From a virus: DNA of 64,000 bases. The notes below the pieces were generated by a model. It made no database searches. It had not been told where the DNA came from and was given only the letters and a program-made list of their open reading frames with translations. Position 1 is the first letter of the stretch; each line of letters starts with the position of its first letter. Where the stretch lies: IMG/VR virus record IMGVR_UViG_3300028392_001993, positions 64,001 to 128,000 of that record; one strand, 5' to 3'. The position numbers were made by a program, and so were the translations under genes. This document shows positions 1-64,000 of this stretch, in pieces.

Positions 1-1
1 G

Positions 2-139
2 TATCCAGGCATGGCAAAAACGGCCCGTGATGAAGGGTTAGATGAGATTGCCGACTGGTTTGAAACCCTGGCCAAAGCCGAACGTTCACATGCCAACCGC
101 TTTACCAAAGCCTTGACTGCTCACAAAGAAGCACAATAA
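2..139 (+). CDS. Rubrerythrin (ferritin-like di-iron protein), C-terminal part; 5' end lies outside the window
   Basis: Hand translation from nt 2: YPGMAKTARDEGLDEIADWFETLAKAERSHANRFTKALTAHKEAQ*, with the rubrerythrin YPxMAxxARxEG...AExxH motif. Not in the ORF track. Confidence 0.85.
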   Translation, partial: YPGMAKTARDEGLDEIADWFETLAKAERSHANRFTKALTAHKEAQ

Positions 140-147
140 GGACTGAT

Positions 148-276
148 ATGGAATACGTATGCACTGTATGTGGACATGTCCACAATGAAGAGACAGAGGG
201 CAAGTTTGAAGATTTGCCAAAATACTATAACTGTCCAGGGTGTGGTTGCGGTAAAGAAGAATATCAGCCATTATAA
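148..276 (+). CDS. Rubredoxin (42 aa)
   Basis: Hand translation MEYVCTVCGHVHNEETEGKFEDLPKYYNCPGCGCGKEEYQPL*: CxxCG...DLP...CPxCG rubredoxin pattern, directly after rubrerythrin. Not in the ORF track. Confidence 0.85.
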   Translation: MEYVCTVCGHVHNEETEGKFEDLPKYYNCPGCGCGKEEYQPL

Positions 277-277
277 C

Positions 278-306
278 TTGACAATGATGTAGGACTATGT
301 TACAAT
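278..306 (+). promoter_or_regulatory. sigma70-type (early) promoter
   Basis: TTGACA (278-283), 17 nt spacer, TACAAT (301-306). Confidence 0.7.
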
Positions 307-332
307 AGTTCTACATTATTACACAGGTGTAT

Positions 333-635
333 ATGAGCAACGATCTAGCCAAATTTATAAACTCAAAACGGCGCCACAAAACAGATGTGGCGATTTCAAG
401 ACAAGTAAAGATTGCCCAATCACACAATACATTTAATCAGACCAATATCAAACAACCACATAGACTGGCCAAACGCCATGCTATGGATTGTGGGAATCCC
501 GGTTGTTTCTTGTGCGGTAACCCACGCAAGACACACAAGGATAGATTGACTCAGCAAGAAAAACGACTGTTTCAAGACGTAGGAAAAACTTCAGATCGAC
601 ACTCAAACGGATTACCAAAGGACCAAGATGAATAA
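333..635 (+). CDS. Hypothetical basic protein with Cys/His cluster (HAMDCGNPGCFLCGNPR), possible Zn binding
   Basis: ORF track 327..635; ATG at 333 preferred; follows the promoter. Confidence 0.6.
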   Translation: MSNDLAKFINSKRRHKTDVAISRQVKIAQSHNTFNQTNIKQPHRLAKRHAMDCGNPGCFLCGNPRKTHKDRLTQQEKRLFQDVGKTSDRHSNGLPKDQDE

Positions 636-918
636 CGTACAAAACATTCAAGACGCAATCAGATATGAATCAACACTGGGGCTCAGCAATGAAGCCGCAG
701 TTGAGGCAGTAGAAAACCGTTACGACCTAGTGCTGATTGGTGCTCGTCGTGCTAGAGAACTAGGCCGCGGCGACAAGCCAAAGATTGATGGTCCTAAACA
801 CAGTGCAGTAGTCACGGCTCTCAAAGAAATTGAACACCGACTAATTGGCCGTGATTATTTGTACAAGCAGTTGGATATTGAACCACGTCGACGTTACAAG
901 GAATATGGCGGATTCTGA
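628..918 (+). CDS. rpoZ: RNA polymerase omega subunit homologue
   Basis: AVEAVENRYDLVLIGARRARE...VVTALKEIE matches the omega signature (NRFDLVLxAARRARQ...TVIALREIE). Confidence 0.8.
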   Translation: MNNVQNIQDAIRYESTLGLSNEAAVEAVENRYDLVLIGARRARELGRGDKPKIDGPKHSAVVTALKEIEHRLIGRDYLYKQLDIEPRRRYKEYGGF

Positions 919-1390
919 TCAGCCAAATAGTGCCAAAGGGCGCGATAGTTTTGACGTTGAAACTGGCAACACTCTAGTACATTTTTTCAACAGAAATGTA
1001 ACGCCCTACGCCACCAGCACACTAGGTCCTAAATTTGATCTGATACCTGTTGAAAAACAGAAAGATCTCATGATCAATCATGCCAGGATGTATGCCCAGC
1101 AAGAATATGATCGCATAGTTGAACTGGTCACCGTACTACAAAAACAAGCAGATGACATCCGGCGCAGACTGGAAGTGACTGATGCTGTGTATGCCGCTGA
1201 ATACAATTTTCAAATTGTCATGGGCCATTGCTATTGGTTGGTATGGAACAAACGGCAAGAAAAAAATCTGTTGGTTCACACTGGTCCCAATGACTGGAAC
1301 ACTGGAATGCCAGAAGACTACCAATACATAATGCAAGTAAAATACATGGGAGATCACACCTGGCAGGAAGTAATACTTTCTAGTGATTGA
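905..1390 (+). CDS. DUF2452-like conserved hypothetical protein
   Basis: PYATSTLGPKFDL...QADDIRRRLEVTDAVYAAEYNFQIVMGHCYWL...HTGPNDW...GDHTWQEV resembles DUF2452; ATG at 905 preferred over the track start at 845. Confidence 0.6.
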   Translation: MADSDQPNSAKGRDSFDVETGNTLVHFFNRNVTPYATSTLGPKFDLIPVEKQKDLMINHARMYAQQEYDRIVELVTVLQKQADDIRRRLEVTDAVYAAEYNFQIVMGHCYWLVWNKRQEKNLLVHTGPNDWNTGMPEDYQYIMQVKYMGDHTWQEVILSSD

Positions 1391-1415
1391 CCAAATATTT
1401 GTCACATGTTATACT
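1387..1415 (+). promoter_or_regulatory. sigma70-type (early) promoter
   Basis: TTGACC (1387-1392), 17 nt, TATACT (1410-1415); downstream RBS AAGGAGG before ATG 1442. Confidence 0.8.
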
Positions 1416-1441
1416 TAATAAGGTAAAGAAAGGAGGCGAAT

Positions 1442-2047
1442 ATGCCAGCAGTATTTTTAGTTAGTGATACACACTTTGGACATGCCGGTGTCTGTCGCTT
1501 CACGCACCCAGATGATCCTGAGGTGAAATTGCGTCCCTGGACTGATCCTGATGAGATGGACGAGGAGATGGTACGGCGGTGGAACGATCGTGTTCGTCCC
1601 AACGACAAGGTGTACCACTTGGGTGACGTTGTTATTAACCGCAAAGCATTGAAGACATTGGCACGTTTGAATGGTGACAAAGTGTTGATCCGTGGCAACC
1701 ACGACATCTTCCGTGATGACGAATACCGCGAATACTTCCGCGAGTTACGTGCATACCATGTGATGAACGGCATGATCTTGAGTCACATTCCTGTGCATGA
1801 GGCTTCGTTGGGTCGCTTTGGTGTTAACATTCACGGACATCTGCATGCCACCAGAGTAAAGAAAGCCCGCGGTGTAGATGCCAAGACCGGTGCTACATTG
1901 TACAGCACTGAGATTGATCCGCGGTACTGGTGTGCTTGTGTTGAGCAAACCGACTTTGCACCTATCTTGTTTGAAGATGCTATCAAACGCATTGAAGCAG
2001 AAGGCGGTCATATCGGCTTCAAGAGCGGCAATGGTCCTACTATGTAA
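1442..2047 (+). CDS. Calcineurin-like metallophosphoesterase
   Basis: Motifs SDTHFGH, HLGDV, GNHD, LSHIP, HGHLH. Confidence 0.9.
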   Translation: MPAVFLVSDTHFGHAGVCRFTHPDDPEVKLRPWTDPDEMDEEMVRRWNDRVRPNDKVYHLGDVVINRKALKTLARLNGDKVLIRGNHDIFRDDEYREYFRELRAYHVMNGMILSHIPVHEASLGRFGVNIHGHLHATRVKKARGVDAKTGATLYSTEIDPRYWCACVEQTDFAPILFEDAIKRIEAEGGHIGFKSGNGPTM

Positions 2048-2048
2048 A

Positions 2049-2070
2049 CAATAGCCCTGCGGGGCTATTG
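2049..2070. terminator. Hairpin, probable (bidirectional) intrinsic terminator
   Basis: Perfect 9-bp inverted repeat CAATAGCCC-TGCG-GGGCTATTG just after the stop at 2047. Confidence 0.6.
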
Positions 2071-2084
2071 CAATATATAATGTT

Positions 2085-2867
2085 ATGAATATACCTTATA
2101 CCATAGAAGTTCATGATAACTTGATCTCGCCTGAACTCCACGCAAAAACGTATCTGCATGTAAAAACACGACTTGATTTTACGGGTGTGTGGAAGCCAGA
2201 AAAAGAAGTTGTATTTGATTACAGATTGAGTAGTCCAAAAACTCCAAATGATTGGATGATTTATCAATCGATGGGCAGAGCACATCAAATGCATAGGTCA
2301 GCTCTTGCAAGCGACGAGGCAAGTTTACAGGCTCGTCATCCGGCAATTTTTACATTGTGGCAAGAAATAAATCGTAATTTAAACAATCAATTTGAATTGA
2401 CTGGTCACCCCGAAGGCATGACCACCAACATAGAAGTTCCGGCTACCGCAGATACTAACCTAATACCAGGTTGGCGTGCCTATGTGAATCTCGTTTACAA
2501 TTCCCATGCAGGACACGGAGGCAACGGATACGCACATAGAGATACTCCTTTGGAACTCAATGATGATACTTCAGTAACTATGTTGTACGTGGTCAACACT
2601 GAATGGTATCCAAGCTGGGGAGCCGAATTAAAATACTATCCTGAAGACCTTAATGGACTGTCTAAAGATCATCAACAGTTCAATCGCAACGGAGCACAAA
2701 GTCGCAATTACAACATTGGTTGGCTAGACCAGGGACAGGTGGTAAGTCCAGTACCGGGTAGACTAATCATATACGACGGAAGGTGTTTGCACGGAACTAG
2801 TCAGGCTGCCGGGCCTCTTGACACTCCCAGCATTAAAATTGCGTTTAGAGCAAGACGCAAAAAGTAA
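2085..2867 (+). CDS. 2OG-Fe(II) oxygenase (prolyl-hydroxylase-like DSBH fold)
   Basis: YAHRD (HxD), WYPSWGAEL, PVPGRLIIYDGRCLHG (distal His), IAFRAR. Confidence 0.8.
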   Translation: MNIPYTIEVHDNLISPELHAKTYLHVKTRLDFTGVWKPEKEVVFDYRLSSPKTPNDWMIYQSMGRAHQMHRSALASDEASLQARHPAIFTLWQEINRNLNNQFELTGHPEGMTTNIEVPATADTNLIPGWRAYVNLVYNSHAGHGGNGYAHRDTPLELNDDTSVTMLYVVNTEWYPSWGAELKYYPEDLNGLSKDHQQFNRNGAQSRNYNIGWLDQGQVVSPVPGRLIIYDGRCLHGTSQAAGPLDTPSIKIAFRARRKK

Positions 2868-2881
2868 TACTTTAGTACTAC
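2864..2881. promoter_or_regulatory. 18-bp palindromic motif, copy 1 (candidate operator)
   Basis: GTAATACT-TT-AGTACTAC; near-identical to 5682-5699. Confidence 0.5.
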
Positions 2882-2911
2882 AAAAGCCCTACTGTGTGTA
2901 GGGTTTTTTTT
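2882..2911 (+). terminator. Rho-independent terminator
   Basis: AAAAGCCCTAC-TGTGT-GTAGGGTTTTTTTT: stem-loop followed by a T-run. Confidence 0.8.
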
Positions 2912-2914
2912 GAC

Positions 2915-2943
2915 TTGACCAAATATTCAAAATAGATTATAAT
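2915..2943 (+). promoter_or_regulatory. sigma70-type (early) promoter
   Basis: TTGACC (2915-2920), 17 nt, TATAAT (2938-2943); ATG only 6 nt downstream. Confidence 0.85.
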
Positions 2944-2949
2944 ATACAC

Positions 2950-3183
2950 ATGAAGTTAGAAATCAATGAAATACTACAGTGGTCCGGAGCAGTGTTTATC
3001 ATTGCCGGTCACAGTCTCAACGCCGTAGGACCTGCGGCATACCCTTACAACATTCTTGCATTTTTCCTGGGCACAATCTTGTTCATGGGTTGGAGCATCC
3101 GTGTTGCAAATCGACCACAGTTGATGGTGAACATTGTAGCACTAGGCATTGGAATCACAGGGCTGGCGAAAGCATTCGGTTGA
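2950..3183 (+). CDS. Small membrane protein (about 3 hydrophobic segments)
   Basis: 77 aa, almost entirely hydrophobic helices; sits behind the promoter. Confidence 0.7.
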   Translation: MKLEINEILQWSGAVFIIAGHSLNAVGPAAYPYNILAFFLGTILFMGWSIRVANRPQLMVNIVALGIGITGLAKAFG

Positions 3184-3208
3184 CCCGAAATAGCCGATTT
3201 GCTATAAT
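3180..3208 (+). promoter_or_regulatory. sigma70-type (early) promoter
   Basis: TTGACC (3180-3185), 17 nt, TATAAT (3203-3208). Confidence 0.85.
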
Positions 3209-3239
3209 ATAGGCATAGTAAGACAAAAAGGAATCCAAA

Positions 3240-3395
3240 ATGAAAGATGAGATACTTACAAAGTTGGCAGAAGTTGAAGCCATGCTTTTAGAGGCTACAC
3301 AAGATGGCCGCCAACTGGCCGAACTGGATTGTTTTAAAGACGTAGAGGATGCTATGAGCACCCTAATACAAACAGTTGACTATTACGTCGATTGA
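3240..3395 (+). CDS. Small acidic hypothetical protein (51 aa)
   Basis: MKDEILTKLAEVEAMLLEATQDGRQLAELDCFKDVEDAMSTLIQTVDYYVD*; RBS AAGGAA; lies between two promoters; below the ORF-track cutoff. Confidence 0.7.
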   Translation: MKDEILTKLAEVEAMLLEATQDGRQLAELDCFKDVEDAMSTLIQTVDYYVD

Positions 3396-3420
3396 CCAGA
3401 AATTTCCAATTTGTTATAAT
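3392..3420 (+). promoter_or_regulatory. sigma70-type (early) promoter
   Basis: TTGACC (3392-3397), 17 nt, TATAAT (3415-3420). Confidence 0.85.
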
Positions 3421-3450
3421 ACTTGTATAGAAACTAAAAAGGAGTCCACA

Positions 3451-3711
3451 ATGACAGAACAAGAAACACGTGAAGTTCGTATGTACGGTACCACCGAAGC
3501 CGCCTTGCGCGAGAACATTGAAAGTTCAATCACTTTCCAGTTATCCGGTCCTGCAATGATTGTAGCCGGTATGTTGAGCGATGTACAAGAAATGATGGCA
3601 TACGGTCCTTATGACAGCGACACACTTGCTGTGATTCAAGAAGACCAACGCCAACAACTCAACCGCGCCAAGTGGGTTTTATTTGAATATATGGACAAGG
3701 AAAGAGTATGA
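3451..3711 (+). CDS. Hypothetical protein
   Basis: ATG 3451 with RBS AAGGAG; the track start at 3376 runs through the promoter. Confidence 0.7.
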   Translation: MTEQETREVRMYGTTEAALRENIESSITFQLSGPAMIVAGMLSDVQEMMAYGPYDSDTLAVIQEDQRQQLNRAKWVLFEYMDKERV

Positions 3712-3893
3712 GCCGAATGAGCGAAATACACGCCGAGTTGTCGACCATGACAACTCAAGAACTGGAAAAAGAGTTTCAGGCTCTCAAGGCCAGTCCTAGC
3801 AAGAGTTTCTATGACGAGGCTCGTCAGGAAATGATGGCTATAATGTTGGACCATCGCGAAAAAGAAGAACATAGCACTTATCAAGGTGCTTGA
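3708..3893 (+). CDS. Hypothetical protein
   Basis: ATGA overlap with the previous gene; 61 aa. Confidence 0.65.
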   Translation: MSRMSEIHAELSTMTTQELEKEFQALKASPSKSFYDEARQEMMAIMLDHREKEEHSTYQGA

Positions 3894-3918
3894 CCACAAA
3901 ATCAACATCTGCTATAAT
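3890..3918 (+). promoter_or_regulatory. sigma70-type (early) promoter
   Basis: TTGACC (3890-3895), 17 nt, TATAAT (3913-3918). Confidence 0.85.
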
Positions 3919-3948
3919 ATAGACTTATTAACTTGAAAGGCACAGCCC

Positions 3949-5031
3949 ATGTCAGAATCCCGCACCGTTACCTCGCTTCAAGCAAAAAAATCTTTGCTCA
4001 AAGCATTCCAAGTCAAACGTCCCTTGTTCTTGTGGGGTCCTCCCGGCATTGGCAAGAGTGAGTTGGTCGAAGGCATTGCCAACGAGCTTGGCGGCTTGAT
4101 GATTGACTTGCGCCTAGGTCAAATGGAGCCCACAGACATCCGTGGTATCCCGTTTTACAACAAGGACATTGGCAAGATGGATTGGGCTCCGCCTGTGGAA
4201 CTGCCCGATGAAGAAATGGCCAAGGACTATCCTATTGTGGTGTTGTTCTTGGACGAACTTAATAGTGCCGCACCCTCTGTCCAGAGTGCCGCTTATCAGT
4301 TGATTTTGAATCGACGCATTGGCAAGTACAAGTTACCCGACAATGTTGTGATGGTTGCCGCAGGTAACCGTGAAAGCGACAAAGGCGTTACATATCGTAT
4401 GCCAACTCCGCTGGCAAACCGTTTCATCCACCAAGAGATGAAAGTGGACTTCCCAAGCTGGCTTGAGTGGGCAGTGAACAACCGGGTCCACAAAGACGTG
4501 GTGGGTTACTTGAGCTTTGCCAAGCAGGACTTGTACGACTTTGATGCCAAGTCAGCAAGCCGTGCCTTTGCCACACCACGCTCTTGGACCTTTGTGAGCC
4601 AGTTGTTGGACGAGAGCAGTGACGACGACACCACAATGAACTTGATTGCAGGTACTGTGGGTGAAGGTCTTGCTGTGAAGTTTATGGCACATAAAAAGGT
4701 TGCAGGCAAGATGCCCAACCCAGCAGACATCTTGAGTGGCAAGGTCAAGACACTGGAAGTCAAAGAAGTGAGTGCTATGTACTCCTTGGTGATCTCCATG
4801 TGTTATGAACTCAAGGGTGCTATCGAGAACAAAGTAGAAGACAAAAAGTTCCACGAGATGGCTGATAACTTCCTTGGCTACATGATGAAGAACTTTGAGA
4901 CCGAGTTGACTGTGATGGGTGCTCGTATTGCGTTGACCACATACGACTTGCCCTTCCTCCCAACCAAGCTCAAGAACTTTGACGAGTTTCACCAGCGTTA
5001 CGGCAAATACATCTTGCAGGCATCCGCCTAA
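3949..5031 (+). CDS. MoxR-type AAA+ ATPase
   Basis: Walker A GPPGIGKS, Walker B LFLDE, sensor AAGN, PLANRF. Confidence 0.9.
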   Translation: MSESRTVTSLQAKKSLLKAFQVKRPLFLWGPPGIGKSELVEGIANELGGLMIDLRLGQMEPTDIRGIPFYNKDIGKMDWAPPVELPDEEMAKDYPIVVLFLDELNSAAPSVQSAAYQLILNRRIGKYKLPDNVVMVAAGNRESDKGVTYRMPTPLANRFIHQEMKVDFPSWLEWAVNNRVHKDVVGYLSFAKQDLYDFDAKSASRAFATPRSWTFVSQLLDESSDDDTTMNLIAGTVGEGLAVKFMAHKKVAGKMPNPADILSGKVKTLEVKEVSAMYSLVISMCYELKGAIENKVEDKKFHEMADNFLGYMMKNFETELTVMGARIALTTYDLPFLPTKLKNFDEFHQRYGKYILQASA

Positions 5032-5036
5032 GTTTT

Positions 5037-5083
5037 AGGAGGGTGGTGGTTAAATACACAGGGCTGTGTCGCACTGCCCTCCT
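5037..5083 (+). other. Structured RNA element (nested hairpin) between the AAA gene and the next ORF
   Basis: AGGAGGGTGGTG (5037-5048) pairs with CACTGCCCTCCT (5072-5083) over 12 bp (2 G-U), enclosing ACACAG-GG-CTGTGT. Confidence 0.5.
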
Positions 5084-5089
5084 TTCTAT

Positions 5090-5422
5090 ATGAAATACAA
5101 AATTGTAAAATTAGATGCAAGACATAGTTATTACACTACCTACCAGTACATGATTGAGTTCTCAAAAGGACATTGGATTGGTACTGGTGTGTTGGGTTTT
5201 GATCGTGCTCGGCGTTGGTTCACAACAAATTATGGATGGGGTCAAGATGTCGAAGTCAGAAGCGAACTGCTACAATCCCGACAACACCATGCAGAAGAAT
5301 TTGAGCCAGATGACATCAACTCCACCTGGGGCTTCAGTGCCAAATACAAGGACTACCGGATCTATATTGCAACAGACAAAGAACTCAGTTGGTTTTTGCT
5401 ATGTCATCCCATATCACCATAA
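5090..5422 (+). CDS. Hypothetical protein
   Basis: ATG 5090 (MKYKIVKL...) preferred. Confidence 0.6.
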   Translation: MKYKIVKLDARHSYYTTYQYMIEFSKGHWIGTGVLGFDRARRWFTTNYGWGQDVEVRSELLQSRQHHAEEFEPDDINSTWGFSAKYKDYRIYIATDKELSWFLLCHPISP

Positions 5423-5685
5423 AAAAGAATCTAATCATCTTTCACAGACCTGTGGATTGGATGCCTATTCGCAAACGACTGATAGAGGAATATGGACAAA
5501 GTATCAACATCAGTTATGCCAGGCGTGAAAGACTGGGTTTCAGTTGGAGATCCCATACCACCTGGATCTCCAGTGGCAAGCAGGAAGGCGAGTATGAACT
5601 TAAATACCCTGAGGTGCAAATACACTTGGATTTCTTTTCAGAATCGGCCATGACATGGTTCCAACTCCGGTACTTGAATTTGTAG
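5401..5685 (+). CDS. Hypothetical protein
   Basis: ORF track 5389..5685; ATG 5401 preferred. Confidence 0.55.
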   Translation: MSSHITIKKNLIIFHRPVDWMPIRKRLIEEYGQSINISYARRERLGFSWRSHTTWISSGKQEGEYELKYPEVQIHLDFFSESAMTWFQLRYLNL

Positions 5686-5699
5686 TACTTGAGTACTAC
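5682..5699. promoter_or_regulatory. 18-bp palindromic motif, copy 2 (candidate operator)
   Basis: Perfect inverted repeat GTAGTACT-TG-AGTACTAC abutting the -35 box at 5700. Confidence 0.55.
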
Positions 5700-5728
5700 T
5701 TGACCAATAATTCGTGATCTGCTATAAT
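5700..5728 (+). promoter_or_regulatory. sigma70-type (early) promoter
   Basis: TTGACC (5700-5705), 17 nt, TATAAT (5723-5728). Confidence 0.85.
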
Positions 5729-5758
5729 ATAGCATACAAGCAACAAAAGGACCAGCCC

Positions 5759-7030
5759 GTGACTACTGCTACTACCACTAACAAAAAAGAGTCTGATAAG
5801 TTTAAAAATCTTATTGGACCCATGGACACCAAACTTGACAAAGTTGTGCGTGAAATGTTGATCACTGCCCGTGTGGGTTTGTTACTCAAGGCCAGTTTCT
5901 TTGGTAACCTTGCTACTCGTTTGAAACTGGTAAATGCTGATGAGTGGTGTGCTACTGCCGCAACAGATGGCAGAAACTTCTACTACAATACCCGCTTTAT
6001 TAAAATGCTCAAGCCCAAAGAGATTGAATTCTTGTTTGGTCACGAGGTATTGCATTGTGTGTATGACCACTTTGGACGCAGAGGCGCCCGCGATCCACAG
6101 TTATGGAACATTGCCAACGACTTTGCAGTAAACGGCGACTTGGTAAAACACAAAGTAGGTGACATGATCACGTCAGTACCTTGCTTGTTCGATCGCAAGT
6201 ATGACGGCTTGAGTTCTGAAGAGATCTACGATCAGTTGTACGAAAAAGCAGAAAAGATCAATATCAGTGACTTGTTAGATAAAATGATTGACGAGCACAT
6301 GGATGGTGAGGGTGACAATGATGGCGACGGGGACGAGAAGGAAGGCAAAGGCCGTCCCAAACTCACTCCTGAAGAACGCCAGCAAATTAAAGACGAGATC
6401 AAAGAGGCCATGTTAGCGGCAGCCGCTACAGTGGATGGTGCGGGTAATATCCCAGCAGGTGTCAAGCGTCTTATACAAGACATGACCGAGCCCAAGATGA
6501 ACTGGCGCGAATTGTTGCGTATGCAATTAGAAAGCACTATCAAATCTGATTATACTTGGATGCGAGCCAGTCGCAAGGGCTGGCATATGGATGCGGTAAT
6601 GCCCGGTATGAAACTGGATCCCATGATTGATATTGCTATTGCACTAGATGCTTCGGGCAGTATTAGCGAAAAGATGTTGAAAGACTTCTTGGGCGAGATT
6701 CAAGGTATTATGGATTCGTTCCCTGCATATCGTATTCACGTTATCACTTTTGATACTGATGCGTACAATCCTGCACAATATGACTCGGATAATTTGGAAG
6801 ACATTTGTGACTACGAAGTAACAGGTGGTGGTGGTACTGACTTTGATTGCATCTTCAAGTATTTGAAAGACAACGAGATCGAGCCCAAGCGTCTTGTGGT
6901 GTTTACAGACGGCTACCCATTTGGTTCGTGGGGCGATGAGAATTATGCAGATACTGTTTGGATCTTGCATGGTACCACAACTATTGAGCCACCCTGGGGC
7001 CAATATGCCTACTACGACGAGGCCGAGTAA
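5759..7030 (+). CDS. Zn-metallopeptidase-like plus vWA domain protein (DUF2201-like MoxR partner)
   Basis: TAATDG, HEVLH (HExxH), acidic linker, MIDAS-like DASGS, GGGGTDF, VFTDG; GTG 5759 with RBS AAAGGA. Confidence 0.85.
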   Translation: MTTATTTNKKESDKFKNLIGPMDTKLDKVVREMLITARVGLLLKASFFGNLATRLKLVNADEWCATAATDGRNFYYNTRFIKMLKPKEIEFLFGHEVLHCVYDHFGRRGARDPQLWNIANDFAVNGDLVKHKVGDMITSVPCLFDRKYDGLSSEEIYDQLYEKAEKINISDLLDKMIDEHMDGEGDNDGDGDEKEGKGRPKLTPEERQQIKDEIKEAMLAAAATVDGAGNIPAGVKRLIQDMTEPKMNWRELLRMQLESTIKSDYTWMRASRKGWHMDAVMPGMKLDPMIDIAIALDASGSISEKMLKDFLGEIQGIMDSFPAYRIHVITFDTDAYNPAQYDSDNLEDICDYEVTGGGGTDFDCIFKYLKDNEIEPKRLVVFTDGYPFGSWGDENYADTVWILHGTTTIEPPWGQYAYYDEAE

Positions 7031-7260
7031 TGCAACAACAGATTGAAAAACTTGCACTTGAATCGGGTGCTTGGCATCAAGTGTATGGCAACAGGAACTT
7101 CATGATCGACGAACACTTTGATATTGCTAGGTTCTCCCGGTTGATTGTGCAGGAATGTGCGCTAGTTGCTGATACTGAGAGATCTAATTCAATTGGTTGC
7201 GGATACATTACTAAAACAAACGGTATGAGAATCAAAGAACATTTTGGAGTTGCATCGTGA
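7030..7260 (+). CDS. Hypothetical protein
   Basis: TAATG overlap; FSRLIVQECA...IKEHFGV. Confidence 0.65.
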   Translation: MQQQIEKLALESGAWHQVYGNRNFMIDEHFDIARFSRLIVQECALVADTERSNSIGCGYITKTNGMRIKEHFGVAS

Positions 7261-7412
7261 ATGATTTTTTGCAAGCACTAGCACCTTTTGTCTGGGGCTT
7301 TGTACTAGGATACTTTTGGCATCCAATATGGATTATATGTAAGAGGATTTATGAAGAAGCGAAACTGGCCAAACACCAATGGAGGAACCCAAATGGAAAT
7401 CGAAATGATTGA
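7257..7412 (+). CDS. Small membrane protein (51 aa)
   Basis: Hand translation from GTG: (V)NDFLQALAPFVWGFVLGYFWHPIWIICKRIYEEAKLAKHQWRNPNGNRND*; GTGA overlap with the previous stop. Confidence 0.55.
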   Translation: MNDFLQALAPFVWGFVLGYFWHPIWIICKRIYEEAKLAKHQWRNPNGNRND

Positions 7413-7602
7413 GAAAACAAAAGATCGATTTGATCTTGAGCAAGAGATTTTACAATGCTGGAACATCACTGACGACATCAAAAACTATGTTGCTGAGAGT
7501 GCCACATCTGAGGAGTTTTCAGCATTAGCACAGTACTACGAACGCAAGTTTGATCGCTTGTGGAATACATTTGAATCAATGATTCACGAAAGAAAAATGT
7601 GA
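7393..7602 (+). CDS. Hypothetical protein
   Basis: ATG 7393 with RBS GGAGG; DRFDLEQEILQCWNITDDI. Confidence 0.65.
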   Translation: MEIEMIEKTKDRFDLEQEILQCWNITDDIKNYVAESATSEEFSALAQYYERKFDRLWNTFESMIHERKM

Positions 7603-7781
7603 GCGAGGTTCAAAAACGCATGAAGGAACTCATGGCACCTGTTGAACAACAGATTATGATGTGTGACGATCGTGAAGATCAATTGATGATGGCCTGTGCT
7701 ATGTTGCAACGCACAAGGGAATTGTTTGACTATCACCTCGGTGAAGAAGGACGTAAAAAAATGTTTAAGGATTTAGTATAA
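7599..7781 (+). CDS. Hypothetical protein
   Basis: GTGA overlap; 60 aa. Confidence 0.6.
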   Translation: MSEVQKRMKELMAPVEQQIMMCDDREDQLMMACAMLQRTRELFDYHLGEEGRKKMFKDLV

Positions 7782-7966
7782 TGTACGCATGGATGGTAAA
7801 ATATCAAGATGTTATTTCTGGCTTTGTGTCAGGTATTAGTTTAATGAGCGCCTGTGATTACTTTGCAAAAGGCGATATGACATACGGCGGGTTGAGTCTG
7901 TTTGTGTCAGTAGCAAACTTGTTGTTGATCAACAAGAAAATTGGACAGCATGGGCAACCAAACTGA
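7781..7966 (+). CDS. Small membrane protein
   Basis: Two hydrophobic segments; TAATG overlap. Confidence 0.55.
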   Translation: MYAWMVKYQDVISGFVSGISLMSACDYFAKGDMTYGGLSLFVSVANLLLINKKIGQHGQPN

Positions 7967-8189
7967 TTACTTTAACCGTGTGGGTTACCAGGCCACATGG
8001 AACATAGGCGATCGTGTGTTTGGTAAGTGGAACCGGATCCCGTTTGTGGGCACGGTTGGCAACGATCGTTTGCTTAACCACCGAGACGGTCCCGAGATCA
8101 CAGTACACCTAGATTTACCTATCCAGTTTGACAATCGGATATATAACTTTATCATTGTCAAACACAAGGACATTAAGGAGTACCGATGA
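7950..8189 (+). CDS. Hypothetical protein (small beta-barrel-like)
   Basis: ATG 7950; IGDRVFGKWNRIPFVGTVGND. Confidence 0.6.
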   Translation: MGNQTDYFNRVGYQATWNIGDRVFGKWNRIPFVGTVGNDRLLNHRDGPEITVHLDLPIQFDNRIYNFIIVKHKDIKEYR

Positions 8190-8401
8190 ACTCAGTAGAC
8201 ATGGCCACTAACTTAATCTTTAGGGCAAAAAACTTACAGGAATTTACGGTCACTACCGAACTTCCAAATGACTTCAGCTTCCGTGGAGTTATACCGTTCG
8301 ATATGCAAATTACAGGTAGCATACTGGAAGCCCGAGTTTGGGCAGTAGACTTTGATGAAGCAGTACATCGCCTAAACGAGTTTCTCCAAAATACCGACTA
8401 A
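8186..8401 (+). CDS. Hypothetical protein
   Basis: ATGA overlap. Confidence 0.6.
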   Translation: MNSVDMATNLIFRAKNLQEFTVTTELPNDFSFRGVIPFDMQITGSILEARVWAVDFDEAVHRLNEFLQNTD

Positions 8402-8438
8402 AATTATTTCATTGGATATTTAGACATTAAATATCTAT

Positions 8439-8648
8439 ATGGAAAACGCACAACTTACTATTGCCGATTTGGCAAGCCTAAAACAAATCATTGATGCCGC
8501 TTGTACCCGCGGTGCATTCAAAGCCGCAGAGATGAAATCTGTTGGCGATATCTATGATAAACTTTCCGCATTCCTGGACGCTGTTGTAACTCAACAAAAA
8601 GCCCAAGAAGCAGAACAAGCACAACCTCAAGGAGATCAAAATGCTTAA
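8439..8648 (+). CDS. Hypothetical protein
   Basis: LTIADLASLKQIIDAACTRGAFKAAEM; TAAATA box at 8428-8433 just upstream. Confidence 0.7.
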   Translation: MENAQLTIADLASLKQIIDAACTRGAFKAAEMKSVGDIYDKLSAFLDAVVTQQKAQEAEQAQPQGDQNA

Positions 8649-9384
8649 ACACGTAGGACGACACGGTGACCGCAAGGTTGCTATTCTTTTTAGAGAAGTA
8701 CCCGGTGAGGAGCACATGTGCCTTGTGGTATATCCAGAAACCATGCCCACACATATTCATAACAGTATCATGCAGACCTTAGAAAGTGCCGCAGGACAGG
8801 CCGCAACAAACTTGTCAGAAGTGTTGCACCGCAACTTGTTGCCCGATGGTCGCGCACAGTTGGAAGCATTGCACCGCGAAGGCATGATCAAGAAGATTGC
8901 CACCAATCAAGTTATTGTTACTCCCACACCACAAAGTAATGTGAAGTTAGATGAGATGAACAAGATCATCCGCGAGATGGAACAAGGTGGGGAAGCACTC
9001 AAGCGTCTACAAGAACTTGATGCCAGCGCCGGCATGGTCGATCCAGCACAAAAGCGCAAAGCTGAAGCAGAATTCAAGCGTGGTCAAGAACGTGCCGCAC
9101 AAGAAACACGCACACCTTATGTGCCACCACTACAGTCAACTGATGGTGCATTGGATGACAAAACTCTTGCGGCCAATATGCTTGCACAGGCCAAACGTAT
9201 GGAAATCGAAGCCAAGGGTATGATTGCAGAAGCCGCTAGAATGAAGAAAGAAGCACAGCACTTGAATCCTAGCGTTAACGCAAAAGAGTATGTTGCACCT
9301 GTTGCAGAATCTATCACCCCAACGGCACCTCGTAAAGGTCGTCCTCCTAAATCCAAGGTAGCGACTGCCGATGCCGTTCAGTGA
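8641..9384 (+). CDS. Conserved phage hypothetical protein
   Basis: 247 aa, MLKHVGRHGDRKVAILFREVP...; coiled-coil C-terminal half and basic tail. Confidence 0.7.
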   Translation: MLKHVGRHGDRKVAILFREVPGEEHMCLVVYPETMPTHIHNSIMQTLESAAGQAATNLSEVLHRNLLPDGRAQLEALHREGMIKKIATNQVIVTPTPQSNVKLDEMNKIIREMEQGGEALKRLQELDASAGMVDPAQKRKAEAEFKRGQERAAQETRTPYVPPLQSTDGALDDKTLAANMLAQAKRMEIEAKGMIAEAARMKKEAQHLNPSVNAKEYVAPVAESITPTAPRKGRPPKSKVATADAVQ

Positions 9385-9673
9385 TGAATTCATTCAGCAG
9401 TGGGAACATATAATCGAAGAAGTTAACAAAACTGAAGTCCCGCTGGAGTGTATTAAAAAAGTTGTAATCAGATTAGATGATCGTAAACAAAAGACGATCA
9501 ATCTGGCTACACTTAGAAAACAGGGTCTCGATCTAAACGAGTTAGAAGTTGTGTTGACCCGCACACTAACTGAACTTGGAGACACAGTGCGTGACGTTGA
9601 CTTTGTGGTCGATGTCCAGGCAGTTGCCAAACTTGTGCAACCCCAAACTGATAAACTTTTAAAAGATATATGA
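9371..9673 (+). CDS. Hypothetical protein
   Basis: Operon-like overlaps on both sides. Confidence 0.65.
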   Translation: MPFSDEFIQQWEHIIEEVNKTEVPLECIKKVVIRLDDRKQKTINLATLRKQGLDLNELEVVLTRTLTELGDTVRDVDFVVDVQAVAKLVQPQTDKLLKDI

Positions 9674-10338
9674 ATGTCAAACTCGTCTCCTATTCACAGC
9701 CAACCGAAGACTTTAGAAACCAGGGCGTTGACGATGCTCAAGAACTTATCGCTTTCTGCGCCCGAGTATCCAATCCCTCCAACCAGTTCAACAATGAAAC
9801 CAGCGAAAAACTCATCCGATACCTCGTTAAGCACCAGCACTGGAGTCCACTCGAAATGGTTTCAGCTTGCATGGAAATTACGACAACACGAGATATTGCA
9901 CGGCAAATCCTCAGACACAGAAGTTTTAGTTTCCAAGAGTTCAGTCAACGATATGCTGACCCGACAAAAGATCTTGAATTTGTTACCCGCAGTGGAAGAC
10001 TTCAAGACCCAAAGAATCGACAAAACAGTATAGAGCACGATGACACGTTGTTGGAGAACGAATGGTATCGTGCCCAGCAAAGAGTAATTTACGCGGCGCG
10101 GCGTGAATATGAATGGGCTATCAAGAACGGCATTGCCAAAGAACAGGCTCGTGCTGTGTTACCAGAAGGCTTGATCCAAAGTCGTATCTACATGAATGGT
10201 ACGCTAAGATCTTGGATTCATTATTGCGATCTAAGATCGGCACACGGGACACAACAGGAACATATGGAAATTGCAAAGGAAATAGCCAAGGTTATATCTA
10301 AAATATTTCCTATGATTGATGGATTCGATAGTGAGTAG
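9670..10338 (+). CDS. thyX: FAD-dependent thymidylate synthase ThyX
   Basis: ThyX signature RHRSFSFQEFSQRY; HWSPLEM; EQARAVLP; GTLRSW. Confidence 0.95.
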   Translation: MNVKLVSYSQPTEDFRNQGVDDAQELIAFCARVSNPSNQFNNETSEKLIRYLVKHQHWSPLEMVSACMEITTTRDIARQILRHRSFSFQEFSQRYADPTKDLEFVTRSGRLQDPKNRQNSIEHDDTLLENEWYRAQQRVIYAARREYEWAIKNGIAKEQARAVLPEGLIQSRIYMNGTLRSWIHYCDLRSAHGTQQEHMEIAKEIAKVISKIFPMIDGFDSE

Positions 10339-10939
10339 AAATATTATTAATTGATATTTCTGTCCTACAATGTATACAAGAACATCTTAACTGTTTCTTA
10401 CCAAATGCGGCTCTACTCATTTTTTCTTTAGTTTCCAATGAATGGATTCGACCAGTATTATAAGCCGTTCTATCTTTTGATCTTTTTTGTTTTAAGATCT
10501 TAGCCTGTTCTTTGCCGTGTATTTGTTCGTATGTTTTTCCTTTACGAGTTTTTGACAATTTTTCAGATCTGAGATGTCTCAATAATTTTGCTTTCTCATC
10601 TCCATATCGTTGTTCGTAGGTTTGTCCTTTTCCGCGATTTAATTTAGAATAATCAATGTATTGTGATGTGTCACCACCATCCCCTGATTCAGGTTTGAGA
10701 TTTGCCCACTCAATCGATTCTACAATATTAAGTTTTTCAGATAGGGGGATTGAAAATTTTTTTAATTCTTCATTTGTAGAGAATGTTCCTAAAATCTCAG
10801 TAGTAACATCATACCCGTGTTTTTTAATGTGTTCAGTCCATCTTTTTCCTGATCCTTTATATTTGTAAGGATCTCTAACTGTTTTGCCTAAATATTTTAA
10901 TCCTGTTTTATTGTGTGTTTTAATATAAAGATAAATCAT
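10310..10939 (-). mobile_element. Free-standing GIY-YIG homing endonuclease with NUMOD3-like DNA-binding repeats and a C-terminal Zn finger
   Basis: IYLYIKTHNKTGLKYLGKT...YKGSG...WANL; repeats KGQTYEQRYG / KGKTYEQIHG; HSLETKEKMS; CSCIHC...H...H; ATG 10939 with RBS GGAG; AT-rich; converges on and overlaps the thyX stop. Confidence 0.85.
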
Positions 10940-10956
10940 AATGTTTCTCCGTACTT

Positions 10957-10964
10957 TATTTATG
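10957..10964 (-). promoter_or_regulatory. T4-type late promoter box for the homing endonuclease
   Basis: CATAAATA on the minus strand, about 18 nt before ATG 10939. Confidence 0.55.
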
Positions 10965-10968
10965 ATAC

Positions 10969-10998
10969 TTGACATTTTAACGAATTGCGTGCTACAAT
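10969..10998 (+). promoter_or_regulatory. sigma70-type promoter
   Basis: TTGACA (10969-10974), 18 nt, TACAAT (10993-10998). Confidence 0.7.
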
Positions 10999-11003
10999 GT
11001 GTT

Positions 11004-11330
11004 ATGGCGATAACACACAATGAACAACCAGAACATTGGCAGCCTGCAATGACCAAAATCATTGATGGGCAACCAGTACGTTTCCGTGACGTATGCGTAC
11101 ACGAAATACGCATGGGCGATGTAGAAGATCCAGATCTATTTGTAGCCGAACCAATGTGGAAGTGGCAAGAATCAGATGCTGGTAAATTCATTATGAAAAC
11201 TGCTGTGGACAAGCCTTACTGGACTCGCGGCATGGATCCGCACAGTTATGGACACATGTATCGAATTGTGGCCAGACTCAGCGAACAAAATGAAACATTC
11301 TGGCGACTCAAATGGGGAAATAATAAATGA
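11004..11330 (+). CDS. Conserved phage hypothetical protein
   Basis: VHEIRMGDVEDPDLFVAEPMWKWQESDAGKFIM; ATG 11004 preferred. Confidence 0.7.
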   Translation: MAITHNEQPEHWQPAMTKIIDGQPVRFRDVCVHEIRMGDVEDPDLFVAEPMWKWQESDAGKFIMKTAVDKPYWTRGMDPHSYGHMYRIVARLSEQNETFWRLKWGNNK

Positions 11331-12298
11331 GTAAATTTTTAGTAACAGGCGGTATGGGTCTAATTGGCCACAATGTAGTACAACGGCTAGAAGCCAAGGA
11401 TCACGAAGTTGTGATTGTGGACATCATGACCAACTACGGTATTATTCCACAAGACGAACTCGAGTACTTGTTGGACGAGCGACGCAAGAAGATCCGGACT
11501 CAGGACATATATCGCACTGATATATCTGATGCGTGGACATTTGATCGTGCAGTAGAGAATCACAAGCCTGATGTGATCATACACATGGCAAGTTTTCCGC
11601 GCCAGAAAGTTGTGAATGCCAACCCTGCCTGGGGTGCCAGAGTCATGACGGAAGGTTTGATCAATGTTTGCGAGAGTGCCAAAAAGCACGGTGTAGAGCG
11701 TGTGGTGTACATATCTAGTAGCATGGTATATGGAGACTTTGAAGATCAAGTACTAGAAGATCATGATTGCAAACCCATTGGTCAGTATGGTATTATGAAA
11801 CTCGCAGGAGAAGATATTGTTAAAGATTATCATCGTCGCAATTGTTTTGATTATTGCATTATTCGTCCCAGTGCTGTGTATGGGCCCTTGGACGTTGAAG
11901 ACCGAGTGGTTGCAAAGTTCATGTTGGCCGCCATGCGTGGCAACACACTACAAGTTAACGGTGCAGGAGAGACCCTGGACTTCACCTACGTAGATGATGC
12001 CGCGGATGGTATTGTTGCGGCAGCCACACGTATCATGAGTGCCAACAAAACATTCAACATTACCAAATCACACTCAGTAAGTTTGTTAGAAGCCGCAGAA
12101 ATGATTGTTAAGATTGTGGGCCGGGGCACCATTGAGTGTCGTGATAAGGATGCAGACTTCCCTTCACGCGGTGCCTTAAATATCGATCGTGCAAGGACTA
12201 TACTGAGCTTTGATCCCAAAGTAGACGTAGAACAAGGATTTAAAAATTACTACAACTGGCTTGACAATTCCCCATACTGGTCTAAGAAAACAGTATAA
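11327..12298 (+). CDS. NAD-dependent NDP-sugar epimerase/dehydratase (extended SDR)
   Basis: TGGMGLIG Rossmann motif, SSSMVYG, YGIMK (YxxxK), RPSAVYGP, DFTYVDD. Confidence 0.93.
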   Translation: MSKFLVTGGMGLIGHNVVQRLEAKDHEVVIVDIMTNYGIIPQDELEYLLDERRKKIRTQDIYRTDISDAWTFDRAVENHKPDVIIHMASFPRQKVVNANPAWGARVMTEGLINVCESAKKHGVERVVYISSSMVYGDFEDQVLEDHDCKPIGQYGIMKLAGEDIVKDYHRRNCFDYCIIRPSAVYGPLDVEDRVVAKFMLAAMRGNTLQVNGAGETLDFTYVDDAADGIVAAATRIMSANKTFNITKSHSVSLLEAAEMIVKIVGRGTIECRDKDADFPSRGALNIDRARTILSFDPKVDVEQGFKNYYNWLDNSPYWSKKTV

Positions 12299-13349
12299 CA
12301 CTCTCCGTACGGAGATCCTGGACACAACAGATGAAGTGTTACGTTCAGGTGTTCTCATGGCGGGCAACTATACTGCTGAGTTTGAAAACTGGCTGGCTCG
12401 GAAGAATCATGTGAGTTATGCAGTGACCTGTCACTCAGGCACACAAGCACTAGAGATTCTGGCCAGTTACTATCGTGATCCAACTGCGCATGAATTAGGT
12501 AATCTCATATCTCCCACAGTGATTGTTCCTGCGCTGACTTATCCAGCCACAGCCAATGCTTTTTTACGTGCAGGTTGGCAAGTCATAATTGGAGACACTG
12601 ACTACTACGGTCAACTTGACGTGAAAAAGATGATCAATGACTTGGACACACACTATCATGCTGTGTGTGCCGTGGGCTTGTATGGTGCAGCCTTGCGTGA
12701 CATGCGGCCAGTTCAAAGTCGAGCCGTCCTGATCGAAGATGCGGCCCAACACTGGTTAAGTAATGGGTGTAAGAGACAAGGTGATTCTACTGCTATCAGT
12801 TTTGATCCTACCAAGAACTTGGCCAACTATGGCAACGGTGGTGCAATTGTGTCAGATGATAGAAATCTACTGGACTATGCTAGAAACTGGGCAAACAATG
12901 GCAAACACACCGGTCACATGGAAACAGGATCAAACTCCAGAATGAGTGAGACAGACTGTGCTCAAATGATGGTCAAAACTAGATACATAGATGCTTGGCA
13001 GAAACGTCGAAGTGAAATAGCCGCACACTGGATCGAACTGTTTAAGAAGCGTAATGTTCGTACACTAATCGATGACAGCAACTTCAAGGATCATGCTTAT
13101 CACAAGTTTGTGATTGAAGTAGACAATCGCGACGAAGTTCAAAAGCAAATGAACATACGCAAGATTGAAACCAAAATACACTATGCTGATCCCTTGTGGG
13201 ACTTGCCGGCATACGAAGGTATGGGGCAGGGAGATATTTTTAGTGCGGCCTATGCACTGAGCCGACGTTGTTTGAGTTTACCTATCTACCCCGAACTTAC
13301 AGATCTAGAAGTAGAATACATCAGCGATCAGTTGTTAGAGATCGTTTGA
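12261..13349 (+). CDS. DegT/DnrJ/EryC1/StrS PLP-dependent sugar aminotransferase
   Basis: HSGTQAL, TYPATANA, IEDAAQ, SFDPTKNL (PLP Lys), GSNSRMSE, LSLPIYPEL; TTG start overlapping the epimerase. Confidence 0.92.
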   Translation: MTIPHTGLRKQYNTLRTEILDTTDEVLRSGVLMAGNYTAEFENWLARKNHVSYAVTCHSGTQALEILASYYRDPTAHELGNLISPTVIVPALTYPATANAFLRAGWQVIIGDTDYYGQLDVKKMINDLDTHYHAVCAVGLYGAALRDMRPVQSRAVLIEDAAQHWLSNGCKRQGDSTAISFDPTKNLANYGNGGAIVSDDRNLLDYARNWANNGKHTGHMETGSNSRMSETDCAQMMVKTRYIDAWQKRRSEIAAHWIELFKKRNVRTLIDDSNFKDHAYHKFVIEVDNRDEVQKQMNIRKIETKIHYADPLWDLPAYEGMGQGDIFSAAYALSRRCLSLPIYPELTDLEVEYISDQLLEIV

Positions 13350-15717
13350 CAAACGCATAACTGGCCAGCCACGCCCACTCATAACTTTTCTTGAGTGCCT
13401 CAAAGTCCCCACCAACTTCTTCATAGTACTCCACAGCATCCTGGGCACCTTTTGAACTCCACTCACCTGCACCGTGGTCTACCTCAAGCCATTGCTTTAA
13501 TCTGTATTCATTTTCCACATCTGGCAAACTGGCTCGTAGTTTAAGTGCTTCACGGAATGCTGTGCGCCAAGCAACCCAGTTTGAGGTATAGTATATGGCT
13601 TCACCTGATAGTATGGGCACCACTTCATGTGCTTGGTCCAGTGTAAAGTCCAGACCCTGACCTATATTCTCCAATACCAACTTCTTATTGTAAGCAATCA
13701 TGCCTTGATGACCATATTCAAGATCATTAATGGTGTTTTTGGCATGAAAGATATAGTGCTTGGCTTGTTGCATACGATCAGGTTGCCACGACCAATCAAA
13801 GTGTTGATTTACTCGCAGTTTAGCAAACACTGCGAAGAACCAGGGTGTGGTACTGAGTTGGGCTGCCGCATGGTACGCTGCCACACGGCCTGACACACCA
13901 TCTGACCAGTGTATGTGATTGGGAACATGTCTAGCCACAGTTTCCAACCAACTGTATAATTCAATGGCATCTTTCTCTCCATTGCTGATAAACACAATGT
14001 CCAGTGGTTGATCGTTATCTTTGCGATGTGTTCGATCTATGTAAGGATAATCATACAACTGTGTCTTGATATAAGGAACTGCTGTTTTAGGAACAATCAC
14101 ACTGGTAGCGCCCTCACTAAGTGGCACAATAGTTTTAACATTCTCTCTCCACAACGGAACTGTGACCAAGTTACCCGACACACAGTCAGTGTTAGTAAAC
14201 AACGCAAGTGGTCCTGCCCAATCTTGCGTACGAACTGCTTCTGCTTGGCTGTCAAAGGTGTGTTCAACAATAGGCATAGGTTTGCGCGATACACTAGTAT
14301 TCACAAAGTTTACATCATACCATTCCAACAAGGCTTTGCGACTACCGTATTCAGCAAAGGTAGGAACGTGCATATAGAAGGTGTCCCCAAACTTTTGTTC
14401 GTCACTAGCAAACACATGCAACATGGTGGCTTGCCATTGTTCAGGGTGCCAACTGAAATCAAATTCACTGTAATCGCAAATGCTTGAGCATACCCAAACA
14501 AACTCATACTTGCCTAACAAGTTATTTGCCAAACGAACCAGTGTGTCTCTATAATTGTCAAAATATCTTACACATTTTATTGTGTTAGGTATTTGTCCAG
14601 CATTGCCATCCAAGTGATCAATTTCTACAATCACTGCTGATGTTGAATCAACTTTGATTTTTATCTGTTCAACATATTTTGTTTCTGTAGCGCCAGGCAC
14701 AGTATACACCGGACCACCTGTGCGCTGGTGCTGTGTTCCAAACTGATATATGTAAGGTGGTTCTGTAGCATCAGGGTGCCAAGTCCAATCAAAACTCAAA
14801 GTATCAGCACCGATTGGTATGGTCCAGTTGTTATCAGTACTAACTTTGGTTGTGCGCGGATATGAAATATATTTTATTTCTGTTGCGCCCGGAACAATAT
14901 ATACAGGACCACCTGTGCGCTGATGTTGTGTTCCAAACTGATATATGTAAGCAGTATCGCCCGGATCTGGCACCCAGGAATAGTTTACTGTTGCAGGATC
15001 TATGTTGTCAGGTACTGACCATCTAGTGGTGTCAGAAAATAATTTAGCAGTTGGCCAACGCACATATTTTCGTTCTGTTGCGCCCGGTACACGATATTCC
15101 ACAGTAGGCATTTTTTCTGCTGGCCACCATTGATTGCCAAACACATAGATGTAAGGAGGATCTCCAGGGTCAGGAACCCAACTGTAATCCATGTCGCTTT
15201 CGACCACATTGTACCAAGGTCGATTGGGGTTCTCAGCCAACTCGGCTCGCGGACGATCCATGTACTTGCGTTGTGTGGCGCCGGGTACTGTGTATTCTAC
15301 TGTGGGCATTTTCTCTGCAGGCCACCACTGATTACCAAACACATAGATGTAAGGCGGGTCATGTGGATGTGGTGCCCAGGTATAATCAAACTCAACCCTA
15401 TCAATCAAAGTATCAAACTCAACAGGTATGGCTCGATTTGGAATAATTTTTTTATGAAAGTGATATTTGATCTCTCCCGAACGTGGTACAAGGTATGTGC
15501 CTGAGTATTCATGATGTTGGTTGGGCCATACATGTGTATAGTCACTTTGCCAAGGCACAGGTTGAAAATCCCAATCGTGTGTGTTATAATCAGCTAAGTA
15601 TGTTATCCACCAAAAATACCTGGTGCGACTCAAACTTTGAGCGTGTTCTATACTGTCGGCCTCACGCTCGTGTGCAAATTGATTGGGTTTAATTCCCGAA
15701 TAGAAAACGTCAAACAT
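13321..15717 (-). CDS. Multi-module glycosyltransferase-like (GT-A) protein with four internal ~66-aa repeats
   Basis: C-terminal domain (LDIVFISNGE...GVSGRVAAYHAAAQLSTTPWFFAV...YGHQG...AWRTAFREALKL) parallels ORF 36735..37661. Confidence 0.6.
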   Translation of the reverse strand: MFDVFYSGIKPNQFAHEREADSIEHAQSLSRTRYFWWITYLADYNTHDWDFQPVPWQSDYTHVWPNQHHEYSGTYLVPRSGEIKYHFHKKIIPNRAIPVEFDTLIDRVEFDYTWAPHPHDPPYIYVFGNQWWPAEKMPTVEYTVPGATQRKYMDRPRAELAENPNRPWYNVVESDMDYSWVPDPGDPPYIYVFGNQWWPAEKMPTVEYRVPGATERKYVRWPTAKLFSDTTRWSVPDNIDPATVNYSWVPDPGDTAYIYQFGTQHQRTGGPVYIVPGATEIKYISYPRTTKVSTDNNWTIPIGADTLSFDWTWHPDATEPPYIYQFGTQHQRTGGPVYTVPGATETKYVEQIKIKVDSTSAVIVEIDHLDGNAGQIPNTIKCVRYFDNYRDTLVRLANNLLGKYEFVWVCSSICDYSEFDFSWHPEQWQATMLHVFASDEQKFGDTFYMHVPTFAEYGSRKALLEWYDVNFVNTSVSRKPMPIVEHTFDSQAEAVRTQDWAGPLALFTNTDCVSGNLVTVPLWRENVKTIVPLSEGATSVIVPKTAVPYIKTQLYDYPYIDRTHRKDNDQPLDIVFISNGEKDAIELYSWLETVARHVPNHIHWSDGVSGRVAAYHAAAQLSTTPWFFAVFAKLRVNQHFDWSWQPDRMQQAKHYIFHAKNTINDLEYGHQGMIAYNKKLVLENIGQGLDFTLDQAHEVVPILSGEAIYYTSNWVAWRTAFREALKLRASLPDVENEYRLKQWLEVDHGAGEWSSKGAQDAVEYYEEVGGDFEALKKSYEWAWLASYAFVKRSLTTDR
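14690..15390 (-). repeat. Four tandem coding repeats (A,A,B,B) with periods of 198, 204 and 195 bp
   Basis: PPYIYVFGNQWWPAEKMPTVEYxVPGAT twice (anchors 15336 and 15138); YIYQFGTQHQRTGGPVYxVPGATE twice (anchors 14934 and 14739). Confidence 0.9.
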
Positions 15718-16855
15718 GATTAGAATAGATGAACTTTACAACAACACCCTCTGGCCCTGGATTAGAAAAAATAGGCCTGGGTTTAGAGAATTTTTTTGCG
15801 AACCGTTTGGTCGAAGTGATCCAGACAGTGTAATGAACTATGGTAGTGATGATGGACATGAACACAATTATATATTCTTTTTTGACCAAGAGCCAATACA
15901 TTTGAACATACACACCGCTACTTTTAAAAAAATTGCCACATTAAATGAGGATATTACCAATCTTACAAAAAAAATTAAACACCCTGGGCAGTTTGGATAT
16001 CTTTGTACCAGCGAGAGCGACAGTGAAAATGTGGAAATAATATGCAAACAATTTGACTGGCGGCCTTTGTACTATTTCTTTCATGGTTGGGCCGCGCTGG
16101 ATTGGTATCGGGGTTATGACAAAACATTTTTAATAACTCCGCTGGCTGAACGCAAAATAACTCGAACCTTTGTCGCACCCAATCGTATCATTGCAGGCGA
16201 GCGCCAACACAGACTAGAAATGTTGTATCACATATTTAAAAATTGCATGACCCATAATCATATCAGTTGCCCTGCTGTGTGTCCCGTAGAAAATATAAGC
16301 ATACACAATGCAATCAAACCTTTGATATCTAAGTATCCTGACATTGAACAAGTTTTTGCACAACAAACACTACCAATTAACTTTGCAGGCGAAACAGATC
16401 ATCCCATGCATTCATGCTGGCTAAGTTTGTTCGATGAGTCAGCAGAAAGTTTGTTGTACTTGGTTACAGAAACTGTGGCCACAGGACGTAGGCATCACAT
16501 AACAGAAAAAACATTCAAACCCATAGCCCTGGGAATGCCGTTTGTGATTGTAGGCACTCAAGGCAGTTTGGAATATCTTCGCAGTTATGGGTTTCGTACA
16601 TTCGAAGGCATATGGGATGAAAGTTATGATCAGGCTGATGATTCAGTACGTATAGAACGCATTGCCAGTTTATTGCGTAGTCTAGATGAATTGCCTATTG
16701 AGGCCAAACAAGATCTGTTTGATCAAGCACAACAAGTGATTGAGCACAATTGGAATCATTTTTATAACGGCGGGTTCGAAGCCGTGCTGTGGACGGAACT
16801 ACAGGAGATGTTGAATGGTATTGACACTAATAGCGGATCGCATAGTCCAAGGTAA
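15716..16855 (+). CDS. GT10 (alpha-1,3-fucosyltransferase)-like glycosyltransferase, paralogue 1
   Basis: YLVTET...HITEKTFKPIALGMPFVIVG...GFRTF...WDESYD resembles the GT10 nucleotide-sugar-binding motif. Confidence 0.55.
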   Translation: MIRIDELYNNTLWPWIRKNRPGFREFFCEPFGRSDPDSVMNYGSDDGHEHNYIFFFDQEPIHLNIHTATFKKIATLNEDITNLTKKIKHPGQFGYLCTSESDSENVEIICKQFDWRPLYYFFHGWAALDWYRGYDKTFLITPLAERKITRTFVAPNRIIAGERQHRLEMLYHIFKNCMTHNHISCPAVCPVENISIHNAIKPLISKYPDIEQVFAQQTLPINFAGETDHPMHSCWLSLFDESAESLLYLVTETVATGRRHHITEKTFKPIALGMPFVIVGTQGSLEYLRSYGFRTFEGIWDESYDQADDSVRIERIASLLRSLDELPIEAKQDLFDQAQQVIEHNWNHFYNGGFEAVLWTELQEMLNGIDTNSGSHSPR

Positions 16856-17996
16856 GATATATCCAGCACTGGCTCAGCACCAAGCAGAGCCCTACACACA
16901 AAGTTGGCGTGAATTTGAACGCCACTGGCCGTGTACTGTGCCGTTTAGGCCGCAGGAGTATTGCGAGCATCATGGTGTTCGACTAAACATATTGAGTCTT
17001 GACGATGTGTGGCCAGCAGATGCATTCTATCCCATTGGCCTAGGTTTTTTCAACTTTGAAATAGATTACTTTGAACTACTACCCCCACGTGTGTTCACTG
17101 AGTTGTGGCATAGTCATATACGTATCTTGTTTTACTATCACGAAGGCGACGATCCTGTAAAAATTAAACAACGATTAGACGCATTAGTGGCACAACATCA
17201 GTTGCCTAAACACTGCTACAAATTTGTCAGCGGTAATACTGCCGCACGTGACGTTGAAGACTTTGTGTACTTTGCTGACTTTGAGCTTTGGTATTGGCAT
17301 CGCAATAGTGGGTCGCGAGCATTGACCATACATTCAGAACCGCGCGAACGTGAGTTCACAGCACTAAACAGACTGCACAAATCATGGCGTGCCACAGCAA
17401 TGGCTGACTTGTTGCAAAATCATGTGTTAGATAACAGTTATTGGAGTTATTGCGAGCCTGGTACATTGGTAGATGAGGACAACCCAATTGAGATAGATTC
17501 AATTGGTCAGTTAAGAACTGCCACTGAACAATTTTTAAAGTCAGCACCATACTACAGCGACGAGCTTGACCAAGCATCTCGTAACAATCATGCTAACCTT
17601 GTGGCCAAATATTTCACGAATAGTTACTGCCATATTGTGTTGGAAACGCACTTTGATGCCGATCAATCAGGTGGTACATTCTTGACTGAAAAAACATTCA
17701 AGCCTATCAAGCACGGGCAAATGTTTTTTGTAGCAGGACCAGCGGGCAGTTTACAAACCCTGCGTGACCTAGGCTATAGAACGTTTGATGGCATACTAGA
17801 TAACAGTTACGACTGGGACACAAATAATACCAATCGCTGGCGCAAACTGTGCAACGCAATAGTTAAAGCACAATCTGATCTGCCTAGGTTGTTTGCTAGA
17901 GCCCGAGCAGACATAGAACACAACCAACGTTTATTTCTCGAGCTCAAGACTGCCCGCTTAAATATCCTACTCGAGCACATAAATGAATCCTATTAA
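16815..17996 (+). CDS. GT10-like glycosyltransferase, paralogue 2
   Basis: HIVLETH...FLTEKTFKPIKHGQMFFVAG...GYRTF...DNSYD. Confidence 0.55.
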   Translation: MVLTLIADRIVQGKIYPALAQHQAEPYTQSWREFERHWPCTVPFRPQEYCEHHGVRLNILSLDDVWPADAFYPIGLGFFNFEIDYFELLPPRVFTELWHSHIRILFYYHEGDDPVKIKQRLDALVAQHQLPKHCYKFVSGNTAARDVEDFVYFADFELWYWHRNSGSRALTIHSEPREREFTALNRLHKSWRATAMADLLQNHVLDNSYWSYCEPGTLVDEDNPIEIDSIGQLRTATEQFLKSAPYYSDELDQASRNNHANLVAKYFTNSYCHIVLETHFDADQSGGTFLTEKTFKPIKHGQMFFVAGPAGSLQTLRDLGYRTFDGILDNSYDWDTNNTNRWRKLCNAIVKAQSDLPRLFARARADIEHNQRLFLELKTARLNILLEHINESY

Positions 17997-19020
17997 CAGT
18001 TATACAAGTTGGCAACCCCTTGAAGAAGTCATAGTCGGCCGTGCGTACAGCCCAGACTATTTTGACTTCATCGAGAACGCACAAGTGCGCAATCAGTTAC
18101 AACAAATCCTTTTTGAAACTGAAGAAGATCTTGCTAACTTGCAAAAGACAATAGAAAAGTTTGGTGCTCGAGTATGTAGACCTGACTTGCCTAATCGAGA
18201 TCAGTTTATCCGCGGGCAAATACACGGGCAAGGTGCTCCACTACCTCCGTTAACACCACGTGACTGGCAAATTACCTTGGGTGATAAACTGCTACGTGTG
18301 CTGGCCATGCAGGAACTGGATGGCCTGTGCCGGGAATACGAAACTGCAGGCGGCACTGTTATTAACCCACATGGTCCCACGGGCTGGGATGAAAACTGTA
18401 TTTTAAATCAAGCGTCAGCAAGTTGTATTGTGCGTGTGGGTCGCGATGTGTTCTTTGACAACTCAGACTTCTTGCGCCCAGATCAAACACGCTGGATTGT
18501 GGACAATGTACTGGGTCCTGAATATCGAATCCATGAAGCCATCACTGACGGCCATGGAGATGCTGTGTTTGCTATTCTCAAGCCCGGAGTGTTGCTGAGT
18601 TCCAAGCACGATGTTAACTTGGATCTAGGTCGAGACTTCCCAGGTTGGGACGTATGCAAGATATGGGATAGTTCAATCTGGGCCGCAATGGAAGTGGGCA
18701 AGTTCAAGTACGAGCAAAATCCAGGCGCATGGTATGTGCAAGGACAAACACCCACCCCAGAGTTCACACAGTTTGTGGACACTTATCTAAACAAGTGGAC
18801 TGGTTTTGTTGCTGAAACAGTATTCGATGTCAACTGTTTGGTACTAGACGAAAGCCATGTGATCTTTAGTGCTTACAACAAAGAAGTGTTTGACTACTGC
18901 CGTAAACATCAAATAGAACCCATCATCAGCGAACTGCGGCACAGTTACTTCTGGGACGGTGGTATCAGTTGCTGTACACAAGATATTCGACGTCGCGGTG
19001 GTTTAGAAACATACCTATGA
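17983..19020 (+). CDS. Amidinotransferase (glycine/inosamine-phosphate amidinotransferase, pentein fold)
   Basis: SWQPLEEVIVG, PRD, VRVGRDV, DGHGD (catalytic His/Asp region), FDVN, GGISCCT (catalytic Cys). Confidence 0.85.
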   Translation: MNPINSYTSWQPLEEVIVGRAYSPDYFDFIENAQVRNQLQQILFETEEDLANLQKTIEKFGARVCRPDLPNRDQFIRGQIHGQGAPLPPLTPRDWQITLGDKLLRVLAMQELDGLCREYETAGGTVINPHGPTGWDENCILNQASASCIVRVGRDVFFDNSDFLRPDQTRWIVDNVLGPEYRIHEAITDGHGDAVFAILKPGVLLSSKHDVNLDLGRDFPGWDVCKIWDSSIWAAMEVGKFKYEQNPGAWYVQGQTPTPEFTQFVDTYLNKWTGFVAETVFDVNCLVLDESHVIFSAYNKEVFDYCRKHQIEPIISELRHSYFWDGGISCCTQDIRRRGGLETYL

Positions 19021-20036
19021 AATTGGTAATACCTATTGATAACCAGCACAGTTATCGTAGCATACCACGCAATCAAGATTTAAAACTCAAAATTGCCAAT
19101 CATTGTAATTGGCCCAGTCGAACTCTAGTAATTGATCATGCCGGCAATTGCTTTGTTTGTCAGTGCGAAGCCTGGTTACCCGTCAGTGTTGGTCATATAA
19201 CAGACTTTGATTCGCTTGAAGCTGTTTGGCAATCGCCCACAGCACAGTATCTACAACAAGACATCAACGACAAGAAATTTACACATTGTGCTGTGGATCG
19301 TTGCGGTATAATACATAACCACAACATCTTAGACGAATACACTATCTATATCAATATTGACCCCAGTTGCAATTTAGCCTGTCCAAGTTGTCGCAAAGAC
19401 AGTATAATGATTGCAGATGGTGATGTGTATGAACGCAGACTTGCAGAAGTCAAACATGTGGTTACGTTATTAGAGAATTTTGATCAGCCCACACGTATTG
19501 TCATGAGTGGCAACGGTGATCCATTGGCAAGTGCTATCATGAGACCATTGATAAAACAATTTCGTCCTAGACACAACCAACGTATTAGATTGTTTACTAA
19601 TGGATTGTTATTGGAAAAACAACTAGCGGATAGTACTGTATTAAACAGCATAGATCAGTTTATGTTGAGCATAGATGCAGGCAGTGAGCAGGTGTATGAA
19701 AACGTTCGCAGGCCTGGACGATTTGATGTATTAATGCGTAATTTACAATGGCTCAAACCACTGGGTCGTAATGTGTCATTAAACTTTGTGCTACAGCAGG
19801 CCAACTGGCACGACCTAGAAAACTTTTTACAACTTGCCGAACAATTTGGTTACTGGCCAAACATAACTCGACTGGAGGATTGGAACACCTGGACAGGGTT
19901 TGCAAATCAGGATGTGATAGGCAACTCTGAACATCCTGACCATTTGCTTGCCGTACAAGAACTACGTAGAGTTCATGCCAAGTACTCCACCGCGGGCTGG
20001 GGGTCAAGCCTGCCACTTGATTTTACTAGGGTTTAG
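19017..20036 (+). CDS. Radical SAM enzyme 1 with N-terminal SPASM/Twitch-like module
   Basis: CNWPSRTLVIDHAGNCFVCQC N-terminal module; CNLACPSC (CX3CX2C); SGNGDP; SIDA; ATGA overlap at 19017. Confidence 0.88.
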   Translation: MKLVIPIDNQHSYRSIPRNQDLKLKIANHCNWPSRTLVIDHAGNCFVCQCEAWLPVSVGHITDFDSLEAVWQSPTAQYLQQDINDKKFTHCAVDRCGIIHNHNILDEYTIYINIDPSCNLACPSCRKDSIMIADGDVYERRLAEVKHVVTLLENFDQPTRIVMSGNGDPLASAIMRPLIKQFRPRHNQRIRLFTNGLLLEKQLADSTVLNSIDQFMLSIDAGSEQVYENVRRPGRFDVLMRNLQWLKPLGRNVSLNFVLQQANWHDLENFLQLAEQFGYWPNITRLEDWNTWTGFANQDVIGNSEHPDHLLAVQELRRVHAKYSTAGWGSSLPLDFTRV

Positions 20037-20631
20037 GGTCACCTGGACGATGCCAAGTTGGTTGGATGTGTAGGTGTTTGTGATATAATTTTATATCCTG
20101 ATCTAGGAAGTTTTTTGCCAAATATCCGCGGGCTTCTGGGTATTGTAGTTTAAGGTCATCTAATTGCATTCTCATTGCCTTTTTGTCTTCACCTGCTGTC
20201 CACAGGCGCGGTATATCTTGTGTGATTTGAACTCCGTGTGCATCTAAGAAATTTTTCACTAGTTGTTCATATTTGTAATAACGTTGATCTATAATAAAAA
20301 AAGTAGTTCGATCTAGTATACTGGCAGGAATCATTTGACTAACACTATAACTGTGTTCATCAAACACCGCACTCACAAACAACTTGTTAACACTGGGATT
20401 GTCAAGCAATTCTCGTTGCTGAGTTCTACACAAATATTCCACCACTCCCATGGTATGTCGTTTTTGGGGGTCGCGCAACAATCCAAAAAACTTTAATTGT
20501 GCAAGGTCCACAGTGGGTTTGAATAGATCTTCTTTGATCCATCCTAGATTGTCAAACACATGCTGCCAAGTGGTACAGGCGTTTTTAGCAATAGATATCC
20601 AAGCAAGACGGTTGTTGTGATGAAAGTACAT
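20026..20631 (-). CDS. Sulfotransferase family 2-like protein
   Basis: ISIAKNACTT (5'-PSB-like) and LRDPQKR (3'-PB-like). Confidence 0.6.
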   Translation of the reverse strand: MYFHHNNRLAWISIAKNACTTWQHVFDNLGWIKEDLFKPTVDLAQLKFFGLLRDPQKRHTMGVVEYLCRTQQRELLDNPSVNKLFVSAVFDEHSYSVSQMIPASILDRTTFFIIDQRYYKYEQLVKNFLDAHGVQITQDIPRLWTAGEDKKAMRMQLDDLKLQYPEARGYLAKNFLDQDIKLYHKHLHIQPTWHRPGDPKP

Positions 20632-20632
20632 G

Positions 20633-21898
20633 TTATTTCCACTCCTGATTTAACCAAGGAAACAGTGAGCGCCAGTCGGTTCCTCTGCGGCGATCTATTT
20701 CGTCAAGATAAGCAATTAGTCCTTGAATTTTATCTGTATCTCTGGGTGTGTTGGCCACTTGTTTGGCAATACCCGTCATGTGTTCGCGGGCACTGCGTTC
20801 GTGATGTGTGCGTTCGGGCATGGCCGTAATAATATTCTCAAAGTCTTGATCAAATACTCCTGAGCCAAATATAGCAGGATCTAGTATCAACGGCCAAGTG
20901 GTGGTCATGAAACTGTAGTATATCTGTTGATGTTCACGTCCGGTATTCCAGTCCCTCAAACGTTCCACTAGATCTCTGGTGCGTTTGACTGTGAGTGCGC
21001 TGATTGCACTATTGATACATTGTACCACCCAGGGCAAGGTCATAATGTATTCAAAGTTTGTTTGCCATTCTTTGAGATCAAGCCCCCAACGCACATATTC
21101 TTGTTCAGGCCCCCAAGCATCTAAACTGCTGGATATTTGTACCCCACGTATTTTCTTTTGTTCAACCATGCGACCCAGGCGTTCCATTGTGCGCTGTAGT
21201 CGAGCAGGAGGAACTTTTAGATTGGTAATAAAGTTAAATGTTACATCGGGGTTAGGATGTGTGTCCCAAAATTCCAGGCAAGCTTCTAGTTCAGGTTGAA
21301 AGAAAGGTTCCCCGCCGGCCACTTGAAACTGCTGTATTTGCAAGTAGCGATCTTGATCGTGCAGGTATTGCCAGAACTGCGCTAACATATGATCGTAGTT
21401 GGAATTCTTAGGGGTGATCTTTCCGAAACTGTAATGCTTGCTTTTGAATTCTCCAAAGCGGCGATCTTCTTCTTCCCATTTGCTGGAGAAATGATTGCCA
21501 CAGTACAAACAACTCATGTTACAGGTGTTGTTGAAGTATATCTCTAGTATTGTAGGAACAACTTCTAAGGCTGTGGGATTTGACAGCAATTCCACTGGTG
21601 TGCGCTGTTGATCATGTCCGGAATGTATTTGATACAGTCTATCGCTCATTCCCCCGGCCGCTTCAATCTTTTCACAGTATTGACATCCGCCTTGTGGCCA
21701 CTTGCCTTCAAGCATGAGTTCTCGTGCTGAAATCTTTTCGGGCAAGTTGTGAAAACTTGCAAAATTGTCCGGCGGAATTGTGTATTGATCAGTTCTATGA
21801 CAGCTGGCGCTTTTACCTTGTCCTAGATAGATGGTACTCCAAGACCATTTTAACAAACAGGCTGTGTCTGTTTTGATGGGGAAAAATTTTTGTATCAT
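20633..21898 (-). CDS. Radical SAM enzyme 2 with N-terminal Twitch-like module
   Basis: ACLLKW...SASCH...CQYCEKIE; CNMSCLYC; GGEPF; SLDAWG; ATGA overlap gives a start at 21898. Confidence 0.9.
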   Translation of the reverse strand: MIQKFFPIKTDTACLLKWSWSTIYLGQGKSASCHRTDQYTIPPDNFASFHNLPEKISARELMLEGKWPQGGCQYCEKIEAAGGMSDRLYQIHSGHDQQRTPVELLSNPTALEVVPTILEIYFNNTCNMSCLYCGNHFSSKWEEEDRRFGEFKSKHYSFGKITPKNSNYDHMLAQFWQYLHDQDRYLQIQQFQVAGGEPFFQPELEACLEFWDTHPNPDVTFNFITNLKVPPARLQRTMERLGRMVEQKKIRGVQISSSLDAWGPEQEYVRWGLDLKEWQTNFEYIMTLPWVVQCINSAISALTVKRTRDLVERLRDWNTGREHQQIYYSFMTTTWPLILDPAIFGSGVFDQDFENIITAMPERTHHERSAREHMTGIAKQVANTPRDTDKIQGLIAYLDEIDRRRGTDWRSLFPWLNQEWK

Positions 21899-22668
21899 GA
21901 TGAAGCCCAGGGTAGGTTTGGCCAATTACGGCCATTAGTGTTTGGCAGGTCAAAGCCAAAACTATCAAAATCTATTTCTTTATATCCGGGTATGTAGTTG
22001 TCAACAGCATCTATTACAAGTCTAGCAAATGCCCCATTATTAGCCGCGGTAAAATGATTGTTTAGTTGCACAGGATCGTTTTTATTGATTTGGTGCAGAA
22101 TTTGTTGCTCGGATCCTTCGAGGCCGCCCATGACAATTTTCATCAGCGGAGTGGTGAATACCATACCCGATAATCCCCCAAGATCAGGTGCGCCATTACT
22201 TTCATCATACACAGTAAAATGTACGGTTTTAATTTTAGCAAATTTCTTATCTATTGACTGTATGTGCTGATCAAAAGCATATTGTTGAAAGTCTGCGTCG
22301 TATATGTGTTTAAAAAACAACTGATTGGCACGGCTTTCTTCAGAATTTGTCTGAGGCTGATTTATTGTTTGTTCTAGGTTGTCATTCCACCCGTTGTTTA
22401 TTCTTTGCATGGTTGTGTGACAAAACACAACGGCTTGAACTTGATCCCAGCGATGTATTAAATCGGCCACAGCCCGACTCCACGAATACCACCAACTGCG
22501 CCCGCCAAACCCGTAAACTTCCACATTGCCGTTGTAGTGTTTGATAACGTCTGACACCCAACTTGCTTGGTCAGATCGTAACCACCAGGTTTGATTATCA
22601 AACTTTGGCCGAGACAATCCTGGATGGTGGAAGTCAGCACAAAAACTATCCCCTATGATCACAATCAT
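21895..22668 (-). CDS. SGNH/GDSL-hydrolase-like protein (possible esterase or acyltransferase)
   Basis: N-terminal IIGDSF, GFGGRS, C-terminal NNHF. Confidence 0.55.
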   Translation of the reverse strand: MIVIIGDSFCADFHHPGLSRPKFDNQTWWLRSDQASWVSDVIKHYNGNVEVYGFGGRSWWYSWSRAVADLIHRWDQVQAVVFCHTTMQRINNGWNDNLEQTINQPQTNSEESRANQLFFKHIYDADFQQYAFDQHIQSIDKKFAKIKTVHFTVYDESNGAPDLGGLSGMVFTTPLMKIVMGGLEGSEQQILHQINKNDPVQLNNHFTAANNGAFARLVIDAVDNYIPGYKEIDFDSFGFDLPNTNGRNWPNLPWASS

Positions 22669-24147
22669 TTAACTACAAACCTCGACGCCATATAAGGCTT
22701 CAAAACGATCAGCATCAGCACGATCATTTACCATGGGCTCACCGCGTATGTTAAGACTGGTATTTAACAACATAGGGCATCCTGTCAACACATACCACTT
22801 CTCTAGCAGTTCTCTTATGCCCGATCCATCCCGCGCCACAGTTTGTACTCGGCTGGTGCCATCAACATGACATATAGCAGGAGTAAGGTCAGGCTGGCGA
22901 CACCTAGCGACTGACTGCATATAAGGACTATGATGCCAACCCACTGGCATATCAAAATAGTCATCAACCACCTCAGCCAATATGACCGGGGCAAAGGGTC
23001 TGAATTGTTGTCTACGTTTGATCGCATTTACTTTCTCCTTGATCTCGCTGCCTCTAGGGTCTGCAAAGAGGCTACGGTTTCCGAGTGCGCGGGGGCCGAA
23101 CTCGGCTCTTCCTGATGCCACTCCGACAATTTTGTCACTAAGAAGCCGGTCCAGTAACTGGTTAACAGGATAAACACCTGGAATGCAATGGCCGAGATAA
23201 CCGTCCCGCCAGTTAACTCTACGTCCAAGAGCCAAAGCGGCAGCACCGAGACTGCTACCAGCGTCACCGGGACAAGGCATAATCCATATTTTGTCAAAGT
23301 ATTCTCCTAACATACGGTTGGCTGTACAATTCAATGCAACCCCACCCATATATACCAGATTTTTGCTGAAACCCAGGTTTCTAGCACGAATCATCACTTG
23401 ACGAATAAGATCTTCTGCTACCAGTTGAGCGGCCGCCGCAATATTTTCATTGCTGGCGCCTACTAGGAAATCTGCGCTCATTCCTGTGTGGAAGTTATGT
23501 TTTAGTTGTATATCACGCTCACTAGCAATCACATGCTCACGCATGTCATGATACCATGTGTTGCGACCCCAGGCGGCCATGCCCATTGTGATGTATTCTT
23601 CGTCTAGTGGGTGTAGACCAATGCGGCCGGTGACTGCACTATAGAACAACCCAATGCTGTGCGGATAAACCTGTCTCCATAATCTCTTATACTGCGCCTG
23701 ACCTTTGCGATCATATTCTGCACCCCATATTGATATTGTGTCCCATTCGCCTATTGCGTCTATTACCACCACTGTGGCACGTTCGAATGGGCTGGTTTGA
23801 AAGCCCCCTGCCGCATGACTCAGATGATGATTGTAACTGTGTATCTGCTCAGGTTCAATTTGACCACCCAACTGTTTTTTTAATATCTGCCCTGTGGTAA
23901 GTTTATCCCATTCAATACCTTGGCCTGCGTACCATTGCCTGAATTGTTTGTTCCAAGGACGTTCATAATAGGCCACAATCTCTGGGCCATATTCTGCGAC
24001 TTCGTCTAGCAAACCCTGACAAAAGTCAGCATCATTTTTCTTTTTCGAGTATCGCTCGCTATGACCAGCAAAAAGGATCTCCCCGTCAGGAGAAAGTACT
24101 GTGGCAGCCGCATCGTGAAACCCAGCTGAGATACCTAGGATATTCAT
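22669..24147 (-). CDS. Carbamoyltransferase, NodU/CmcH/TobZ family
   Basis: ILGISAGFHDAAA, HHLSHAA, VIDAIGE, GGVALNC, GRAEFGPRALGNRS, KRRQQFRPFAP, HVDGTSRVQTV, LLNTSLN. Confidence 0.95.
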   Translation of the reverse strand: MNILGISAGFHDAAATVLSPDGEILFAGHSERYSKKKNDADFCQGLLDEVAEYGPEIVAYYERPWNKQFRQWYAGQGIEWDKLTTGQILKKQLGGQIEPEQIHSYNHHLSHAAGGFQTSPFERATVVVIDAIGEWDTISIWGAEYDRKGQAQYKRLWRQVYPHSIGLFYSAVTGRIGLHPLDEEYITMGMAAWGRNTWYHDMREHVIASERDIQLKHNFHTGMSADFLVGASNENIAAAAQLVAEDLIRQVMIRARNLGFSKNLVYMGGVALNCTANRMLGEYFDKIWIMPCPGDAGSSLGAAALALGRRVNWRDGYLGHCIPGVYPVNQLLDRLLSDKIVGVASGRAEFGPRALGNRSLFADPRGSEIKEKVNAIKRRQQFRPFAPVILAEVVDDYFDMPVGWHHSPYMQSVARCRQPDLTPAICHVDGTSRVQTVARDGSGIRELLEKWYVLTGCPMLLNTSLNIRGEPMVNDRADADRFEALYGVEVCS

Positions 24148-24245
24148 TTATAGATAAATGGATCTCGTTTGCGTAGTTCTCGTAGTTTCTTACGATAGCG
24201 TATTTCTAGAGTGATTCTTGACCAAAATCGTTTAATCCAGTTCAT
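24144..24245 (-). CDS. 33-aa basic micro-protein
   Basis: MNWIKRFWSRITLEIRYRKKLRELRKRDPFIYK*; ATGA overlaps at both ends; not in the ORF track. Confidence 0.75.
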   Translation of the reverse strand: MNWIKRFWSRITLEIRYRKKLRELRKRDPFIYK

Positions 24246-25279
24246 TTTAATGCCTTTATCTGTTGTTCTATATAGTCTGGATCGCTCCAGCAATAGGGAT
24301 ATTCTGCTTGTGCAGTACCGGTACGTATGGCTGCAACGTCTAGGTGTTGAGCTAGTTGTGCCCAGATGGCTTGGTAGTCTTCTGTACCAAATGACCTTTG
24401 TAAATCAACTTGCCCGACCTGAGGGTGGCCGATTGTAAGACTTGGTTCAGTTGGGTCGAATCCATTCCGTTCAAGCCATTCTCGAAATTCTGCCAGTTGC
24501 TGGATTTGCCAATGGTATGCGCCGGGATCACGGGCCCATTCAATATCAAAGTCGCCAGCCGCTTGACTCTGTGAGCGTAGCCCAGTCGTACGTAATTCGG
24601 CGACCCTGGAGTCCTTGCCTTCATCTTGAAATACCTCCCAGTGATGCTTGCCCACTGCTTTATTTACGCCCACATATACACCGCCTAGTTTTCTGTTGAT
24701 TGTTTCTATACCAAATAGTTCAAGGTCAGCGTCTTCTAGTTCATATCGTGGCGCCTGTAGCCAACACATCAATTGTGATGGTCTGCGCCATTCTGGTGCT
24801 TGTTTAACCTTGCGCATACTTAACACAAGGCTTTCTAGTTCGTGACACAGCAAGTTTAACTGACGTATGTGCCATCGTGTAACATCATCTGCGGCATCAT
24901 AATGCGGGCTCATTGCGCCTGCTGTGCCCTGCAGGTCTTCAAAGTAACGATGCAACAGATTCATTCGATCGTGATTGATATCTAGATCTGCTTGTATTAC
25001 ATTAGCAGGTGAGAAGAAGTCTTGTATACGATAATCTAATGTACTGGAATTAATTGCATTGATTGATCTATTGATCTGTGTACACAAATAATCTGCCGTT
25101 CTAGTGCTTTCTGTCCAGCCCAGCCAACAGTAGTTTTTTTCTAAATGTAGTCCGGTACGGATGATGTCATTTAATGCAGCCAACCATTTACGACTTAAAC
25201 TGTTATCGTCTATGTCTATGTGTACAGTTAAGATTTCTCGATCTGCCCCGCGCAGATCTATTTCTATTGAATCAAGCAA
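24242..25279 (-). CDS. Conserved hypothetical protein
   Basis: 345 aa; operonic overlaps; no recognisable motif. Confidence 0.7.
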   Translation of the reverse strand: MLDSIEIDLRGADREILTVHIDIDDNSLSRKWLAALNDIIRTGLHLEKNYCWLGWTESTRTADYLCTQINRSINAINSSTLDYRIQDFFSPANVIQADLDINHDRMNLLHRYFEDLQGTAGAMSPHYDAADDVTRWHIRQLNLLCHELESLVLSMRKVKQAPEWRRPSQLMCWLQAPRYELEDADLELFGIETINRKLGGVYVGVNKAVGKHHWEVFQDEGKDSRVAELRTTGLRSQSQAAGDFDIEWARDPGAYHWQIQQLAEFREWLERNGFDPTEPSLTIGHPQVGQVDLQRSFGTEDYQAIWAQLAQHLDVAAIRTGTAQAEYPYCWSDPDYIEQQIKALK

Positions 25280-26561
25280 TTTGCATCCACCATTTTAATA
25301 CATCTGGACAGCCGCCCAGGATATCTGTCATTGTCACACTCTGTGTTCTTATGCGTTCTAATTGTAACACACGAGCCTTGCCTCGCACAAGCCCTGCTTG
25401 ATACGTGTCCGGCCATTGTTGTTCAAACGTAGGTCGGTTCTTTAATTGTAACAGTACATCACGCATTGCGCCTGCGGAGCGGCCTGCTAACTCGTCAACC
25501 CATGGATCTAATAGGTGTCTAGGCAATGCTAAAGGACTCATTACAATATCTGGTGAGAAACTGAATATAACTTTGGCCAGCATTTCCACACCCAATTCAG
25601 CGGCCAACTCATTCATTCGATCCACTTCAGTCATGCCCGGCAGTGTCAGCGTGAAATCCAGGCGCATTTGGCGTGGATTTGTTGCTATCTCAAGGCCCTG
25701 CCGGAAGTTGTCTAAAAATAATGGATAGGAAAGACCTGTACGGATGTATTCTCCTGTGGCACCTGTTCCGTCGATGCTGGCGCAGATCTGCCAGTCTCGA
25801 ATATTTGATAAAATGTCACGGTATAGATTACTACCACGGTAATCCACCCGGCTAAGATTAGTATTGTATCTAGCATATAATTTGTCTCCATCTCCTAGTT
25901 CTATAATTCTTTTCATATACCGCCAATGCTGTTCATACATTAAAGGCTCGCCGCCTACCCAGTATATTTCTTCTACCAGGTGTTGTTCCACAGCATGACT
26001 GAATTCGGCTTCAACCTGGTCTTGCTGGAATGATTGTATTGCTCCGCGTATATCAGTTCGCATCCAATTGTTTTTAGGATTAGTCCAGTCAACCATGTTG
26101 TTAGACTTTTGTTCACTCTCCCAACTGGAGGATAGCATGTCTCCGCAGGTACGGCATTTAAAGTTACACAGGTTGCTGAACCTATAATCCCATGAAACAG
26201 GGCGCATATGAGTCGATCCATCTGGGTCAGTGCTATCCCATACTTGATCAAGTCTGTCTCCGAACAGGTGCCAAAAATAATCGCGGTATACGGATACATT
26301 GAGTAGTTTTTCATTACAAACCTCACATTCTGCTAGTGTTTCTCCTGCCATCATTCTACGGCGCACACTCTTCATATGCTCCGAATTCCAGTGCTGTTCT
26401 AGTGTTACAGGAATGTATCGGCCTGTGCCTGCTGACGTATCTATATATTGTTCAAAATTCTGTGCAGGCTCACGACTTGCACAGCACATTCTGCGTTCGG
26501 TCTGCGGGCTTAGATATGTATGCACCCAGGGTGCCATGCACAAGGTGTCAGGTTTTGACAT
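25272..26561 (-). CDS. Radical SAM enzyme 3 with N-terminal Twitch-like module
   Basis: LCMAPW...RMCC...CEVC; CNFKCRTC; VGGEP; SIDG. Confidence 0.9.
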   Translation of the reverse strand: MSKPDTLCMAPWVHTYLSPQTERRMCCASREPAQNFEQYIDTSAGTGRYIPVTLEQHWNSEHMKSVRRRMMAGETLAECEVCNEKLLNVSVYRDYFWHLFGDRLDQVWDSTDPDGSTHMRPVSWDYRFSNLCNFKCRTCGDMLSSSWESEQKSNNMVDWTNPKNNWMRTDIRGAIQSFQQDQVEAEFSHAVEQHLVEEIYWVGGEPLMYEQHWRYMKRIIELGDGDKLYARYNTNLSRVDYRGSNLYRDILSNIRDWQICASIDGTGATGEYIRTGLSYPLFLDNFRQGLEIATNPRQMRLDFTLTLPGMTEVDRMNELAAELGVEMLAKVIFSFSPDIVMSPLALPRHLLDPWVDELAGRSAGAMRDVLLQLKNRPTFEQQWPDTYQAGLVRGKARVLQLERIRTQSVTMTDILGGCPDVLKWWMQIA

Positions 26562-27759
26562 ATTCAATCAAGGCCGCAAATTCAGGTGCTACAAGTGCTA
26601 AATTCTGGTCACGTTTGCGATCCAGGTCGGCTATTTTCATTCTGGTCATAAAGCCATCAGTTGACGCACCACGCATCATAAAGTCTCGAATACGATCAAA
26701 CTCCGATCTGTAAATGGTATCTACAGAATCCAAGTATTCTGCAATGGCCTTTTTAGCCCCATCGGGCAAGCACCCAATTGAGAAATACCAAGCATCGTGC
26801 ATCATATTCCAGTACACAAAGTTAAATGATTCCCGATTCTTTTCCAACCAGGCAGCAATGTCACCTAGATAACGCACATTAAAGATGTTCACAGTGGTGC
26901 ATACTTGCAGTTCAATATTGGAATAGATCTCTTTTAAATCTCTGAATCGATCTAGGTTAGCACACACATCTGTCCACACAGCATTTGAACGTTGATATTC
27001 AAATCTCTCACCCACGTCGTCTAGACTGAATGCTATTTCTACTGTTTTAAAATGCTTCCATATGGCCTCTGCTGCCTCTGGATACTGTGTGCCATTTGTA
27101 TTATAATGTATTTCCACCTGCGGTGCAATACCGCGATCCACAATGCCCTGCAACATGTCAAAGTGTTCCTCAATCATAAAAGGCTCGCCACCGGTGAATT
27201 CTATATAGCGTATGTCATTTACGACCGAGTCAATTTGATCCCAGAATTGAGGATTGTCCCTGGGCCATGCGCCGGCCCGTAGCATTGTGTAAGCGTGTGA
27301 CTTTTTCTGTTCTTCACGCGGCAGCACAGCAATTTCTTCTGCGGCAAATTGACTTGAGCTCCAGGATCCGCATATACGGCATTTGAGATTGCATATATTG
27401 CCCAGCTTGAGATCCAGGAACATCAAGGGCTTGGCATCAGCAGTCCATTCACTTGAGATGCCCATGTGTTTGAGTCTGTCTAGTGTGTGCATGCGTTTGC
27501 TTGTGCGACCCGCACGTTCTTCGTTCCAGCATTTGCGGCATGTTTGTGGTTGTTCACCCGCCAAGAACTGCTGACGCAAACTGCGCATGTGATCACTGTT
27601 TTGTATGTCTTGAAAGCGGGCTGTGCTTAACTCAAACTTGCGGCCGCCATTGTCTACAATTTCGTCGTCGGCCAGACAGCACGGGCGCACAGTACCAATG
27701 GGCGATGCTTCTAGGCTGATCCAAGGTAACACACAAAATTTAGGGTGTGGTAAATTCAT
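26548..27759 (-). CDS. Radical SAM enzyme 4 with N-terminal Twitch-like module
   Basis: FCVLPW...RPCC...CRKCWNEE; CNLKCRIC; TGGEP; SLDD. Confidence 0.9.
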   Translation of the reverse strand: MNLPHPKFCVLPWISLEASPIGTVRPCCLADDEIVDNGGRKFELSTARFQDIQNSDHMRSLRQQFLAGEQPQTCRKCWNEERAGRTSKRMHTLDRLKHMGISSEWTADAKPLMFLDLKLGNICNLKCRICGSWSSSQFAAEEIAVLPREEQKKSHAYTMLRAGAWPRDNPQFWDQIDSVVNDIRYIEFTGGEPFMIEEHFDMLQGIVDRGIAPQVEIHYNTNGTQYPEAAEAIWKHFKTVEIAFSLDDVGERFEYQRSNAVWTDVCANLDRFRDLKEIYSNIELQVCTTVNIFNVRYLGDIAAWLEKNRESFNFVYWNMMHDAWYFSIGCLPDGAKKAIAEYLDSVDTIYRSEFDRIRDFMMRGASTDGFMTRMKIADLDRKRDQNLALVAPEFAALIEYVKT

Positions 27760-29018
27760 TTTAATGCTGCCAATTCAGGTAATGCGTGTTGCCATGATTC
27801 ATTTCTGATGTCATCCAATTCATGTGTTCGGCGCCAGAACGAGTCTATTAACTGTGTGTTATCTGTAGCGTTCATAAAGGCAATGGCGCTCCGAAATCCT
27901 TGTGTGGCACGGCCTAGCGGATCTCTGTCGCTCATCCACGACAAGTGCCGGAGATACTTGTCTTCCAGGCGTTGTTTGTATTCAGCCGGAGCAATGTCTA
28001 TACGATAGTGCGGGGGATCCTGCAGGATGTTTACATTTAAATCCTGTGCGCGAATTAATCCTGCGGCTGTCCATTCCCGGTGAAAGTCCGGCAGGTGCCA
28101 GGCATTTAATATGCTGAGTGTGGGTGAGATATAAAAGTCCACGTCAGGACATGTGGCAATCATTTGGTGGCGGTTTTTGACCACGTCGTACCATCGAGTA
28201 CCTTTGCGTATGTATTCAGCAGGGTGTCCCATGCCGTCCAAACTGGCACCCACTGCCACACTATCAAATTGCCGCCAGTATTCAAATACTGACCGTCCTT
28301 TTAGGTCTGTGTGTGTGAAGTTTGTGTTGTAGATTAATCGTACATCAAAGCGTTTGCGCCGCACTAGTTCTTCTAGGATGTTATAGTGCTCTTCCATCAG
28401 CAAAGGCTCGCCTCCGGCAAAGTAGATCTGCTCTACATAATCCAGGTGCGGCTCAAGTTGAGTCCACATGTCTGTCTCTGTGCGGCCTGCATAGTTAAGA
28501 ACTGTATTGCGATCCTTCCATTCTGGACCTGCTAGTCGTGCTTGATCTTGATACCACTGGCTTGAAAAGATATGCCCGCATGAGCGACATTTTAAATTGC
28601 AGAGATTTGAAAAACGAATATCCCAGTAGGTCATTTCAAATGGGTTTGAATCCAGTTTCTTTACGTGATGCCCGTGATGTTTGTTTGCCGATCGTCGGCC
28701 ACTAAAGAATCCTGACTGTTCCTGTTCATAGCAACGTGTACAGGCGGCATGTGGTGTTTCACTCAGCATGCTTTCACGTAGTTGTTGCATGGGCTGGTCG
28801 CGCCATATTTCCGCCAGAGTGTTGGTTCTACAATTGCCCACAACGCCGGGTTTCATTTCAGCATGACAACAAGGATATGCTTCGCCCGTGGGATATGCGT
28901 GTAAATGAATCCAGGGATAGATACAGAATGTTTTAGAATCTTCTAGTAAGAAACGCTCACGTTCAGTGAGTTCTGTGGCTCGCACTAGATCTGTGCTGTT
29001 ATATTTGTAATTACTCAT
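27756..29018 (-). CDS. Radical SAM enzyme 5 with N-terminal Twitch-like module
   Basis: FCIYPW...YPCC...CTRCYEQE; CNLKCRSC; AGGEP; SLDG. Confidence 0.9.
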   Translation of the reverse strand: MSNYKYNSTDLVRATELTERERFLLEDSKTFCIYPWIHLHAYPTGEAYPCCHAEMKPGVVGNCRTNTLAEIWRDQPMQQLRESMLSETPHAACTRCYEQEQSGFFSGRRSANKHHGHHVKKLDSNPFEMTYWDIRFSNLCNLKCRSCGHIFSSQWYQDQARLAGPEWKDRNTVLNYAGRTETDMWTQLEPHLDYVEQIYFAGGEPLLMEEHYNILEELVRRKRFDVRLIYNTNFTHTDLKGRSVFEYWRQFDSVAVGASLDGMGHPAEYIRKGTRWYDVVKNRHQMIATCPDVDFYISPTLSILNAWHLPDFHREWTAAGLIRAQDLNVNILQDPPHYRIDIAPAEYKQRLEDKYLRHLSWMSDRDPLGRATQGFRSAIAFMNATDNTQLIDSFWRRTHELDDIRNESWQHALPELAALK

Positions 29019-29727
29019 AAAGGTCTGACCAATGTTGTAAAATCATTTTTTCTAAATTAGCATTTGAATTAGTATCAAACACAGCCGGAGTTAGCAAAAC
29101 AAATTCTGGAAATTGTACAAGAAATTTAGTAAGATGGTAATGAAGTTCGGAATCTTCTTCATGTGGATCGGCTCTAAACATTACAAACTTGCTGTCCGAG
29201 TCTCGGCATTTTCTAACTATTTCATTTACATAGTTTGTAAAATTATAAAAATCATCATCAGAAATTTGGCTTAGTTGTAATACTACATTTTTTTTTGTTA
29301 AATTATTGCACATTACTTGTTGATACAAGTTTTGATTATTTTTGACTCTTACAACTGAACTATCAGTATCTGTTGGTTTGAAGTATGTAACTATATAGCA
29401 CCAAGGTCTGTCAGACTGAATTATTACCTGCTGTCGATGCTTCAAAAACAAACAGGTGTTCATTGACTGATAATATGAATCTACATCTAGATAACTTAGT
29501 GGATGTTGGTCTAGCAATACAATCAAATCAAAACTTTTGCATACTGCTCTTAGATAATCTACACTTATTGTTCCAATATCTGTGTAATAGCATCCGAATT
29601 GAATATCTGTGTTTTGTTCAGTCAATAGGCCGTTTAATTCAGTTGAGTACTGCCTGGCTACCTGTTCTGACAGAGTTATTGTGTCCATTGAACTATTACC
29701 CAAACAAAGTATTTTTATTTTTTCCAT
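29011..29727 (-). CDS. Hypothetical protein (AT-rich)
   Basis: 238 aa; operonic overlaps. Confidence 0.6.
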   Translation of the reverse strand: MEKIKILCLGNSSMDTITLSEQVARQYSTELNGLLTEQNTDIQFGCYYTDIGTISVDYLRAVCKSFDLIVLLDQHPLSYLDVDSYYQSMNTCLFLKHRQQVIIQSDRPWCYIVTYFKPTDTDSSVVRVKNNQNLYQQVMCNNLTKKNVVLQLSQISDDDFYNFTNYVNEIVRKCRDSDSKFVMFRADPHEEDSELHYHLTKFLVQFPEFVLLTPAVFDTNSNANLEKMILQHWSDLYE

Positions 29728-30347
29728 GTCATTGAACTTTGTTTAAACCAAAGTCTCCATAAATCGTCGACCAAATTTAGGTCTAATTCCAGATCTAATT
29801 CTAGGTCTAATTTTGCAATTTGATTTAAGTATTGCGTCCTATCAAAGAAGCTGTCAAAAGGAACTGTCAATGAAATATCTTTAAGCATATTGGATATTTC
29901 TGTCAGACATTGATATTCATTATCAAAATCAAGACTATACACTTTGGTTGCTCGATTTTTTAATAAAAATTCCTTGTGCTCTGGGCCAACCTCAATCAAA
30001 ATAACTTTTTCATAGAACTTTTTGCCCCACAATATTTTTTGCGTGTAGTGAGAGTAAAATTCCAATGGATGCCAATTGTCAATTGTCCACAATTCACAAT
30101 CTTCATAATGATAAAAATCAATTGCACCGATGGTGTAACTCAAACGATCTTTTCTTTCTGCTTTTTTCCAGTCTGTGCTGTCCCAGGTCATGTAGCGATT
30201 AAATTTTTCTTGTGCAGTTAATTTTTTTTTATACTCGTCGAGATCTTGTCCTCTAGTGCCTGTAATTGTTTTTTCACTCAATGTCAATGTTTTATACAAC
30301 ATGCTTCCTGCTGACCCTGGCAAATAGATTATGGTTGCTTTTAACAT
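29715..30347 (-). CDS. Hypothetical protein, possible P-loop/sulfotransferase-like fold
   Basis: N-terminal IIYLPGSAGSML; AT-rich. Confidence 0.4.
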   Translation of the reverse strand: MLKATIIYLPGSAGSMLYKTLTLSEKTITGTRGQDLDEYKKKLTAQEKFNRYMTWDSTDWKKAERKDRLSYTIGAIDFYHYEDCELWTIDNWHPLEFYSHYTQKILWGKKFYEKVILIEVGPEHKEFLLKNRATKVYSLDFDNEYQCLTEISNMLKDISLTVPFDSFFDRTQYLNQIAKLDLELDLELDLNLVDDLWRLWFKQSSMTWKK

Positions 30348-30354
30348 ATGGTTT

Positions 30355-31686
30355 TTAGATTGTATTGTACCATTCTTTTAGTTCAGGAAATGCTAGGCCA
30401 AAGTCTTTGCCACGACGTTGATCGTACTGTGAATAAAACTGTTTGAAATCATTATGTAATTTAGGCATGTCAAACGCATCAGAGTGCGGAGTCTTGACCA
30501 CATCCAAATAGTCTATTAGACGTTGTGTGTGATTTACTTCGTGTTCATGTATGAATTCCGAATCCGCCCAGTGTGCCAGCCAGGTCTTCAAGCGTTGACC
30601 ATATACTGTGCGCTGTGCATCGGGCAGGACCAGGGGTGATTGGAAACTTGGAAAGCGTAGAATATTTAGTGTGAAACTTATGGCATCACGCCCATATTCC
30701 AGTTTCCAATTCATTATGCATTCCAGCAATTGATCTAGTGTGCTTAAACATAACGCATTGATTGTTGCCATAACATGTATGCCACGGAACTGTCCTGAGT
30801 CTAATAATCGTTCTACATTATTAGCCCAGTCGTCCCAGACGAGCCCGTCACGAATATACTCGGCCTGTGAAGAAATTGCCTCATTTGAGGTGTACAAGTC
30901 AATGGCCATTCCTTGGGTTGAGGCAAGCAATCGGTCAATGTCAATGTCGGTTCCCAGATTACTATTGATAGCAAGGCGTGTGCTACTACGTCCCCGGTTG
31001 TCTCGAAACCAGTCGATGAGTCGCCAAGTGTGTGCGGACATGAGCGGCTCTCCTCCGGTAATTCTAAGTTCCTGGAGGGTATGATGTAGATCACTTTCCC
31101 ACCAGTCAAAAAATGCATCAATATATGGATTAGCCTCCGTGATCTTAAACAACTGGGCACTATCATGGGTATGGGTAAAGTGATTGCGGCCGTCACTAAC
31201 AAGATTGTTGTAGGGTCCGTTACGTCGAATATCATTAACCCAAGTTGTGCTAAATGCAGGGTTGCAGTAACTGCAAGCAAATTGACAAGTGCGATCAAAA
31301 GCAATTTCCAAGGTACGGAGATTGACGTCTTGATCGGGTAAAGTATTTCTAGCCTCATGCAATGCCTCTATAGGATATATCCGTGATTTATACACACGAT
31401 CACTAACAGCGTCGCGGCCCATGTCTTCGATCTTCCAGCAGTACTCACAGCCCGCAGGGCGTTCGCCTGCAAGCATTTTCTCACGGTCCTCTTTCTTTTG
31501 ATCAGTATTGTGCAGTAGCCTAGGGTTGTCCCGGACTCGATCAATATCCACCCGATGGGCCGGAGGGTGGTGACAACTTGTGGTCATACCAGAGCCTAAC
31601 CAAATGGTTGCATTGTACCATTTAGCCGCACAAAAACTTGCAGATAATGTGTCTAATACTGTGTGTCGAAATTCTAGATCATTCAT
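30355..31686 (-). CDS. Radical SAM enzyme 6 with N-terminal Twitch-like module
   Basis: FCAAKW...TSCH...CEYCWKIE; CQFACSYC; TGGEP; ATG 31686 preferred. Confidence 0.9.
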   Translation of the reverse strand: MNDLEFRHTVLDTLSASFCAAKWYNATIWLGSGMTTSCHHPPAHRVDIDRVRDNPRLLHNTDQKKEDREKMLAGERPAGCEYCWKIEDMGRDAVSDRVYKSRIYPIEALHEARNTLPDQDVNLRTLEIAFDRTCQFACSYCNPAFSTTWVNDIRRNGPYNNLVSDGRNHFTHTHDSAQLFKITEANPYIDAFFDWWESDLHHTLQELRITGGEPLMSAHTWRLIDWFRDNRGRSSTRLAINSNLGTDIDIDRLLASTQGMAIDLYTSNEAISSQAEYIRDGLVWDDWANNVERLLDSGQFRGIHVMATINALCLSTLDQLLECIMNWKLEYGRDAISFTLNILRFPSFQSPLVLPDAQRTVYGQRLKTWLAHWADSEFIHEHEVNHTQRLIDYLDVVKTPHSDAFDMPKLHNDFKQFYSQYDQRRGKDFGLAFPELKEWYNTI

Positions 31687-32719
31687 TGATAAATTTAAGT
31701 ACTCGTTGTGGTAGATCAGCCAGTTGTTGGGCTGAGTATTGTCGAAGATGCTGTTGGTTATATTTACATATGGGTTCGGCCGCGCTGAGGAAATCCACCA
31801 AATTACCTTGACATAGTTCTTCAACAACTTGTATTATACGCTGAAATCTGTCAGAACTCAAGTGAATTGAATCAAATGATTCATCGATTATCGAACCAAA
31901 TGTTTTAAATCCTAGATTGTGTAGATCACGATAAAAATTAACATTTGAGAATATCACAAACGGATGCCCTATTGCCAGTGGTTTGGCTGTTTTTTCTGTG
32001 ATAAAAGTATAAGGATAATCAAATATGGTTTCACTGACCACACTGAAGTAAGTGTCAATATAGGGTTCCGGACGAATATAAATCTCTCCCCATTCATTAT
32101 TGAACAATTCGTGCTTGACAAATCTAGTGTCAGGGTTGATATTGGGAGTATAACGTTCTACTTCATACTCACGTGGCAGCAGTCGAACCGGGCGTAAATA
32201 GCTGTCTAAATTGGTCCATAATGCTGAATCTAACAAATTGCGTTGTTCAAGTTCATTTAGCATTTGTACTCTGTGTGGACGACTGCGGCCATTTAAACAC
32301 AAAAAAGTATGGGGCTTGTGAGTCTTTTGAAATATTTCATCTGTGCGTTTGGCTGCCTGCGTATTTTCCTCAAAGCGAAATGGCTGTGTTAAAAAATGCT
32401 CAAACAACATGTGTGGGTATTCCGGGGGCAGGCGGCCGCCTGTGACTATTTTAATTTTGCCCGACAGCACAAGATCTTCTACTCCATACATGCGTATGTG
32501 TTGAACAAATGTTTCAGACCCTTCTGCTGGATTAGAAAAAAATATGCGACATTGATCGACCATGCTTCTAATCCGATCAGCATTTAGTCGCAGTTGTTCC
32601 CGACCTACAATATAAGTAGCACCCGGGATGACCGGGATTGTGTCAAATACGTGGTATGCCCGATCTGCGTAAGGCAACATCATTGGATTTAGTTCGCAAC
32701 GATAGTCCAAGAATAGCAT
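31679..32719 (-). CDS. GT10-like glycosyltransferase, paralogue 3
   Basis: FLCLNGRSRPHR...FSVVSET...FITEKTAKPLAIGHPF...GFKTF...DESFD. Confidence 0.55.
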   Translation of the reverse strand: MLFLDYRCELNPMMLPYADRAYHVFDTIPVIPGATYIVGREQLRLNADRIRSMVDQCRIFFSNPAEGSETFVQHIRMYGVEDLVLSGKIKIVTGGRLPPEYPHMLFEHFLTQPFRFEENTQAAKRTDEIFQKTHKPHTFLCLNGRSRPHRVQMLNELEQRNLLDSALWTNLDSYLRPVRLLPREYEVERYTPNINPDTRFVKHELFNNEWGEIYIRPEPYIDTYFSVVSETIFDYPYTFITEKTAKPLAIGHPFVIFSNVNFYRDLHNLGFKTFGSIIDESFDSIHLSSDRFQRIIQVVEELCQGNLVDFLSAAEPICKYNQQHLRQYSAQQLADLPQRVLKFINE

Positions 32720-34086
32720 TATCGTCTGCTCCAGGATTCACATTCTGTCCACCATCTTTTCATTTCAGGGAAGGTCCGTGAAAAGTCTGTACCGCGGCGT
32801 TGATCATGTTCGCTAAAGAAACGATAAAAGTCTGCCCGGGCCTGGGAATGATCTTGTGCCTGAGCACTACGCATCCAAGCAATGTCACGATCTAATCGTG
32901 CTACTTCGTAGTCTTTGAATCCATTGTACAGGTTGCTGTCTGTGGTTAGGTTTTGACTCATCCAGTCCCGAACTGACTCTAACTTTTGAGCATAGGATTC
33001 TGGGAGTACTTGCAGGCTTTGCCAGGCAGGTTGTCTTAGCACAGGCGTATCAAACCACACACGTTGATATGTTCGACTGTGTCGGCGACGTAGTTCTAGT
33101 ATGCCTTCCAGCAATTGTTGCAAACTGCTCACGCTCAGGTTATTCATTGTTATAATAAACGTCAGGCTGTTGTAACTAGGAACTTCAGTGAGATATTGAT
33201 CTACTCGGCTCCACACTAGATCAAAGTTCATGCCGTGTCGCATGTATTCTGCCTGAGCCCCCCAGCCGTCTAGACTCACATACTGCATAAAGTGTTCTAT
33301 GCGTCCATCGCAAATGGTTTTTAACGAAGTCAAGTAGCGATCAAACAGGCTCTGCTCCACTGAGAAGTTTGATGTAACGTTCAAGTGCAGTTTCTTTGAA
33401 GGATTCTCAATCACATAGTCAAACACTCTATAGGTGTTCCGATCCATCAACGGCTCGCCACCGGTCATTCTAAAGTGTTCTAGAGCAGGGTATAGCGTGG
33501 GCCACCACTTCCAAAATGCTTCTACGTAAGGATTTGTGTCCCGGGCAGGAATAGGGCGATTACGTCCGACGAAATGAGTAGGATCATTATGAATAGTACT
33601 AGTTGGGTAACCACCCCACCGATCAACTTCAGTCTGCCATGTTGAACTAAACTGTGGACTGCAATAACTACAAGCAAGATTGCAAGCATGATTAAAATTA
33701 ACTTCAACATAACTAGGCACAACATCTTCATCTCCTGAGGAATTCTCTATTTGATCAAAATCCACAGCGGCCCAGGGCTCTCCCGAACGGTAATGCCTGT
33801 CGCTGAGTTTGCCCTGGTCTTCCATGTTCCAACAGTAGGAGCATTCCGCAGGGCGTTCCTGCTTTAACATGATCTTGCGCTGTGCTTTTTTGTGTTCTGT
33901 ATTGTGCAAGGCTGCGGGATTAGTTGCTATCGATTCGGGATCAATTTCATGCAAGGGAGGATGATAACAACTATTATTAAGTCCAGTAGGCAAGTGCAGG
34001 CTCACCTGTTTCCATTTGGCCAAACATAGGGCCGGGCCCAGTTGATCTTTCATTTGTTCTGCACTGTATTGGAAATTGCTTTTCAT
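32719..34086 (-). CDS. Radical SAM enzyme 7 with N-terminal Twitch-like module
   Basis: LCLAKW...NSCY...CSYCWNME; CNLACSYC; TGGEP; SLDG. Confidence 0.9.
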   Translation of the reverse strand: MKSNFQYSAEQMKDQLGPALCLAKWKQVSLHLPTGLNNSCYHPPLHEIDPESIATNPAALHNTEHKKAQRKIMLKQERPAECSYCWNMEDQGKLSDRHYRSGEPWAAVDFDQIENSSGDEDVVPSYVEVNFNHACNLACSYCSPQFSSTWQTEVDRWGGYPTSTIHNDPTHFVGRNRPIPARDTNPYVEAFWKWWPTLYPALEHFRMTGGEPLMDRNTYRVFDYVIENPSKKLHLNVTSNFSVEQSLFDRYLTSLKTICDGRIEHFMQYVSLDGWGAQAEYMRHGMNFDLVWSRVDQYLTEVPSYNSLTFIITMNNLSVSSLQQLLEGILELRRRHSRTYQRVWFDTPVLRQPAWQSLQVLPESYAQKLESVRDWMSQNLTTDSNLYNGFKDYEVARLDRDIAWMRSAQAQDHSQARADFYRFFSEHDQRRGTDFSRTFPEMKRWWTECESWSRR

Positions 34087-34105
34087 ATTTTAAACTCGGA
34101 TTGAT

Positions 34106-34945
34106 TTATTTTAAAGTAACAAAGTTCACATGATTTATTACAGAGCCAGGTTGTGTGTTGGGACATTGGCCACACTGCACATGCGGTTTTCCAAAATTAT
34201 CGATAAATTCTAAGAGATCTGAATCGGAGCAATCAGGGGTTAGCCCGGGCACAATATAAGGTGTCCATTGGTTGTAATTATGCGCGGCAACTCTGGTCAC
34301 TGTTTCATCTAATAGACCCGAGGTACTGCACTTGTATATCTTGCCATTGTGTAACAATGGACAAGTTTGTTGAATACATTTATCAAATGCTGTCATTGGG
34401 TCTGAGTTCCATGGCAACATATTATTATAATCATTGCGATATGTTTTGATAAACGTATCAGGACGTTTAACATGGAATCTAAAATTATTGTCAGTGACCC
34501 ATCTGTCTATGCCAAATTCATGTACCGGAGTCCATGCGTATCTTTTTGATATAGTGTCGATTATGCCATTGAGTTCAGGAGTGTCGACATGAACAGTAAT
34601 TTTAAAACTAACATTTCCTAGTTCATACATCAGATCAACGAGTTTTTGATTTTTGGCTAATAATAATCCATTTGTTGTAAATCTAATTTGTGAATTAGGG
34701 AGTAACTGTCTCAGCCCAATCAGCCACTCTTTGCATTCTGGATTGATCAATGGTTCGCCGCCAATGATGCCAAACTCGGGCAACTCAATTCGACTCAACC
34801 AAGCAGAAATCCACTGCTGTCCTTGCTCCCAGGATACGTAGCCTGAATGTTTTAAGTCGCTGTAGTTTGTACAACCCAAGCAAGACAGATTACATACCTG
34901 TGTAATCATGGTCTCTAAGAAAGGCAATGTCATCTTAGGTGACAT
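34106..34945 (-). CDS. Radical SAM enzyme 8 (N-terminal CX3CX2C, C-terminal SPASM-like Cys cluster)
   Basis: CNLSCLGC; GGEPL; TTNGLL; C-terminal CIQQTCPLLHNGKIYKC...CGQCP; start at 34945 or 34933. Confidence 0.88.
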   Translation of the reverse strand: MSPKMTLPFLETMITQVCNLSCLGCTNYSDLKHSGYVSWEQGQQWISAWLSRIELPEFGIIGGEPLINPECKEWLIGLRQLLPNSQIRFTTNGLLLAKNQKLVDLMYELGNVSFKITVHVDTPELNGIIDTISKRYAWTPVHEFGIDRWVTDNNFRFHVKRPDTFIKTYRNDYNNMLPWNSDPMTAFDKCIQQTCPLLHNGKIYKCSTSGLLDETVTRVAAHNYNQWTPYIVPGLTPDCSDSDLLEFIDNFGKPHVQCGQCPNTQPGSVINHVNFVTLK

Positions 34946-35915
34946 TATCAAAGTCCTCAAATTTCATTGTTAAAAATCTTTGATAATTATGTTCCAGTAC
35001 TGATTGCATATCATTGTACATCTTGTTCAATTCAGTGATACTCATGCTTGCAAGATAATTTAACACTTTTTTAATTTCAGTTTGGCTATATAGATATGGA
35101 TCTTGATCGTATCCTTCGTCCCACCATTGGTCAAATGTTTTAAATCCCAGTTGTTTCAAACGTTGTAACATGTACTGCGGGCCTTGAATTATGAAGGGAG
35201 TTTTGGTTGTGACAGATCTCCAAAACTTTTCAGTAAGAAAAAATACGTTTCCATTGCTAAATGTTTCACACACAACATCAACAAAAATATTTTTATACCA
35301 ATCACAAATCTCAATTATTGCATTTTCATTGACAATTGGATAGGAGTGTTTTTCACTGAATCTAATAGGAGCCTGGTTAATTAAATTTAATGCTTCCAGA
35401 TACTCATCACTTTGTACTCCAAAATAATATATTATATCTTCAAGTCCTAGATGCACACGATGAAATTCATTACCTGGTTCAAAATGGTATGTTAATAAAG
35501 TTTTGTCAGCATAATTGGTCCAGAGATGACTAGACATAATCAATCTAGTAATATTGCTTCGTCCAACAAAACATCCAAAGTGTTTTTGTATTTGTTTTTC
35601 TTTAGAAATGGATCTATTCAATTTCTGAAACAATTTTAATTCATACATCCAGGATGGGTGTTTAACTACACGAAATCTATCATAGTTTTCTAGAATATTT
35701 CCTGTATGAATTTCAATTTGATTGTAATCTATACCACTATCTGCTAGATAATCTAGCACGTTTTTTAATTCTGTTGTGGAAATATCAGGTGCCTCAAGTT
35801 GAAAATCAATTATTATGTTACCGTGCTGTGCAAGTTTATGTGCAATTTCGGTAGCAGTTGTTTCAACATTCCATATTCGACTGTCCCCGCTCTTGACAAG
35901 AATTCTATTAGACAT
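34935..35915 (-). CDS. GT10-like glycosyltransferase, paralogue 4 (divergent, AT-rich)
   Basis: FGCFVGRSNITR...DVVCET...FLTEKFWRSV...PFIIQG...GFKTF...WDEGYD. Confidence 0.55.
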   Translation of the reverse strand: MSNRILVKSGDSRIWNVETTATEIAHKLAQHGNIIIDFQLEAPDISTTELKNVLDYLADSGIDYNQIEIHTGNILENYDRFRVVKHPSWMYELKLFQKLNRSISKEKQIQKHFGCFVGRSNITRLIMSSHLWTNYADKTLLTYHFEPGNEFHRVHLGLEDIIYYFGVQSDEYLEALNLINQAPIRFSEKHSYPIVNENAIIEICDWYKNIFVDVVCETFSNGNVFFLTEKFWRSVTTKTPFIIQGPQYMLQRLKQLGFKTFDQWWDEGYDQDPYLYSQTEIKKVLNYLASMSITELNKMYNDMQSVLEHNYQRFLTMKFEDFDNVT

Positions 35916-36741
35916 GACTGATTCCCTCGCACAACGTTAGTTTTTTAGTTGTTTCTATTGTTCTAAATTCTTTAAAAACATATTGATATTCCCAATCATT
36001 GGTTTGCTCCGTCGGCCAATGCAAACTCATCCATTGATTTAACAATGTATAGGCTTGATCTTTTGGTATAGACAATCCAAAGAATTTTTCCAGGTAGTCA
36101 ATAAGGTCGGGCCATCGTTCGGGCCAAATAATTAACTCCAATGGCATAACTGGCAATTTGCTCCGATTGAGTATGCGACGTCTTTCTCGAACTTTATCGT
36201 AAAAATTGCAGAGGTTAACAGTGACCCAGATTTCTTCTCCGTAGGCCTGTTTAAATTTTTCAATGTCGTTCTCATCTTGAAAAGTAAAATTAAACATTCT
36301 ACCAGCACCATATTTCATAGTGTATGCTCTGATTTGCCAATTCAATCCAAACATTGTGGTGGGTGCTATGGACAATAATTTTACATAATCAACTTGATTA
36401 AGATCCAATGCAGTATTATGGTCCATTAAATCAAGAATAAAGTGTTGTTGTTCTATAATTTTTTCTAGTTGTTGGTTTAATGGAATTAGTCCTGGGACTC
36501 TAGGATCTCCGAGATCCATGCTGATACCGTGATCAGTGTATTGCTTTAAACGATATTCACATCTGAACCAATCTCGATAATTGGTTGGATACAGATATTT
36601 CATTAGATAATCCAGGCGAGACATTCCTTGTAAATTTACCGGAAAAAACACAGACTCATCTAATAGACAAATATTTTTTGATATATTTTTGGCGGCCCCG
36701 ATGTCAGCATGTAGCACTAGAATTTGTTTGGACATTACCAA
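35908..36741 (-). CDS. Hypothetical protein (AT-rich)
   Basis: 277 aa; operonic overlaps. Confidence 0.6.
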   Translation of the reverse strand: MVMSKQILVLHADIGAAKNISKNICLLDESVFFPVNLQGMSRLDYLMKYLYPTNYRDWFRCEYRLKQYTDHGISMDLGDPRVPGLIPLNQQLEKIIEQQHFILDLMDHNTALDLNQVDYVKLLSIAPTTMFGLNWQIRAYTMKYGAGRMFNFTFQDENDIEKFKQAYGEEIWVTVNLCNFYDKVRERRRILNRSKLPVMPLELIIWPERWPDLIDYLEKFFGLSIPKDQAYTLLNQWMSLHWPTEQTNDWEYQYVFKEFRTIETTKKLTLCEGISHV

Positions 36742-37661
36742 CCTTCTTGCTGACGGATCACATCAATTTCTCTAGTCATGATACCACGGTTCTGCCAATT
36801 TGATTTGTAGTGATGTTTGAAGAATTTACTTTGCTCGTATTCCAACATAGCAAGAGGCAGGTCTAGTGTTGTGCCCAGTTCTTCGGCCATTCTATTGGCT
36901 AGTAATCTTGGATCAGAGTCTTTCACAGTGTCCCACAGGTCACGTAGTTTTTCAAAGTCCTGTACCATGATATGATCTACATTGGTCAGCATGGTCATAT
37001 ATGTGCCCATACGGCTTCCGGCAATGCACCACATGCCGTTTTCAACATCTGTACCCACATTGTGCCATATGGTCAAGTTATCTAGATTGCGTTGATGCAC
37101 ACGTTGTTTAAAGTCTTGAATAGTGGGCCTAGCACCTTTGTTAAGACACATCTTAACACCTTCACGGAAGCCGGCACGCCAGGCGTGAAAAGGTGATTGG
37201 TTGGGATATGTTGTTGAGTAGCAGTCGTGCATGGCCCAATACATAGGGTCAAAACAAAACTCTACCACAGTTTCATCACTTCCGTCTGTATTCTCGTGTG
37301 TTTGCATATTCATCACGTGCGTTCGGGTCCACGACGATAAGCCGCCATTGCCGTACATGAGTCCGTTCACATGGTTACGAGCTCGCCATCGGAACACAGC
37401 CCGCTCATGTTCAGGTGTAGGAAAATCAAGCGTTTGGTTAAAAAACGCCGGATCGGGTATATTGTCTCCATCAATGAGGATAAATCGTTCAGTGCCAGAA
37501 GCCAAGGCCGCGGCTTTGTGTGCCGCATCGCTTCCTAATACACCATCCACACGCTTGGCCCAAGGCACCATGTTCCGAATGCGGATCCAATATTCTTCTT
37601 TTTCAGGTTCATCATATGATAGGTAAATGCAGTCTAAATCTGCAATGTCAATCGGATTCAT
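36735..37661 (-). CDS. GT-A-fold glycosyltransferase-like protein
   Basis: LDCIYLSYDEP, AHKAAA, FILIDGDN (DxD), YGNGG, AWRAGFREGVKM. Confidence 0.65.
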   Translation of the reverse strand: MNPIDIADLDCIYLSYDEPEKEEYWIRIRNMVPWAKRVDGVLGSDAAHKAAALASGTERFILIDGDNIPDPAFFNQTLDFPTPEHERAVFRWRARNHVNGLMYGNGGLSSWTRTHVMNMQTHENTDGSDETVVEFCFDPMYWAMHDCYSTTYPNQSPFHAWRAGFREGVKMCLNKGARPTIQDFKQRVHQRNLDNLTIWHNVGTDVENGMWCIAGSRMGTYMTMLTNVDHIMVQDFEKLRDLWDTVKDSDPRLLANRMAEELGTTLDLPLAMLEYEQSKFFKHHYKSNWQNRGIMTREIDVIRQQEGW

Positions 37662-37980
37662 AAGTTTTCATACTCCATCTTTGGTGTGGTTCTGATTCAG
37701 GCACTACTATGGCCACGTTGTCGGGATAGCAAGGTGTGCCTGTATCTGCGGGTGCCAGTCTGCGTACAACCGGTTTCAATTCAATCAAGCGGCCATCTCG
37801 CACTCGAACATTCCGGGGCGATCGGGCATAGGTTTCGGCATCAACATCAATATATGTACCAGGTAGCTCTTCCATGCTGTAAGTTATTGGCTCACCTGCT
37901 TCATTGTGGTACAAGCGCCACGATACCGGGCTGGGCTCGGGCATGGCATGCAAAATTGCCCAGAATTCATCGGGGGTCAC
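37648..37980 (-). CDS. Conserved hypothetical protein
   Basis: RLYHNEAGEPITYSMEELPGTYI. Confidence 0.65.
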   Translation of the reverse strand: MTPDEFWAILHAMPEPSPVSWRLYHNEAGEPITYSMEELPGTYIDVDAETYARSPRNVRVRDGRLIELKPVVRRLAPADTGTPCYPDNVAIVVPESEPHQRWSMKTYESD

Positions 37981-38755
37981 GGCGCCATTCCTTTACATTG
38001 TAATGAAATGCACCATGTTGCATTATGGTGTTTACTCGTAATTCATAATCACGATATTCACAGATCAGTTCATCCACCCAAGGATCTCGCTTGGCAGCAA
38101 TAATGTGTCGCTTCATGTGTATAATTGTGGGATATCTAGCAAATGGCAAAGTGCAATTTTCTGGGCCAATGATGGTGGCCGCAATAGCATACACTACATC
38201 AGTTGATGGCGCTTGTTCGGGGAACTTTAACATAGCACGATAGTGCGGCCAGTTTTCAAATATATTGCGTACTGTCACAAAGAACTCTTGTGCTGTTGCG
38301 CTCAGGCGCCAATAGGTAATGGCATTGTACACATCTGGCAGGTTGTTGGCATCAAACACTTGTCTATAGTGTCTGGCACTGGCCCGGCGGTCTTTCCAAT
38401 CTCTGCAGCCAGTTGATACTACTACATCGCGATGACGCAACAAGTTCCACCAATGATCAATAGGACTGGTAATCAGCATATCTGCTTCTAGTTTGATTGT
38501 TTCACGGAATGGTGTGGCGTCGAACACTTGCCAGTCGTTGGCATAGGGATTGGCAGTATCGATAGGAAACGGGAACTCACGCACGTAATCAAACAACGGA
38601 CCAGTACCCACCGGCTCGTTGGTTAGTAAACAGATTTTTGCATCCGGGTGCCAGTATTTGATTGTTTTGGCCAGGGTCTCACTGCAATTCACGTAGTCTG
38701 TGTTTTGAGTATTGGTTGCTACTATCAAATAGCCTTTTTCTTCAACGGGTTTCAA
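37967..38755 (-). CDS. GT8-like (GT-A) glycosyltransferase
   Basis: GYLIVA, TPFRETIKLEADML, LPDVYNA, STD, IIHMK. Confidence 0.65.
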   Translation of the reverse strand: MKPVEEKGYLIVATNTQNTDYVNCSETLAKTIKYWHPDAKICLLTNEPVGTGPLFDYVREFPFPIDTANPYANDWQVFDATPFRETIKLEADMLITSPIDHWWNLLRHRDVVVSTGCRDWKDRRASARHYRQVFDANNLPDVYNAITYWRLSATAQEFFVTVRNIFENWPHYRAMLKFPEQAPSTDVVYAIAATIIGPENCTLPFARYPTIIHMKRHIIAAKRDPWVDELICEYRDYELRVNTIMQHGAFHYNVKEWRRDPR

Positions 38756-39548
38756 TTATTTTCTCCAGATGTCGTTTGCCCATGGCATGAAAGTCTTGAT
38801 TGCGTATGGTGGTCCAGCGGGGTCGTTTGTCTTGATCTTGATAATCTATTCTGTAACAATCCTTGCTGGTTCTAGTTACAGTATGTTCAGGCGTAACACT
38901 GGCCAAGGCCCAGGGTATGCTAGAGTATTCTAGTGTTTGTCCGTTTACAATTGTAAGTGCTATACTCAGTGCGTAGTCATTGCGAAACATCGAGCCCGGC
39001 ATTTGGTATAGATCTTTATAGTGGCGCCAGTTGTTCTTGATCATTTGCATGCAGTCAAATATCAACTGGGCGTGATCACTACGTCTAAACATCATGACCG
39101 TGGCCCAACTCATAGGCATGTTGTACTCACCATACGCATTAAGGCCCACAAAGTTGTCTCGCCCAGTCAAGTCATATGCACCAGCATGCGCCAAAAAATC
39201 TTGGTTGCTATCTAATACAATCTTTAACTGATCGCTGGCTACCACATAGTCAGCATCTAGTACTAGGGTTTGATCCCATGGGGAAAGAGTATAGGCATCA
39301 GTTCTACCTGCATTGTGCCACGTAACAGTCGCCTGATAATCCTCAAACCAACGTGTTCCTCCTGAGGCAGCCGTTGCCGGAATAACTCTATCGAATCCAC
39401 CAACTCTTGGATCTCTTGCGCCAACGTCTGTGACGATGGCAGTAGGTATGTTGAGGTGCCTACGAATGTTTCGAGCACTCCACTCAGCCATAGCAACGTA
39501 GTCGGTTGATTCATTGTTAAAAGCAAATATCAGTGCACCAGTGGTCAT
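38742..39548 (-). CDS. GT8-like (GT-A) glycosyltransferase
   Basis: GALIFAFNN, SPWDQTLVLDADY (DxD), WATVMMF, RNDYALS, DFHAMGK. Confidence 0.7.
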   Translation of the reverse strand: MTTGALIFAFNNESTDYVAMAEWSARNIRRHLNIPTAIVTDVGARDPRVGGFDRVIPATAASGGTRWFEDYQATVTWHNAGRTDAYTLSPWDQTLVLDADYVVASDQLKIVLDSNQDFLAHAGAYDLTGRDNFVGLNAYGEYNMPMSWATVMMFRRSDHAQLIFDCMQMIKNNWRHYKDLYQMPGSMFRNDYALSIALTIVNGQTLEYSSIPWALASVTPEHTVTRTSKDCYRIDYQDQDKRPRWTTIRNQDFHAMGKRHLEKIIETR

Positions 39549-39853
39549 CGGTTCTTGTTGAGGTTTTCGTGTTCTACACGCCAGGCGTTCATTTGTTCTT
39601 GCCAGCGTTCGTGTGACCGGGCAAATAGTTCAGGCACGTTTACCCGCACAGGAGTTTCATACAGGTCTAACAGTACAACATCCGTGTCTTGGGCACAGGC
39701 CAACAGCACACATTGCAGTTCTGATCCGGCTCGCCACATACCACCTGCGTGAGCAAACAACATCCGGGCCTCGTATTTTTCTTTTAGGGTGCGCCGTGCA
39801 GCCGCATGATCGAATCGAGCCCGTGCGTGAGCCACAAGTTTTTCAGTTTCCAT
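39545..39853 (-). CDS. Hypothetical protein, first gene of the minus-strand tailoring operon
   Basis: ATG 39853 (METEKLVAHARARFDH...), 6 nt after a -10 box. Confidence 0.65.
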   Translation of the reverse strand: METEKLVAHARARFDHAAARRTLKEKYEARMLFAHAGGMWRAGSELQCVLLACAQDTDVVLLDLYETPVRVNVPELFARSHERWQEQMNAWRVEHENLNKNR

Positions 39854-39859
39854 AGATTT

Positions 39860-39888
39860 ATTATACAAGAAAAAGAGGTAGAAGTCTA
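39860..39888 (-). promoter_or_regulatory. sigma70-type promoter for the minus-strand tailoring operon
   Basis: TAGACT (39888-39883), 17 nt, TATAAT (39865-39860) on the minus strand. Confidence 0.6.
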
Positions 39889-39896
39889 CCTCTTTT
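39871..39896 (-). terminator. Intrinsic terminator ending the late structural transcript
   Basis: AAAAGAGGTAG-AAGT-CTACCTCTTTT inverted repeat with flanking A/T runs; overlaps the -35 box above. Confidence 0.75.
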
Positions 39897-39912
39897 GTGG
39901 GAGTTTAACCGA

Positions 39913-40902
39913 TTATGCTGTTGTGGCAGCAATAGTAGGTGTACCCCAACTACTGGTCAAAGAGGCGGTAGAAGGTGGTATATAGGTACACAATGTTGTG
40001 GGTGCAGTGCCAGTGATTGTGGTGCTGGGGCTTGATGTTGCAGTGCCACCTGAAATATTACAACTTTTTCCTGCACCAGATACCGCCGGTTGATACCAAG
40101 TGGTGACCAAGGTCAGCACTGTGGTTGATGTTTGTGTGGCTGTGGTTTGGATGTACTCGCCGGTATACGGTGATGTGGCATTGTTTAACTGGAATATTGT
40201 AGCCGGAGTTCCTGTAAGTTGGTACCATCCTGTGGTTGTGGCCAGGGTAGTTTGTGTACCGCCTGTGCCACCAATACGAGTTGTTCCTGTATAACTAGTA
40301 CCTGCAATAGTTTGAGCAGCCGAGTTAACCCGCCCACTAACATAAATTGATCCACATAGGGCGGCAAAGGCGTTCCAATCTGGATCAATGTCGGTACCAG
40401 TAGAACTTTTGCCATATTGTAATCTCACACGTCCACCTGCGTTCCAAAAGTAACGTGCTTGGTCAGCACTTGGGAATGTAACTGTGTGTGTAAAAGTAAT
40501 GGTCCAGGTTGTTTGAGCTGATCCTGTGGCTGCGGTCTTTGATGTTGTGCCTGTGAATGTTCCGTATTCTGTGCCCACTGCCGCGGCATTGCCGCGGTTG
40601 GTAGTGACTGAGGTGATGTCAGCACTCACGTTGGCCAAAATATTGATTGTGGTGCCTGCTGTGGGTGCTGACCTTGATGTGAGTGTGGTATTGGTTTGGG
40701 TACCAGATGAACTCAAGTTGTTGACCAATTGTGCCCATTGTGTTGCTGTGACTGTACCGGCTGTGGCTGCCGAAGTAAATGCTGTTTGTCCCCAGCCTTT
40801 GTCACCCGATCCTGTGGCCCAGATATCATTCAAACCACCTGCTGTGGTTGTGAATGTATTGTAATCTGCCGCTTGTATTAAACTTCCGCTAGTATATGTC
40901 AT
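39913..40902 (-). CDS. Thr-rich virion (tail/baseplate-associated) protein
   Basis: MTYTSGSLIQAADYN; about 80 of 329 residues are Thr by hand count; lies in the structural operon; RBS AGGA. Confidence 0.6.
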   Translation of the reverse strand: MTYTSGSLIQAADYNTFTTTAGGLNDIWATGSGDKGWGQTAFTSAATAGTVTATQWAQLVNNLSSSGTQTNTTLTSRSAPTAGTTINILANVSADITSVTTNRGNAAAVGTEYGTFTGTTSKTAATGSAQTTWTITFTHTVTFPSADQARYFWNAGGRVRLQYGKSSTGTDIDPDWNAFAALCGSIYVSGRVNSAAQTIAGTSYTGTTRIGGTGGTQTTLATTTGWYQLTGTPATIFQLNNATSPYTGEYIQTTATQTSTTVLTLVTTWYQPAVSGAGKSCNISGGTATSSPSTTITGTAPTTLCTYIPPSTASLTSSWGTPTIAATTA

Positions 40903-40914
40903 TTCTGTTCCTAA

Positions 40915-42648
40915 TTAGTTCTTGATGGTTACAATTGCTTCAATTGTACCTGATTCTGGGGTCAGCTTGTCAACCAAGCTTCGTCCGATTACGTTGAATG
41001 AAGTGGCTTCTCCAGATCGAGCCGCTCTGGCAATGCCCAAACCTGCTGAAACCAATCTGTCGCCTTTGCGTATCGTGCCTGTTACTTTGACTGGGACACG
41101 TCCGGTCATTGCAACTGGAGGATGTGTGTCGTCTTCGCCAGCACCACCATTCATCAAGTATGCCGCTCTAGTACTTATCACACCAAATACATTTTCGCTT
41201 AATTCTGTAACGGATCTAGTGATTTCTTGTGTGCCGCCTAGTTCAACCACTGTGCCTGCTTCAAGCACTTCGTCTGCGGCAAAGCGTTCTGCAACGTCAG
41301 CATAAAGTGCTGTGGTAGCAGTGGCAAACAATCTGTTGAAGTAACTGCTGGAACTACCAATGTTGCCCACAGCGTTGGTACCTGTGTGTGCAATACTTTG
41401 TGCGCTGACCACGTTGGCGTACATTGTGCTAGTATCAACCACAATCACGTTGGCTGTGCCGCCAATACTGACGGTGAAATTGCCCCCGCTGGTACCAATT
41501 AAGGCATTGGATGTACCATTTTGAATTTGGCTCACGCTGACCGCGGCGCTGATACCTGTCAATTGGCTACCGTTACCAATGATGTAGCTGCCGGTTACGT
41601 TGCCAACAGCACTTACCAACCCACTGGTTAAAATATTGCCAGAAGTGATGTTGCCAGTTGTCGATACAGGAGCTCCAGCTGGTATAGTTATATTACCAAT
41701 AAAGTTTGCGCCATATACATTACCGCCTGCTGAGACTATACCTGCTGTTAAAATGTTTCCATGTATGGCATTACCAGTACTGGACATTATACCGGTGCTG
41801 AAAGTGTTGCCAGAAGTGATGTTGCCAGTTGTGGAAACTGGGGCTCCAGCTGGTATAGTTATATTACCAATAAAGTTTGCGCCGTACACATTGCCAGCGG
41901 CTGATACCACGCCTGCAGTCAATACATTACCACCAGCGATGTTACCGGTAATGTTGCCATAGCCAGTGATGTTAGCACCGGTGCTGGTAAATGTAGCGGT
42001 TGTTGCTCCTCCAGCACTGACTACTACGTTTCCTGCGCCAATTAAATTGCCACTGATGTTAGTACCAGCGGCATTGCTCATGGTCATACCTTTGTAAACT
42101 GTTGGGAACAAGGTAGATGTAGGAGCTGCCGCAGTAAATGTAGAGTCGTTATTAAAGATTGCTACTCGCACGTTGTTAACATATAGTGTTGTTACATAAT
42201 GTGGGGTGGCTCCTGAATCATTAACAGTTTCGGGGATTGCACCTGCTGTGCCAGTTGAACTAGAATAGGCGGGCCCTACTACAAGGAAACCAGTTCCTGT
42301 ATAAACTTTTACTTGTTGATTAACTGTGTCATACCATAGGTCGCCTGTGACATTTGATGTTGGAGCTGTGGCGCTGGCTGTTGCCGCGCTGATTGTTTTG
42401 AATGTTGAACCGTTATAAACTTTGAGCAAACTGTTGGTTTTATCCCACCAAAGTTGTCCAGTTAATGGTGCTGGCGGGGCGGTGGTATTTGATCCATTTT
42501 CAAGCAGGTGTATAAAGTTATCATCTAAGAACTGCCCGTACCCAGCATAGTTTTTACCCACTAGCGTCATGCTACTGGCGGTGTTTATGGTTCCATCGTT
42601 GACGGTAGCAAAAACTGTTCCGTCTGTAAGATTAATTGTATATGCCAT
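40915..42648 (-). CDS. Tail fibre/spike with a C-terminal intramolecular chaperone (peptidase G2-like autocleavage) domain
   Basis: N-terminal attachment segment (LVGKNYAGYGQFLDDNFIHLLEN, GQLWWD); GNIT-type beta repeats; C-terminal YADVAERF...GTVV...GVIS...PVAMTGRVPVKV...KGDRLVS...IGRSL. Confidence 0.8.
   Translation of the reverse strand: MAYTINLTDGTVFATVNDGTINTASSMTLVGKNYAGYGQFLDDNFIHLLENGSNTTAPPAPLTGQLWWDKTNSLLKVYNGSTFKTISAATASATAPTSNVTGDLWYDTVNQQVKVYTGTGFLVVGPAYSSSTGTAGAIPETVNDSGATPHYVTTLYVNNVRVAIFNNDSTFTAAAPTSTLFPTVYKGMTMSNAAGTNISGNLIGAGNVVVSAGGATTATFTSTGANITGYGNITGNIAGGNVLTAGVVSAAGNVYGANFIGNITIPAGAPVSTTGNITSGNTFSTGIMSSTGNAIHGNILTAGIVSAGGNVYGANFIGNITIPAGAPVSTTGNITSGNILTSGLVSAVGNVTGSYIIGNGSQLTGISAAVSVSQIQNGTSNALIGTSGGNFTVSIGGTANVIVVDTSTMYANVVSAQSIAHTGTNAVGNIGSSSSYFNRLFATATTALYADVAERFAADEVLEAGTVVELGGTQEITRSVTELSENVFGVISTRAAYLMNGGAGEDDTHPPVAMTGRVPVKVTGTIRKGDRLVSAGLGIARAARSGEATSFNVIGRSLVDKLTPESGTIEAIVTIKN
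41638..41910 (-). repeat. 57-aa (171 bp period) direct repeat in the tail fibre shaft
   Basis: GNVYGANFIGNITIPAGAPVSTTGNITSGN occurs twice; DNA anchors GCTCCAGCTGG at 41672 and 41843. Confidence 0.9.
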
Positions 42649-42666
42649 TTCAGTTTCCTGTTTCTA

Positions 42667-42674
42667 TATTTATA
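42667..42674 (-). promoter_or_regulatory. T4-type late promoter TATAAATA
   Basis: Exact TATAAATA on the minus strand, containing the TAA stop of the upstream gene; precedes the tail fibre. Confidence 0.7.
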
Positions 42675-43275
42675 CAGCGTTGATATTGCTCAAGGTCTGT
42701 ATTCTAAGCGTGTAATCAATCTGAATTTGTCGATTCAAGCTCTTTTGTACCGGGTGAAAAATCACGTGTGTAATCAGGCGCAGATTATCTGCGCTACCGT
42801 TCCAAGTTTTAAGTCCCAGCTCATCAAACACGTATTCACCGTTGTAATTGGTAGAATTGTCAAATGCTTGCTGTTGTGGGGGTTCACCGTAGTCCAACAA
42901 ACAAGTTACCAGGATATCAGTGTAAAGATTACCTGCTGTGTGTAACACAGTCATTTTGTTGTTTTCGGGGTCTGTATCAGCGGCTGAGTTGTCGTCTACT
43001 ACTTTTTGGTATGTTTGGTTATACAAGTCAGCGTTCTGTCCTGTGGTATTTGGGGGCAAATATGTAATAACACCTGTGGGGTCTACACTACTGCCGCCAT
43101 TGCCAAATGCCATTTGATAAATGTAGCCCAGATTACGATCTGCTAGGCTTTGGGCCATTGCTACTGAAATGTTTTCATAGTGAATGGCGTTGTGATCATC
43201 ATAGAATATTTCACCGCTTGCAGGGTCATAGATCTTGACATGCCCTGAAATTTTTGCTAGTCCAGGCTCAATCAT
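42670..43275 (-). CDS. Putative baseplate/tail structural protein
   Basis: GHVKIYDP...HNAIH...MAFGNGG...FDELGL...LITHVIFHPVQKSLNRQIQIDYTLRI; position in the structural operon. Confidence 0.65.
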   Translation of the reverse strand: MIEPGLAKISGHVKIYDPASGEIFYDDHNAIHYENISVAMAQSLADRNLGYIYQMAFGNGGSSVDPTGVITYLPPNTTGQNADLYNQTYQKVVDDNSAADTDPENNKMTVLHTAGNLYTDILVTCLLDYGEPPQQQAFDNSTNYNGEYVFDELGLKTWNGSADNLRLITHVIFHPVQKSLNRQIQIDYTLRIQTLSNINAV

Positions 43276-43421
43276 GCTCGCCCCTCCACGTAAGTCTTTT
43301 GTGTTTTTGGATCAAACACTCTGAAGTATCCCTGCACGTTGACAGTGCCGGTTTCGTTGGGTTTGCTGAGCTTTTGCTCTTTTTTGGGCTCAACTTGTTG
43401 ATTTTGCTGTGTATTTGACAT
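43272..43421 (-). CDS. 49-aa micro-protein
   Basis: MSNTQQNQQVEPKKEQKLSKPNETGTVNVQGYFRVFDPKTQKTYVEGRA*; TAAATA box at 43429-43434; ATGA overlap; not in the ORF track. Confidence 0.7.
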   Translation of the reverse strand: MSNTQQNQQVEPKKEQKLSKPNETGTVNVQGYFRVFDPKTQKTYVEGRA

Positions 43422-43440
43422 GGTCTTTTATTTACCTTGT

Positions 43441-46400
43441 TTATAAGCCACGCAAGAACCTTGCGGCTTGGGTATTGGTATCTTGTAGCGCAATTCCATC
43501 GCTGGCTGTGCCATCTCCCTGTGCGTACCAATTAAGACCCTGGCGCACCAAAATTGTAACTTCTGCGCCTGCGGCAGGGGCAGTTAACGGTGGAGATACA
43601 GCATCGTCTATAACAAACTCCACTGCCAACGGATCGTAGTCTGTTATAAAATAACGGTATCGACTGGTCGCTGAGGTATCGCTATAAGCATATTGGCGTT
43701 CGCCGCCTACATATACTTCAACTGCATCTGTTTCCACTGTGGAATCCGCAAAGTCAGCAAATGCTATGCTTGGTGCGTAGAATATTGTAGTGCTATCATC
43801 ACCCATGCTTGAATCGCTTACAACTGAATCTTGATACTTTATAGGCAATAAATTGTTACGTCCCATATCATATACACTAGCACCAGTAGTGTGATCGGCT
43901 GCACTGGTTCCTGCGGTTCCTCGCAACAGGCTCGAAATTGTATTGAGTGCTGTACTTCTTTCGCGGTACATGATACGCTCGCCGTTGATTGTGATTACGC
44001 CAAAGATTCCTAACACTAAATCAGGGGTGCTTAAACGACTTGCATCTGTTACGTAAATAATATCAGCAGTGCTTGACAAATCTTGTGCTAGAGTTGTGGT
44101 TGTAGCCTCAGTAATTCTATAGGTTGCCTGCACTCCACGCATGTCTTGGAATATGCGGAAAGCCATTGCTTCTGGCACAACGCTATTGGTAAATTCTTCA
44201 ATTACCATAACTTGAGATGCGCCAATTGCACCACTGGCTAAAATTAAGTAATCGCCTTGGACAGAGTAATCCACACCTTCAAACAATCTGTAACCATCTA
44301 ATGTAACCCACAGTCTACTGGCATTGTTTAAACTTCGTTCTAGATAGAAATCATTTGAGGCGACAGAAGTACCTACAGCGTAGTCAAACGATCCGGAAGT
44401 AAAATCAGTTGTGGCTGGAGAATAAACTGTGCTATCATAAGGTTCTGTAATTGTTAGGCCTGAAGTAATTGGACCTTGAAACACCAAGGTCAATGGCCAT
44501 AATTGTGCAGTATCATTCCAGGTAGTAATACCAAATATGTCATTCAAATTGACGGTGGCTCTAACTTGTAACTGATTGCCAACAATTATATAATCTGCCA
44601 CGGTGCTTACAGCAATTAAAATTCTTGCGCCGCTGACCGGAGGAGTAGTGAACACCACCTGACGTCCTGGCGTGTTGCTACCTGTCCAGTTGGTCACACT
44701 ATATGTTCCTACTGTGGCGCCGGCATTTTGCACTTGTAGTATGTTGTCAACCCAGACGCTTATATCTGTTGTTGGATTGATAATTTGTTGGCTGTATCCA
44801 CCGCGTTGTGGCAATCCAAAGCTCACACTGGAATCATCGCCGATCCATTCAATACCTTCAGCTGGCCTTAGTCTCAGACCATTGCGTGTGACCACTGCGT
44901 TGACTGAATTTGATCCTTGTAGACTATTGGTTAAAACTATGGTTTTGTTAGTTACAATACTGCTGTCAGCTACAGTATACTGTGTTTGTGGAGTACTCCA
45001 CGAATATGCTGTAGATGCATTTCCAGTACCAGATCCAATTCCAGTGGCAATAAAACTAACACTTAATGTACTGGATGCGGCGCTAATTGCTGTCCAGTTG
45101 GTTGTGCCCACTTCGGTAATTGTATATGATTTGCCTATTACAAAATTGCCAGCATCAATGGTGTTTACTCCAAATGCCACCAAGGCAACACCATCGGTTA
45201 GGCCAGGATCAGTACCAAGGTCAACTAGACTTTGTAAAGTTGGGGTAAATTCAAGCCAGTACAAAGGATTAGAGATGCTTGTGCCAACTGGTACAGTTTG
45301 TAGCGCACGATAGTAATTGCCGCTGTCGTTGACAACGTCTAGAGTGTTATAGGTATCTAGGATGTTCCAAGCGGTACTTTCAGTATATGGAATCCAACTC
45401 ACACCACTAATGATGCTGCCATTTATAAAAACAGCCACACTGGTAATTTCAGCAGAGTTGACTGGAATTATCACAGTCTCTCCAATGTCTCCGCCAATAT
45501 AGTTGGCGCGATATAATTGGCTGCCACCACCTAATTCAAACACATTGATTTGGAATTGGTCGCCTGATGATACTGTCACTGGTACTACAGTTTGATTAAC
45601 CCAGTCAATAGTGTAATCAACATCACGTGTGAGATCTTTTCCTGTAGTAATATCGCTTACTAATACTTCTACTGGGTGATCAACCACATTTGCCCAACTG
45701 TATTCAAGTGCAATAGCAGGGTCATATGTGTAGCGCACTGTGCTCCATTGGAAACCGTGTCCGTCTCTGTTCCAGTCAGCACCAGGGCGTGTGTAAACAC
45801 GGAAGTCAAGGGTATCAAATTCTGCACCGTTGATCAATTCTTCAGGTGAGTGCCCTTCATACAAGCCAATGAATTCGCCGCCATCTATATTGATGTCTGT
45901 AGGCAGGTCGCCTAGTGTAGTGTCTGTAAATTCACTAGAGTAGGTAGCATCTATACTTAAAGGATCGCGCAAGAAGTAGTCGCCGTACACCTGTACGCCA
46001 GGGTAGTCAACTCCATCAATTAACAATGGTAACTCAAGTCCTGGCTGATTAACTCCAGGTACATAGTATCCCATGGTACGATCAACACCTGTTAAGTTTC
46101 TAGCAGGTACTACAGTCCAATCTTCAAGATTAAATGCAGGGCCAACTACTGCGGTTGAATCAGCAGGTGTGGCTTGCCATACGCGATCTTCATATCGTAC
46201 CAACATACCAGATTGATATGTTCCATCTGGGTTCCAGGTCATTACATCACTGAAGTATTGGAATCTGTCGTATTTTATTACTGTGCGAAAACTACGCACA
46301 AGATTGTTGTTCATTCTGGCATAGGCACGGGCTTCCGTTCCGTTGCCACCGTCAAATGTGATAGCAGGTGTTTGGCTATATCCAGATCCTGGATTTGTAA

Positions 46401-49400
46401 CGTTTACTGCAACTACTTTTCCTAAACTGTTAATAATTGCAACTGCTTCAGCTGACTCAACAGCATCACCTGTGATAACCACTAGAGGTGGTTCTGTATA
46501 CCCCGAGCCGCTGTCAATAATTTCTACGCTATCCAATACTAACAAATAATTGCTATACCACTGATTGTAAGGCCAAGTGGTCCATACAGCACTGGTTGCG
46601 GGCAAATCGCTTTGTGTATTTGTTTGAGAATTAAACGCATCGCCGTGAGCATATGGCAACAAGATTGGACTTGTAAACGTAGGTACTTCTAACGCGGTAT
46701 TGTAATATGCCGGCAAATCAAAGTCAGTTAGATCACCAAAAAACTCGTCAAAGCCAGTGTACTTTAGATTGAACTCGCGAACACTAACGTGATATGGTTT
46801 GACTTCTTGGATATAGTCTTGTACAAACTCCTGGTTGTCAATCACATAGTTTTGATACGGAATCAGTTGACGAATTCTGTGATCCACATCAATCAAACTG
46901 GTCTTGACCAGCCACTCTGGTGCTGAAAATTCACTCAACACAAAGTTAAACATTAGCACCAAGGCTTTGTTGCGTTGGATAGCAAGATCATCTATTAGTA
47001 GTTCTTGATTGATGGCCTGAATGATTTTGCGAGTTTCTGTCACGGGCTCTTGATCAAAATATTGAGCATCAAAAACTTCAACGTCAAATCCAAAGCGTCC
47101 TAGTGCGTAGTCCCATAATTCAGCAGAGAATTCAATGGTGCCGTCTTGCAATGCAACTCGTTCCCATCCTAGATCAGTCAACAAATAAATTTCAAATTTG
47201 CCTTGAGCATTAGCAGTGACTTTGACACTGCTACCAATAGGAACAGTAAGGGTTGCCAACACTGAATAAGTAGCAACTTCTGCCACAACCTTGGTACTAG
47301 AATTGTAACCAGGACGATACCAATTGATATAACTCCAGTAATCTGGTGTGTTGTATCCTTGCACCCGAGTTAGAGTTAATACTCTTGTGCCAGGTGCGGT
47401 ATCACTTTCTTCAACTGTGTAGATTGTCCACAGGCCGCGATTGAGACTGTCAGTGGCCACAAGGTATTTGTAACCTAGTGGAATAGATCCGTTGGGATTA
47501 CTCCAGTATGGGGTTTGAAAACTCAGTATCTCTAGGTTGGCTACCTGTAGATCCCACAGAGTTTCAGTCACGCTATCAACTACCACAGTCTGCGGAGGAA
47601 TAGGTTCGCTACTGTTGAGCAGATAGAATGATCTACTTTCACTAATAGGATACTGTGCTAATACTGCATTCACCCGCTTCAAATAGTTTTTCAATGCAAG
47701 GAAGCGATCCACAAACATACTCTGACGCGGACGGAACTGAACCCCATAACGCTCCGACGGGCCAAGGTTAGGGTCAGGTACTTTGTTGCCAAATGTATCT
47801 ACACCGCAAAAACTATCTTGAAGTTTGCGATACAAATTATCGCTCAAGAAACCGTCAGCACGATCTTGTGGGATTAACTCATATTCAACGTGAACGTTAT
47901 CATTATTATACTCACGATCATATTCAATACTAATGATAGTATCGCTGGCGCTGATGTAGTCCGCACTGTTGTACAATGCAATTGTACTGGCATTGATTGG
48001 TGCCATATAAGGAATACCACTGGCCTTGGGATCGGTAATGTAGGATGCAACTGTACTTGCTGGCAATGTTTTGCCAAGTTGCGAGGATGTCACAGTAATA
48101 CCACGCACCCAGAAATAATAATAGGTAGCAAATGTTCCATCTTGTGATAGATTGCTGTTTATAGTATAAGATGTTGTATTTAAAGGCGTGCCCTCACCAA
48201 CATAGTTTGCAGGCGGTGTATTGCTTTGCACCCATTGATACACATCAACTGTGCTACCAGGGAATAGTTGTGCCCAACGACGGCTGGCGTATGTGATTGA
48301 ATCTTGGTTAGGATCAATAAATCTTACCGAACTAATATCCCACCAAATTTCTCCCACGTGGCTTGCAAACCATGTGGTGTTGTTTAAGTTTGTGCTACCG
48401 GTATTGTAAGAGGCAGGATCTACTGCACTAACATAATCAATATTGGCGCGGGCCGCGCCAAGAATCTTGCCTTGCAACGGGTTGATAAAGTCCAAGAACT
48501 CTGTTCTAGCACTGGTGATTCTATCATACAAGAACACACTATTCAACAGTCGAATATCAACTGTGGGTTGTTCAATTTCTACCACAGCCCAGGCCGGTGA
48601 ATTGGTTGGGTTCTCAAACACAAACACAGCACCAAAGTTGGCTGCACTATCGCCAGCATCATCTTTTGGTGCGCCAACCATTAGCACACCCGAAGTATAA
48701 TTCACTGCCGCTCCGAATTGATCGTATGGTCCAACCTGACTATTGTTGACCTGTTGTCCAAACACAAACTTACCTGGATTGGTTATGCTCAATGAATTGC
48801 TAGGCAAATAATCAAATGTATAAATTGCGCCGCTTTGAATGATTACCGAGAAAAATATGGTACTGCCAGCATCAAAATATGTTGTGCCATCATCAAATAC
48901 AGTTTCAAGATATAATGTACCACGTGGTGCGCCAACTACTAAGTTAATAGCATTGTCGTTGATACTGATAGCACTGCCAAAGCCTGCATACTCTACTGGG
49001 TACGGGCTGGTGATTGATTGTGTCCAGGCAAATGTATTAAATCCTAATGTAGTAAACGCTGTGCCTACACTGCCTGGAGCCACTTGCACTTTGTTAAATG
49101 GTGCGGCAGCGTCAGAATTTTTAACACTGATTGTGAGATAGCCTGTGGTGCTTACTGTGGCCAGCACGTTTGGCACTGTGTTGTTGATGGCTGTGGCCAA
49201 ACTTGCCACTGTGGTACCAGTCAACATCACATCCTGGTTGTTGACTCTTAGAGTATTGCCCACGGTCAGCACAGGATTGGCCACTGTGGCAGTGATTGTG
49301 CCGTAGATACGACTTTGATTTACAAAACGTTCAACTATGCCGCCTTTGAATATTTGCACACTACTCTGTGGCTCGCCCACATACAGGCTACAGTTGTTGT

Positions 49401-52400
49401 CACAGATGGCCACGGCCTGACCAAAGTTTGAATAGTTGGCCGCTGTGTTTTGTGCGACTGTTTGCAACAGGTTAAACTGGTTAGTTTCAATCTCAACTAT
49501 ATCACCCACCTGCAAGTCCGCAAAGATTGTAACTGTGTTACCACTTACTGTGAACGAGTCCGGGGCGTTGATCACGCTGTTGGTTTGATTGATGTAGAAT
49601 TCGTTGTTGACAATCACGCTTACAGGTGCAGTTGGGGTAGTTCCTAATACTGTGAAGCTCACGCTAGATGGATCTTCACCATAGATGAATCGTTGTACAT
49701 TGCGATCAAATACGTAAACTTGTCCAGCTTCTGCATTGCCGTTGACTGTGGTATAAGGTGTACCTACCATGACCTGACGACCGTCTGTGGTGCAAGAAAT
49801 GCTGTGACCAAAACGATCTGTTGCGCCAAGCCCAGCCACTGTCAACGTGTTTACATATTCAAAATAGCCTTCGGCTTTTACAACTATAATATTACTGCTG
49901 ATATAAGATCCAGTAAATGTTACAGTTGTGCCAGAGAATGTATAATCAATATTGGGACGTAATAGTGTTCCATCAACTGTGATACTAAACGAATAAATGT
50001 TTGTGGCAGTGAACAATCCCGGCAGCGACGAGGAAACTCCAGCAAGGTTGTATGTTGATACAGTGTATGGAATTTGGAAACTGTTGTATCGTGCAAATTC
50101 AATTATTATATTAGCAACGGCTGTTCCTGTGCCGGATCCAACACCAGTAGCAACAAATGTGACTCCTACTGTGTTTGAACTTGCACCAATTGCCACATAG
50201 TCCGTGGTTCCCACGGTTAAAATAGTATATGTTGTCCCAATGTTAAACCCTCCAGCAGTAGTTTTGCCAGGAATAGATGTGAATGTAACAATATTAAAGT
50301 TATTGTCAATGGTGTAATCAACATTGACTGTTTGTACTTGTCCATTCAAAGTTACCTTGAGTTGGTACTCGTTGTTGATTTGAATAGTACTGTTTATAGC
50401 ATAAGAAGTTGTTGTGCCATCAGCAAAAACTTTGATAAACTGACTTTGCCAATCAACATACCCGTAGGCGTGTATACTGTTTAGGCCTGGAGCACCAATA
50501 TACATCCAACGTTCATCTAAACTCATTGCTACTGAATAACCAAACTCGCCTGCGCCAGTTAGTAGTGTTCCATAGCCTGCGGGTTGAGTGAGCAACTGCC
50601 ATTGACCATAAGGAATGACCCCAGGTGCTCCCAGTTGTGGATCACGATAAATCACACAGGCATAACCGTTGTTGGCTTGACTACCGGACCCTAAACTGGC
50701 ACTTGCACCTGCTACTGCCCAATTTTGATTGCCAAAGTCCACAGCATTACCATATCCGCGTACACCTGTTACATCTAATGTAAGGATAGCATCACCTTGA
50801 CCCACTGGGCTTACTGGAGTGTATTGATCGCCATAGCTCTTGACATACACATATATTGCACCTTTTGTGGTGCCGGTATTAAATCCATAATTTGGACTGC
50901 CTACCAAGGCGGCCAGTTTATTTCTAGCCTGAGCAACACTTTGGCCGTATTGTTCGTTGGCGTCTAATAGTACAGGATTTAATGCAATGATGCTTGAGAA
51001 TACATTGTTCTTTTGTAGTACTTCCCATAGCCCTGCACCATTGTCGTCAACCCAAACTTTGGCACCTGGCAAAATATTCAATGCGTACGGCAACGTGTCA
51101 ACATCGCTGGCCTGACTTATTCTTGTGGTTTGTAAAGTAAATCCAATTCCCGATCCATTGGCCACAGAACGGTTGCTAGTAAATGTAAATGCAATATTCA
51201 CTGTGTCAAGATTTGGCACGCCAAGTACTGTGTATACTCCATTGATTTCAGTATCAAAGAATTTGATGATTAGTTTATCGCCAACACTTAATTTGTGTTG
51301 GTCGTTAAAGATCACACGACTTGTGCCATTTAAGTTATCACAGACGTGCTGGATTTGCCCTGGCACTGCCTGGGCACGATAGATGCCCCAGTCATAATTG
51401 TTAATCTTGGCAACCCAAATGCTAGTACCTACTTCAATTTTGTCTATATTGGCAGCAAGACTGCTTGGATTTGCAATGTCAAACACTGTGATATCAGTGT
51501 CGTCAAGACTCACATACCCGGCAGTCGGCAATCCAATATCAGTTGGCAGTTCAGTTGTGGTAGGAAGAATGTCAGTACTGGTAAGTTTATAACTTGAGCG
51601 CCACACATCAGTTAGATATATTTGTTGATCTGCTTGACTTGGTTCTTGTGGTACTGTAACTTGTACCAGACTAGGATTAGAACTTAATAGTGCTCTATCC
51701 AAACGCAACTCAAGGAAACTACGATTAGCATTAGCACCATACACCGCACGTTGCACTGCCCAGTTTTCGTAGATGGTGTAGTCGGCGGCTTCTTTGCCTA
51801 GATTGGCTGCTTTGAAAAGATCAGCGGCTAAGATGGTGCCTTTGGTTCCCAAAAACTGACGATACACGTTTACTTGACTCACATCGTCAAGGTTCAATGC
51901 GGCTAGATATTGTCGTGGTTTAAATCCTATCAGACCATATGCCAATAAATCATTGTCAGTCTCAATGTTTGCGGCGTTGATGTTGTAACTATTGGCCAAT
52001 TGATCGGCCTTGTTGGCCAAGTTAGGTAACAGTCCGAGTTGAATTTGATTGTAGTTGCTTTGTGCCCAGACATTGAAGTCAAACTTTGTGCTAGGCTGAA
52101 CAATGGTCAATGCCGACCAATACACATTTTTGTACTTGACAATTTGTCCTTTGGTGTATCGTTTTAGTCCAGTCCACTCTTGGACGTTGTCTTGATTTAA
52201 AATAAATCCTGGAGTATCTACCGATCCATTCCAGTCATTGGTAGTAACTGCCACAAGGTTTAATCTATTTTGTCTTGCCCCAGTTATAGGATCGTAAATT
52301 AAGTCTCCAAACACACTCTTGTTACTTAATACAATCATATGTTCAAAATTAGTAAATCTTAAGTTGATGTAACTGATACTTTGTGTGCTCAATGGTTGTA

Positions 52401-55400
52401 TAGTAAAGGTATTGCCTAATCGAACAACGTTCAGAGTCCGGGTGGGGATTTCATTTGAATTTTGGTCTAGCAATAAGTTTTCGCTGGTCTCAGTTACAAT
52501 GCTATCTACTACAGCACCTGGGCGAGTAACAGTCAGCCCCATAGCCAGTGGATTTAAATTAATAATAGCATTAGAACCCCAACCTTGTTGACTCCAATAC
52601 AGGAACTCATTGACCATTCTTGACCAATCAAGAATATAACCATTAACTATATTAGTAAATGTTAAGCCTTGTTTTTCTAATAGTTTTCCGTAACTGAGCA
52701 AGAAATCACTCACCGCAGTTTCGTTTGCAAACACAAATCCATAAGGAACTTGTGTTACGTTATTTGAATAAAAAGTTGGTACTCGTACAGTAATACCACC
52801 GGCACTGTATTCTTGTAATTTTCCTACTGCTTGACTTTGTAGTATTTCAAAATAGGCCTGTGATGAACCGTATCCAAATACGGCATAGCCGCCGCCGCCA
52901 TCTACCTTTTGTACTGCTACACTACTGTACCTAATTTGATCAAATGGTTGGTTTTTGTACAACAAGATGTTGTAACTTTCGTCTGGGATTGTTAGTGTTG
53001 TATTGGTACTGTTAGGACTAGATTTTTCAGTCAACAATTTAATATATTGTTTGTCTGAATAACTGGCCATTCTGTAACACAATCTAACATCCAGCGCCTT
53101 GAGGTCAGCCGTTAACAAATCAGTTGAGTCTATGCCAGTTTGTCTATTGTAATCCACAATCCAGTTGATGTAACTGGCCTTGCTAGTGCCATTGCCATAC
53201 ACTTCAATACCGTTGGCATCTAGTCTATAACGTTGATTGTAAAGGAACTGATTATAGTCAGTATCAAATTTATATAAATCTCGATCAGCAAACAGCGCAA
53301 AGAACTTGGCAGGACGAGTCACTGCCAATACATGCATTACCGAGAATGGATATCCACTAGAGTTCCACCAAGATGCTTCAACTGGGCCACCGTCGCCAAT
53401 TGCCCAACTCTTTTGGTATCTAGAACTGATGTTTTGATTTAATGGTACGCCTCCCACAACACTATCTCGTGGGCTCAATAGTTCACCTTCACCTCCTGTG
53501 GGAATAACCGAAGTTAAGCCAGGTCTTGAGTATTTGGGTTTGTAGTAAGGTGCAACCGGATCAGCCACAAGACCAGCTTCTAGGTCATCCCACAACACCA
53601 AGTTGTCAGCGGTATATGGAGCTGGACCATAACGGCCGACCCACCATGAGGGTTCAACTTCTAATCCCAACATTTCCCAAGGTGAGTAACTGGGTTGTTG
53701 CGTGTCGTAAAAGTAGCGATAGATACCGCGCCAGGCGCCTAGTAAATTTTGCTTATTGAGTTTGTTGGTATCACTGGTATAGTTCCATGTAAATTCATTG
53801 GTGGCACTAAACACTTGTTCGTTATAGTTTAACTTGTTCCATCCGCAATAACTCAATAGATCTGTGCCAAAAATAGTATTGATTTCTTCAAAGGTATATC
53901 CAGTGTCACGGAACTGTCCAGGTAACACATCTTCCACAGTGAGTGGTACAGGATTGCCATCTTGTTTGATGTTGCTGTAAATTCTAGTTTCAAATTCTAA
54001 CAACACCTGATCACGAATGTCACCAAACACCGGAGTTTCACTACCGTCGTGGCCGATGATAAATTCACCTGTACCGTTTGAGGTTACCAAGGTTGTGATT
54101 TCTGGTTGCCATTTTGGATATAACCCCATTTTACTAGGCGTATTAGGTACAAAACTTCCGTAGGTGGCGTTGTATTCGTTGATAATAACAGTATCGCCAA
54201 TAGCAAGTGTAGCCGATATTGTCAAACGTGGACCGTCTACCGCCACAACATAATCTTTGTCTCTTGTTAAAATATCATTGTTTAGATATACACAAAGACC
54301 AAGATAGTTAGATGATGTGTAGTTGTACACCTGTACAGTATCAAATGTGGCCCGAGTTGTTAGGCCCACAGTATAGGTATTACTATAAGTTGTAACACCT
54401 TGGGGAATCATATCGCCCCAATAGAATGGTTGGGTATCTAATTTTCCTAAAGTGATATCTTGTATGGCCTGATCAAGAATACTAGAGGTAGTTTTAAGCG
54501 CAATGTTATTTTGAATCAACACAGCATCCAGCATCTGTGCTTTGAACTTGATATATTCGCGACTGTTGTATTGTAATGATTCAAATATGTTGTAACTAGG
54601 ACTACGCATAAAGTAGCCGGCCAAAGTTAACGGGCTACTTTGTTGTAGAATTTCTAATCCGTAAGGAATGATGTTGCCAAGGTCTCTGCTGTTGTTTGAT
54701 CCGTTGATTGGTCCAGTTAAGGTCAATAGATTTTCACAGATACTTTCATAGTGTGTGCGTATGGTGCCCAATGTAAATGCAGGACTGTTTGAATTGAAAG
54801 GATTGCTTTGTAAGTTGTTGGGTACTTGATAAAATCCCACATTGCTGGTTTGGTCGCTTAATGCCAATACTTCAATAACATCTGTGGGTAGATATATATC
54901 AGTTAATGTAATAACTGTGTTATCTGTTCCCACAGTATAAGTGTACATACTTGGTTCAATAAACACACTACCAACATAAACTTTTATTACAGGAAATGCA
55001 ATCGATGATTGTGCTAATACTGGAACATCAAGTTTAAGAGTTTGCCCTGTATAGGTAAACTTAAATTGTTGATAAATTTGCTGTGTTACAGCCGCAGTTT
55101 GCCAACCAATCAGTTTATGATATGTTACTCGATCTTCGTACTCTCTAGCGGCACCAGAACTGATAGGATAGGTAGTACTTACATTGTCAATAGTATAAGT
55201 GAACGTGTCAACATACAAGTTATTGTCAAACAAAATATCACCAACGTTGTTGATGTTTAGATATTGTAAGGGGAATTGCAATACAGGATCAAGAATGGTT
55301 GTGTCGCCCACAGCATAACTGAATAATTTTGATCCTGTAAAGTCACTTGATTGGTATTTGACTTTGTTGCCAAAGCTCACACCTTCCGTGTCATACACAT

Positions 55401-57753
55401 TGTACAAAGGTGCCTGTTGAACTGCAGTCTTTTGTTGTGCCTGGATCCAAGCAGTTCCATCGTACCAAAATGTTTTTCCAGCAATGGTTTCACCGTTCAA
55501 ACAAACAGTAGATTCATCTAGCTGTACTGCACCGTCTGCGGCTTCGGTCAACACGATAATTGGCTGTGATATAAGTGGCGGTATAGTATCTGGGGTTGCA
55601 AAACTTACCACATAAATTTTATCACGCACACTGAGATCAGTGTCCGCGGCAAATATAACTCGCGACCCTTCAACCAATGTGTAACCATTGGTGGTGTAAC
55701 TGGTGGTGCCTTCTACGTTTGAAAACGCATCAGTTTCTGCAAAGTCAATGATATCCACTGGTGCTTTGCCTTTGGTACCCATATTCCATAAACGAATACC
55801 TGGACGGAACTGTATGATTGGCCGCTTGGCTCTAAAATTATTGTCTAGGTCGGCGACTGTGTTGTTGTATTTGGCTGTGGCATTGATTACATCAATGTGG
55901 AACCAGCGGTTACTTCTTGTCCAGGCATTTAAGTCTCGGCTGGCACGACTAATGGTCAAGTAATCTATATCCCCTGGTTCTACTGCAATTGTGCTGTCAT
56001 TGTAATCTGAAGCATAACTTTCGTAGACTGCAAAGTCTTCAACTGGCAATAGATCAATTGCTGAGCCAACACCACTCACATAGTATTCGTGATCGCTAAT
56101 GGCAATTGAATTCATTGTGCCTGTGCCGTTTAACAACGTTACCGCTGGGCCATTAGGCACTGCACTTACTGTAAACTTGATTCCACTGGCCGCAATTGAT
56201 CTCACATAGTATGTTGTACCAGCGGTCAAGCCGCCCAGTGTTGGTGTTAAGAATACAACTGCTTGTCCTACATACAAATGAGTAGCATTGTAGTAGGTGA
56301 TATAGTTTGTGCCAGCTTCAGTAGCAGTACATTGAAAACTACTAGTTCCCGAAGCATAGCTGGCAGGAACAACATCGCCAGTAAATTTTACTTTGAGACC
56401 ATTGGTAAATGTTACCCCGTTAGGACTTGTATATGTTTTTTTACCAATAATATTATCAATGTCAAGAGTGCTACTATTGCCCGGTTCAACTAGTACAATT
56501 CGCCCAAAGATTTCTGAGTTAGTTCCAGACTGATAGTACAATGTGTCTTGTACCGCAGTCAGTAAAGGAATCTGTTGAAATGCTCCTACTGCATCTTTGT
56601 ACCACTGAGTATTGCTGTATACGGCACCATAGCTGATGTTAAATTTATTAAGATTTGCAATATCTGACGTTTTGCTTAGGTTGATGTAGGTAACACCGCC
56701 ATTATCTACATAGGTAATGGTCCAGACTTGATATCTGTCTTCTGGTGGTATGTCTGTTGTTTGACTAAATGTTGTGGTGTCATAACTACCAACCAATCCA
56801 TTGTTGGCTGCACCGGCTGCCAACGGATCAAAAAAAGTAGTGCGTTGCCAGCCGCCTGCTTCGGCATCAGTAATAGGGTTGGTGAATATCAATGTGCGGT
56901 TGTTTAGATTGGTAATGCCATCTATGCCGCCATATTCTAAAATAAAGTCTGTTAGTGATCGATTATTGATTTGATCAAACTGTAAGTTAGTTACCAAGTC
57001 AATGGTGCCAATGCTGTTTAGGTTATAATAAAAACTTTGTGCGTCTTTGAGTGGTGCATTGAATACCACAGTACCAGAACTAGTACCGTTGTCAGCTACC
57101 CCATAAACATCTCTTGAGCTGATGTTAGGAGTGGCAGGCATGGTACCTGCGATTCCCGGTGCTGCCTGAATCCAAAATTGGTCAGTGACCTGGAAAGTGT
57201 AACTGCCGCCACGCACCAATTCGATTACAGGGTTGTTGCCAATTACACCTGAGAAGTTGTAGGCATTGCCATTGGTTGTGACCACGTAGTTAGCAGTGGT
57301 AGGTATTCCAGTAGAACTAACACTTACTGCCGCAGGGCCGCCTGGAATCCAATAGTATTGACTAAAGTTTATAAATGCATCAAAGTCAACAAACGGATCC
57401 CAGGTATAATATTCGCTTGAATACAGTCTATCTGGGCGACCACTGTTGCCACCTTGGAACCCCACAGCATCGTTGATGCCAGGATATGTAATGGCATTTT
57501 TAATAGTGCTAGAATCAGGCACAAGACTGACCACGCCCGGTTCAAGCTGATAGTCAGCTCGTGTCTTGGTGGGTTCAATTACATATTTGTCGTTGGGGTT
57601 TATGCCCGGACCAACAGTACGACCAATAAAGCCTTGTGTTTTTCTAAAGTTAGGCTCTTGAATCAGTTGGTCAAGTGTGGCAGCCAAGAATTGCTTGTTG
57701 GCATCGGTCTGAAAAATTTCAGGAAGAAAATCTACGCTACGTGTGTTGGCCAT
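43441..57753 (-). CDS. Giant (4770 aa) baseplate/tail structural protein with FG-GAP beta-propeller blades, CBM5/12-like modules and Ig-like repeats
   Basis: One uninterrupted 14.3-kb ORF directly after the gp6-like gene; FG-GAP-like repeats (FGYSVAMS...IGAPG, FGAAV...VGAPKDD); GSGY repeats; W-x5-7-Y..G..V.Y modules. Confidence 0.75.
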   Translation of the reverse strand: MANTRSVDFLPEIFQTDANKQFLAATLDQLIQEPNFRKTQGFIGRTVGPGINPNDKYVIEPTKTRADYQLEPGVVSLVPDSSTIKNAITYPGINDAVGFQGGNSGRPDRLYSSEYYTWDPFVDFDAFINFSQYYWIPGGPAAVSVSSTGIPTTANYVVTTNGNAYNFSGVIGNNPVIELVRGGSYTFQVTDQFWIQAAPGIAGTMPATPNISSRDVYGVADNGTSSGTVVFNAPLKDAQSFYYNLNSIGTIDLVTNLQFDQINNRSLTDFILEYGGIDGITNLNNRTLIFTNPITDAEAGGWQRTTFFDPLAAGAANNGLVGSYDTTTFSQTTDIPPEDRYQVWTITYVDNGGVTYINLSKTSDIANLNKFNISYGAVYSNTQWYKDAVGAFQQIPLLTAVQDTLYYQSGTNSEIFGRIVLVEPGNSSTLDIDNIIGKKTYTSPNGVTFTNGLKVKFTGDVVPASYASGTSSFQCTATEAGTNYITYYNATHLYVGQAVVFLTPTLGGLTAGTTYYVRSIAASGIKFTVSAVPNGPAVTLLNGTGTMNSIAISDHEYYVSGVGSAIDLLPVEDFAVYESYASDYNDSTIAVEPGDIDYLTISRASRDLNAWTRSNRWFHIDVINATAKYNNTVADLDNNFRAKRPIIQFRPGIRLWNMGTKGKAPVDIIDFAETDAFSNVEGTTSYTTNGYTLVEGSRVIFAADTDLSVRDKIYVVSFATPDTIPPLISQPIIVLTEAADGAVQLDESTVCLNGETIAGKTFWYDGTAWIQAQQKTAVQQAPLYNVYDTEGVSFGNKVKYQSSDFTGSKLFSYAVGDTTILDPVLQFPLQYLNINNVGDILFDNNLYVDTFTYTIDNVSTTYPISSGAAREYEDRVTYHKLIGWQTAAVTQQIYQQFKFTYTGQTLKLDVPVLAQSSIAFPVIKVYVGSVFIEPSMYTYTVGTDNTVITLTDIYLPTDVIEVLALSDQTSNVGFYQVPNNLQSNPFNSNSPAFTLGTIRTHYESICENLLTLTGPINGSNNSRDLGNIIPYGLEILQQSSPLTLAGYFMRSPSYNIFESLQYNSREYIKFKAQMLDAVLIQNNIALKTTSSILDQAIQDITLGKLDTQPFYWGDMIPQGVTTYSNTYTVGLTTRATFDTVQVYNYTSSNYLGLCVYLNNDILTRDKDYVVAVDGPRLTISATLAIGDTVIINEYNATYGSFVPNTPSKMGLYPKWQPEITTLVTSNGTGEFIIGHDGSETPVFGDIRDQVLLEFETRIYSNIKQDGNPVPLTVEDVLPGQFRDTGYTFEEINTIFGTDLLSYCGWNKLNYNEQVFSATNEFTWNYTSDTNKLNKQNLLGAWRGIYRYFYDTQQPSYSPWEMLGLEVEPSWWVGRYGPAPYTADNLVLWDDLEAGLVADPVAPYYKPKYSRPGLTSVIPTGGEGELLSPRDSVVGGVPLNQNISSRYQKSWAIGDGGPVEASWWNSSGYPFSVMHVLAVTRPAKFFALFADRDLYKFDTDYNQFLYNQRYRLDANGIEVYGNGTSKASYINWIVDYNRQTGIDSTDLLTADLKALDVRLCYRMASYSDKQYIKLLTEKSSPNSTNTTLTIPDESYNILLYKNQPFDQIRYSSVAVQKVDGGGGYAVFGYGSSQAYFEILQSQAVGKLQEYSAGGITVRVPTFYSNNVTQVPYGFVFANETAVSDFLLSYGKLLEKQGLTFTNIVNGYILDWSRMVNEFLYWSQQGWGSNAIINLNPLAMGLTVTRPGAVVDSIVTETSENLLLDQNSNEIPTRTLNVVRLGNTFTIQPLSTQSISYINLRFTNFEHMIVLSNKSVFGDLIYDPITGARQNRLNLVAVTTNDWNGSVDTPGFILNQDNVQEWTGLKRYTKGQIVKYKNVYWSALTIVQPSTKFDFNVWAQSNYNQIQLGLLPNLANKADQLANSYNINAANIETDNDLLAYGLIGFKPRQYLAALNLDDVSQVNVYRQFLGTKGTILAADLFKAANLGKEAADYTIYENWAVQRAVYGANANRSFLELRLDRALLSSNPSLVQVTVPQEPSQADQQIYLTDVWRSSYKLTSTDILPTTTELPTDIGLPTAGYVSLDDTDITVFDIANPSSLAANIDKIEVGTSIWVAKINNYDWGIYRAQAVPGQIQHVCDNLNGTSRVIFNDQHKLSVGDKLIIKFFDTEINGVYTVLGVPNLDTVNIAFTFTSNRSVANGSGIGFTLQTTRISQASDVDTLPYALNILPGAKVWVDDNGAGLWEVLQKNNVFSSIIALNPVLLDANEQYGQSVAQARNKLAALVGSPNYGFNTGTTKGAIYVYVKSYGDQYTPVSPVGQGDAILTLDVTGVRGYGNAVDFGNQNWAVAGASASLGSGSQANNGYACVIYRDPQLGAPGVIPYGQWQLLTQPAGYGTLLTGAGEFGYSVAMSLDERWMYIGAPGLNSIHAYGYVDWQSQFIKVFADGTTTSYAINSTIQINNEYQLKVTLNGQVQTVNVDYTIDNNFNIVTFTSIPGKTTAGGFNIGTTYTILTVGTTDYVAIGASSNTVGVTFVATGVGSGTGTAVANIIIEFARYNSFQIPYTVSTYNLAGVSSSLPGLFTATNIYSFSITVDGTLLRPNIDYTFSGTTVTFTGSYISSNIIVVKAEGYFEYVNTLTVAGLGATDRFGHSISCTTDGRQVMVGTPYTTVNGNAEAGQVYVFDRNVQRFIYGEDPSSVSFTVLGTTPTAPVSVIVNNEFYINQTNSVINAPDSFTVSGNTVTIFADLQVGDIVEIETNQFNLLQTVAQNTAANYSNFGQAVAICDNNCSLYVGEPQSSVQIFKGGIVERFVNQSRIYGTITATVANPVLTVGNTLRVNNQDVMLTGTTVASLATAINNTVPNVLATVSTTGYLTISVKNSDAAAPFNKVQVAPGSVGTAFTTLGFNTFAWTQSITSPYPVEYAGFGSAISINDNAINLVVGAPRGTLYLETVFDDGTTYFDAGSTIFFSVIIQSGAIYTFDYLPSNSLSITNPGKFVFGQQVNNSQVGPYDQFGAAVNYTSGVLMVGAPKDDAGDSAANFGAVFVFENPTNSPAWAVVEIEQPTVDIRLLNSVFLYDRITSARTEFLDFINPLQGKILGAARANIDYVSAVDPASYNTGSTNLNNTTWFASHVGEIWWDISSVRFIDPNQDSITYASRRWAQLFPGSTVDVYQWVQSNTPPANYVGEGTPLNTTSYTINSNLSQDGTFATYYYFWVRGITVTSSQLGKTLPASTVASYITDPKASGIPYMAPINASTIALYNSADYISASDTIISIEYDREYNNDNVHVEYELIPQDRADGFLSDNLYRKLQDSFCGVDTFGNKVPDPNLGPSERYGVQFRPRQSMFVDRFLALKNYLKRVNAVLAQYPISESRSFYLLNSSEPIPPQTVVVDSVTETLWDLQVANLEILSFQTPYWSNPNGSIPLGYKYLVATDSLNRGLWTIYTVEESDTAPGTRVLTLTRVQGYNTPDYWSYINWYRPGYNSSTKVVAEVATYSVLATLTVPIGSSVKVTANAQGKFEIYLLTDLGWERVALQDGTIEFSAELWDYALGRFGFDVEVFDAQYFDQEPVTETRKIIQAINQELLIDDLAIQRNKALVLMFNFVLSEFSAPEWLVKTSLIDVDHRIRQLIPYQNYVIDNQEFVQDYIQEVKPYHVSVREFNLKYTGFDEFFGDLTDFDLPAYYNTALEVPTFTSPILLPYAHGDAFNSQTNTQSDLPATSAVWTTWPYNQWYSNYLLVLDSVEIIDSGSGYTEPPLVVITGDAVESAEAVAIINSLGKVVAVNVTNPGSGYSQTPAITFDGGNGTEARAYARMNNNLVRSFRTVIKYDRFQYFSDVMTWNPDGTYQSGMLVRYEDRVWQATPADSTAVVGPAFNLEDWTVVPARNLTGVDRTMGYYVPGVNQPGLELPLLIDGVDYPGVQVYGDYFLRDPLSIDATYSSEFTDTTLGDLPTDINIDGGEFIGLYEGHSPEELINGAEFDTLDFRVYTRPGADWNRDGHGFQWSTVRYTYDPAIALEYSWANVVDHPVEVLVSDITTGKDLTRDVDYTIDWVNQTVVPVTVSSGDQFQINVFELGGGSQLYRANYIGGDIGETVIIPVNSAEITSVAVFINGSIISGVSWIPYTESTAWNILDTYNTLDVVNDSGNYYRALQTVPVGTSISNPLYWLEFTPTLQSLVDLGTDPGLTDGVALVAFGVNTIDAGNFVIGKSYTITEVGTTNWTAISAASSTLSVSFIATGIGSGTGNASTAYSWSTPQTQYTVADSSIVTNKTIVLTNSLQGSNSVNAVVTRNGLRLRPAEGIEWIGDDSSVSFGLPQRGGYSQQIINPTTDISVWVDNILQVQNAGATVGTYSVTNWTGSNTPGRQVVFTTPPVSGARILIAVSTVADYIIVGNQLQVRATVNLNDIFGITTWNDTAQLWPLTLVFQGPITSGLTITEPYDSTVYSPATTDFTSGSFDYAVGTSVASNDFYLERSLNNASRLWVTLDGYRLFEGVDYSVQGDYLILASGAIGASQVMVIEEFTNSVVPEAMAFRIFQDMRGVQATYRITEATTTTLAQDLSSTADIIYVTDASRLSTPDLVLGIFGVITINGERIMYRERSTALNTISSLLRGTAGTSAADHTTGASVYDMGRNNLLPIKYQDSVVSDSSMGDDSTTIFYAPSIAFADFADSTVETDAVEVYVGGERQYAYSDTSATSRYRYFITDYDPLAVEFVIDDAVSPPLTAPAAGAEVTILVRQGLNWYAQGDGTASDGIALQDTNTQAARFLRGL

Positions 57754-60700
57754 TAAACTACTCCGCTACCAGGTGCGGTACGCAAGTTGGTACTGGTCAA
57801 TGCTTCAATAACTTCAATGTTGTTGATTGTTGCACCATTTACAAATATTTCGTTTGGTGCTGAACGTATTTCATATAGATCACCAAAACTCTTTTGACTG
57901 TTGAGTGGTACCAAGACCACTGAACTGATAATTGTTCCAAGCTCTCTATGCAAGTAGGCTGCCAGTTCAGAGAAATAAAATGTGTCACCAAAGTTCCACT
58001 TGTCTATGCTAAAGTATGTGTTCATTGAGGCTACCACACTACTCTTGATCTCACTGGTACTGGCAGTGCTTCCTTGAGCACGAATCACTTTGATTGTGGC
58101 ACGTAATTCTTGTGAGGCTTTCTGGCCAAACAAAGGCTTGAATACTACCGAGTTCAAAATAATATTGTCGCTCAACATTTTGTAATTTTGCAAGCCTTGG
58201 TACTCGGTTGATAGTTCATCAATAGTGGGCACATCAGGTTCCATCACAGTACCTGTTGTGTCACGGATCCAGTTTTGATAGGCAGTATAATAGCTCAATG
58301 TCACAACATACAGGTCAATGATATTGGTAGTGCCTGGATCAATTCTGGCTGTCAGTGGAGCATTATGTCTATATTGGAAATATAAACTTTGACGCCCAGT
58401 TCTGGCAATCCATTCATTAGTGACATTGATCAAAGTTCTGGCACCAGTATAACTTACTGATAATTGGTAAAAGGCACTTTGCTCATAGGCATAAAATACT
58501 TGCCCTGGTGTCCAGGCGCTTTTTTGCAATTCAATTTCGTCGTATGTACCGTAGTCGCTGGTAACCAAGCCCGGCTCTACCAATAGGTAGCGTTGTAGGT
58601 TGTCGAAGTCCACCGTCTTTTGTAAGTACACGTACTTCTGTGTTGGGTTAGTAGTAGGCGCAACAATTTCACTAAAGAAATCTGGATTATCCGGCACACC
58701 ATCGTTGTCGTTATCACGGTAGCCTACTAACACCTGGAAGTCGTCAACATAGCCATCACTTTCCACCGGTTGTCCAGTAATAGTCATATAGATATCGCCT
58801 GGTAAATGGTCAGTGGAGTCAGGCCGGGTGTTCACTGCCAATACATTAATAAAGTCCTTGATCACCGTGCCTGTACGGCTGTCGTAAATTTGTCCATTGC
58901 TATAGTAGAAGAAACGTGTTTGGATAACTGATCCAAACGAGTATGCCAGGCCGCGGAAGGTAGTTGTGTAATTTTGATTTTGCACAACAAATTGTATTAA
59001 CCAACTTGCATCTAAGTTAGCGCCCGATGTGTTGCCGGCATACTGTTGACTCCAGGTACTATCTTGTGCCAAGTTAGTGCTAGAAATCAAATACCACGAA
59101 TATGGAGTACCAGTAATATCGCCGTTGTTGTCATAGCCCAAACCAAAGTTGCGATTTAACAAAATTTGTTCGGCAATACTTTGCTCTACCGATACCGGTA
59201 GATCTGTAACAAACAATGGAATAATTGTGTTAACTAATGCACCGGTAGGCACAAAATTATTAAGTGCAACAGGACCGGCGCCTGAAGTAAGATTGCCAAG
59301 ACCATTATTATATCCATTACCAACAATGCTGATTGGACTAGCCCAAATTTCTAACTTTTGATCTGCGGCAGTTGGAACACCTTGTTGTAGTTTATTGTTC
59401 TTGTCAAAGTAATAACCAGCAGGAGGAACAAACTTGATCAGGCTACCTACGGCCACATATTTGAATGCTGTGGTTGTGGTTGTACCCACTGGAATAGGCG
59501 AACCGGTAGGCCATTGAACAGAGTAAACATCATTTTTAAAGTATCCTGTGGTTTCGTTGGCCAGTGTGGTACTTTGTGTCCAGCTTGCACCAGGTACCCA
59601 GACGGTACCACCATATGTGGGCAAGGTAGTGGCTGTGACCCTGGGAAAGTTTTCATAGTAAAACTGCCGCATTGTAGTTGTTGCAATTGATGGCTGTACT
59701 TGATTAGTAACAAAGTCGGCTATCTCATTGCGGTTGGTCCACGAAAACAACACAGTAGGAAGGATATTCTGTTCCCATAATCCGCCGTCACTACCGAAAG
59801 TATTAGTTGAACTGTATTTGCCAGTATTATCAACCAAATCAAGATAACGACTTGTGCCAATACTAGCACGGTTGAGAGCTTTTGACTTAACAATAGAATT
59901 GTATTGTGTATATGGAAAAAGGTTGTAATCCTCGCCATTGACCATACGGTCTTGGGTGTAATATCTTGCAGGAGCACGTTGCTTAATAGCTTCAATTGGC
60001 TCACGTGCTTGGCTGTTACTTACTGGTTGAGTAATGCCACAAGTAAACGTTAGTGTTTCTAAGTTGCCAGAACGACTGATGTAACTGATTGGAATAGTCA
60101 CTGACTGCATTTCTTCAGGATTAATAATATATTGCAATCCGTTACTTGCGCGAACATACGCACGGAAAGTTCCTACTGGGATTTCTGAGAATACACCATC
60201 GCCGAACACCATGGTAATCTGATCGTTAGTGCGGCTTGTTACTGAATAGATAGGGCGCAGATCTGTGGCTGTTTGTTCTGCACCAGCTGAGTAAATGTTT
60301 TGAGTATACGCCCACTCTCGACTGACTGTGCCCACATTATCTAATTGAAACAACCAACGGTCTTCGTTGTTGACGCCTTCGATGTTGATGTTCACTGTGC
60401 GGTTGCTGACTTTTTCACTCAAATTAAAGTCTTGATTCTGTAGCACACCTTGCTTGAACATAAAGAAGTAACCGGTGTTGGCTGATTGAAAACCCAGGCT
60501 ATCGTTACGGAACAAGATATTGAATGGCACATTTGCTTGTGGTGGCGGCTCATACAAATATGTTTCGCCTGCTGACGTAGATGTCATTGCTTCAAAGGGC
60601 ATGTTCACGCCGTCAACAGTAGCAGTATAAGGCACCACTGGCAAGTATCCAGGCACTAGATTAATGCCGTATTCACTGGTAACTACACCTAATAAAGTTT

Positions 60701-61229
60701 GTTTGTTACCTGGTCGACCAACTTTTTGTGTATCAACTAAACTGGCGTTGATGACTGCTGTAAATTGTTCTTGCCAATCTGGATTGGTCTGATCTGCCCA
60801 GTTGATTGTGTAATTTGCTAAATTTACACCTTGATAGTCTACTACATTTTCTGTGGTTTGAACTGAAAATACTTTGAGCAATCCCTGTGCGGCAATATTG
60901 CGCTTGGCAGTGTAACTAACCAAGTTTGCTAAACGAACTACTGAGTCACGGCGCTCGGCTGTGTCCATGTAGTTTTCACGAGTGTTTAGATCTGTGCGGA
61001 AGGCCAGTGCCTGTCCCATGAACGCAATAACATCCAAGAGAGCAATGTATTCAGATGATTCAATATAGTCATTGAATGTTTCTGGATAATACAAGCGCAG
61101 GTAATCAACAAAACTTTTGCGCAGAGTTTCAAAATCATAACTTTGAAAGTCTGCTTCGCGATAGGTTTGATAGATTTGTTTCCAATCTTGTACACCAAAT
61201 ATCGCTGTTTGTCTAGTTGTTTTTGCCAT
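57753..61229 (-). CDS. Baseplate wedge protein, T4 gp6-like
   Basis: SYDFETLRKSFVDYLR...ESSEYIALLD...ENYMDTAERRDSVVRLANLVSY; QDRMVNGEDY; EIPVGTFRAYVRASNG. Confidence 0.88.
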   Translation of the reverse strand: MAKTTRQTAIFGVQDWKQIYQTYREADFQSYDFETLRKSFVDYLRLYYPETFNDYIESSEYIALLDVIAFMGQALAFRTDLNTRENYMDTAERRDSVVRLANLVSYTAKRNIAAQGLLKVFSVQTTENVVDYQGVNLANYTINWADQTNPDWQEQFTAVINASLVDTQKVGRPGNKQTLLGVVTSEYGINLVPGYLPVVPYTATVDGVNMPFEAMTSTSAGETYLYEPPPQANVPFNILFRNDSLGFQSANTGYFFMFKQGVLQNQDFNLSEKVSNRTVNINIEGVNNEDRWLFQLDNVGTVSREWAYTQNIYSAGAEQTATDLRPIYSVTSRTNDQITMVFGDGVFSEIPVGTFRAYVRASNGLQYIINPEEMQSVTIPISYISRSGNLETLTFTCGITQPVSNSQAREPIEAIKQRAPARYYTQDRMVNGEDYNLFPYTQYNSIVKSKALNRASIGTSRYLDLVDNTGKYSSTNTFGSDGGLWEQNILPTVLFSWTNRNEIADFVTNQVQPSIATTTMRQFYYENFPRVTATTLPTYGGTVWVPGASWTQSTTLANETTGYFKNDVYSVQWPTGSPIPVGTTTTTAFKYVAVGSLIKFVPPAGYYFDKNNKLQQGVPTAADQKLEIWASPISIVGNGYNNGLGNLTSGAGPVALNNFVPTGALVNTIIPLFVTDLPVSVEQSIAEQILLNRNFGLGYDNNGDITGTPYSWYLISSTNLAQDSTWSQQYAGNTSGANLDASWLIQFVVQNQNYTTTFRGLAYSFGSVIQTRFFYYSNGQIYDSRTGTVIKDFINVLAVNTRPDSTDHLPGDIYMTITGQPVESDGYVDDFQVLVGYRDNDNDGVPDNPDFFSEIVAPTTNPTQKYVYLQKTVDFDNLQRYLLVEPGLVTSDYGTYDEIELQKSAWTPGQVFYAYEQSAFYQLSVSYTGARTLINVTNEWIARTGRQSLYFQYRHNAPLTARIDPGTTNIIDLYVVTLSYYTAYQNWIRDTTGTVMEPDVPTIDELSTEYQGLQNYKMLSDNIILNSVVFKPLFGQKASQELRATIKVIRAQGSTASTSEIKSSVVASMNTYFSIDKWNFGDTFYFSELAAYLHRELGTIISSVVLVPLNSQKSFGDLYEIRSAPNEIFVNGATINNIEVIEALTSTNLRTAPGSGVV

Positions 61230-61248
61230 TATACTGAGCCTCTTCTTT

Positions 61249-61256
61249 TATTTATG
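61249..61256 (-). promoter_or_regulatory. T4-type late promoter box
   Basis: CATAAATA upstream of the gp6-like gene. Confidence 0.55.
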
Positions 61257-61276
61257 GGATTCAAAAACCGCTCAGT

Positions 61277-61654
61277 TTATACGTATGATGCCGAACGTTG
61301 CTGTAAGTCAAAGAAAATACTTAAACGTTGAGCATTGTCACTGGGTATTACTTGTAATTCAAGTTCAATTAGTATGCCATTCTCTTGTGGGAACACCTGG
61401 GTATCACTGATATAGATGCGTGGATCGCCGCCGGCTACCCGTTGTACTTCAGTTATGATAGAATTTTGTAGTTCTTCCAATTGGTTCTCAAACAAGAAGT
61501 CCCATAGCACAGTACCGTATGCAGGACGTCCTGGCAATTGGCCTTGACGTATGTTAAAGGCATTTAGCAGGTCGCGTTTGATCAAGGCAAAGTCCGTGAG
61601 TGTGAACTTTTTGTATTGATTTTGTGTGTTAAATCCAATGAATGTTTGTGCCAT
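61277..61654 (-). CDS. Baseplate wedge protein, gp25/GPW-like
   Basis: LIKRDLLNAFNIRQGQLPGRPAYGTVLWDFLFE...DPRI. Confidence 0.88.
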   Translation of the reverse strand: MAQTFIGFNTQNQYKKFTLTDFALIKRDLLNAFNIRQGQLPGRPAYGTVLWDFLFENQLEELQNSIITEVQRVAGGDPRIYISDTQVFPQENGILIELELQVIPSDNAQRLSIFFDLQQRSASYV

Positions 61655-61659
61655 AATGA

Positions 61660-61667
61660 TATTTATG
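61660..61667 (-). promoter_or_regulatory. T4-type late promoter box
   Basis: CATAAATA 5 nt before the gp25-like ATG. Confidence 0.55.
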
Positions 61668-61672
61668 GGTGC

Positions 61673-62689
61673 TTAACCAGCGGTATATTTGGGAATAGGT
61701 ATTTTTGGATCGCCAACAATTCTGGTAACAGCCGCATCTAGTGTGGCACGATTCACTGTGTCAATCTTGGGAATAGGAACGTCTTGTTCTTTGAATATTG
61801 TAGGGATTTTGTCAGCAACCAAGTTTACTGCGTATGCACCATCACGAACAGCACTAGAGAATGCTGATTGTATTGCACCTGTTGCATCACCTGGTATGGG
61901 TAATCCTTTAGCAAATGCTTCTGCACTGGGCAAACTTTTGGCCGCATTCAATGCCATGCCTGCAATGCCTTGGCTTGATAAACCGGCTACAGGAATACCC
62001 ACGGCTGCTAGTCCTGCTACACCTTTGGTCATAAGATCTTGTTGTATCAAACTTTGTTTGGTATCACTGCCCAACAAATCACCCACACCTTTGATGCCAT
62101 CTTTGCCGGTCCAGGCTGCTGGGCTTTTAACCACATCTGACAGCACACTTCCGGCGGCTGCCATTAACGCATTTGTGCCAGGTTTAACATAGCCTGCTGT
62201 TTCTAATTGTTTTACATCAAAACCAAATGAACCAACGCCTTTGCTGTTGCTGATCACTGACGAGGCCTGGCCCACTAGATTTTTGGCCTGGGCTAATACG
62301 CCATTTACTTCGGGTATGCTCATGGCCGCGATGCCACTTACAGCGCCTGACCCAGTGATACTGCTGGCAACCTTTGTAAAGTCTGCGGTGTTGATAGGAT
62401 TAGTAACTGGATAATCAGCAATGGTTTTTGTAATAGTTTCAATTGATTTTGTTGAAGTTGACCCTGGGAAGTAAAATCCACCTTTTGGCAAAATTGCGTT
62501 TTGAAGTCTAGATAGACCGCTCAAGTCGGACGTGGGCGCAGACAAAATAGTACCAGATGCAAGACCTACCAATGCACCAGTAGATTGTTGTTTATCAAAG
62601 ATTGCTTGAGCTTGATCTCTTGTGAGACTTTCGGGTCCTTTAATAGTAAATGTTTTTCCGTCAGGAGCAGTAAATGTAAATTCAGCCAT
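61673..62689 (-). CDS. Baseplate-region protein, possibly with a degenerate lysozyme-like domain
   Basis: Sits between the gp5-like and gp25-like genes; GVGSFGFDVKQLETAGYVKPG...AWTGKDGI...Q...QQDLM. Confidence 0.45.
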   Translation of the reverse strand: MAEFTFTAPDGKTFTIKGPESLTRDQAQAIFDKQQSTGALVGLASGTILSAPTSDLSGLSRLQNAILPKGGFYFPGSTSTKSIETITKTIADYPVTNPINTADFTKVASSITGSGAVSGIAAMSIPEVNGVLAQAKNLVGQASSVISNSKGVGSFGFDVKQLETAGYVKPGTNALMAAAGSVLSDVVKSPAAWTGKDGIKGVGDLLGSDTKQSLIQQDLMTKGVAGLAAVGIPVAGLSSQGIAGMALNAAKSLPSAEAFAKGLPIPGDATGAIQSAFSSAVRDGAYAVNLVADKIPTIFKEQDVPIPKIDTVNRATLDAAVTRIVGDPKIPIPKYTAG

Positions 62690-62690
62690 G

Positions 62691-64000
62691 CTATACTCCT
62701 TCCTCTGGTGGTGGATTTTCTGCAGGGGCGTCCGCTTGTACTTCTACCCCGTCCGGTAACGCTTCTGATCCTGGGGGTGGGCTAGGTATGCCTTCTTCAA
62801 ACTTGACCGAGACATCCACACCTTTGTTGTGGTAAGGATAAGGTTCGTGTGTGGGTGCTCGAGTCACAATACTTTCAAGTCCTTCAGGCACAACCTTCCA
62901 ACCTATACTAGTGTCCCATTCGGTATCATCTAACAAGGTTGTTGTTAACGGTTGTGGGTTTTCAACTTCGTCTGCGGCCGGGCCGTTTAGGTCAATTCCG
63001 TCAGCTTCTAATACTAGTGCAGAGCCAGCGCCCCAAGAACCTGATGCGCTGTTTAGTGTAAGTGTGCCATCTGCCTTGACTCCAATGGTGTCTTTGCTGT
63101 ATAAAGTAATATCTTCCTGAGCCTGTATACTCATAAATGTATCAGTTTCTATCTGCATATCTTCCATACTTTTCATTTTTAAATAACGTCCAGCAAACAT
63201 ATTGATGTCACGATCAGCATGCAAGTTGATATCGCCCTTGGTACGAACGTTCACACTGTTTGTAGCGTATACATCTACTGTGCCTTCTACTCCAAACTCT
63301 AACCAGGTTTGTCCGTTAGCGTGAATGATATAGAAAAAGTTTCCGGTGTCGCTCATGGTAATTTGATGACCTTTACTGGTACGCAATCGTATCAGCGCAT
63401 CGCCGCCTTCAAGATCGCCGTCGTCCATTACTAGGCTATGGCCGCCCACACGACCAATAACTTGTGCATCGCCTGGCTTGAGTGTTCCTGCGTTTAGTTT
63501 AGTTTTGATGTCATTGGGTTTCATGCCGCCAGAATAAATTGGTGTTCCGGGTGTGCTTACACCAAATACTGCGCTGGGAGTTTCTCGTTGACTACTGGAA
63601 TTTATAGTGCCACGTTCGTTGTCTGTTATAAGTCCTTGTTGTAGTAAGGCCTGTGCTACTACACTTTGAACAGGTTTTATACCATCAAAAAATCTTGGAT
63701 TGTTAAAAAGTTTTGTGCTGTTGGTATTAATTTCGGCTACAGGCAAGCGCGAGGCACCTGCAAAATATATTGCTTGATTTTGATTTTGTATTTTTGCTTG
63801 TGCCTTGGGAACCGAGCCAAGAGCCGGCACCATTCTACCTAGGCCTTGATCTGGAATTGTACCGATATAGTATCCTTGGCTACGGTCGCCATTGACAAAC
63901 ACACACATGACTGTGATCCCCACGTCAGGTGGAGTAAACCACATACCGTAACTGTTTTGATTGCCTGGGTACTTGCCATATTCACCTGCATTGGCTGTGC
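62691..64000 (-). CDS. Baseplate hub/central spike, T4 gp5/VgrG-like; 5' end lies outside the window
   Basis: Frame is open to the window edge (...GNQNSYGMWFTPPDVGITVMCVF = gp5 OB-fold); GGHSLVMDD...RLRTSKGHQI...GDINLHADRDINM beta-helix. Confidence 0.85.
   Translation of the reverse strand, partial: TANAGEYGKYPGNQNSYGMWFTPPDVGITVMCVFVNGDRSQGYYIGTIPDQGLGRMVPALGSVPKAQAKIQNQNQAIYFAGASRLPVAEINTNSTKLFNNPRFFDGIKPVQSVVAQALLQQGLITDNERGTINSSSQRETPSAVFGVSTPGTPIYSGGMKPNDIKTKLNAGTLKPGDAQVIGRVGGHSLVMDDGDLEGGDALIRLRTSKGHQITMSDTGNFFYIIHANGQTWLEFGVEGTVDVYATNSVNVRTKGDINLHADRDINMFAGRYLKMKSMEDMQIETDTFMSIQAQEDITLYSKDTIGVKADGTLTLNSASGSWGAGSALVLEADGIDLNGPAADEVENPQPLTTTLLDDTEWDTSIGWKVVPEGLESIVTRAPTHEPYPYHNKGVDVSVKFEEGIPSPPPGSEALPDGVEVQADAPAENPPPEEGV

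What the first reader, a model, noticed from the sequence alone, without database searches (positions are those of the whole stretch)
11327..39853. A ~28-kb phage-encoded glycan-building and radical-SAM tailoring supercluster next to the tail/baseplate operon
Seen in sequence: about 28 contiguous, mostly translationally coupled genes, including an NDP-sugar epimerase/dehydratase, a DegT aminotransferase, an amidinotransferase, a NodU/TobZ carbamoyltransferase, sulfotransferase-like and SGNH-like proteins, four GT10-like and four GT-A-like proteins, and eight radical SAM enzymes. None shows an obvious signal peptide or multi-TM architecture, and there is no flippase, polymerase or exporter. Established: these families make and decorate amino-sugars, and some phages glycosylate their virions. 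Inference: this is a cytoplasmic pathway that builds a complex modified glycan (amino, amidino, carbamoyl, sulfo, radical-rearranged) and attaches it to a phage substrate. The most likely substrate is the neighbouring virion proteins (immune or protease shielding, host range); phage DNA or a small molecule are alternatives. I know of no characterised phage pathway with this combination and this number of radical SAM enzymes.
Basis: partly seen in the sequence, partly recalled or inferred. Interest (0 to 1): 0.92.

Follow-up and report, generated by a model that had tools for sequence, protein, structure and literature searches.

The report
Jumbo-phage radical-SAM sugar-tailoring island
An uncultured freshwater giant phage carries, right behind its tail-fibre genes, a real and widely conserved 28-kb block of soluble sugar-building, sugar-transferring and iron-sulfur "radical SAM" enzymes that most likely makes a heavily decorated amino-sugar coat; its product and target have never been studied.

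Summary
The cluster is real. Window 11327-39868 holds 28 tightly packed ORFs plus a 33-aa microprotein gene. HMM, profile or fold searches confirm an NDP-sugar SDR, a DegT 4-aminotransferase, an AGAT/StrB1-type amidinotransferase, a NodU/TobZ-type carbamoyltransferase, eight radical SAM enzymes (six pass the cut-off of the uncharacterised family NF033640, N-terminal Twitch) and four paralogous GT-B-fold proteins. The GT-A/GT8-like calls rest on weak evidence. The sulfotransferase-like and SGNH-like calls could not be confirmed.

About 19 genes form a core kept in the same order in complete ~345-353-kb relatives and in more than 200 IMG/VR contigs. About nine genes are strain-specific inserts.

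No ORF has a membrane segment. Complete relatives lack a phosphoglycosyl transferase, a Wzx flippase, a sugar nucleotidyltransferase and a ThyA-type hydroxymethylase. This fits a cytoplasmic pathway fed by host NDP-sugars and argues against T4-style DNA glycosylation.

New here: the microprotein ends in an invariant DPFIY. It travels with the carbamoyltransferase and an unknown 345-aa family even in distant clusters. It looks like a membrane-less version of bacterial SxtK/DUF5989 "tyrosine-shuttle" microproteins.

The acceptor, with virion fibres as my best guess, remains inferred. This scan found the same island before on at least 11 other genomes.

The parts
11327..12298 (+). NDP-sugar SDR (4,6-dehydratase/4-epimerase type); core gene
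   Evidence: Pfam Epimerase 1.4e-43. NCBIfam best is dTDP-glucose 4,6-dehydratase at 121.8 bits, below the equivalog cut-off. 72-81% identical in complete relatives.
12261..13349 (+). DegT/PseC/WecE-type PLP sugar 4-aminotransferase; core gene
   Evidence: Pfam DegT 6.7e-57. NCBIfam PseC 1.5e-39 and WecE-type 2.8e-27. Present in all 5 records searched.
13321..15717 (-). 798-aa repeat protein. It has at least four DYSWxPDP..PYIY modules and a C-terminal domain homologous to 36735-37661 with the DxD lost. Core gene of variable length.
   Evidence: Translation. hhalign to A6 gives probability 83%, E 9e-6, over residues 571-778. Homologues are 737-1784 aa long. No Pfam or PHROG hit.
15716..16855 (+). 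GT-B-fold glycosyltransferase-like paralogue 1; core gene
   Evidence: AF2 pLDDT 79. Foldseek finds GT-B enzymes at probability 0.99-1.0. VIA Z is 10.5 for T4 BGT, 9.9 for T4 AGT, 9.0 for FUT11 and 8.9 for alpha1,3-FucT.
16815..17996 (+). GT-B-like paralogue 2; core gene
   Evidence: BLASTP to paralogue 1 gives 5.8e-14. Conserved in relatives.
17983..19020 (+). L-arginine-dependent amidinotransferase (AGAT/StrB1/HsvA/SxtG family). It is the most conserved core gene, with median identity 87%.
   Evidence: Profile A3 against PDB: AGAT 5e-24, with the catalytic Cys and His boxes aligned. Conservation.
18969..20036 (+). Radical SAM with N-terminal SPASM (generic); accessory gene
   Evidence: Pfam Radical_SAM 2.6e-15 and SPASM 4e-06, N-terminal. 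Found in few relatives.
20026..20631 (-).
   Evidence: No Pfam, PHROG or PDB hit. Present in 3 of about 160 loci.
20633..21925 (-). N_Twi radical SAM; accessory paralogue
   Evidence: NF033640 229 bits. Its best matches in the complete relatives are only 24-26% identical and fall on loci better matched by other radical SAM genes.
21895..22668 (-).
   Evidence: Sequence motif only. No Pfam, NCBIfam or PDB hit.
22669..24147 (-). NodU/CmcH/TobZ-type carbamoyltransferase; core gene
   Evidence: Pfam Carbam_trans_C 2.9e-48 and Carbam_trans_N 3.3e-34. 65-75% identical in relatives.
24144..24245 (-). 33-aa basic microprotein ending DPFIYK, with ATGA overlaps at both ends; core gene. It looks like a TM-less SxtK/DUF5989-like tyrosine microprotein.
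   Evidence: ORF. Conserved in 109 loci with an essentially invariant C-terminal half. Also present in the distant clusters L196 and L197. Bacterial DUF5989 proteins end APFIYTLF next to carbamoyltransferase homologues. The PF19451 HMM gives no hit.
24242..25279 (-). 345-aa protein of an uncharacterised family (a barrel plus an inserted helical bundle with conserved His/Glu); core gene
   Evidence: AF2 pLDDT 80. No Foldseek hit. VIA gives Z about 8 to cyclophilin-like barrels, which is borderline. 654 representative clusters and no Pfam family in 52 members. Distant members again sit beside N_Twi radical SAMs, a carbamoyltransferase or an amidinotransferase.
25272..29018 (-). Three tandem N_Twi radical SAM genes (25272-26567, 26548-27759, 27756-29018); core genes
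   Evidence: NF033640 276.7, 331.5 and 386.7 bits against a cut-off of 170. 62-82% identical in relatives.
29011..30347 (-). Two accessory ORFs (238 and 210 aa) in a low-GC insert; unknown function
   Evidence: No significant hits. Present in 3-6 loci only. GC 0.396.
30355..31827 (-). N_Twi radical SAM; core gene
   Evidence: NF033640 286 bits. 67-68% identical in relatives.
31679..32719 (-). GT-B-like paralogue 3; core gene
   Evidence: BLASTP to paralogues 1 and 2 gives 4e-11 and 6e-12. 41-44% identical in relatives.
32719..34086 (-). N_Twi radical SAM; core gene
   Evidence: NF033640 322 bits. 68-73% identical in relatives.
34106..36741 (-). Low-GC accessory insert: a short radical SAM (34106-34960), GT-B-like paralogue 4 (34935-35915) and a 277-aa unknown (35908-36741)
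   Evidence: Pfam Radical_SAM 6.6e-11. BLASTP gives 8.5e-17. GC 0.354. Rare or absent in relatives.
36735..37661 (-). 308-aa DxD protein (GT-A/GT2-like lead only); core gene
   Evidence: IDGDN box in consensus A6. The nearest ESM Atlas clusters are viral, and one is auto-named GT2-like. No Pfam or PDB hit. More than 8000 close metagenomic homologues.
37648..37980 (-). 110-aa conserved unknown; core gene
   Evidence: Found in 71 loci at median identity 51%. No hits.
37967..39548 (-). Two paralogous GT8-like (glycogenin/NleB-like) proteins (37967-38755 and 38742-39548); core genes
   Evidence: BLASTP between the paralogues gives 9e-10. Profile A7 against PDB hits glycogenin at E 0.12 and NleB at 0.6 over the DxD region, which is only suggestive.
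39545..39868 (-). 107-aa conserved unknown, the first gene of the minus-strand operon
   Evidence: Found in 58 loci at median identity 65%. No hits.
39871..39896 (-). Terminator-like 11-bp stem-loop with a T-run, followed by a TGTATAA box, between the structural operon and the island
   Evidence: A stem-loop plus T-run folded in all 25 gap sequences printed, out of 40 distinct ones, with different stem sequences.
39913..40902 (-). 329-aa protein with 24.6% Thr, the last gene of the tail-fibre/baseplate operon. A candidate acceptor by inference only.
   Evidence: Composition. Adjacency kept in G001, G003, G005 and L198.

Best explanation
This is a self-contained, cytoplasmic sugar-tailoring and glycosylation island of an abundant freshwater lineage of ~350-kb myophages distantly related to Atu_ph07 and the Rak2-like jumbo phages.

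Proposed pathway:
1. A host NDP-hexose is converted by the SDR and the DegT enzyme into an NDP-4-amino-4,6-dideoxy-type sugar.
2. The amidinotransferase turns an amine into a guanidino group, with L-arginine as donor.
3. The carbamoyltransferase adds a carbamoyl group. It works with the coupled 33-aa DPFIY microprotein, which may be a soluble tyrosine shuttle or an obligatory subunit, and with the unknown 345-aa protein.
4. Five core N-terminal-Twitch radical SAM enzymes carry out radical edits (dehydration, epimerisation, oxidation, decarboxylation or C-C chemistry) on nucleotide-linked or already transferred sugars.
5. Three core GT-B-fold enzymes and three GT-A/GT8-like enzymes assemble the product directly on a macromolecular acceptor made during infection. 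Tail fibres or other virion proteins are the most likely acceptor.

Shown: enzyme families, folds, conservation, solubility, and the absence of lipid-carrier machinery. Inferred: every substrate, the order of steps and the acceptor.
For: - Families and folds.
- Paralogue groups.
- Co-inheritance: same gene order in three 97-100% complete relatives, and more than 215 related IMG/VR stretches.
- Soluble proteins only.
- No Bac_transf, Wzx or NTP_transferase in four complete relatives and the own record.
- Among solved radical SAMs, the nearest by profile are those acting on nucleoside or nucleotide substrates: BlsE 3.3e-05, viperin 4e-05, MoaA.
- In Bacteroidota chromosomes the same radical SAM family occurs as clustered paralogues among GDSL, GT2, GT11, polysaccharide deacetylase, methyltransferase and carbamoyltransferase genes.
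- The module of N_Twi radical SAM + 345-aa family + carbamoyltransferase/microprotein or amidinotransferase recurs in distant contigs at 25-50% identity.
- The island stays next to the fibre genes even in the more distant relative L198.
- A 24.6% Thr protein is the immediate neighbour.
- An independent isolate, cyanophage S-SCSM2R, carries DegT + radical SAM + amidinotransferase + many GTs, and one of its amidinotransferases was detected in the virion proteome (PMC12801897; annotation).
Against: - No member of NF033640 has a known reaction, so a sugar substrate for these enzymes is inference.
- Only one of the seven or eight GT-like proteins was modelled. The GT-A/GT8 calls rest on E 0.12 and a language-model lead.
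- A conserved terminator-like hairpin separates the island from the structural operon, so co-expression with virion genes is not implied.
- The invariant microprotein tail and the Trp/Tyr/Pro-rich repeat protein could mean that a peptide or protein, and not a sugar, is what the radical SAM enzymes modify.
- No virion, product or expression data exist for this lineage.
Confidence: 0.4

Rival explanations
1. The pathway is centred on a peptide. The 33-aa DPFIY microprotein, and/or the PYIY repeat modules of the 798-aa protein, is the true substrate or primer. Radical SAM enzymes would crosslink or edit its aromatic tail. GT8-like enzymes would glycosylate its tyrosine as glycogenin does. The product would be a RiPP-like glycopeptide or a peptide-derived small molecule.
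For: - The microprotein tail is invariant across clusters whose enzymes share only 25-50% identity, as in PqqA- or MftA-type precursors.
- Most characterised SPASM/Twitch radical SAMs act on peptides, and the NCBIfam side hits are to peptide maturases.
- The repeat protein varies from 737 to 1784 aa.
- The GT8-like pair gives a weak glycogenin match.
Against: - There is one microprotein for five or more radical SAM enzymes.
- It is always coupled to the carbamoyltransferase, not to the radical SAMs.
- Clusters of N_Twi radical SAMs in Bacteroidota and in Vibrio phage K566 have no such peptide.
- The residue after Tyr varies (K, H, R or none).
- No RRE-like or protease/exporter genes were seen.
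Confidence: 0.17
2. The island remodels the host envelope. The phage enzymes would make unusual NDP-sugars and transferases that hijack the host's own lipid-carrier, flippase and ligase machinery. This would change LPS or capsule during infection, for example to block superinfection or stop progeny re-adsorbing to lysing cells. The same role is commonly proposed for cyanophage LPS-gene islands.
For: - Cyanomyovirus S-SCSM2R has comparable islands that its authors read as cell-surface modification (PMC12801897).
- Bacterial homologues sit in surface-glycan-like contexts.
- The bacterial DUF5989-carbamoyltransferase pairs have membrane microproteins.
Against: - The phage version has lost every membrane element. 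No ORF has a TM segment and the microprotein lacks the TM helix of DUF5989.
- There is no initiating phosphoglycosyl transferase or flippase.
- Building a many-step glycan on host carriers late in a lytic cycle seems costly.
Confidence: 0.13
3. The product is a diffusible aminoglycoside- or guanidino-sugar-like small molecule (made by aminotransferase, amidinotransferase, carbamoyltransferase, Twitch radical SAM and GT steps). It would be used to shut down host functions or exclude competing phages.
For: - The enzyme combination parallels streptomycin/bluensomycin and tobramycin logic: StrB1 hit 1.1e-17, a TobZ/NodU-type carbamoyltransferase, and remote hits to the BtrN- and BlsE-type Twitch enzymes.
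- The authors of PMC12801897 called the analogous cyanophage genes 'antibiotic synthesis genes'.
Against: - No cyclitol synthase, resistance gene or exporter was found in the window.
- Seven or eight GT-like proteins and a variable repeat protein are more than a small molecule needs.
- The island is tightly linked to the fibre genes.
Confidence: 0.1
4. The island hypermodifies DNA. The GT-B enzymes would glycosylate phage DNA bases and the other enzymes would decorate the sugar, to evade restriction.
For: - The two best structural matches of the modelled GT-B protein are T4 beta- and alpha-glucosyltransferases (Z 10.5 and 9.9).
- A ThyX-type thymidylate synthase lies 1 kb upstream.
- Phages are known to hypermodify DNA with glycans (reference list of PMC12619734).
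Against: - No ThyA-family pyrimidine hydroxymethylase was found in five near-complete or complete relatives or in the own record, so the hydroxymethyl handle used by all known DNA glycosylation is missing.
- The T4 matches are within 1-1.5 Z units of many unrelated GT-B enzymes.
- The island lies with late structural genes, not with replication genes.
Confidence: 0.07

Closest known systems
NCBIfam NF033640, N_Twi_rSAM ('twitch domain-containing radical SAM protein')
   Same: Six ORFs score 229-387 bits against the 170-bit cut-off over the full 398-position model. They have the CxxxCxxC motif and four conserved N-terminal cysteines.
   Different: The family is only a catalogue entry and I found no characterised member. 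Here it is expanded to 6 copies in the island and 9 in the 178-kb record, and it sits in a phage.
Virus-encoded autonomous glycosylation: Mimivirus fibril glycan genes (UDP-viosamine/bacillosamine pathways) and mycobacteriophage virion glycosylation (Freeman et al. 2023, cited in PMC12619734)
   Same: A virus carries its own 4,6-dehydratase, DegT aminotransferase and soluble GTs next to structural genes. No lipid carrier is involved, and a cytoplasmic decoration of virion surface proteins is proposed. The Mimivirus comparison is from my own knowledge.
   Different: Those systems have no radical SAM, amidinotransferase or carbamoyltransferase. In them glycosylated virion proteins were demonstrated, and here nothing is.
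Glycan gene islands of T4-like cyanophages, e.g. Synechococcus phage S-SCSM2R (PQ898602; PMC12801897)
   Same: The gene content is similar: NDP-sugar epimerases, several GT families, a DegT-type enzyme, a SkfB/PqqE-type radical SAM and amidinotransferases. The amidinotransferase is 29% identical to 17983-19020.
   Different: There is one radical SAM instead of five to eight. The cyanophage region shown annotates many 2OG-oxygenases and no carbamoyltransferase, and no DPFIY microprotein was found there. Its genes are scattered among photosynthesis genes, and its function is equally unknown.
SxtI/SxtJ/SxtK-type carbamoyltransferase cassettes with DUF5989 microproteins, and the DltX/PatA FXYXXF tyrosine acyl-shuttle (PMC12148441)
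   Same: A microprotein gene abuts a carbamoyltransferase homologue. The basic N-terminal W..F..RKK region is shared, and so is the P-F-I-Y tail that holds the shuttle tyrosine position.
   Different: The phage peptide has 33 aa instead of 49. It has no TM helix and lacks the last two or three residues of FXYXXF. The PF19451 HMM does not detect it. No MBOAT is present, and no SGNH partner occurs in most relatives. Carbamoyl-Tyr has never been shown, even for the bacterial cassettes.
Aminoglycoside tailoring logic (StrB1 amidinotransferase, TobZ carbamoyltransferase, BtrN-type Twitch radical SAM)
   Same: The same enzyme superfamilies occur together.
   Different: There is no aminocyclitol synthase. 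The Twitch domain is N-terminal, not C-terminal. There are many more GTs, and the setting is a phage structural neighbourhood.

Membership tests
NF033640 N_Twi_rSAM | Whole-protein score above the curated 170-bit cut-off over the full model | tested here: met
   Scores are 229.3, 276.7, 331.5, 386.7, 286.3 and 321.8 bits for six ORFs. 18969-20036 (31.9 bits) and 34106-34960 (32.6 bits) fail.
NF033640 N_Twi_rSAM | CxxxCxxC SAM cluster plus an auxiliary-cluster cysteine set placed N-terminal to the core | tested here: met
   C140, C144 and C147 are invariant, and so are C32, C51, C93 and C96. The Pfam SPASM hits lie N-terminal to the Radical_SAM hits.
Amidinotransferase (AGAT/StrB1/HsvA/SxtG) | Significant full-length similarity with the catalytic Cys and His boxes conserved | tested here: met
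   Profile A3 hits AGAT at 5e-24 and StrB1 at 1.1e-17. The C-terminal GG-x-x-C-x-T-x-D-x-RRRG and the D-G-H-x-D-A box are aligned. Pfam and NCBIfam single-sequence searches were negative.
NodU/CmcH/TobZ carbamoyltransferase | Both Carbam_trans_N and Carbam_trans_C domains above the gathering scores | tested here: met
   119.3 bits against 24, and 164.1 bits against 27.
dTDP-glucose 4,6-dehydratase (TIGR01181 equivalog) | Score above the equivalog cut-off | tested here: not met
   121.8 bits against 365.1. GalE gives 107 against 262. It is an extended SDR of unassigned specificity.
GT-B glycosyltransferase fold (group 15716-16855 and its paralogues) | Two Rossmann-like domains that match solved GT-B enzymes over the whole chain | tested here: met
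   Foldseek probability is 0.99-1.0 to WaaG, SenB, OtsA and BshA. VIA Z is 8-10.5 over residues 1-375. Only one of the four paralogues was modelled.
CAZy GT10 (alpha1,3-fucosyltransferase) | Sequence-family match or a distinctly best structural match | tested here: inconclusive
   No Pfam hit at E<=10. FUT11, FucT and FUT9 give Z 9.0, 8.9 and 8.3, which is tied with or below the T4 BGT/AGT and GT4-type enzymes.
CAZy GT8 (glycogenin/LgtC/NleB-like) for 37967-38755 and 38742-39548 | Significant match including the DxD region | tested here: inconclusive
   Profile A7 hits glycogenin at E 0.12 and NleB at 0.6-0.8 over the DxD region. No Pfam or NCBIfam hit. Not modelled.
GT-A/GT2-like for 36735-37661 | GT-A fold with DxD | tested here: inconclusive
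   A DGD box is conserved. The nearest ESM Atlas clusters are viral and one is auto-named GT2-like. The nearest cluster carrying Pfam GT2 scores 0.87. No PDB or Pfam hit. No relation to the GT8-like pair by hhalign.
DUF5989 / SxtK microprotein (PF19451) | HMM match above 27 bits | tested here: not met
   No match in the own record at E<=10. The same model hits 44 of 121 Bacteroidota genomes.
DUF5989 / SxtK microprotein (PF19451) | Gene adjacent to a carbamoyltransferase, and a C-terminal F-x-Y shuttle motif | tested here: met
   The gene overlaps the carbamoyltransferase start by 4 nt. P-F-I-Y is invariant. Bacterial members end A-P-F-I-Y-T-L-F beside carbamoyltransferase homologues in 6 of 6 loci. 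The final x-x-F and the TM helix are missing.
T4-type DNA glucosylation system | Phage-encoded ThyA-family dCMP/dUMP hydroxymethylase that supplies the acceptor base | tested here: not met
   PF00303 is absent from the own record and from five 95-100% complete relatives, while controls were positive in 10 of 14 genomes.
Und-P-linked O-antigen/capsule (Wzx/Wzy-type) locus | Initiating phosphoglycosyl transferase and flippase | tested here: not met
   PF02397 and PF01943 are absent from the own record and four complete relatives. WecA-type PF00953 was not searched.
Sulfotransferase / SGNH hydrolase (accessory ORFs 20026-20631, 29715-30347, 21895-22668) | Any family-level sequence match | tested here: inconclusive
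   No Pfam hit at E<=10, and no PHROG, NCBIfam or PDB sequence hit. Only short N-terminal motifs were seen by eye. Not modelled.
RiPP cluster (radical SAM/SPASM maturase plus precursor) | A precursor peptide shown or predicted to be the radical SAM substrate, plus an RRE, protease or exporter | not testable with these tools
   A conserved microprotein exists, but it is coupled to the carbamoyltransferase. No RRE, protease or exporter was detected by Pfam.

The most novel reading that the evidence does not exclude
The island makes a previously unknown class of virion or peptide decoration: a guanidino- and carbamoyl-bearing deoxy-amino-sugar glycan. Five N-terminal-Twitch radical SAM enzymes would rework its sugars, giving the first function for the very large orphan family NF033640. 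Carbamoylation would run through a soluble tyrosine-shuttle microprotein, a cytoplasmic phage-adapted version of the membrane DltX/SxtK acyl-shuttle principle.
Probability: 0.2. Interest if true: 0.9.

Novelty: new variant of a known kind. Interest (0 to 1): 0.72.

Why it matters
Virus-encoded glycosylation is established for giant eukaryotic viruses and for a few phages, but not with radical chemistry.

- This island is conserved in a phage lineage abundant enough that one of its genes has more than 8000 near-identical metagenomic homologues.
- It concentrates an orphan radical SAM family with thousands of members beside enzymes whose chemistry can be assayed.
- Solving one reaction would annotate that family in phages and bacteria alike.
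- It could reveal new sugar chemistry, such as guanidino or carbamoyl deoxy-amino sugars.
- It would show how a giant phage shields or targets its fibres.
- The TM-less DPFIY microprotein gives a simple soluble system for testing whether SxtK/DUF5989 proteins are carbamoyl-tyrosine shuttles. That idea is currently untested for the widespread bacterial cassettes and for the saxitoxin cluster.

Tried and rejected
- Pfam at E<=10, PHROGs and NCBIfam gave nothing for 17 ORFs.
- Megablast of the island against 50,697 phage records found no match.
- tblastn of a radical SAM found only Vibrio phages K566/K567 and Ralstonia phage RsoM2USA at 23-25% identity. K566 has five such radical SAMs in one cluster but shares nothing else.
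- Profile searches of the PDB gave nothing for the GT-B group, 36735-37661 and 24242-25279.
- The ESM Atlas had no usable hit for 24242-25279.
- The model of 24242-25279 gave no Foldseek match and only borderline cyclophilin-like and helical-bundle similarities at Z about 8. I do not assign it a fold family.
- A Pfam scan of 52 distant members of that family, including ~750-aa fusions, gave nothing. The N-terminal halves of the fusions match no window protein.
- The search for related loci with the six-paralogue alignment failed because there is no conserved stretch.
- The genome-contig scan found only two phage-like contigs binned in a Haliscomenobacter MAG. That is a host hint at best.
- The homologue search with 36735-37661 returned only close orthologues.
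- The 'moraphage' paper (PMC12619734) does not mention radical SAM genes, and I could not link it to this lineage.
- Literature searches for N-terminal SPASM/Twitch radical SAMs in phages or polysaccharide loci found nothing specific.
- T4-like DNA glucosylation was rejected because no hydroxymethylase is present.
- A lipid-linked export pathway encoded by the phage was rejected.

Full report
**Setting.** The window is bases 64001-128000 of a 178-kb IMG/VR virus record that CheckV rates about 51% complete. Its baseplate wedge protein (57753-61229) matches PHROG 10646 at 4.6e-280. It is 34% identical to that of Agrobacterium phage Atu_ph07 and 31-34% identical to those of the ~350-kb Erwinia, Serratia, Xanthomonas and Escherichia jumbo phages. 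More than 215 IMG/VR stretches encode orthologues of one island gene at 76-92% identity. Several relatives are complete or nearly so at 342-353 kb, one with terminal repeats. Two such contigs were binned in a Haliscomenobacter (Bacteroidota) MAG. That is a weak host hint and may be mis-binning.

- An extended SDR of the NDP-sugar dehydratase/epimerase type. It is nearest to dTDP-glucose 4,6-dehydratase and GalE but below both equivalog cut-offs.
- A DegT aminotransferase nearest to the 4-aminotransferases PseC and WecE.
- A NodU/TobZ-type carbamoyltransferase.
- Eight radical SAM proteins that share the CxxxCxxC motif.
- An amidinotransferase. Pfam and NCBIfam missed it, but a profile of 12 orthologues hits human AGAT at 5e-24 and also HsvA, SxtG and StrB1. 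The C-terminal catalytic Cys box and the His box are aligned.

Six of the radical SAMs exceed the curated cut-off of NCBIfam NF033640, "N_Twi_rSAM". In this family the auxiliary-cluster (Twitch) cysteines lie N-terminal to the core. The whole 178-kb record has nine such genes and eight weaker radical SAM matches. Complete relatives have 11-15 matches each.

**The glycosyltransferase-like genes.**
- All-against-all BLAST defines four paralogues: 15716-16855, 16815-17996, 31679-32719 and 34935-35915. They have no Pfam hit even at E<=10.
- An AlphaFold2 model of the first (pLDDT 79, pTM 0.81) matches GT-B enzymes over its full length. Foldseek probability is 0.99-1.0, and VIA-align Z is 10.5 for T4 beta-glucosyltransferase down to about 8 for many GT4, GT10, GT41 and other families.
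- The fold is therefore GT-B. "GT10-like" is one of several tied possibilities.
- The pair 37967-38755 and 38742-39548 gives only E 0.12 to glycogenin and 0.6-0.8 to NleB over the DxD region.
- 36735-37661 has a conserved DGD box and an ESM Atlas lead to viral clusters, one auto-named GT2-like, but nothing stronger.
- The C-terminal 200 residues of the 798-aa protein are homologous to 36735-37661 (hhalign probability 83%, E 9e-6), and the DxD is replaced.
- The upstream part of that protein is an array of Trp/Pro/Tyr-rich modules, and its homologues vary from 737 to 1784 aa.
Only short N-terminal motifs remain.

**Core and accessory genes.** tblastn against about 160 related loci, and against 60-80 kb taken from each of three complete relatives, shows one conserved order:
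ATPase, HNH, ThyX; then SDR, DegT, repeat protein, two GT-B, amidinotransferase, carbamoyltransferase, microprotein, 345-aa unknown, three radical SAMs, radical SAM, GT-B, radical SAM, DxD protein, 110-aa unknown, two GT8-like, 107-aa unknown; then the Thr-rich protein, fibres and baseplate.

Nine genes are rare or missing in relatives: 18969-20036, 20026-20631, 20633-21925, 21895-22668, 29011-29727, 29715-30347, 34106-34960, 34935-35915 and 35908-36741. Two of these blocks coincide with GC dips (0.354 and 0.396 against about 0.44). The conserved pathway therefore has five N_Twi radical SAMs and three GT-B proteins. The window's eight and four include recent additions.

**Where the pathway runs, and what it is not.**
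- No island ORF has a hydrophobic segment reaching 1.6 on a 19-residue Kyte-Doolittle scan.
- The own record and four complete relatives lack Bac_transf phosphoglycosyl transferases, Wzx-type flippases and sugar-1-phosphate nucleotidyltransferases, with positive controls in 9-14 of 14 reference genomes.
- The enzymes must therefore start from host NDP-sugars and act in the cytoplasm without a phage-encoded lipid-carrier route.
- No ThyA-family hydroxymethylase exists in the own record or in five relatives. This removes the acceptor base used by every known phage DNA glycosylation system. The top structural hits to T4 BGT/AGT are ties with many other GT-B enzymes.

**Clues to the radical SAM substrates.**
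- By profile, the nearest solved structures are BlsE (cytosylglucuronate decarboxylase), viperins and MoaA. All act on nucleoside or nucleotide substrates, but the E-values are only about 1e-5 and mostly reflect the common core.
- In a sample of 300 Bacteroidota genomes the family reached the E<=1e-30 search threshold in three chromosomes besides the MAG, two of them above the curated cut-off. It always occurred as two to four adjacent paralogues.
- Those paralogues are surrounded by GDSL/SGNH proteins, GT2 and GT11 enzymes, a polysaccharide deacetylase, methyltransferases, PhyH-type oxygenases, a B12-radical SAM and a carbamoyltransferase 30% identical to the phage one.
- This is glycan-tailoring company, not RiPP company.
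- A sugar substrate is therefore the better inference, but no member of the family has a known reaction.

**A conserved microprotein module.**
- The 94-nt "gap" between the carbamoyltransferase and 24242-25279 encodes a 33-aa basic peptide (24144-24245) with ATGA overlaps at both ends.
- It is present in all 109 related loci where both flanking genes could be located. Its last 15 residues are essentially invariant and end D-P-F-I-Y-K.
- The 345-aa neighbour belongs to a family of 654 representative clusters with no Pfam family and no convincing structural relative.
- Distant members of that family (25-30% identity) lie again beside N_Twi radical SAMs and a carbamoyltransferase (L196, and L197/L198), or beside an amidinotransferase and radical SAMs (L202).
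- In L196 and L197 a micro-ORF ending D-P-F-I-Y(-H) sits just upstream of the carbamoyltransferase.
- A lead from earlier notes of this scan pointed to SxtK/DUF5989. I tested it. The PF19451 model does not detect the phage peptide.
- However, bacterial DUF5989 proteins taken from Bacteroidota genomes are 49-aa peptides of the form M..LW.F.K.RKKWW-(TM helix)-APFIYTLF. They lie next to carbamoyltransferase homologues in six of six loci.
- The phage peptide keeps the basic head and the P-F-I-Y tail. It has a charged helix in place of the membrane helix and lacks the last residues.
- F-x-Y-x-x-F is the "acyl-shuttle" motif whose tyrosine carries D-alanyl or acetyl groups in DltX and PatA (PMC12148441).
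- My reading, which is inference, is that the phage uses a soluble derivative of that device as a carbamoyl-tyrosine shuttle or as an obligatory subunit of the carbamoyltransferase. This matches the loss of all membrane parts in the island.
- The alternative is that the peptide is itself the substrate, a RiPP-like or glycogenin-like primer. I keep this as the main rival.

**Relation to the structural genes.**
- The island's minus-strand operon starts 44 nt after the stop of a 329-aa protein with 24.6% Thr, which closes the fibre/baseplate operon.
- That gap holds an 11-bp stem-loop with a T-run, followed by a TGTATAA box.
- The 25 gap sequences inspected, of 40 distinct ones from relatives, hold a stem-loop plus T-run with different stem sequences, and several also hold a TGTATAAT-like box.
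- The island is therefore probably a transcription unit of its own placed directly behind the structural genes. Adjacency is conserved even in the more distant relative L198, but co-transcription is not implied.
- Virion proteins remain the most plausible acceptor for four reasons: by analogy with Mimivirus fibrils and mycobacteriophage capsids; because the product must be made and used in the cytoplasm; because of the Thr-rich neighbours; and because in cyanophage S-SCSM2R an amidinotransferase from a comparable gene set was found in the virion proteome (PMC12801897).
- None of this is direct evidence.

**Comparison with what is known, and novelty.**
- Phage and giant-virus glycan gene sets are known. 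So are the amidinotransferase, carbamoyltransferase, DegT and SDR families.
- Three things are not known: any function for NF033640; any phage pathway combining it with guanidino and carbamoyl chemistry; and any soluble SxtK-like microprotein.
- I therefore class the finding as a new variant of a known kind (a virus-encoded glycan-tailoring island), with a realistic chance of new chemistry.
- The same island was noted and followed up earlier in this scan on at least 11 other genomes with similar conclusions. I did not use those verdicts as evidence.

**Verdict.** Interest is 0.72.

Noticed in passing
window 43441-57753 (-): A single 4770-aa ORF lies between the fibre genes and the baseplate wedge. 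It is 50-59% identical over part of its length in complete relatives, and coverage varies (0.27-0.96), which suggests a modular giant fibre or whisker protein.
   Followed up: no
window 10941-11330 (+) and 10310-11212 (-): A conserved 129-aa ORF with one N-terminal hydrophobic segment (KD 2.07) sits immediately upstream of the SDR gene and overlaps it by 4 nt. On the opposite strand a 300-aa homing-endonuclease-like ORF (PHROG 314, 4e-10) overlaps it, but relatives match only 17-23% of its length. It is probably a remnant or a spurious extension.
   Followed up: partly
window 15715-15718: The 798-aa minus-strand gene and the first GT-B gene start back to back within one CATG. The repeat-protein gene is the only minus-strand gene inside the plus-strand block, and its 3' end overlaps the DegT gene convergently by 29 nt.
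   Followed up: no
window 28000-30400 and 34100-36750: Two GC dips (0.396 and 0.354 against about 0.44) coincide with genes absent from relatives. These are recent insertions of extra radical SAM, GT-B and unknown genes into the conserved island.
   Followed up: partly
P0001-P0046; P0330, P0338, P0342 and others: Natural fusions exist. Proteins of about 820 aa are made of two N_Twi radical SAM units in tandem. Proteins of about 712-775 aa carry the 24242-25279-type domain behind an unknown ~400-aa N-terminal domain that matches nothing in the window or in Pfam.
   Followed up: partly
L167/L168 (NZ_JBBAKG010000003.1 and ...001.1): Two different contigs of this phage lineage (148 and 183 kb; 91% and 79% identity for one radical SAM) are deposited as part of a Haliscomenobacter sp. 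MAG. This is either mis-binning or a clue to a Saprospiraceae host.
   Followed up: no
L194 (Vibrio phage K566, OZ196521.1 152-183 kb): An isolated 255-kb vibriophage has five N_Twi-like radical SAM genes clustered among hypothetical proteins. Three are annotated only as 'radical SAM domain-containing protein'. It could serve as a culturable model for the family.
   Followed up: partly
window 5714-7030 (+) and 9670-10338 (+): An HNH endonuclease (PHROG 1314, 2.4e-107) and a ThyX-type thymidylate synthase (PHROG 85, 1.3e-75) lie just upstream of the island. No ThyA-type enzyme occurs anywhere in the lineage.
   Followed up: partly

What the first reader, a model, noticed from the sequence alone, without database searches (positions are those of the whole stretch)
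19017..34945. Eight radical SAM paralogues, seven with a permuted (N-terminal) SPASM/Twitch module
All eight have CX3CX2C: CNLACPSC, CNMSCLYC, CNFKCRTC, CNLKCRIC, CNLKCRSC, CQFACSYC, CNLACSYC, CNLSCLGC. In seven, the auxiliary Cys module (CxxP/KW...C(C/H/Y)...CxxC) comes BEFORE the TIM barrel, whereas canonical SPASM/Twitch enzymes (BtrN, anSME, MoaA, PqqE) carry it at the C-terminus. They fall into two subfamilies: PW..CC (three in tandem, 25272-29018) and KW..SC[H/Y] (20633, 30355, 32719). Inference: an expanded, subfunctionalised family, with each member acting on a different sugar position or residue, by analogy to the Twitch-domain cyclitol dehydrogenase BtrN.
Basis: partly seen in the sequence, partly recalled or inferred. 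Interest (0 to 1): 0.85.

Follow-up and report, generated by a model that had tools for sequence, protein, structure and literature searches.

The report
Phage array of twitch-first radical SAM enzymes
An uncultured giant (about 350 kb) lake phage carries eight radical SAM iron-sulfur enzymes, six from a catalogued but never-studied family whose extra iron-sulfur domain sits at the front. They are mixed with sugar-building and sugar-transferring genes beside the tail genes, so they most likely edit an unusual sugar decoration.

Summary
All eight ORFs carry CX3CX2C. Six match NCBIfam NF033640 (N_Twi_rSAM, "twitch domain-containing radical SAM protein") above its cut-off. A seventh belongs to a different, compact SPASM-first family. 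The eighth has no N-terminal module.

The four N-terminal cysteines are invariant or nearly so (at least 90%) across about 100 diverse relatives, and the spacing matches what I recall for BtrN's twitch. The architecture is therefore real but already catalogued. I found no paper or solved structure for it.

The window is part of a 178-kb fragment of a roughly 350-kb phage. Five rSAM genes, a carbamoyltransferase and a GT-B transferase form a core present in 52-54 of 54 related phage loci. The other three rSAMs are rare cassettes. The paralogues are old (20-34% identity), and some are closer to bacterial sequences than to each other.

The neighbours are an NDP-sugar epimerase/dehydratase, a DegT aminotransferase, an amidinotransferase with its catalytic Cys and His aligned, and four GT10-like GT-B proteins. 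Sugar tailoring is the best-supported reading. The chemistry and the acceptor are untested.

This scan has already found the same family in at least 26 other genomes, with the same conclusion.

The parts
19017..20036 (+). Compact SPASM-first radical SAM enzyme (339 aa from the ATG; 355 aa from the TTG at 18969). It is a different family from NF033640 and an accessory gene.
   Evidence: Pfam SPASM 46-112, then Radical_SAM 129-289. NF033640 scores only 31.9 bits. At least 500 homologues with invariant N-terminal Cys. Present in 2 of 54 related loci.
20633..21925 (-). N_Twi_rSAM, KW..SC[H] type (4 N-terminal Cys: 23, 42, 81, 84). Accessory cassette.
   Evidence: NF033640 229 bits. Cys map. 1 of 54 loci. 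Inside the KW clade.
22669..24147 (-). Carbamoyltransferase (NodU/CmcH/TobZ-type). Core gene.
   Evidence: Pfam Carbam_trans_C E 3e-48 and Carbam_trans_N E 3e-34. 54 of 54 loci.
24242..25279 (-). Conserved 345-aa protein of unknown family, directly downstream of the tandem rSAM trio on the minus strand.
   Evidence: No Pfam, NCBIfam, PHROG or PDB sequence match. 51 of 54 loci, always abutting the 431-aa rSAM.
25272..26567 (-). N_Twi_rSAM, PW..CC type. Core.
   Evidence: NF033640 277 bits. 54 of 54 loci, median 73% identity.
26548..27759 (-). N_Twi_rSAM, PW..CC type. Core.
   Evidence: NF033640 331 bits; Pfam SPASM 9-78 before Radical_SAM 119-275. 54 of 54 loci.
27756..29018 (-). N_Twi_rSAM, PW..CC type. 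Core. This is the modelled member.
   Evidence: NF033640 387 bits; Pfam SPASM 32-97 at E 4e-12. AF2 pLDDT 91.5, pTM 0.90. 54 of 54 loci, median 80% identity.
30355..31686 (-). N_Twi_rSAM, KW..SC[H] type. Core. Likely start is the ATG at 31686; the longest ORF runs to 31827.
   Evidence: NF033640 286 bits from residue 63. 54 of 54 loci. Sister to a Bdellovibrionales sequence, 96% support.
31679..32719 (-). TEK-motif GT-B glycosyltransferase-like protein sitting between the two KW rSAMs.
   Evidence: Paralogue of 16815-17996. A TEK-family gene fills this slot in 52 of 54 loci, at only about 42% median identity.
32719..34086 (-). N_Twi_rSAM, KW..SC[Y] type. Core.
   Evidence: NF033640 322 bits. 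54 of 54 loci. 40% identical to a copy in a Bdellovibrionia MAG array.
34106..34960 (-). Short radical SAM enzyme without an N-terminal module. Accessory.
   Evidence: Pfam Radical_SAM 19-134; CX3CX2C at residue 23. 2 of 54 loci.
34935..35915 (-). TEK-motif GT-B glycosyltransferase-like paralogue. Accessory.
   Evidence: A4 profile E 9e-85; TEK at residue 228. 0 of 54 loci at 45% identity or more.
15716..17996 (+). Two tandem TEK-motif GT-B glycosyltransferase-like genes (15716-16855 and 16815-17996).
   Evidence: Paralogy. AF2 of the 393-aa protein gives pLDDT 83. All top 50 structural matches are GT-B transferases; the best is H. pylori alpha-1,3-fucosyltransferase at Z 13.8.
17983..19020 (+). 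Amidinotransferase (AGAT/StrB1/HsvA/SxtG type).
   Evidence: PDB sequence hits: AGAT E 7e-15, StrB1 E 7e-11. The catalytic Cys (GGxxC) and His align. A homologue (32% identity, E 3e-51) sits inside the Bdellovibrionia rSAM array. 39 of 54 loci.
11327..13349 (+). NAD-dependent NDP-sugar epimerase/dehydratase (11327-12298) and DegT/DnrJ/EryC1 aminotransferase (12261-13349).
   Evidence: Pfam PF01370 E 1e-43; PF01041 E 7e-57.

Best explanation
The region is part of a phage-encoded glycan-building and glycan-tailoring island of about 28 kb. It runs co-directionally into the baseplate and tail genes of a roughly 350-kb uncultured freshwater phage.

Six of the eight radical SAM genes are members of NCBIfam NF033640. 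Their build is an N-terminal twitch-type domain whose four conserved Cys (C-x17-18-C-x~40-CxxC) most likely hold a fully ligated auxiliary [4Fe-4S] cluster. This is followed by a partial TIM barrel with the CX3CX2C SAM cluster and a helical C-terminal domain.

Inferred mechanism: each enzyme reductively cleaves SAM, and the 5'-deoxyadenosyl radical abstracts a hydrogen atom from a sugar C-H. The auxiliary cluster then takes or returns the electron. The result would be oxygen-independent oxidation, epimerisation, deoxygenation or decarboxylation at a position specific to each paralogue.

Inferred pathway: the substrate sugar is made by the dehydratase/epimerase and DegT aminotransferase and transferred by GT10-like GT-B enzymes. 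It is further guanidinylated by the amidinotransferase and carbamoylated by the carbamoyltransferase. The acceptor is probably a virion (tail or baseplate) component.

Shown here: family membership, domain order, Cys conservation, gene context, and the core-versus-cassette structure. Inferred: cluster binding, a sugar substrate, the chemistry, and the acceptor. The confidence of 0.5 is for the whole statement: about 0.9 for family and architecture, about 0.5 for sugar tailoring, and lower for the virion as acceptor.
For: - Family and architecture. The AF2 model is confident as one unit (pLDDT 91.5, pTM 0.90). Its core matches the twitch/SPASM enzymes BlsE (Z 13.6), anSME (13.2), CteB (13.0) and DesII (12.8).
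- Sugar context in the window: epimerase/dehydratase and DegT; carbamoyltransferase; amidinotransferase with catalytic residues aligned; four GT-B proteins with a TEK motif.
- Fixed linkage: five rSAMs plus the carbamoyltransferase occur in 54 of 54 related loci, and a TEK gene sits between the two KW rSAMs in 52 of 54.
- Variable cassettes and fast-evolving transferases resemble surface-glycan loci.
- Every long ORF from the baseplate hub (63944) to 20026 lies on the minus strand.
- Complete relatives hold 6-10 copies each, plus two IscA-type Fe-S carrier genes.
Against: - No member of NF033640 has been characterised, so nothing ties the family to sugars directly.
- Most SPASM/twitch enzymes act on peptides, and the peptide-modifying anSME, CteB and SuiB tie with the sugar-modifying BlsE and DesII in the fold search.
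- A Bdellovibrionia MAG contig with 15 copies carries Asp/Asn beta-hydroxylase-family and 2OG oxygenase genes rather than recognisable sugar genes.
- The family also occurs as a single gene in ordinary chromosomal context with no sugar genes nearby.
- No lipid-carrier, flippase or polymerase genes were recognised, and many neighbours have no family at all.
- I could not read model coordinates, so the geometry of the four Cys and the distance between the clusters were not measured.
Confidence: 0.5

Rival explanations
1. The rSAMs modify a protein or peptide, for example a virion protein such as the neighbouring 4770-aa giant protein. Possible reactions are epimerisation, cross-linking or formylglycine-type oxidation, as most SPASM/twitch enzymes perform.
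For: anSME, CteB, SuiB, SkfB and EpeE are among the tied best structural matches. The Bdellovibrionia array carries two Asp/Asn beta-hydroxylase-family genes and a sulfatase-family gene. Giant proteins lie next to rSAM pairs in two phage contexts.
Against: No RRE/PqqD-like domain and no precursor-peptide genes were seen. Intergenic gaps are tiny. The rSAMs are interleaved with GT-B transferases and sugar-nucleotide genes.
Confidence: 0.15
2. The island hypermodifies phage DNA with an elaborate sugar, as in T4 glucosyl-hmC but with radical tailoring.
For: The TEK-family model matches the T4 beta- and alpha-glucosyltransferases nearly as well as the fucosyltransferase (Z 12.9 against 13.8). ThyX lies close by.
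Against: No ThyA-family pyrimidine hydroxymethylase in this record or in five relatives that are 95-100% complete. No TGT/DpdA in this half-genome. The island sits in the structural-gene block.
Confidence: 0.07
3. The island makes a diffusible aminoglycoside-like small molecule, for example to block competing phages or to act on the host.
For: The enzyme set recalls aminoglycoside pathways: a StrB1-like amidinotransferase, a TobZ-family carbamoyltransferase, a DegT aminotransferase, GT-B transferases and BtrN-like twitch rSAMs.
Against: No DHQ-synthase/2-deoxy-scyllo-inosose synthase and no inositol-1-phosphate synthase in this record or in four complete relatives. No export or resistance genes were recognised. 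The island lies among late structural genes.
Confidence: 0.08
4. The glycan is made, but its target is the host cell surface (LPS or capsule remodelling during infection, for example to block superinfection) rather than the virion.
For: The same sugar context as in the best explanation. Cellular members occur in Bdellovibrionia, Leptospiraceae and Verrucomicrobiota genomes, next to a sulfatase-family gene and LpxO-family-like hydroxylases.
Against: No lipid-carrier transferases, flippases or polymerases were recognised. The island is co-oriented with the baseplate genes.
Confidence: 0.12

Closest known systems
NCBIfam NF033640, N_Twi_rSAM ('twitch domain-containing radical SAM protein')
   Same: Six ORFs score 229-387 bits (cut-off 170) over the full 398-position model. 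They share the N-terminal 4-Cys module, CX3CX2C, GGEP, and the NxN and AEYxRxG motifs.
   Different: Nothing differs in architecture; they are members. The family has no assigned function, no structure and no paper in the searchable library. New here are the phage setting, the copy number (9 over the cut-off in 178 kb) and the fixed linkage to sugar genes.
BtrN (butirosin 2-deoxy-scyllo-inosamine dehydrogenase), the prototype twitch rSAM
   Same: It carries one auxiliary [4Fe-4S] cluster on four Cys. From my own recall of BtrN (C169, C187, C232, C235), its spacing is C-x17-C-x44-CxxC, close to the C-x17-18-C-x~40-CxxC seen here. It has a sugar-like substrate.
   Different: In BtrN the twitch follows the barrel; here it precedes it. 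There is no significant sequence match, and BtrN was not among the listed structural matches. The proteins here are 150-200 residues longer and have a helical C-terminal domain.
BlsE and DesII (radical SAM enzymes acting on nucleotide-linked sugars)
   Same: Among the best structural matches to the core: BlsE Z 13.6, rmsd 3.7 over 222 residues; DesII Z 12.8. From my own knowledge, DesII's substrate is a TDP-4-amino-4,6-dideoxy sugar, the kind a dehydratase plus a DegT aminotransferase makes, and both gene types are present here.
   Different: Only the core aligns. They tie with the peptide-modifying anSME and CteB. Sequence identity is 13-15%. Domain order differs.
GT10 alpha-1,3-fucosyltransferase (H. 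pylori FucT), for the interleaved TEK-family proteins
   Same: GT-B fold, Z 13.8, 270 residues aligned. An invariant ET...TEK motif; from recall, GT10 enzymes share a TEK nucleotide-sugar-binding motif.
   Different: No Pfam PF00852 hit, even at E<=1, in 34 members. 9% identity. T4 beta-glucosyltransferase is within 1 Z unit.

Membership tests
NCBIfam NF033640 N_Twi_rSAM | Whole-protein HMM score at or above the curated cut-off (170 bits) | tested here: met
   Six ORFs score 229, 277, 331, 387, 286 and 322 bits. The 355-aa (31.9 bits) and 284-aa (32.6 bits) ORFs do not meet it and are not filed here.
NCBIfam NF033640 N_Twi_rSAM | N-terminal twitch-type Cys module placed before the CX3CX2C core | tested here: met
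   C32, C93 and C96 are invariant and C50/51 is conserved at 90% or more, upstream of C140/144/147, in 6 paralogues and 105 diverse sequences. The same pattern occurs in 34 of 34 phage and bacterial copies.
NCBIfam NF033640 N_Twi_rSAM | The auxiliary module actually binds a [4Fe-4S] cluster | not testable with these tools
   Needs Fe/S quantification, EPR or Mossbauer on reconstituted protein. Model coordinates were not readable, so not even Cys geometry was measured.
SPASM/twitch domain (Pfam PF13186) | Pfam match above the gathering score (21.5 bits) | tested here: met
   420-aa: 46.7 bits, residues 32-97. 403-aa: 29.0 bits, residues 9-78. 355-aa: 27.4 bits, residues 46-112. All lie N-terminal to Radical_SAM. 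The other four N-terminal modules are recognised only through NF033640.
SPASM/twitch domain (Pfam PF13186) | Domain located C-terminal to the radical SAM barrel (the canonical order) | tested here: not met
   The domain precedes the barrel in seven ORFs. This is the catalogued peculiarity of NF033640.
BtrN-type sugar or cyclitol dehydrogenase | Sequence or structural relationship closer than to other rSAM families | tested here: inconclusive
   No PDB sequence hit for the single protein. The profile hits only generic cores. BtrN is not among the 50 listed structural matches, which are all tied at Z 11-13.6.
Housekeeping rSAMs (MoaA, QueE, NrdG) | Score at or above the family cut-off | tested here: not met
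   MoaA reaches at most 39.5 bits against a cut-off of 284. NrdG2 reaches at most 26.8 against 131. QueE reaches at most 24 against 260.
GT-B glycosyltransferases, GT10-like (TEK family: 15716-16855, 16815-17996, 31679-32719, 34935-35915) | GT-B two-Rossmann fold | tested here: met
   AF2 pLDDT 83, pTM 0.85. All 50 best VIA matches are GT-B enzymes. FucT gives Z 13.8, rmsd 4.8, 270 aligned.
GT-B glycosyltransferases, GT10-like (TEK family) | Pfam Glyco_transf_10 (PF00852) match | tested here: not met
   No Pfam family at E<=1 in any of 34 members. Only the TEK motif and a chance-level Atlas lead (score 0.78) point to GT10.
Amidinotransferase (AGAT/StrB1 type), ORF 17983-19020 | Sequence homology, with the catalytic Cys and His conserved | tested here: met
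   AGAT E 7e-15, HsvA E 2.5e-12, StrB1 E 7e-11, SxtG E 5e-10. The query 'GGISC' aligns with AGAT 'GGFHC', and 'GHGDAVF' aligns with 'MHIDATF'. That these are the catalytic residues is from my recall of AGAT.

The most novel reading that the evidence does not exclude
NF033640 enzymes are a large, unexplored class of oxygen-independent carbohydrate-editing radical enzymes. Giant phages would use fixed sets of them, with swappable GT-B and rSAM cassettes, to build a hypervariable, guanidinylated and carbamoylated glycan on the virion. This would be a phage counterpart of O-antigen diversity, made by chemistry not yet described for any virus.
Probability: 0.3. Interest if true: 0.8.

Novelty: new member of a known kind. 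Interest (0 to 1): 0.55.

Why it matters
The family is very large: about 5,700 clusters (at 50% identity) at E<=1e-30, including tandem-fused forms. It recurs in giant phages at 6-10 copies per genome, yet it has no known substrate, reaction or structure.

This locus gives a concrete, testable setting. A five-rSAM core is fixed next to identifiable sugar enzymes. The same region also has a dehydratase/epimerase and aminotransferase that suggest the class of substrate, and amidino- and carbamoyl-transferases that suggest what the product carries. Cultured phages with related clusters (Vibrio phages K566 and K567) offer an experimental entry point.

If the product is a virion glycan, it bears on phage host recognition and on how phages evade recognition. 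If not, the family still represents a large body of unassigned radical chemistry.

The finding is not new to this scan, which has reported the same family in at least 26 other genomes.

Tried and rejected
- Megablast of the 16-kb region against 50,697 phage records found no match. tblastn found only Vibrio phages K566/K567 (4 places each) and Ralstonia phage RsoM2USA, at 23-25% identity.
- Literature searches for 'N-terminal twitch', 'N-terminal SPASM', 'twitch domain-containing radical SAM' and 'radical SAM' with 'jumbo phage' or 'phage' turned up nothing on this family.
- The PDB sequence search with the single protein found no hit. The profile hit only generic rSAM cores, best 8VPO at E 7e-9.
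- 'Relatives' cannot be drawn for a virus record.
- Pfam, NCBIfam and PHROGs gave nothing for most neighbours: 20026-20631, 21895-22668, 24242-25279, 29011-29727, 29715-30347, 35908-36741, 36735-37661, 37967-39548 and 39913-40902.
- The promoter and terminator scan was uninformative; counts were near shuffled expectation.
- The careful phylogeny did not finish. The quick tree has many long branches, and only the KW clade and a few pairs are well supported.
- I considered and set aside a recent in-phage gene expansion (paralogues share 20-34% identity and interleave with bacterial sequences) and housekeeping rSAM roles (all far below cut-offs).

Full report
**What the window is.** The window is bases 64001-128000 of a 178-kb IMG/VR virus record that CheckV rates 51% complete.
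- Close relatives of the 420-aa rSAM (76-92% identity) occur on 215 viral contigs. Several are 342-353 kb, and one has terminal repeats.
- PHROGs identifies a baseplate hub, a baseplate wedge and a virion protein at 40915-63944. A 4770-aa protein with FG-GAP repeats lies among them.
- Every long ORF from 63944 down to 20026 is on the minus strand.
- The finding therefore lies in a giant uncultured phage, directly downstream of the tail and baseplate block. I take the source metagenomes to be freshwater from their IMG sample numbers; this was not checked.

**Checking the observation.**
- Six score 229-387 bits on NCBIfam NF033640, N_Twi_rSAM ('twitch domain-containing radical SAM protein', cut-off 170), over the whole model.
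- Pfam SPASM matches the N-terminus of the 420-aa protein (residues 32-97, E 4e-12) and of the 403-aa and 355-aa proteins, each time before the Radical_SAM match.
- C-terminal SPASM regions of StsB, NirJ2 and others align to residues 31-108. The module is therefore homologous to SPASM/twitch and sits in the opposite order.
- In an alignment of the six paralogues (20-28% identity to the 420-aa ORF), C32, C51, C93, C96, C140, C144 and C147 are invariant, as are GGEP and several other motifs.
- In 105 diverse sequences, C32, C93 and C96 remain invariant and C50/51 is at 90% or more. All 34 copies from phages and bacteria that I examined show C-x17-18-C(C)-x~40-CxxC.
- From my recall of BtrN (C169, C187, C232, C235), that is the twitch spacing.
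- The 355-aa ORF (339 aa from the ATG at 19017) is not an NF033640 member. It belongs to a separate SPASM-first family of about 340 aa, with at least 500 homologues and its own invariant N-terminal cysteines.
- The 284-aa ORF has no N-terminal module.

**Structure.**
- AlphaFold2 with a 105-sequence alignment gives a confident single-unit model, pLDDT 91.5 and pTM 0.90.
- It has a beta-hairpin plus helices at residues 34-101, a linker helix at 107-121, a barrel from residue 131, and a helical C-terminal domain.
- The core matches BlsE (Z 13.6), anSME (13.2), CteB (13.0), DesII (12.8), SuiB, viperin and MoaA. These are effectively tied.
- The fold search therefore places the core among twitch/SPASM and related rSAMs, but it cannot separate sugar from peptide substrates.
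- No solved structure matches by sequence. I could not read coordinates, so cluster geometry is unmeasured.

**Is it known?** Yes, as a catalogue entry: NF033640. I found no paper on it in the searchable library.
- The family is very large. A profile of the six paralogues finds 19,707 representative clusters at E<=1e-3 and 5,668 at E<=1e-30. Many are 800-1200-aa proteins with two or three matched stretches.
- This scan has already reported the family in at least 26 other genomes. Follow-ups there reached the same closest-known family and the same tentative sugar reading. Those are leads, not evidence.

**Copy number and history.**
- This half-genome has 9 matches over the cut-off and 8 weaker rSAM matches.
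- Five relatives that are 95-100% complete have 6-10 over the cut-off each.
- The paralogues share only 21-34% identity.
- In a quick maximum-likelihood tree, the KW..SC[H/Y] type is a clade with 100% support. It also holds bacterial and other-phage sequences.
- The window's 30355 copy is sister to a Bdellovibrionales MAG sequence (96% support). The 32719 copy falls in another subclade with cellular and Leptospiraceae sequences.
- The paralogues are therefore old orthologous groups, not a recent expansion within this phage.
- A Bdellovibrionia MAG has about 23 copies over the cut-off, 15 of them on one 56-kb contig. Whether that contig is cellular was not established.
- A 420-kb contig with ordinary chromosomal neighbours carries a single copy.

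**Core and cassettes.** I compared 54 related loci that had full 10-kb flanks.
- Present in 54 of 54 at 62-80% identity: the carbamoyltransferase, the three tandem PW..CC rSAMs and the two KW rSAMs.
- Present in 51 of 54: the unknown 345-aa gene. Present in 39 of 54: the amidinotransferase.
- Present in only 0-4 of 54: the 355-aa, 430-aa and 284-aa rSAMs and several small ORFs.
- The slot between the two KW rSAMs holds a TEK-family gene in 52 of 54 loci, but at only about 42% median identity to the window's copy.
- Other slots gain TEK genes (21 and 17 loci) or extra rSAMs (9 and 6 loci).
- The pattern is a conserved tailoring backbone with fast-evolving or swappable transferases. This resembles surface-polysaccharide loci.

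**Neighbours.**
- Upstream on the plus strand lie an NAD-dependent NDP-sugar epimerase/dehydratase and a DegT/DnrJ/EryC1 aminotransferase.
- ORF 17983-19020 is an amidinotransferase: AGAT E 7e-15, HsvA, StrB1 E 7e-11, SxtG. Its GGxxC cysteine and a histidine align with AGAT's catalytic residues. It has a 32%-identical homologue inside the Bdellovibrionia array.
- Four paralogous proteins without any Pfam match share an invariant ET...TEK motif.
- The AF2 model of one of them (pLDDT 83) matches only GT-B glycosyltransferases. The best is H. pylori alpha-1,3-fucosyltransferase at Z 13.8, and T4 beta-glucosyltransferase is within 1 Z unit.
- Complete relatives carry two IscA-type Fe-S carrier genes each and no flavodoxin.

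**Best explanation.** The best-supported reading is a phage glycan pathway in which NF033640 enzymes perform oxygen-independent radical tailoring of sugars.
- Each enzyme would abstract a hydrogen atom via the 5'-deoxyadenosyl radical, with electron transfer via the N-terminal cluster. Each paralogue would have its own position or reaction.
- The product would probably carry amino, guanidino and carbamoyl groups and would probably be placed on a virion component.
- Shown: family, architecture, conservation and linkage. Inferred: cluster binding, substrate class, chemistry and acceptor.

**Rivals.**
- Peptide or protein modification remains open. The structural ties include peptide-modifying enzymes, and hydroxylases sit in the bacterial array.
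- DNA glycosylation is weakened by the absence of any ThyA-family hydroxymethylase in six records, and of TGT in this record.
- An aminocyclitol antibiotic is weakened by the absence of DHQS/DOIS-type and inositol-phosphate synthases.
- Host-surface remodelling cannot be separated from virion decoration with these tools.

**Verdict.** These are new members of a catalogued, uncharacterised family in a setting useful for experiments, and the scan has found the same thing many times on other DNA.

Noticed in passing
window 43441-57753 (-): A 4770-aa ORF between the baseplate wedge gene and the virion-protein genes. Its only Pfam signal is FG-GAP repeats near residue 2640. Another phage contig (L094) has a 3564-aa protein a few genes upstream of two N_Twi_rSAM genes, so giant proteins and these rSAMs may travel together.
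   Followed up: partly
L091/L092 (G006 contig C192, Bdellovibrionia MAG JAUHWN010000007.1): Fifteen NF033640 genes lie within about 33 kb of one 56-kb contig, and about 23 in the MAG overall. They sit with two Asp/Asn beta-hydroxylase-family genes, a 2OG oxygenase-like protein, a sulfatase-family protein and an amidinotransferase homologue. Whether the contig is bacterial or viral was not settled.
   Followed up: partly
representative proteins P0121-P0141: Many relatives are 800-1200-aa proteins with two or three full-length matches to the family profile. These are natural tandem fusions of N_Twi_rSAM units.
   Followed up: no
G001-G004 (complete relatives), e.g. G001:C1:22998-23303 and 307989-308291: Each phage genome that is 97-100% complete encodes two A-type (IscA/ErpA-like, PF01521) Fe-S carrier proteins and no flavodoxin. 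This fits a phage that supports its own large set of Fe-S enzymes.
   Followed up: partly
window 37967-38755 and 38742-39548 (-): Two adjacent paralogous ORFs (23% identity, E 5e-10) with no known family, conserved in 45-48 of 54 related loci. They lie between the rSAM island and the virion genes.
   Followed up: no
window 10310-11212 (-): A 300-aa ORF with a NUMOD3 motif, probably a homing endonuclease. It is the only minus-strand gene between ThyX (9670-10338) and the sugar genes.
   Followed up: no
window 3949-5031 and 5714-7030 (+): A MoxR-type AAA ATPase, followed by a DUF2201 protein with a metallopeptidase-like domain and a VWA domain. PHROGs labels the second protein an HNH endonuclease, which disagrees with Pfam.
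   Followed up: no
L081 (Vibrio phage K566, OZ196521.1, about 161.5-178.9 kb): A cultured 255-kb Vibrio phage carries five divergent N-terminal-Cys rSAM genes in a cluster annotated only as 'radical SAM domain-containing' or 'hypothetical'. The five form their own clade (95% support). This is a possible experimental model.
   Followed up: partly
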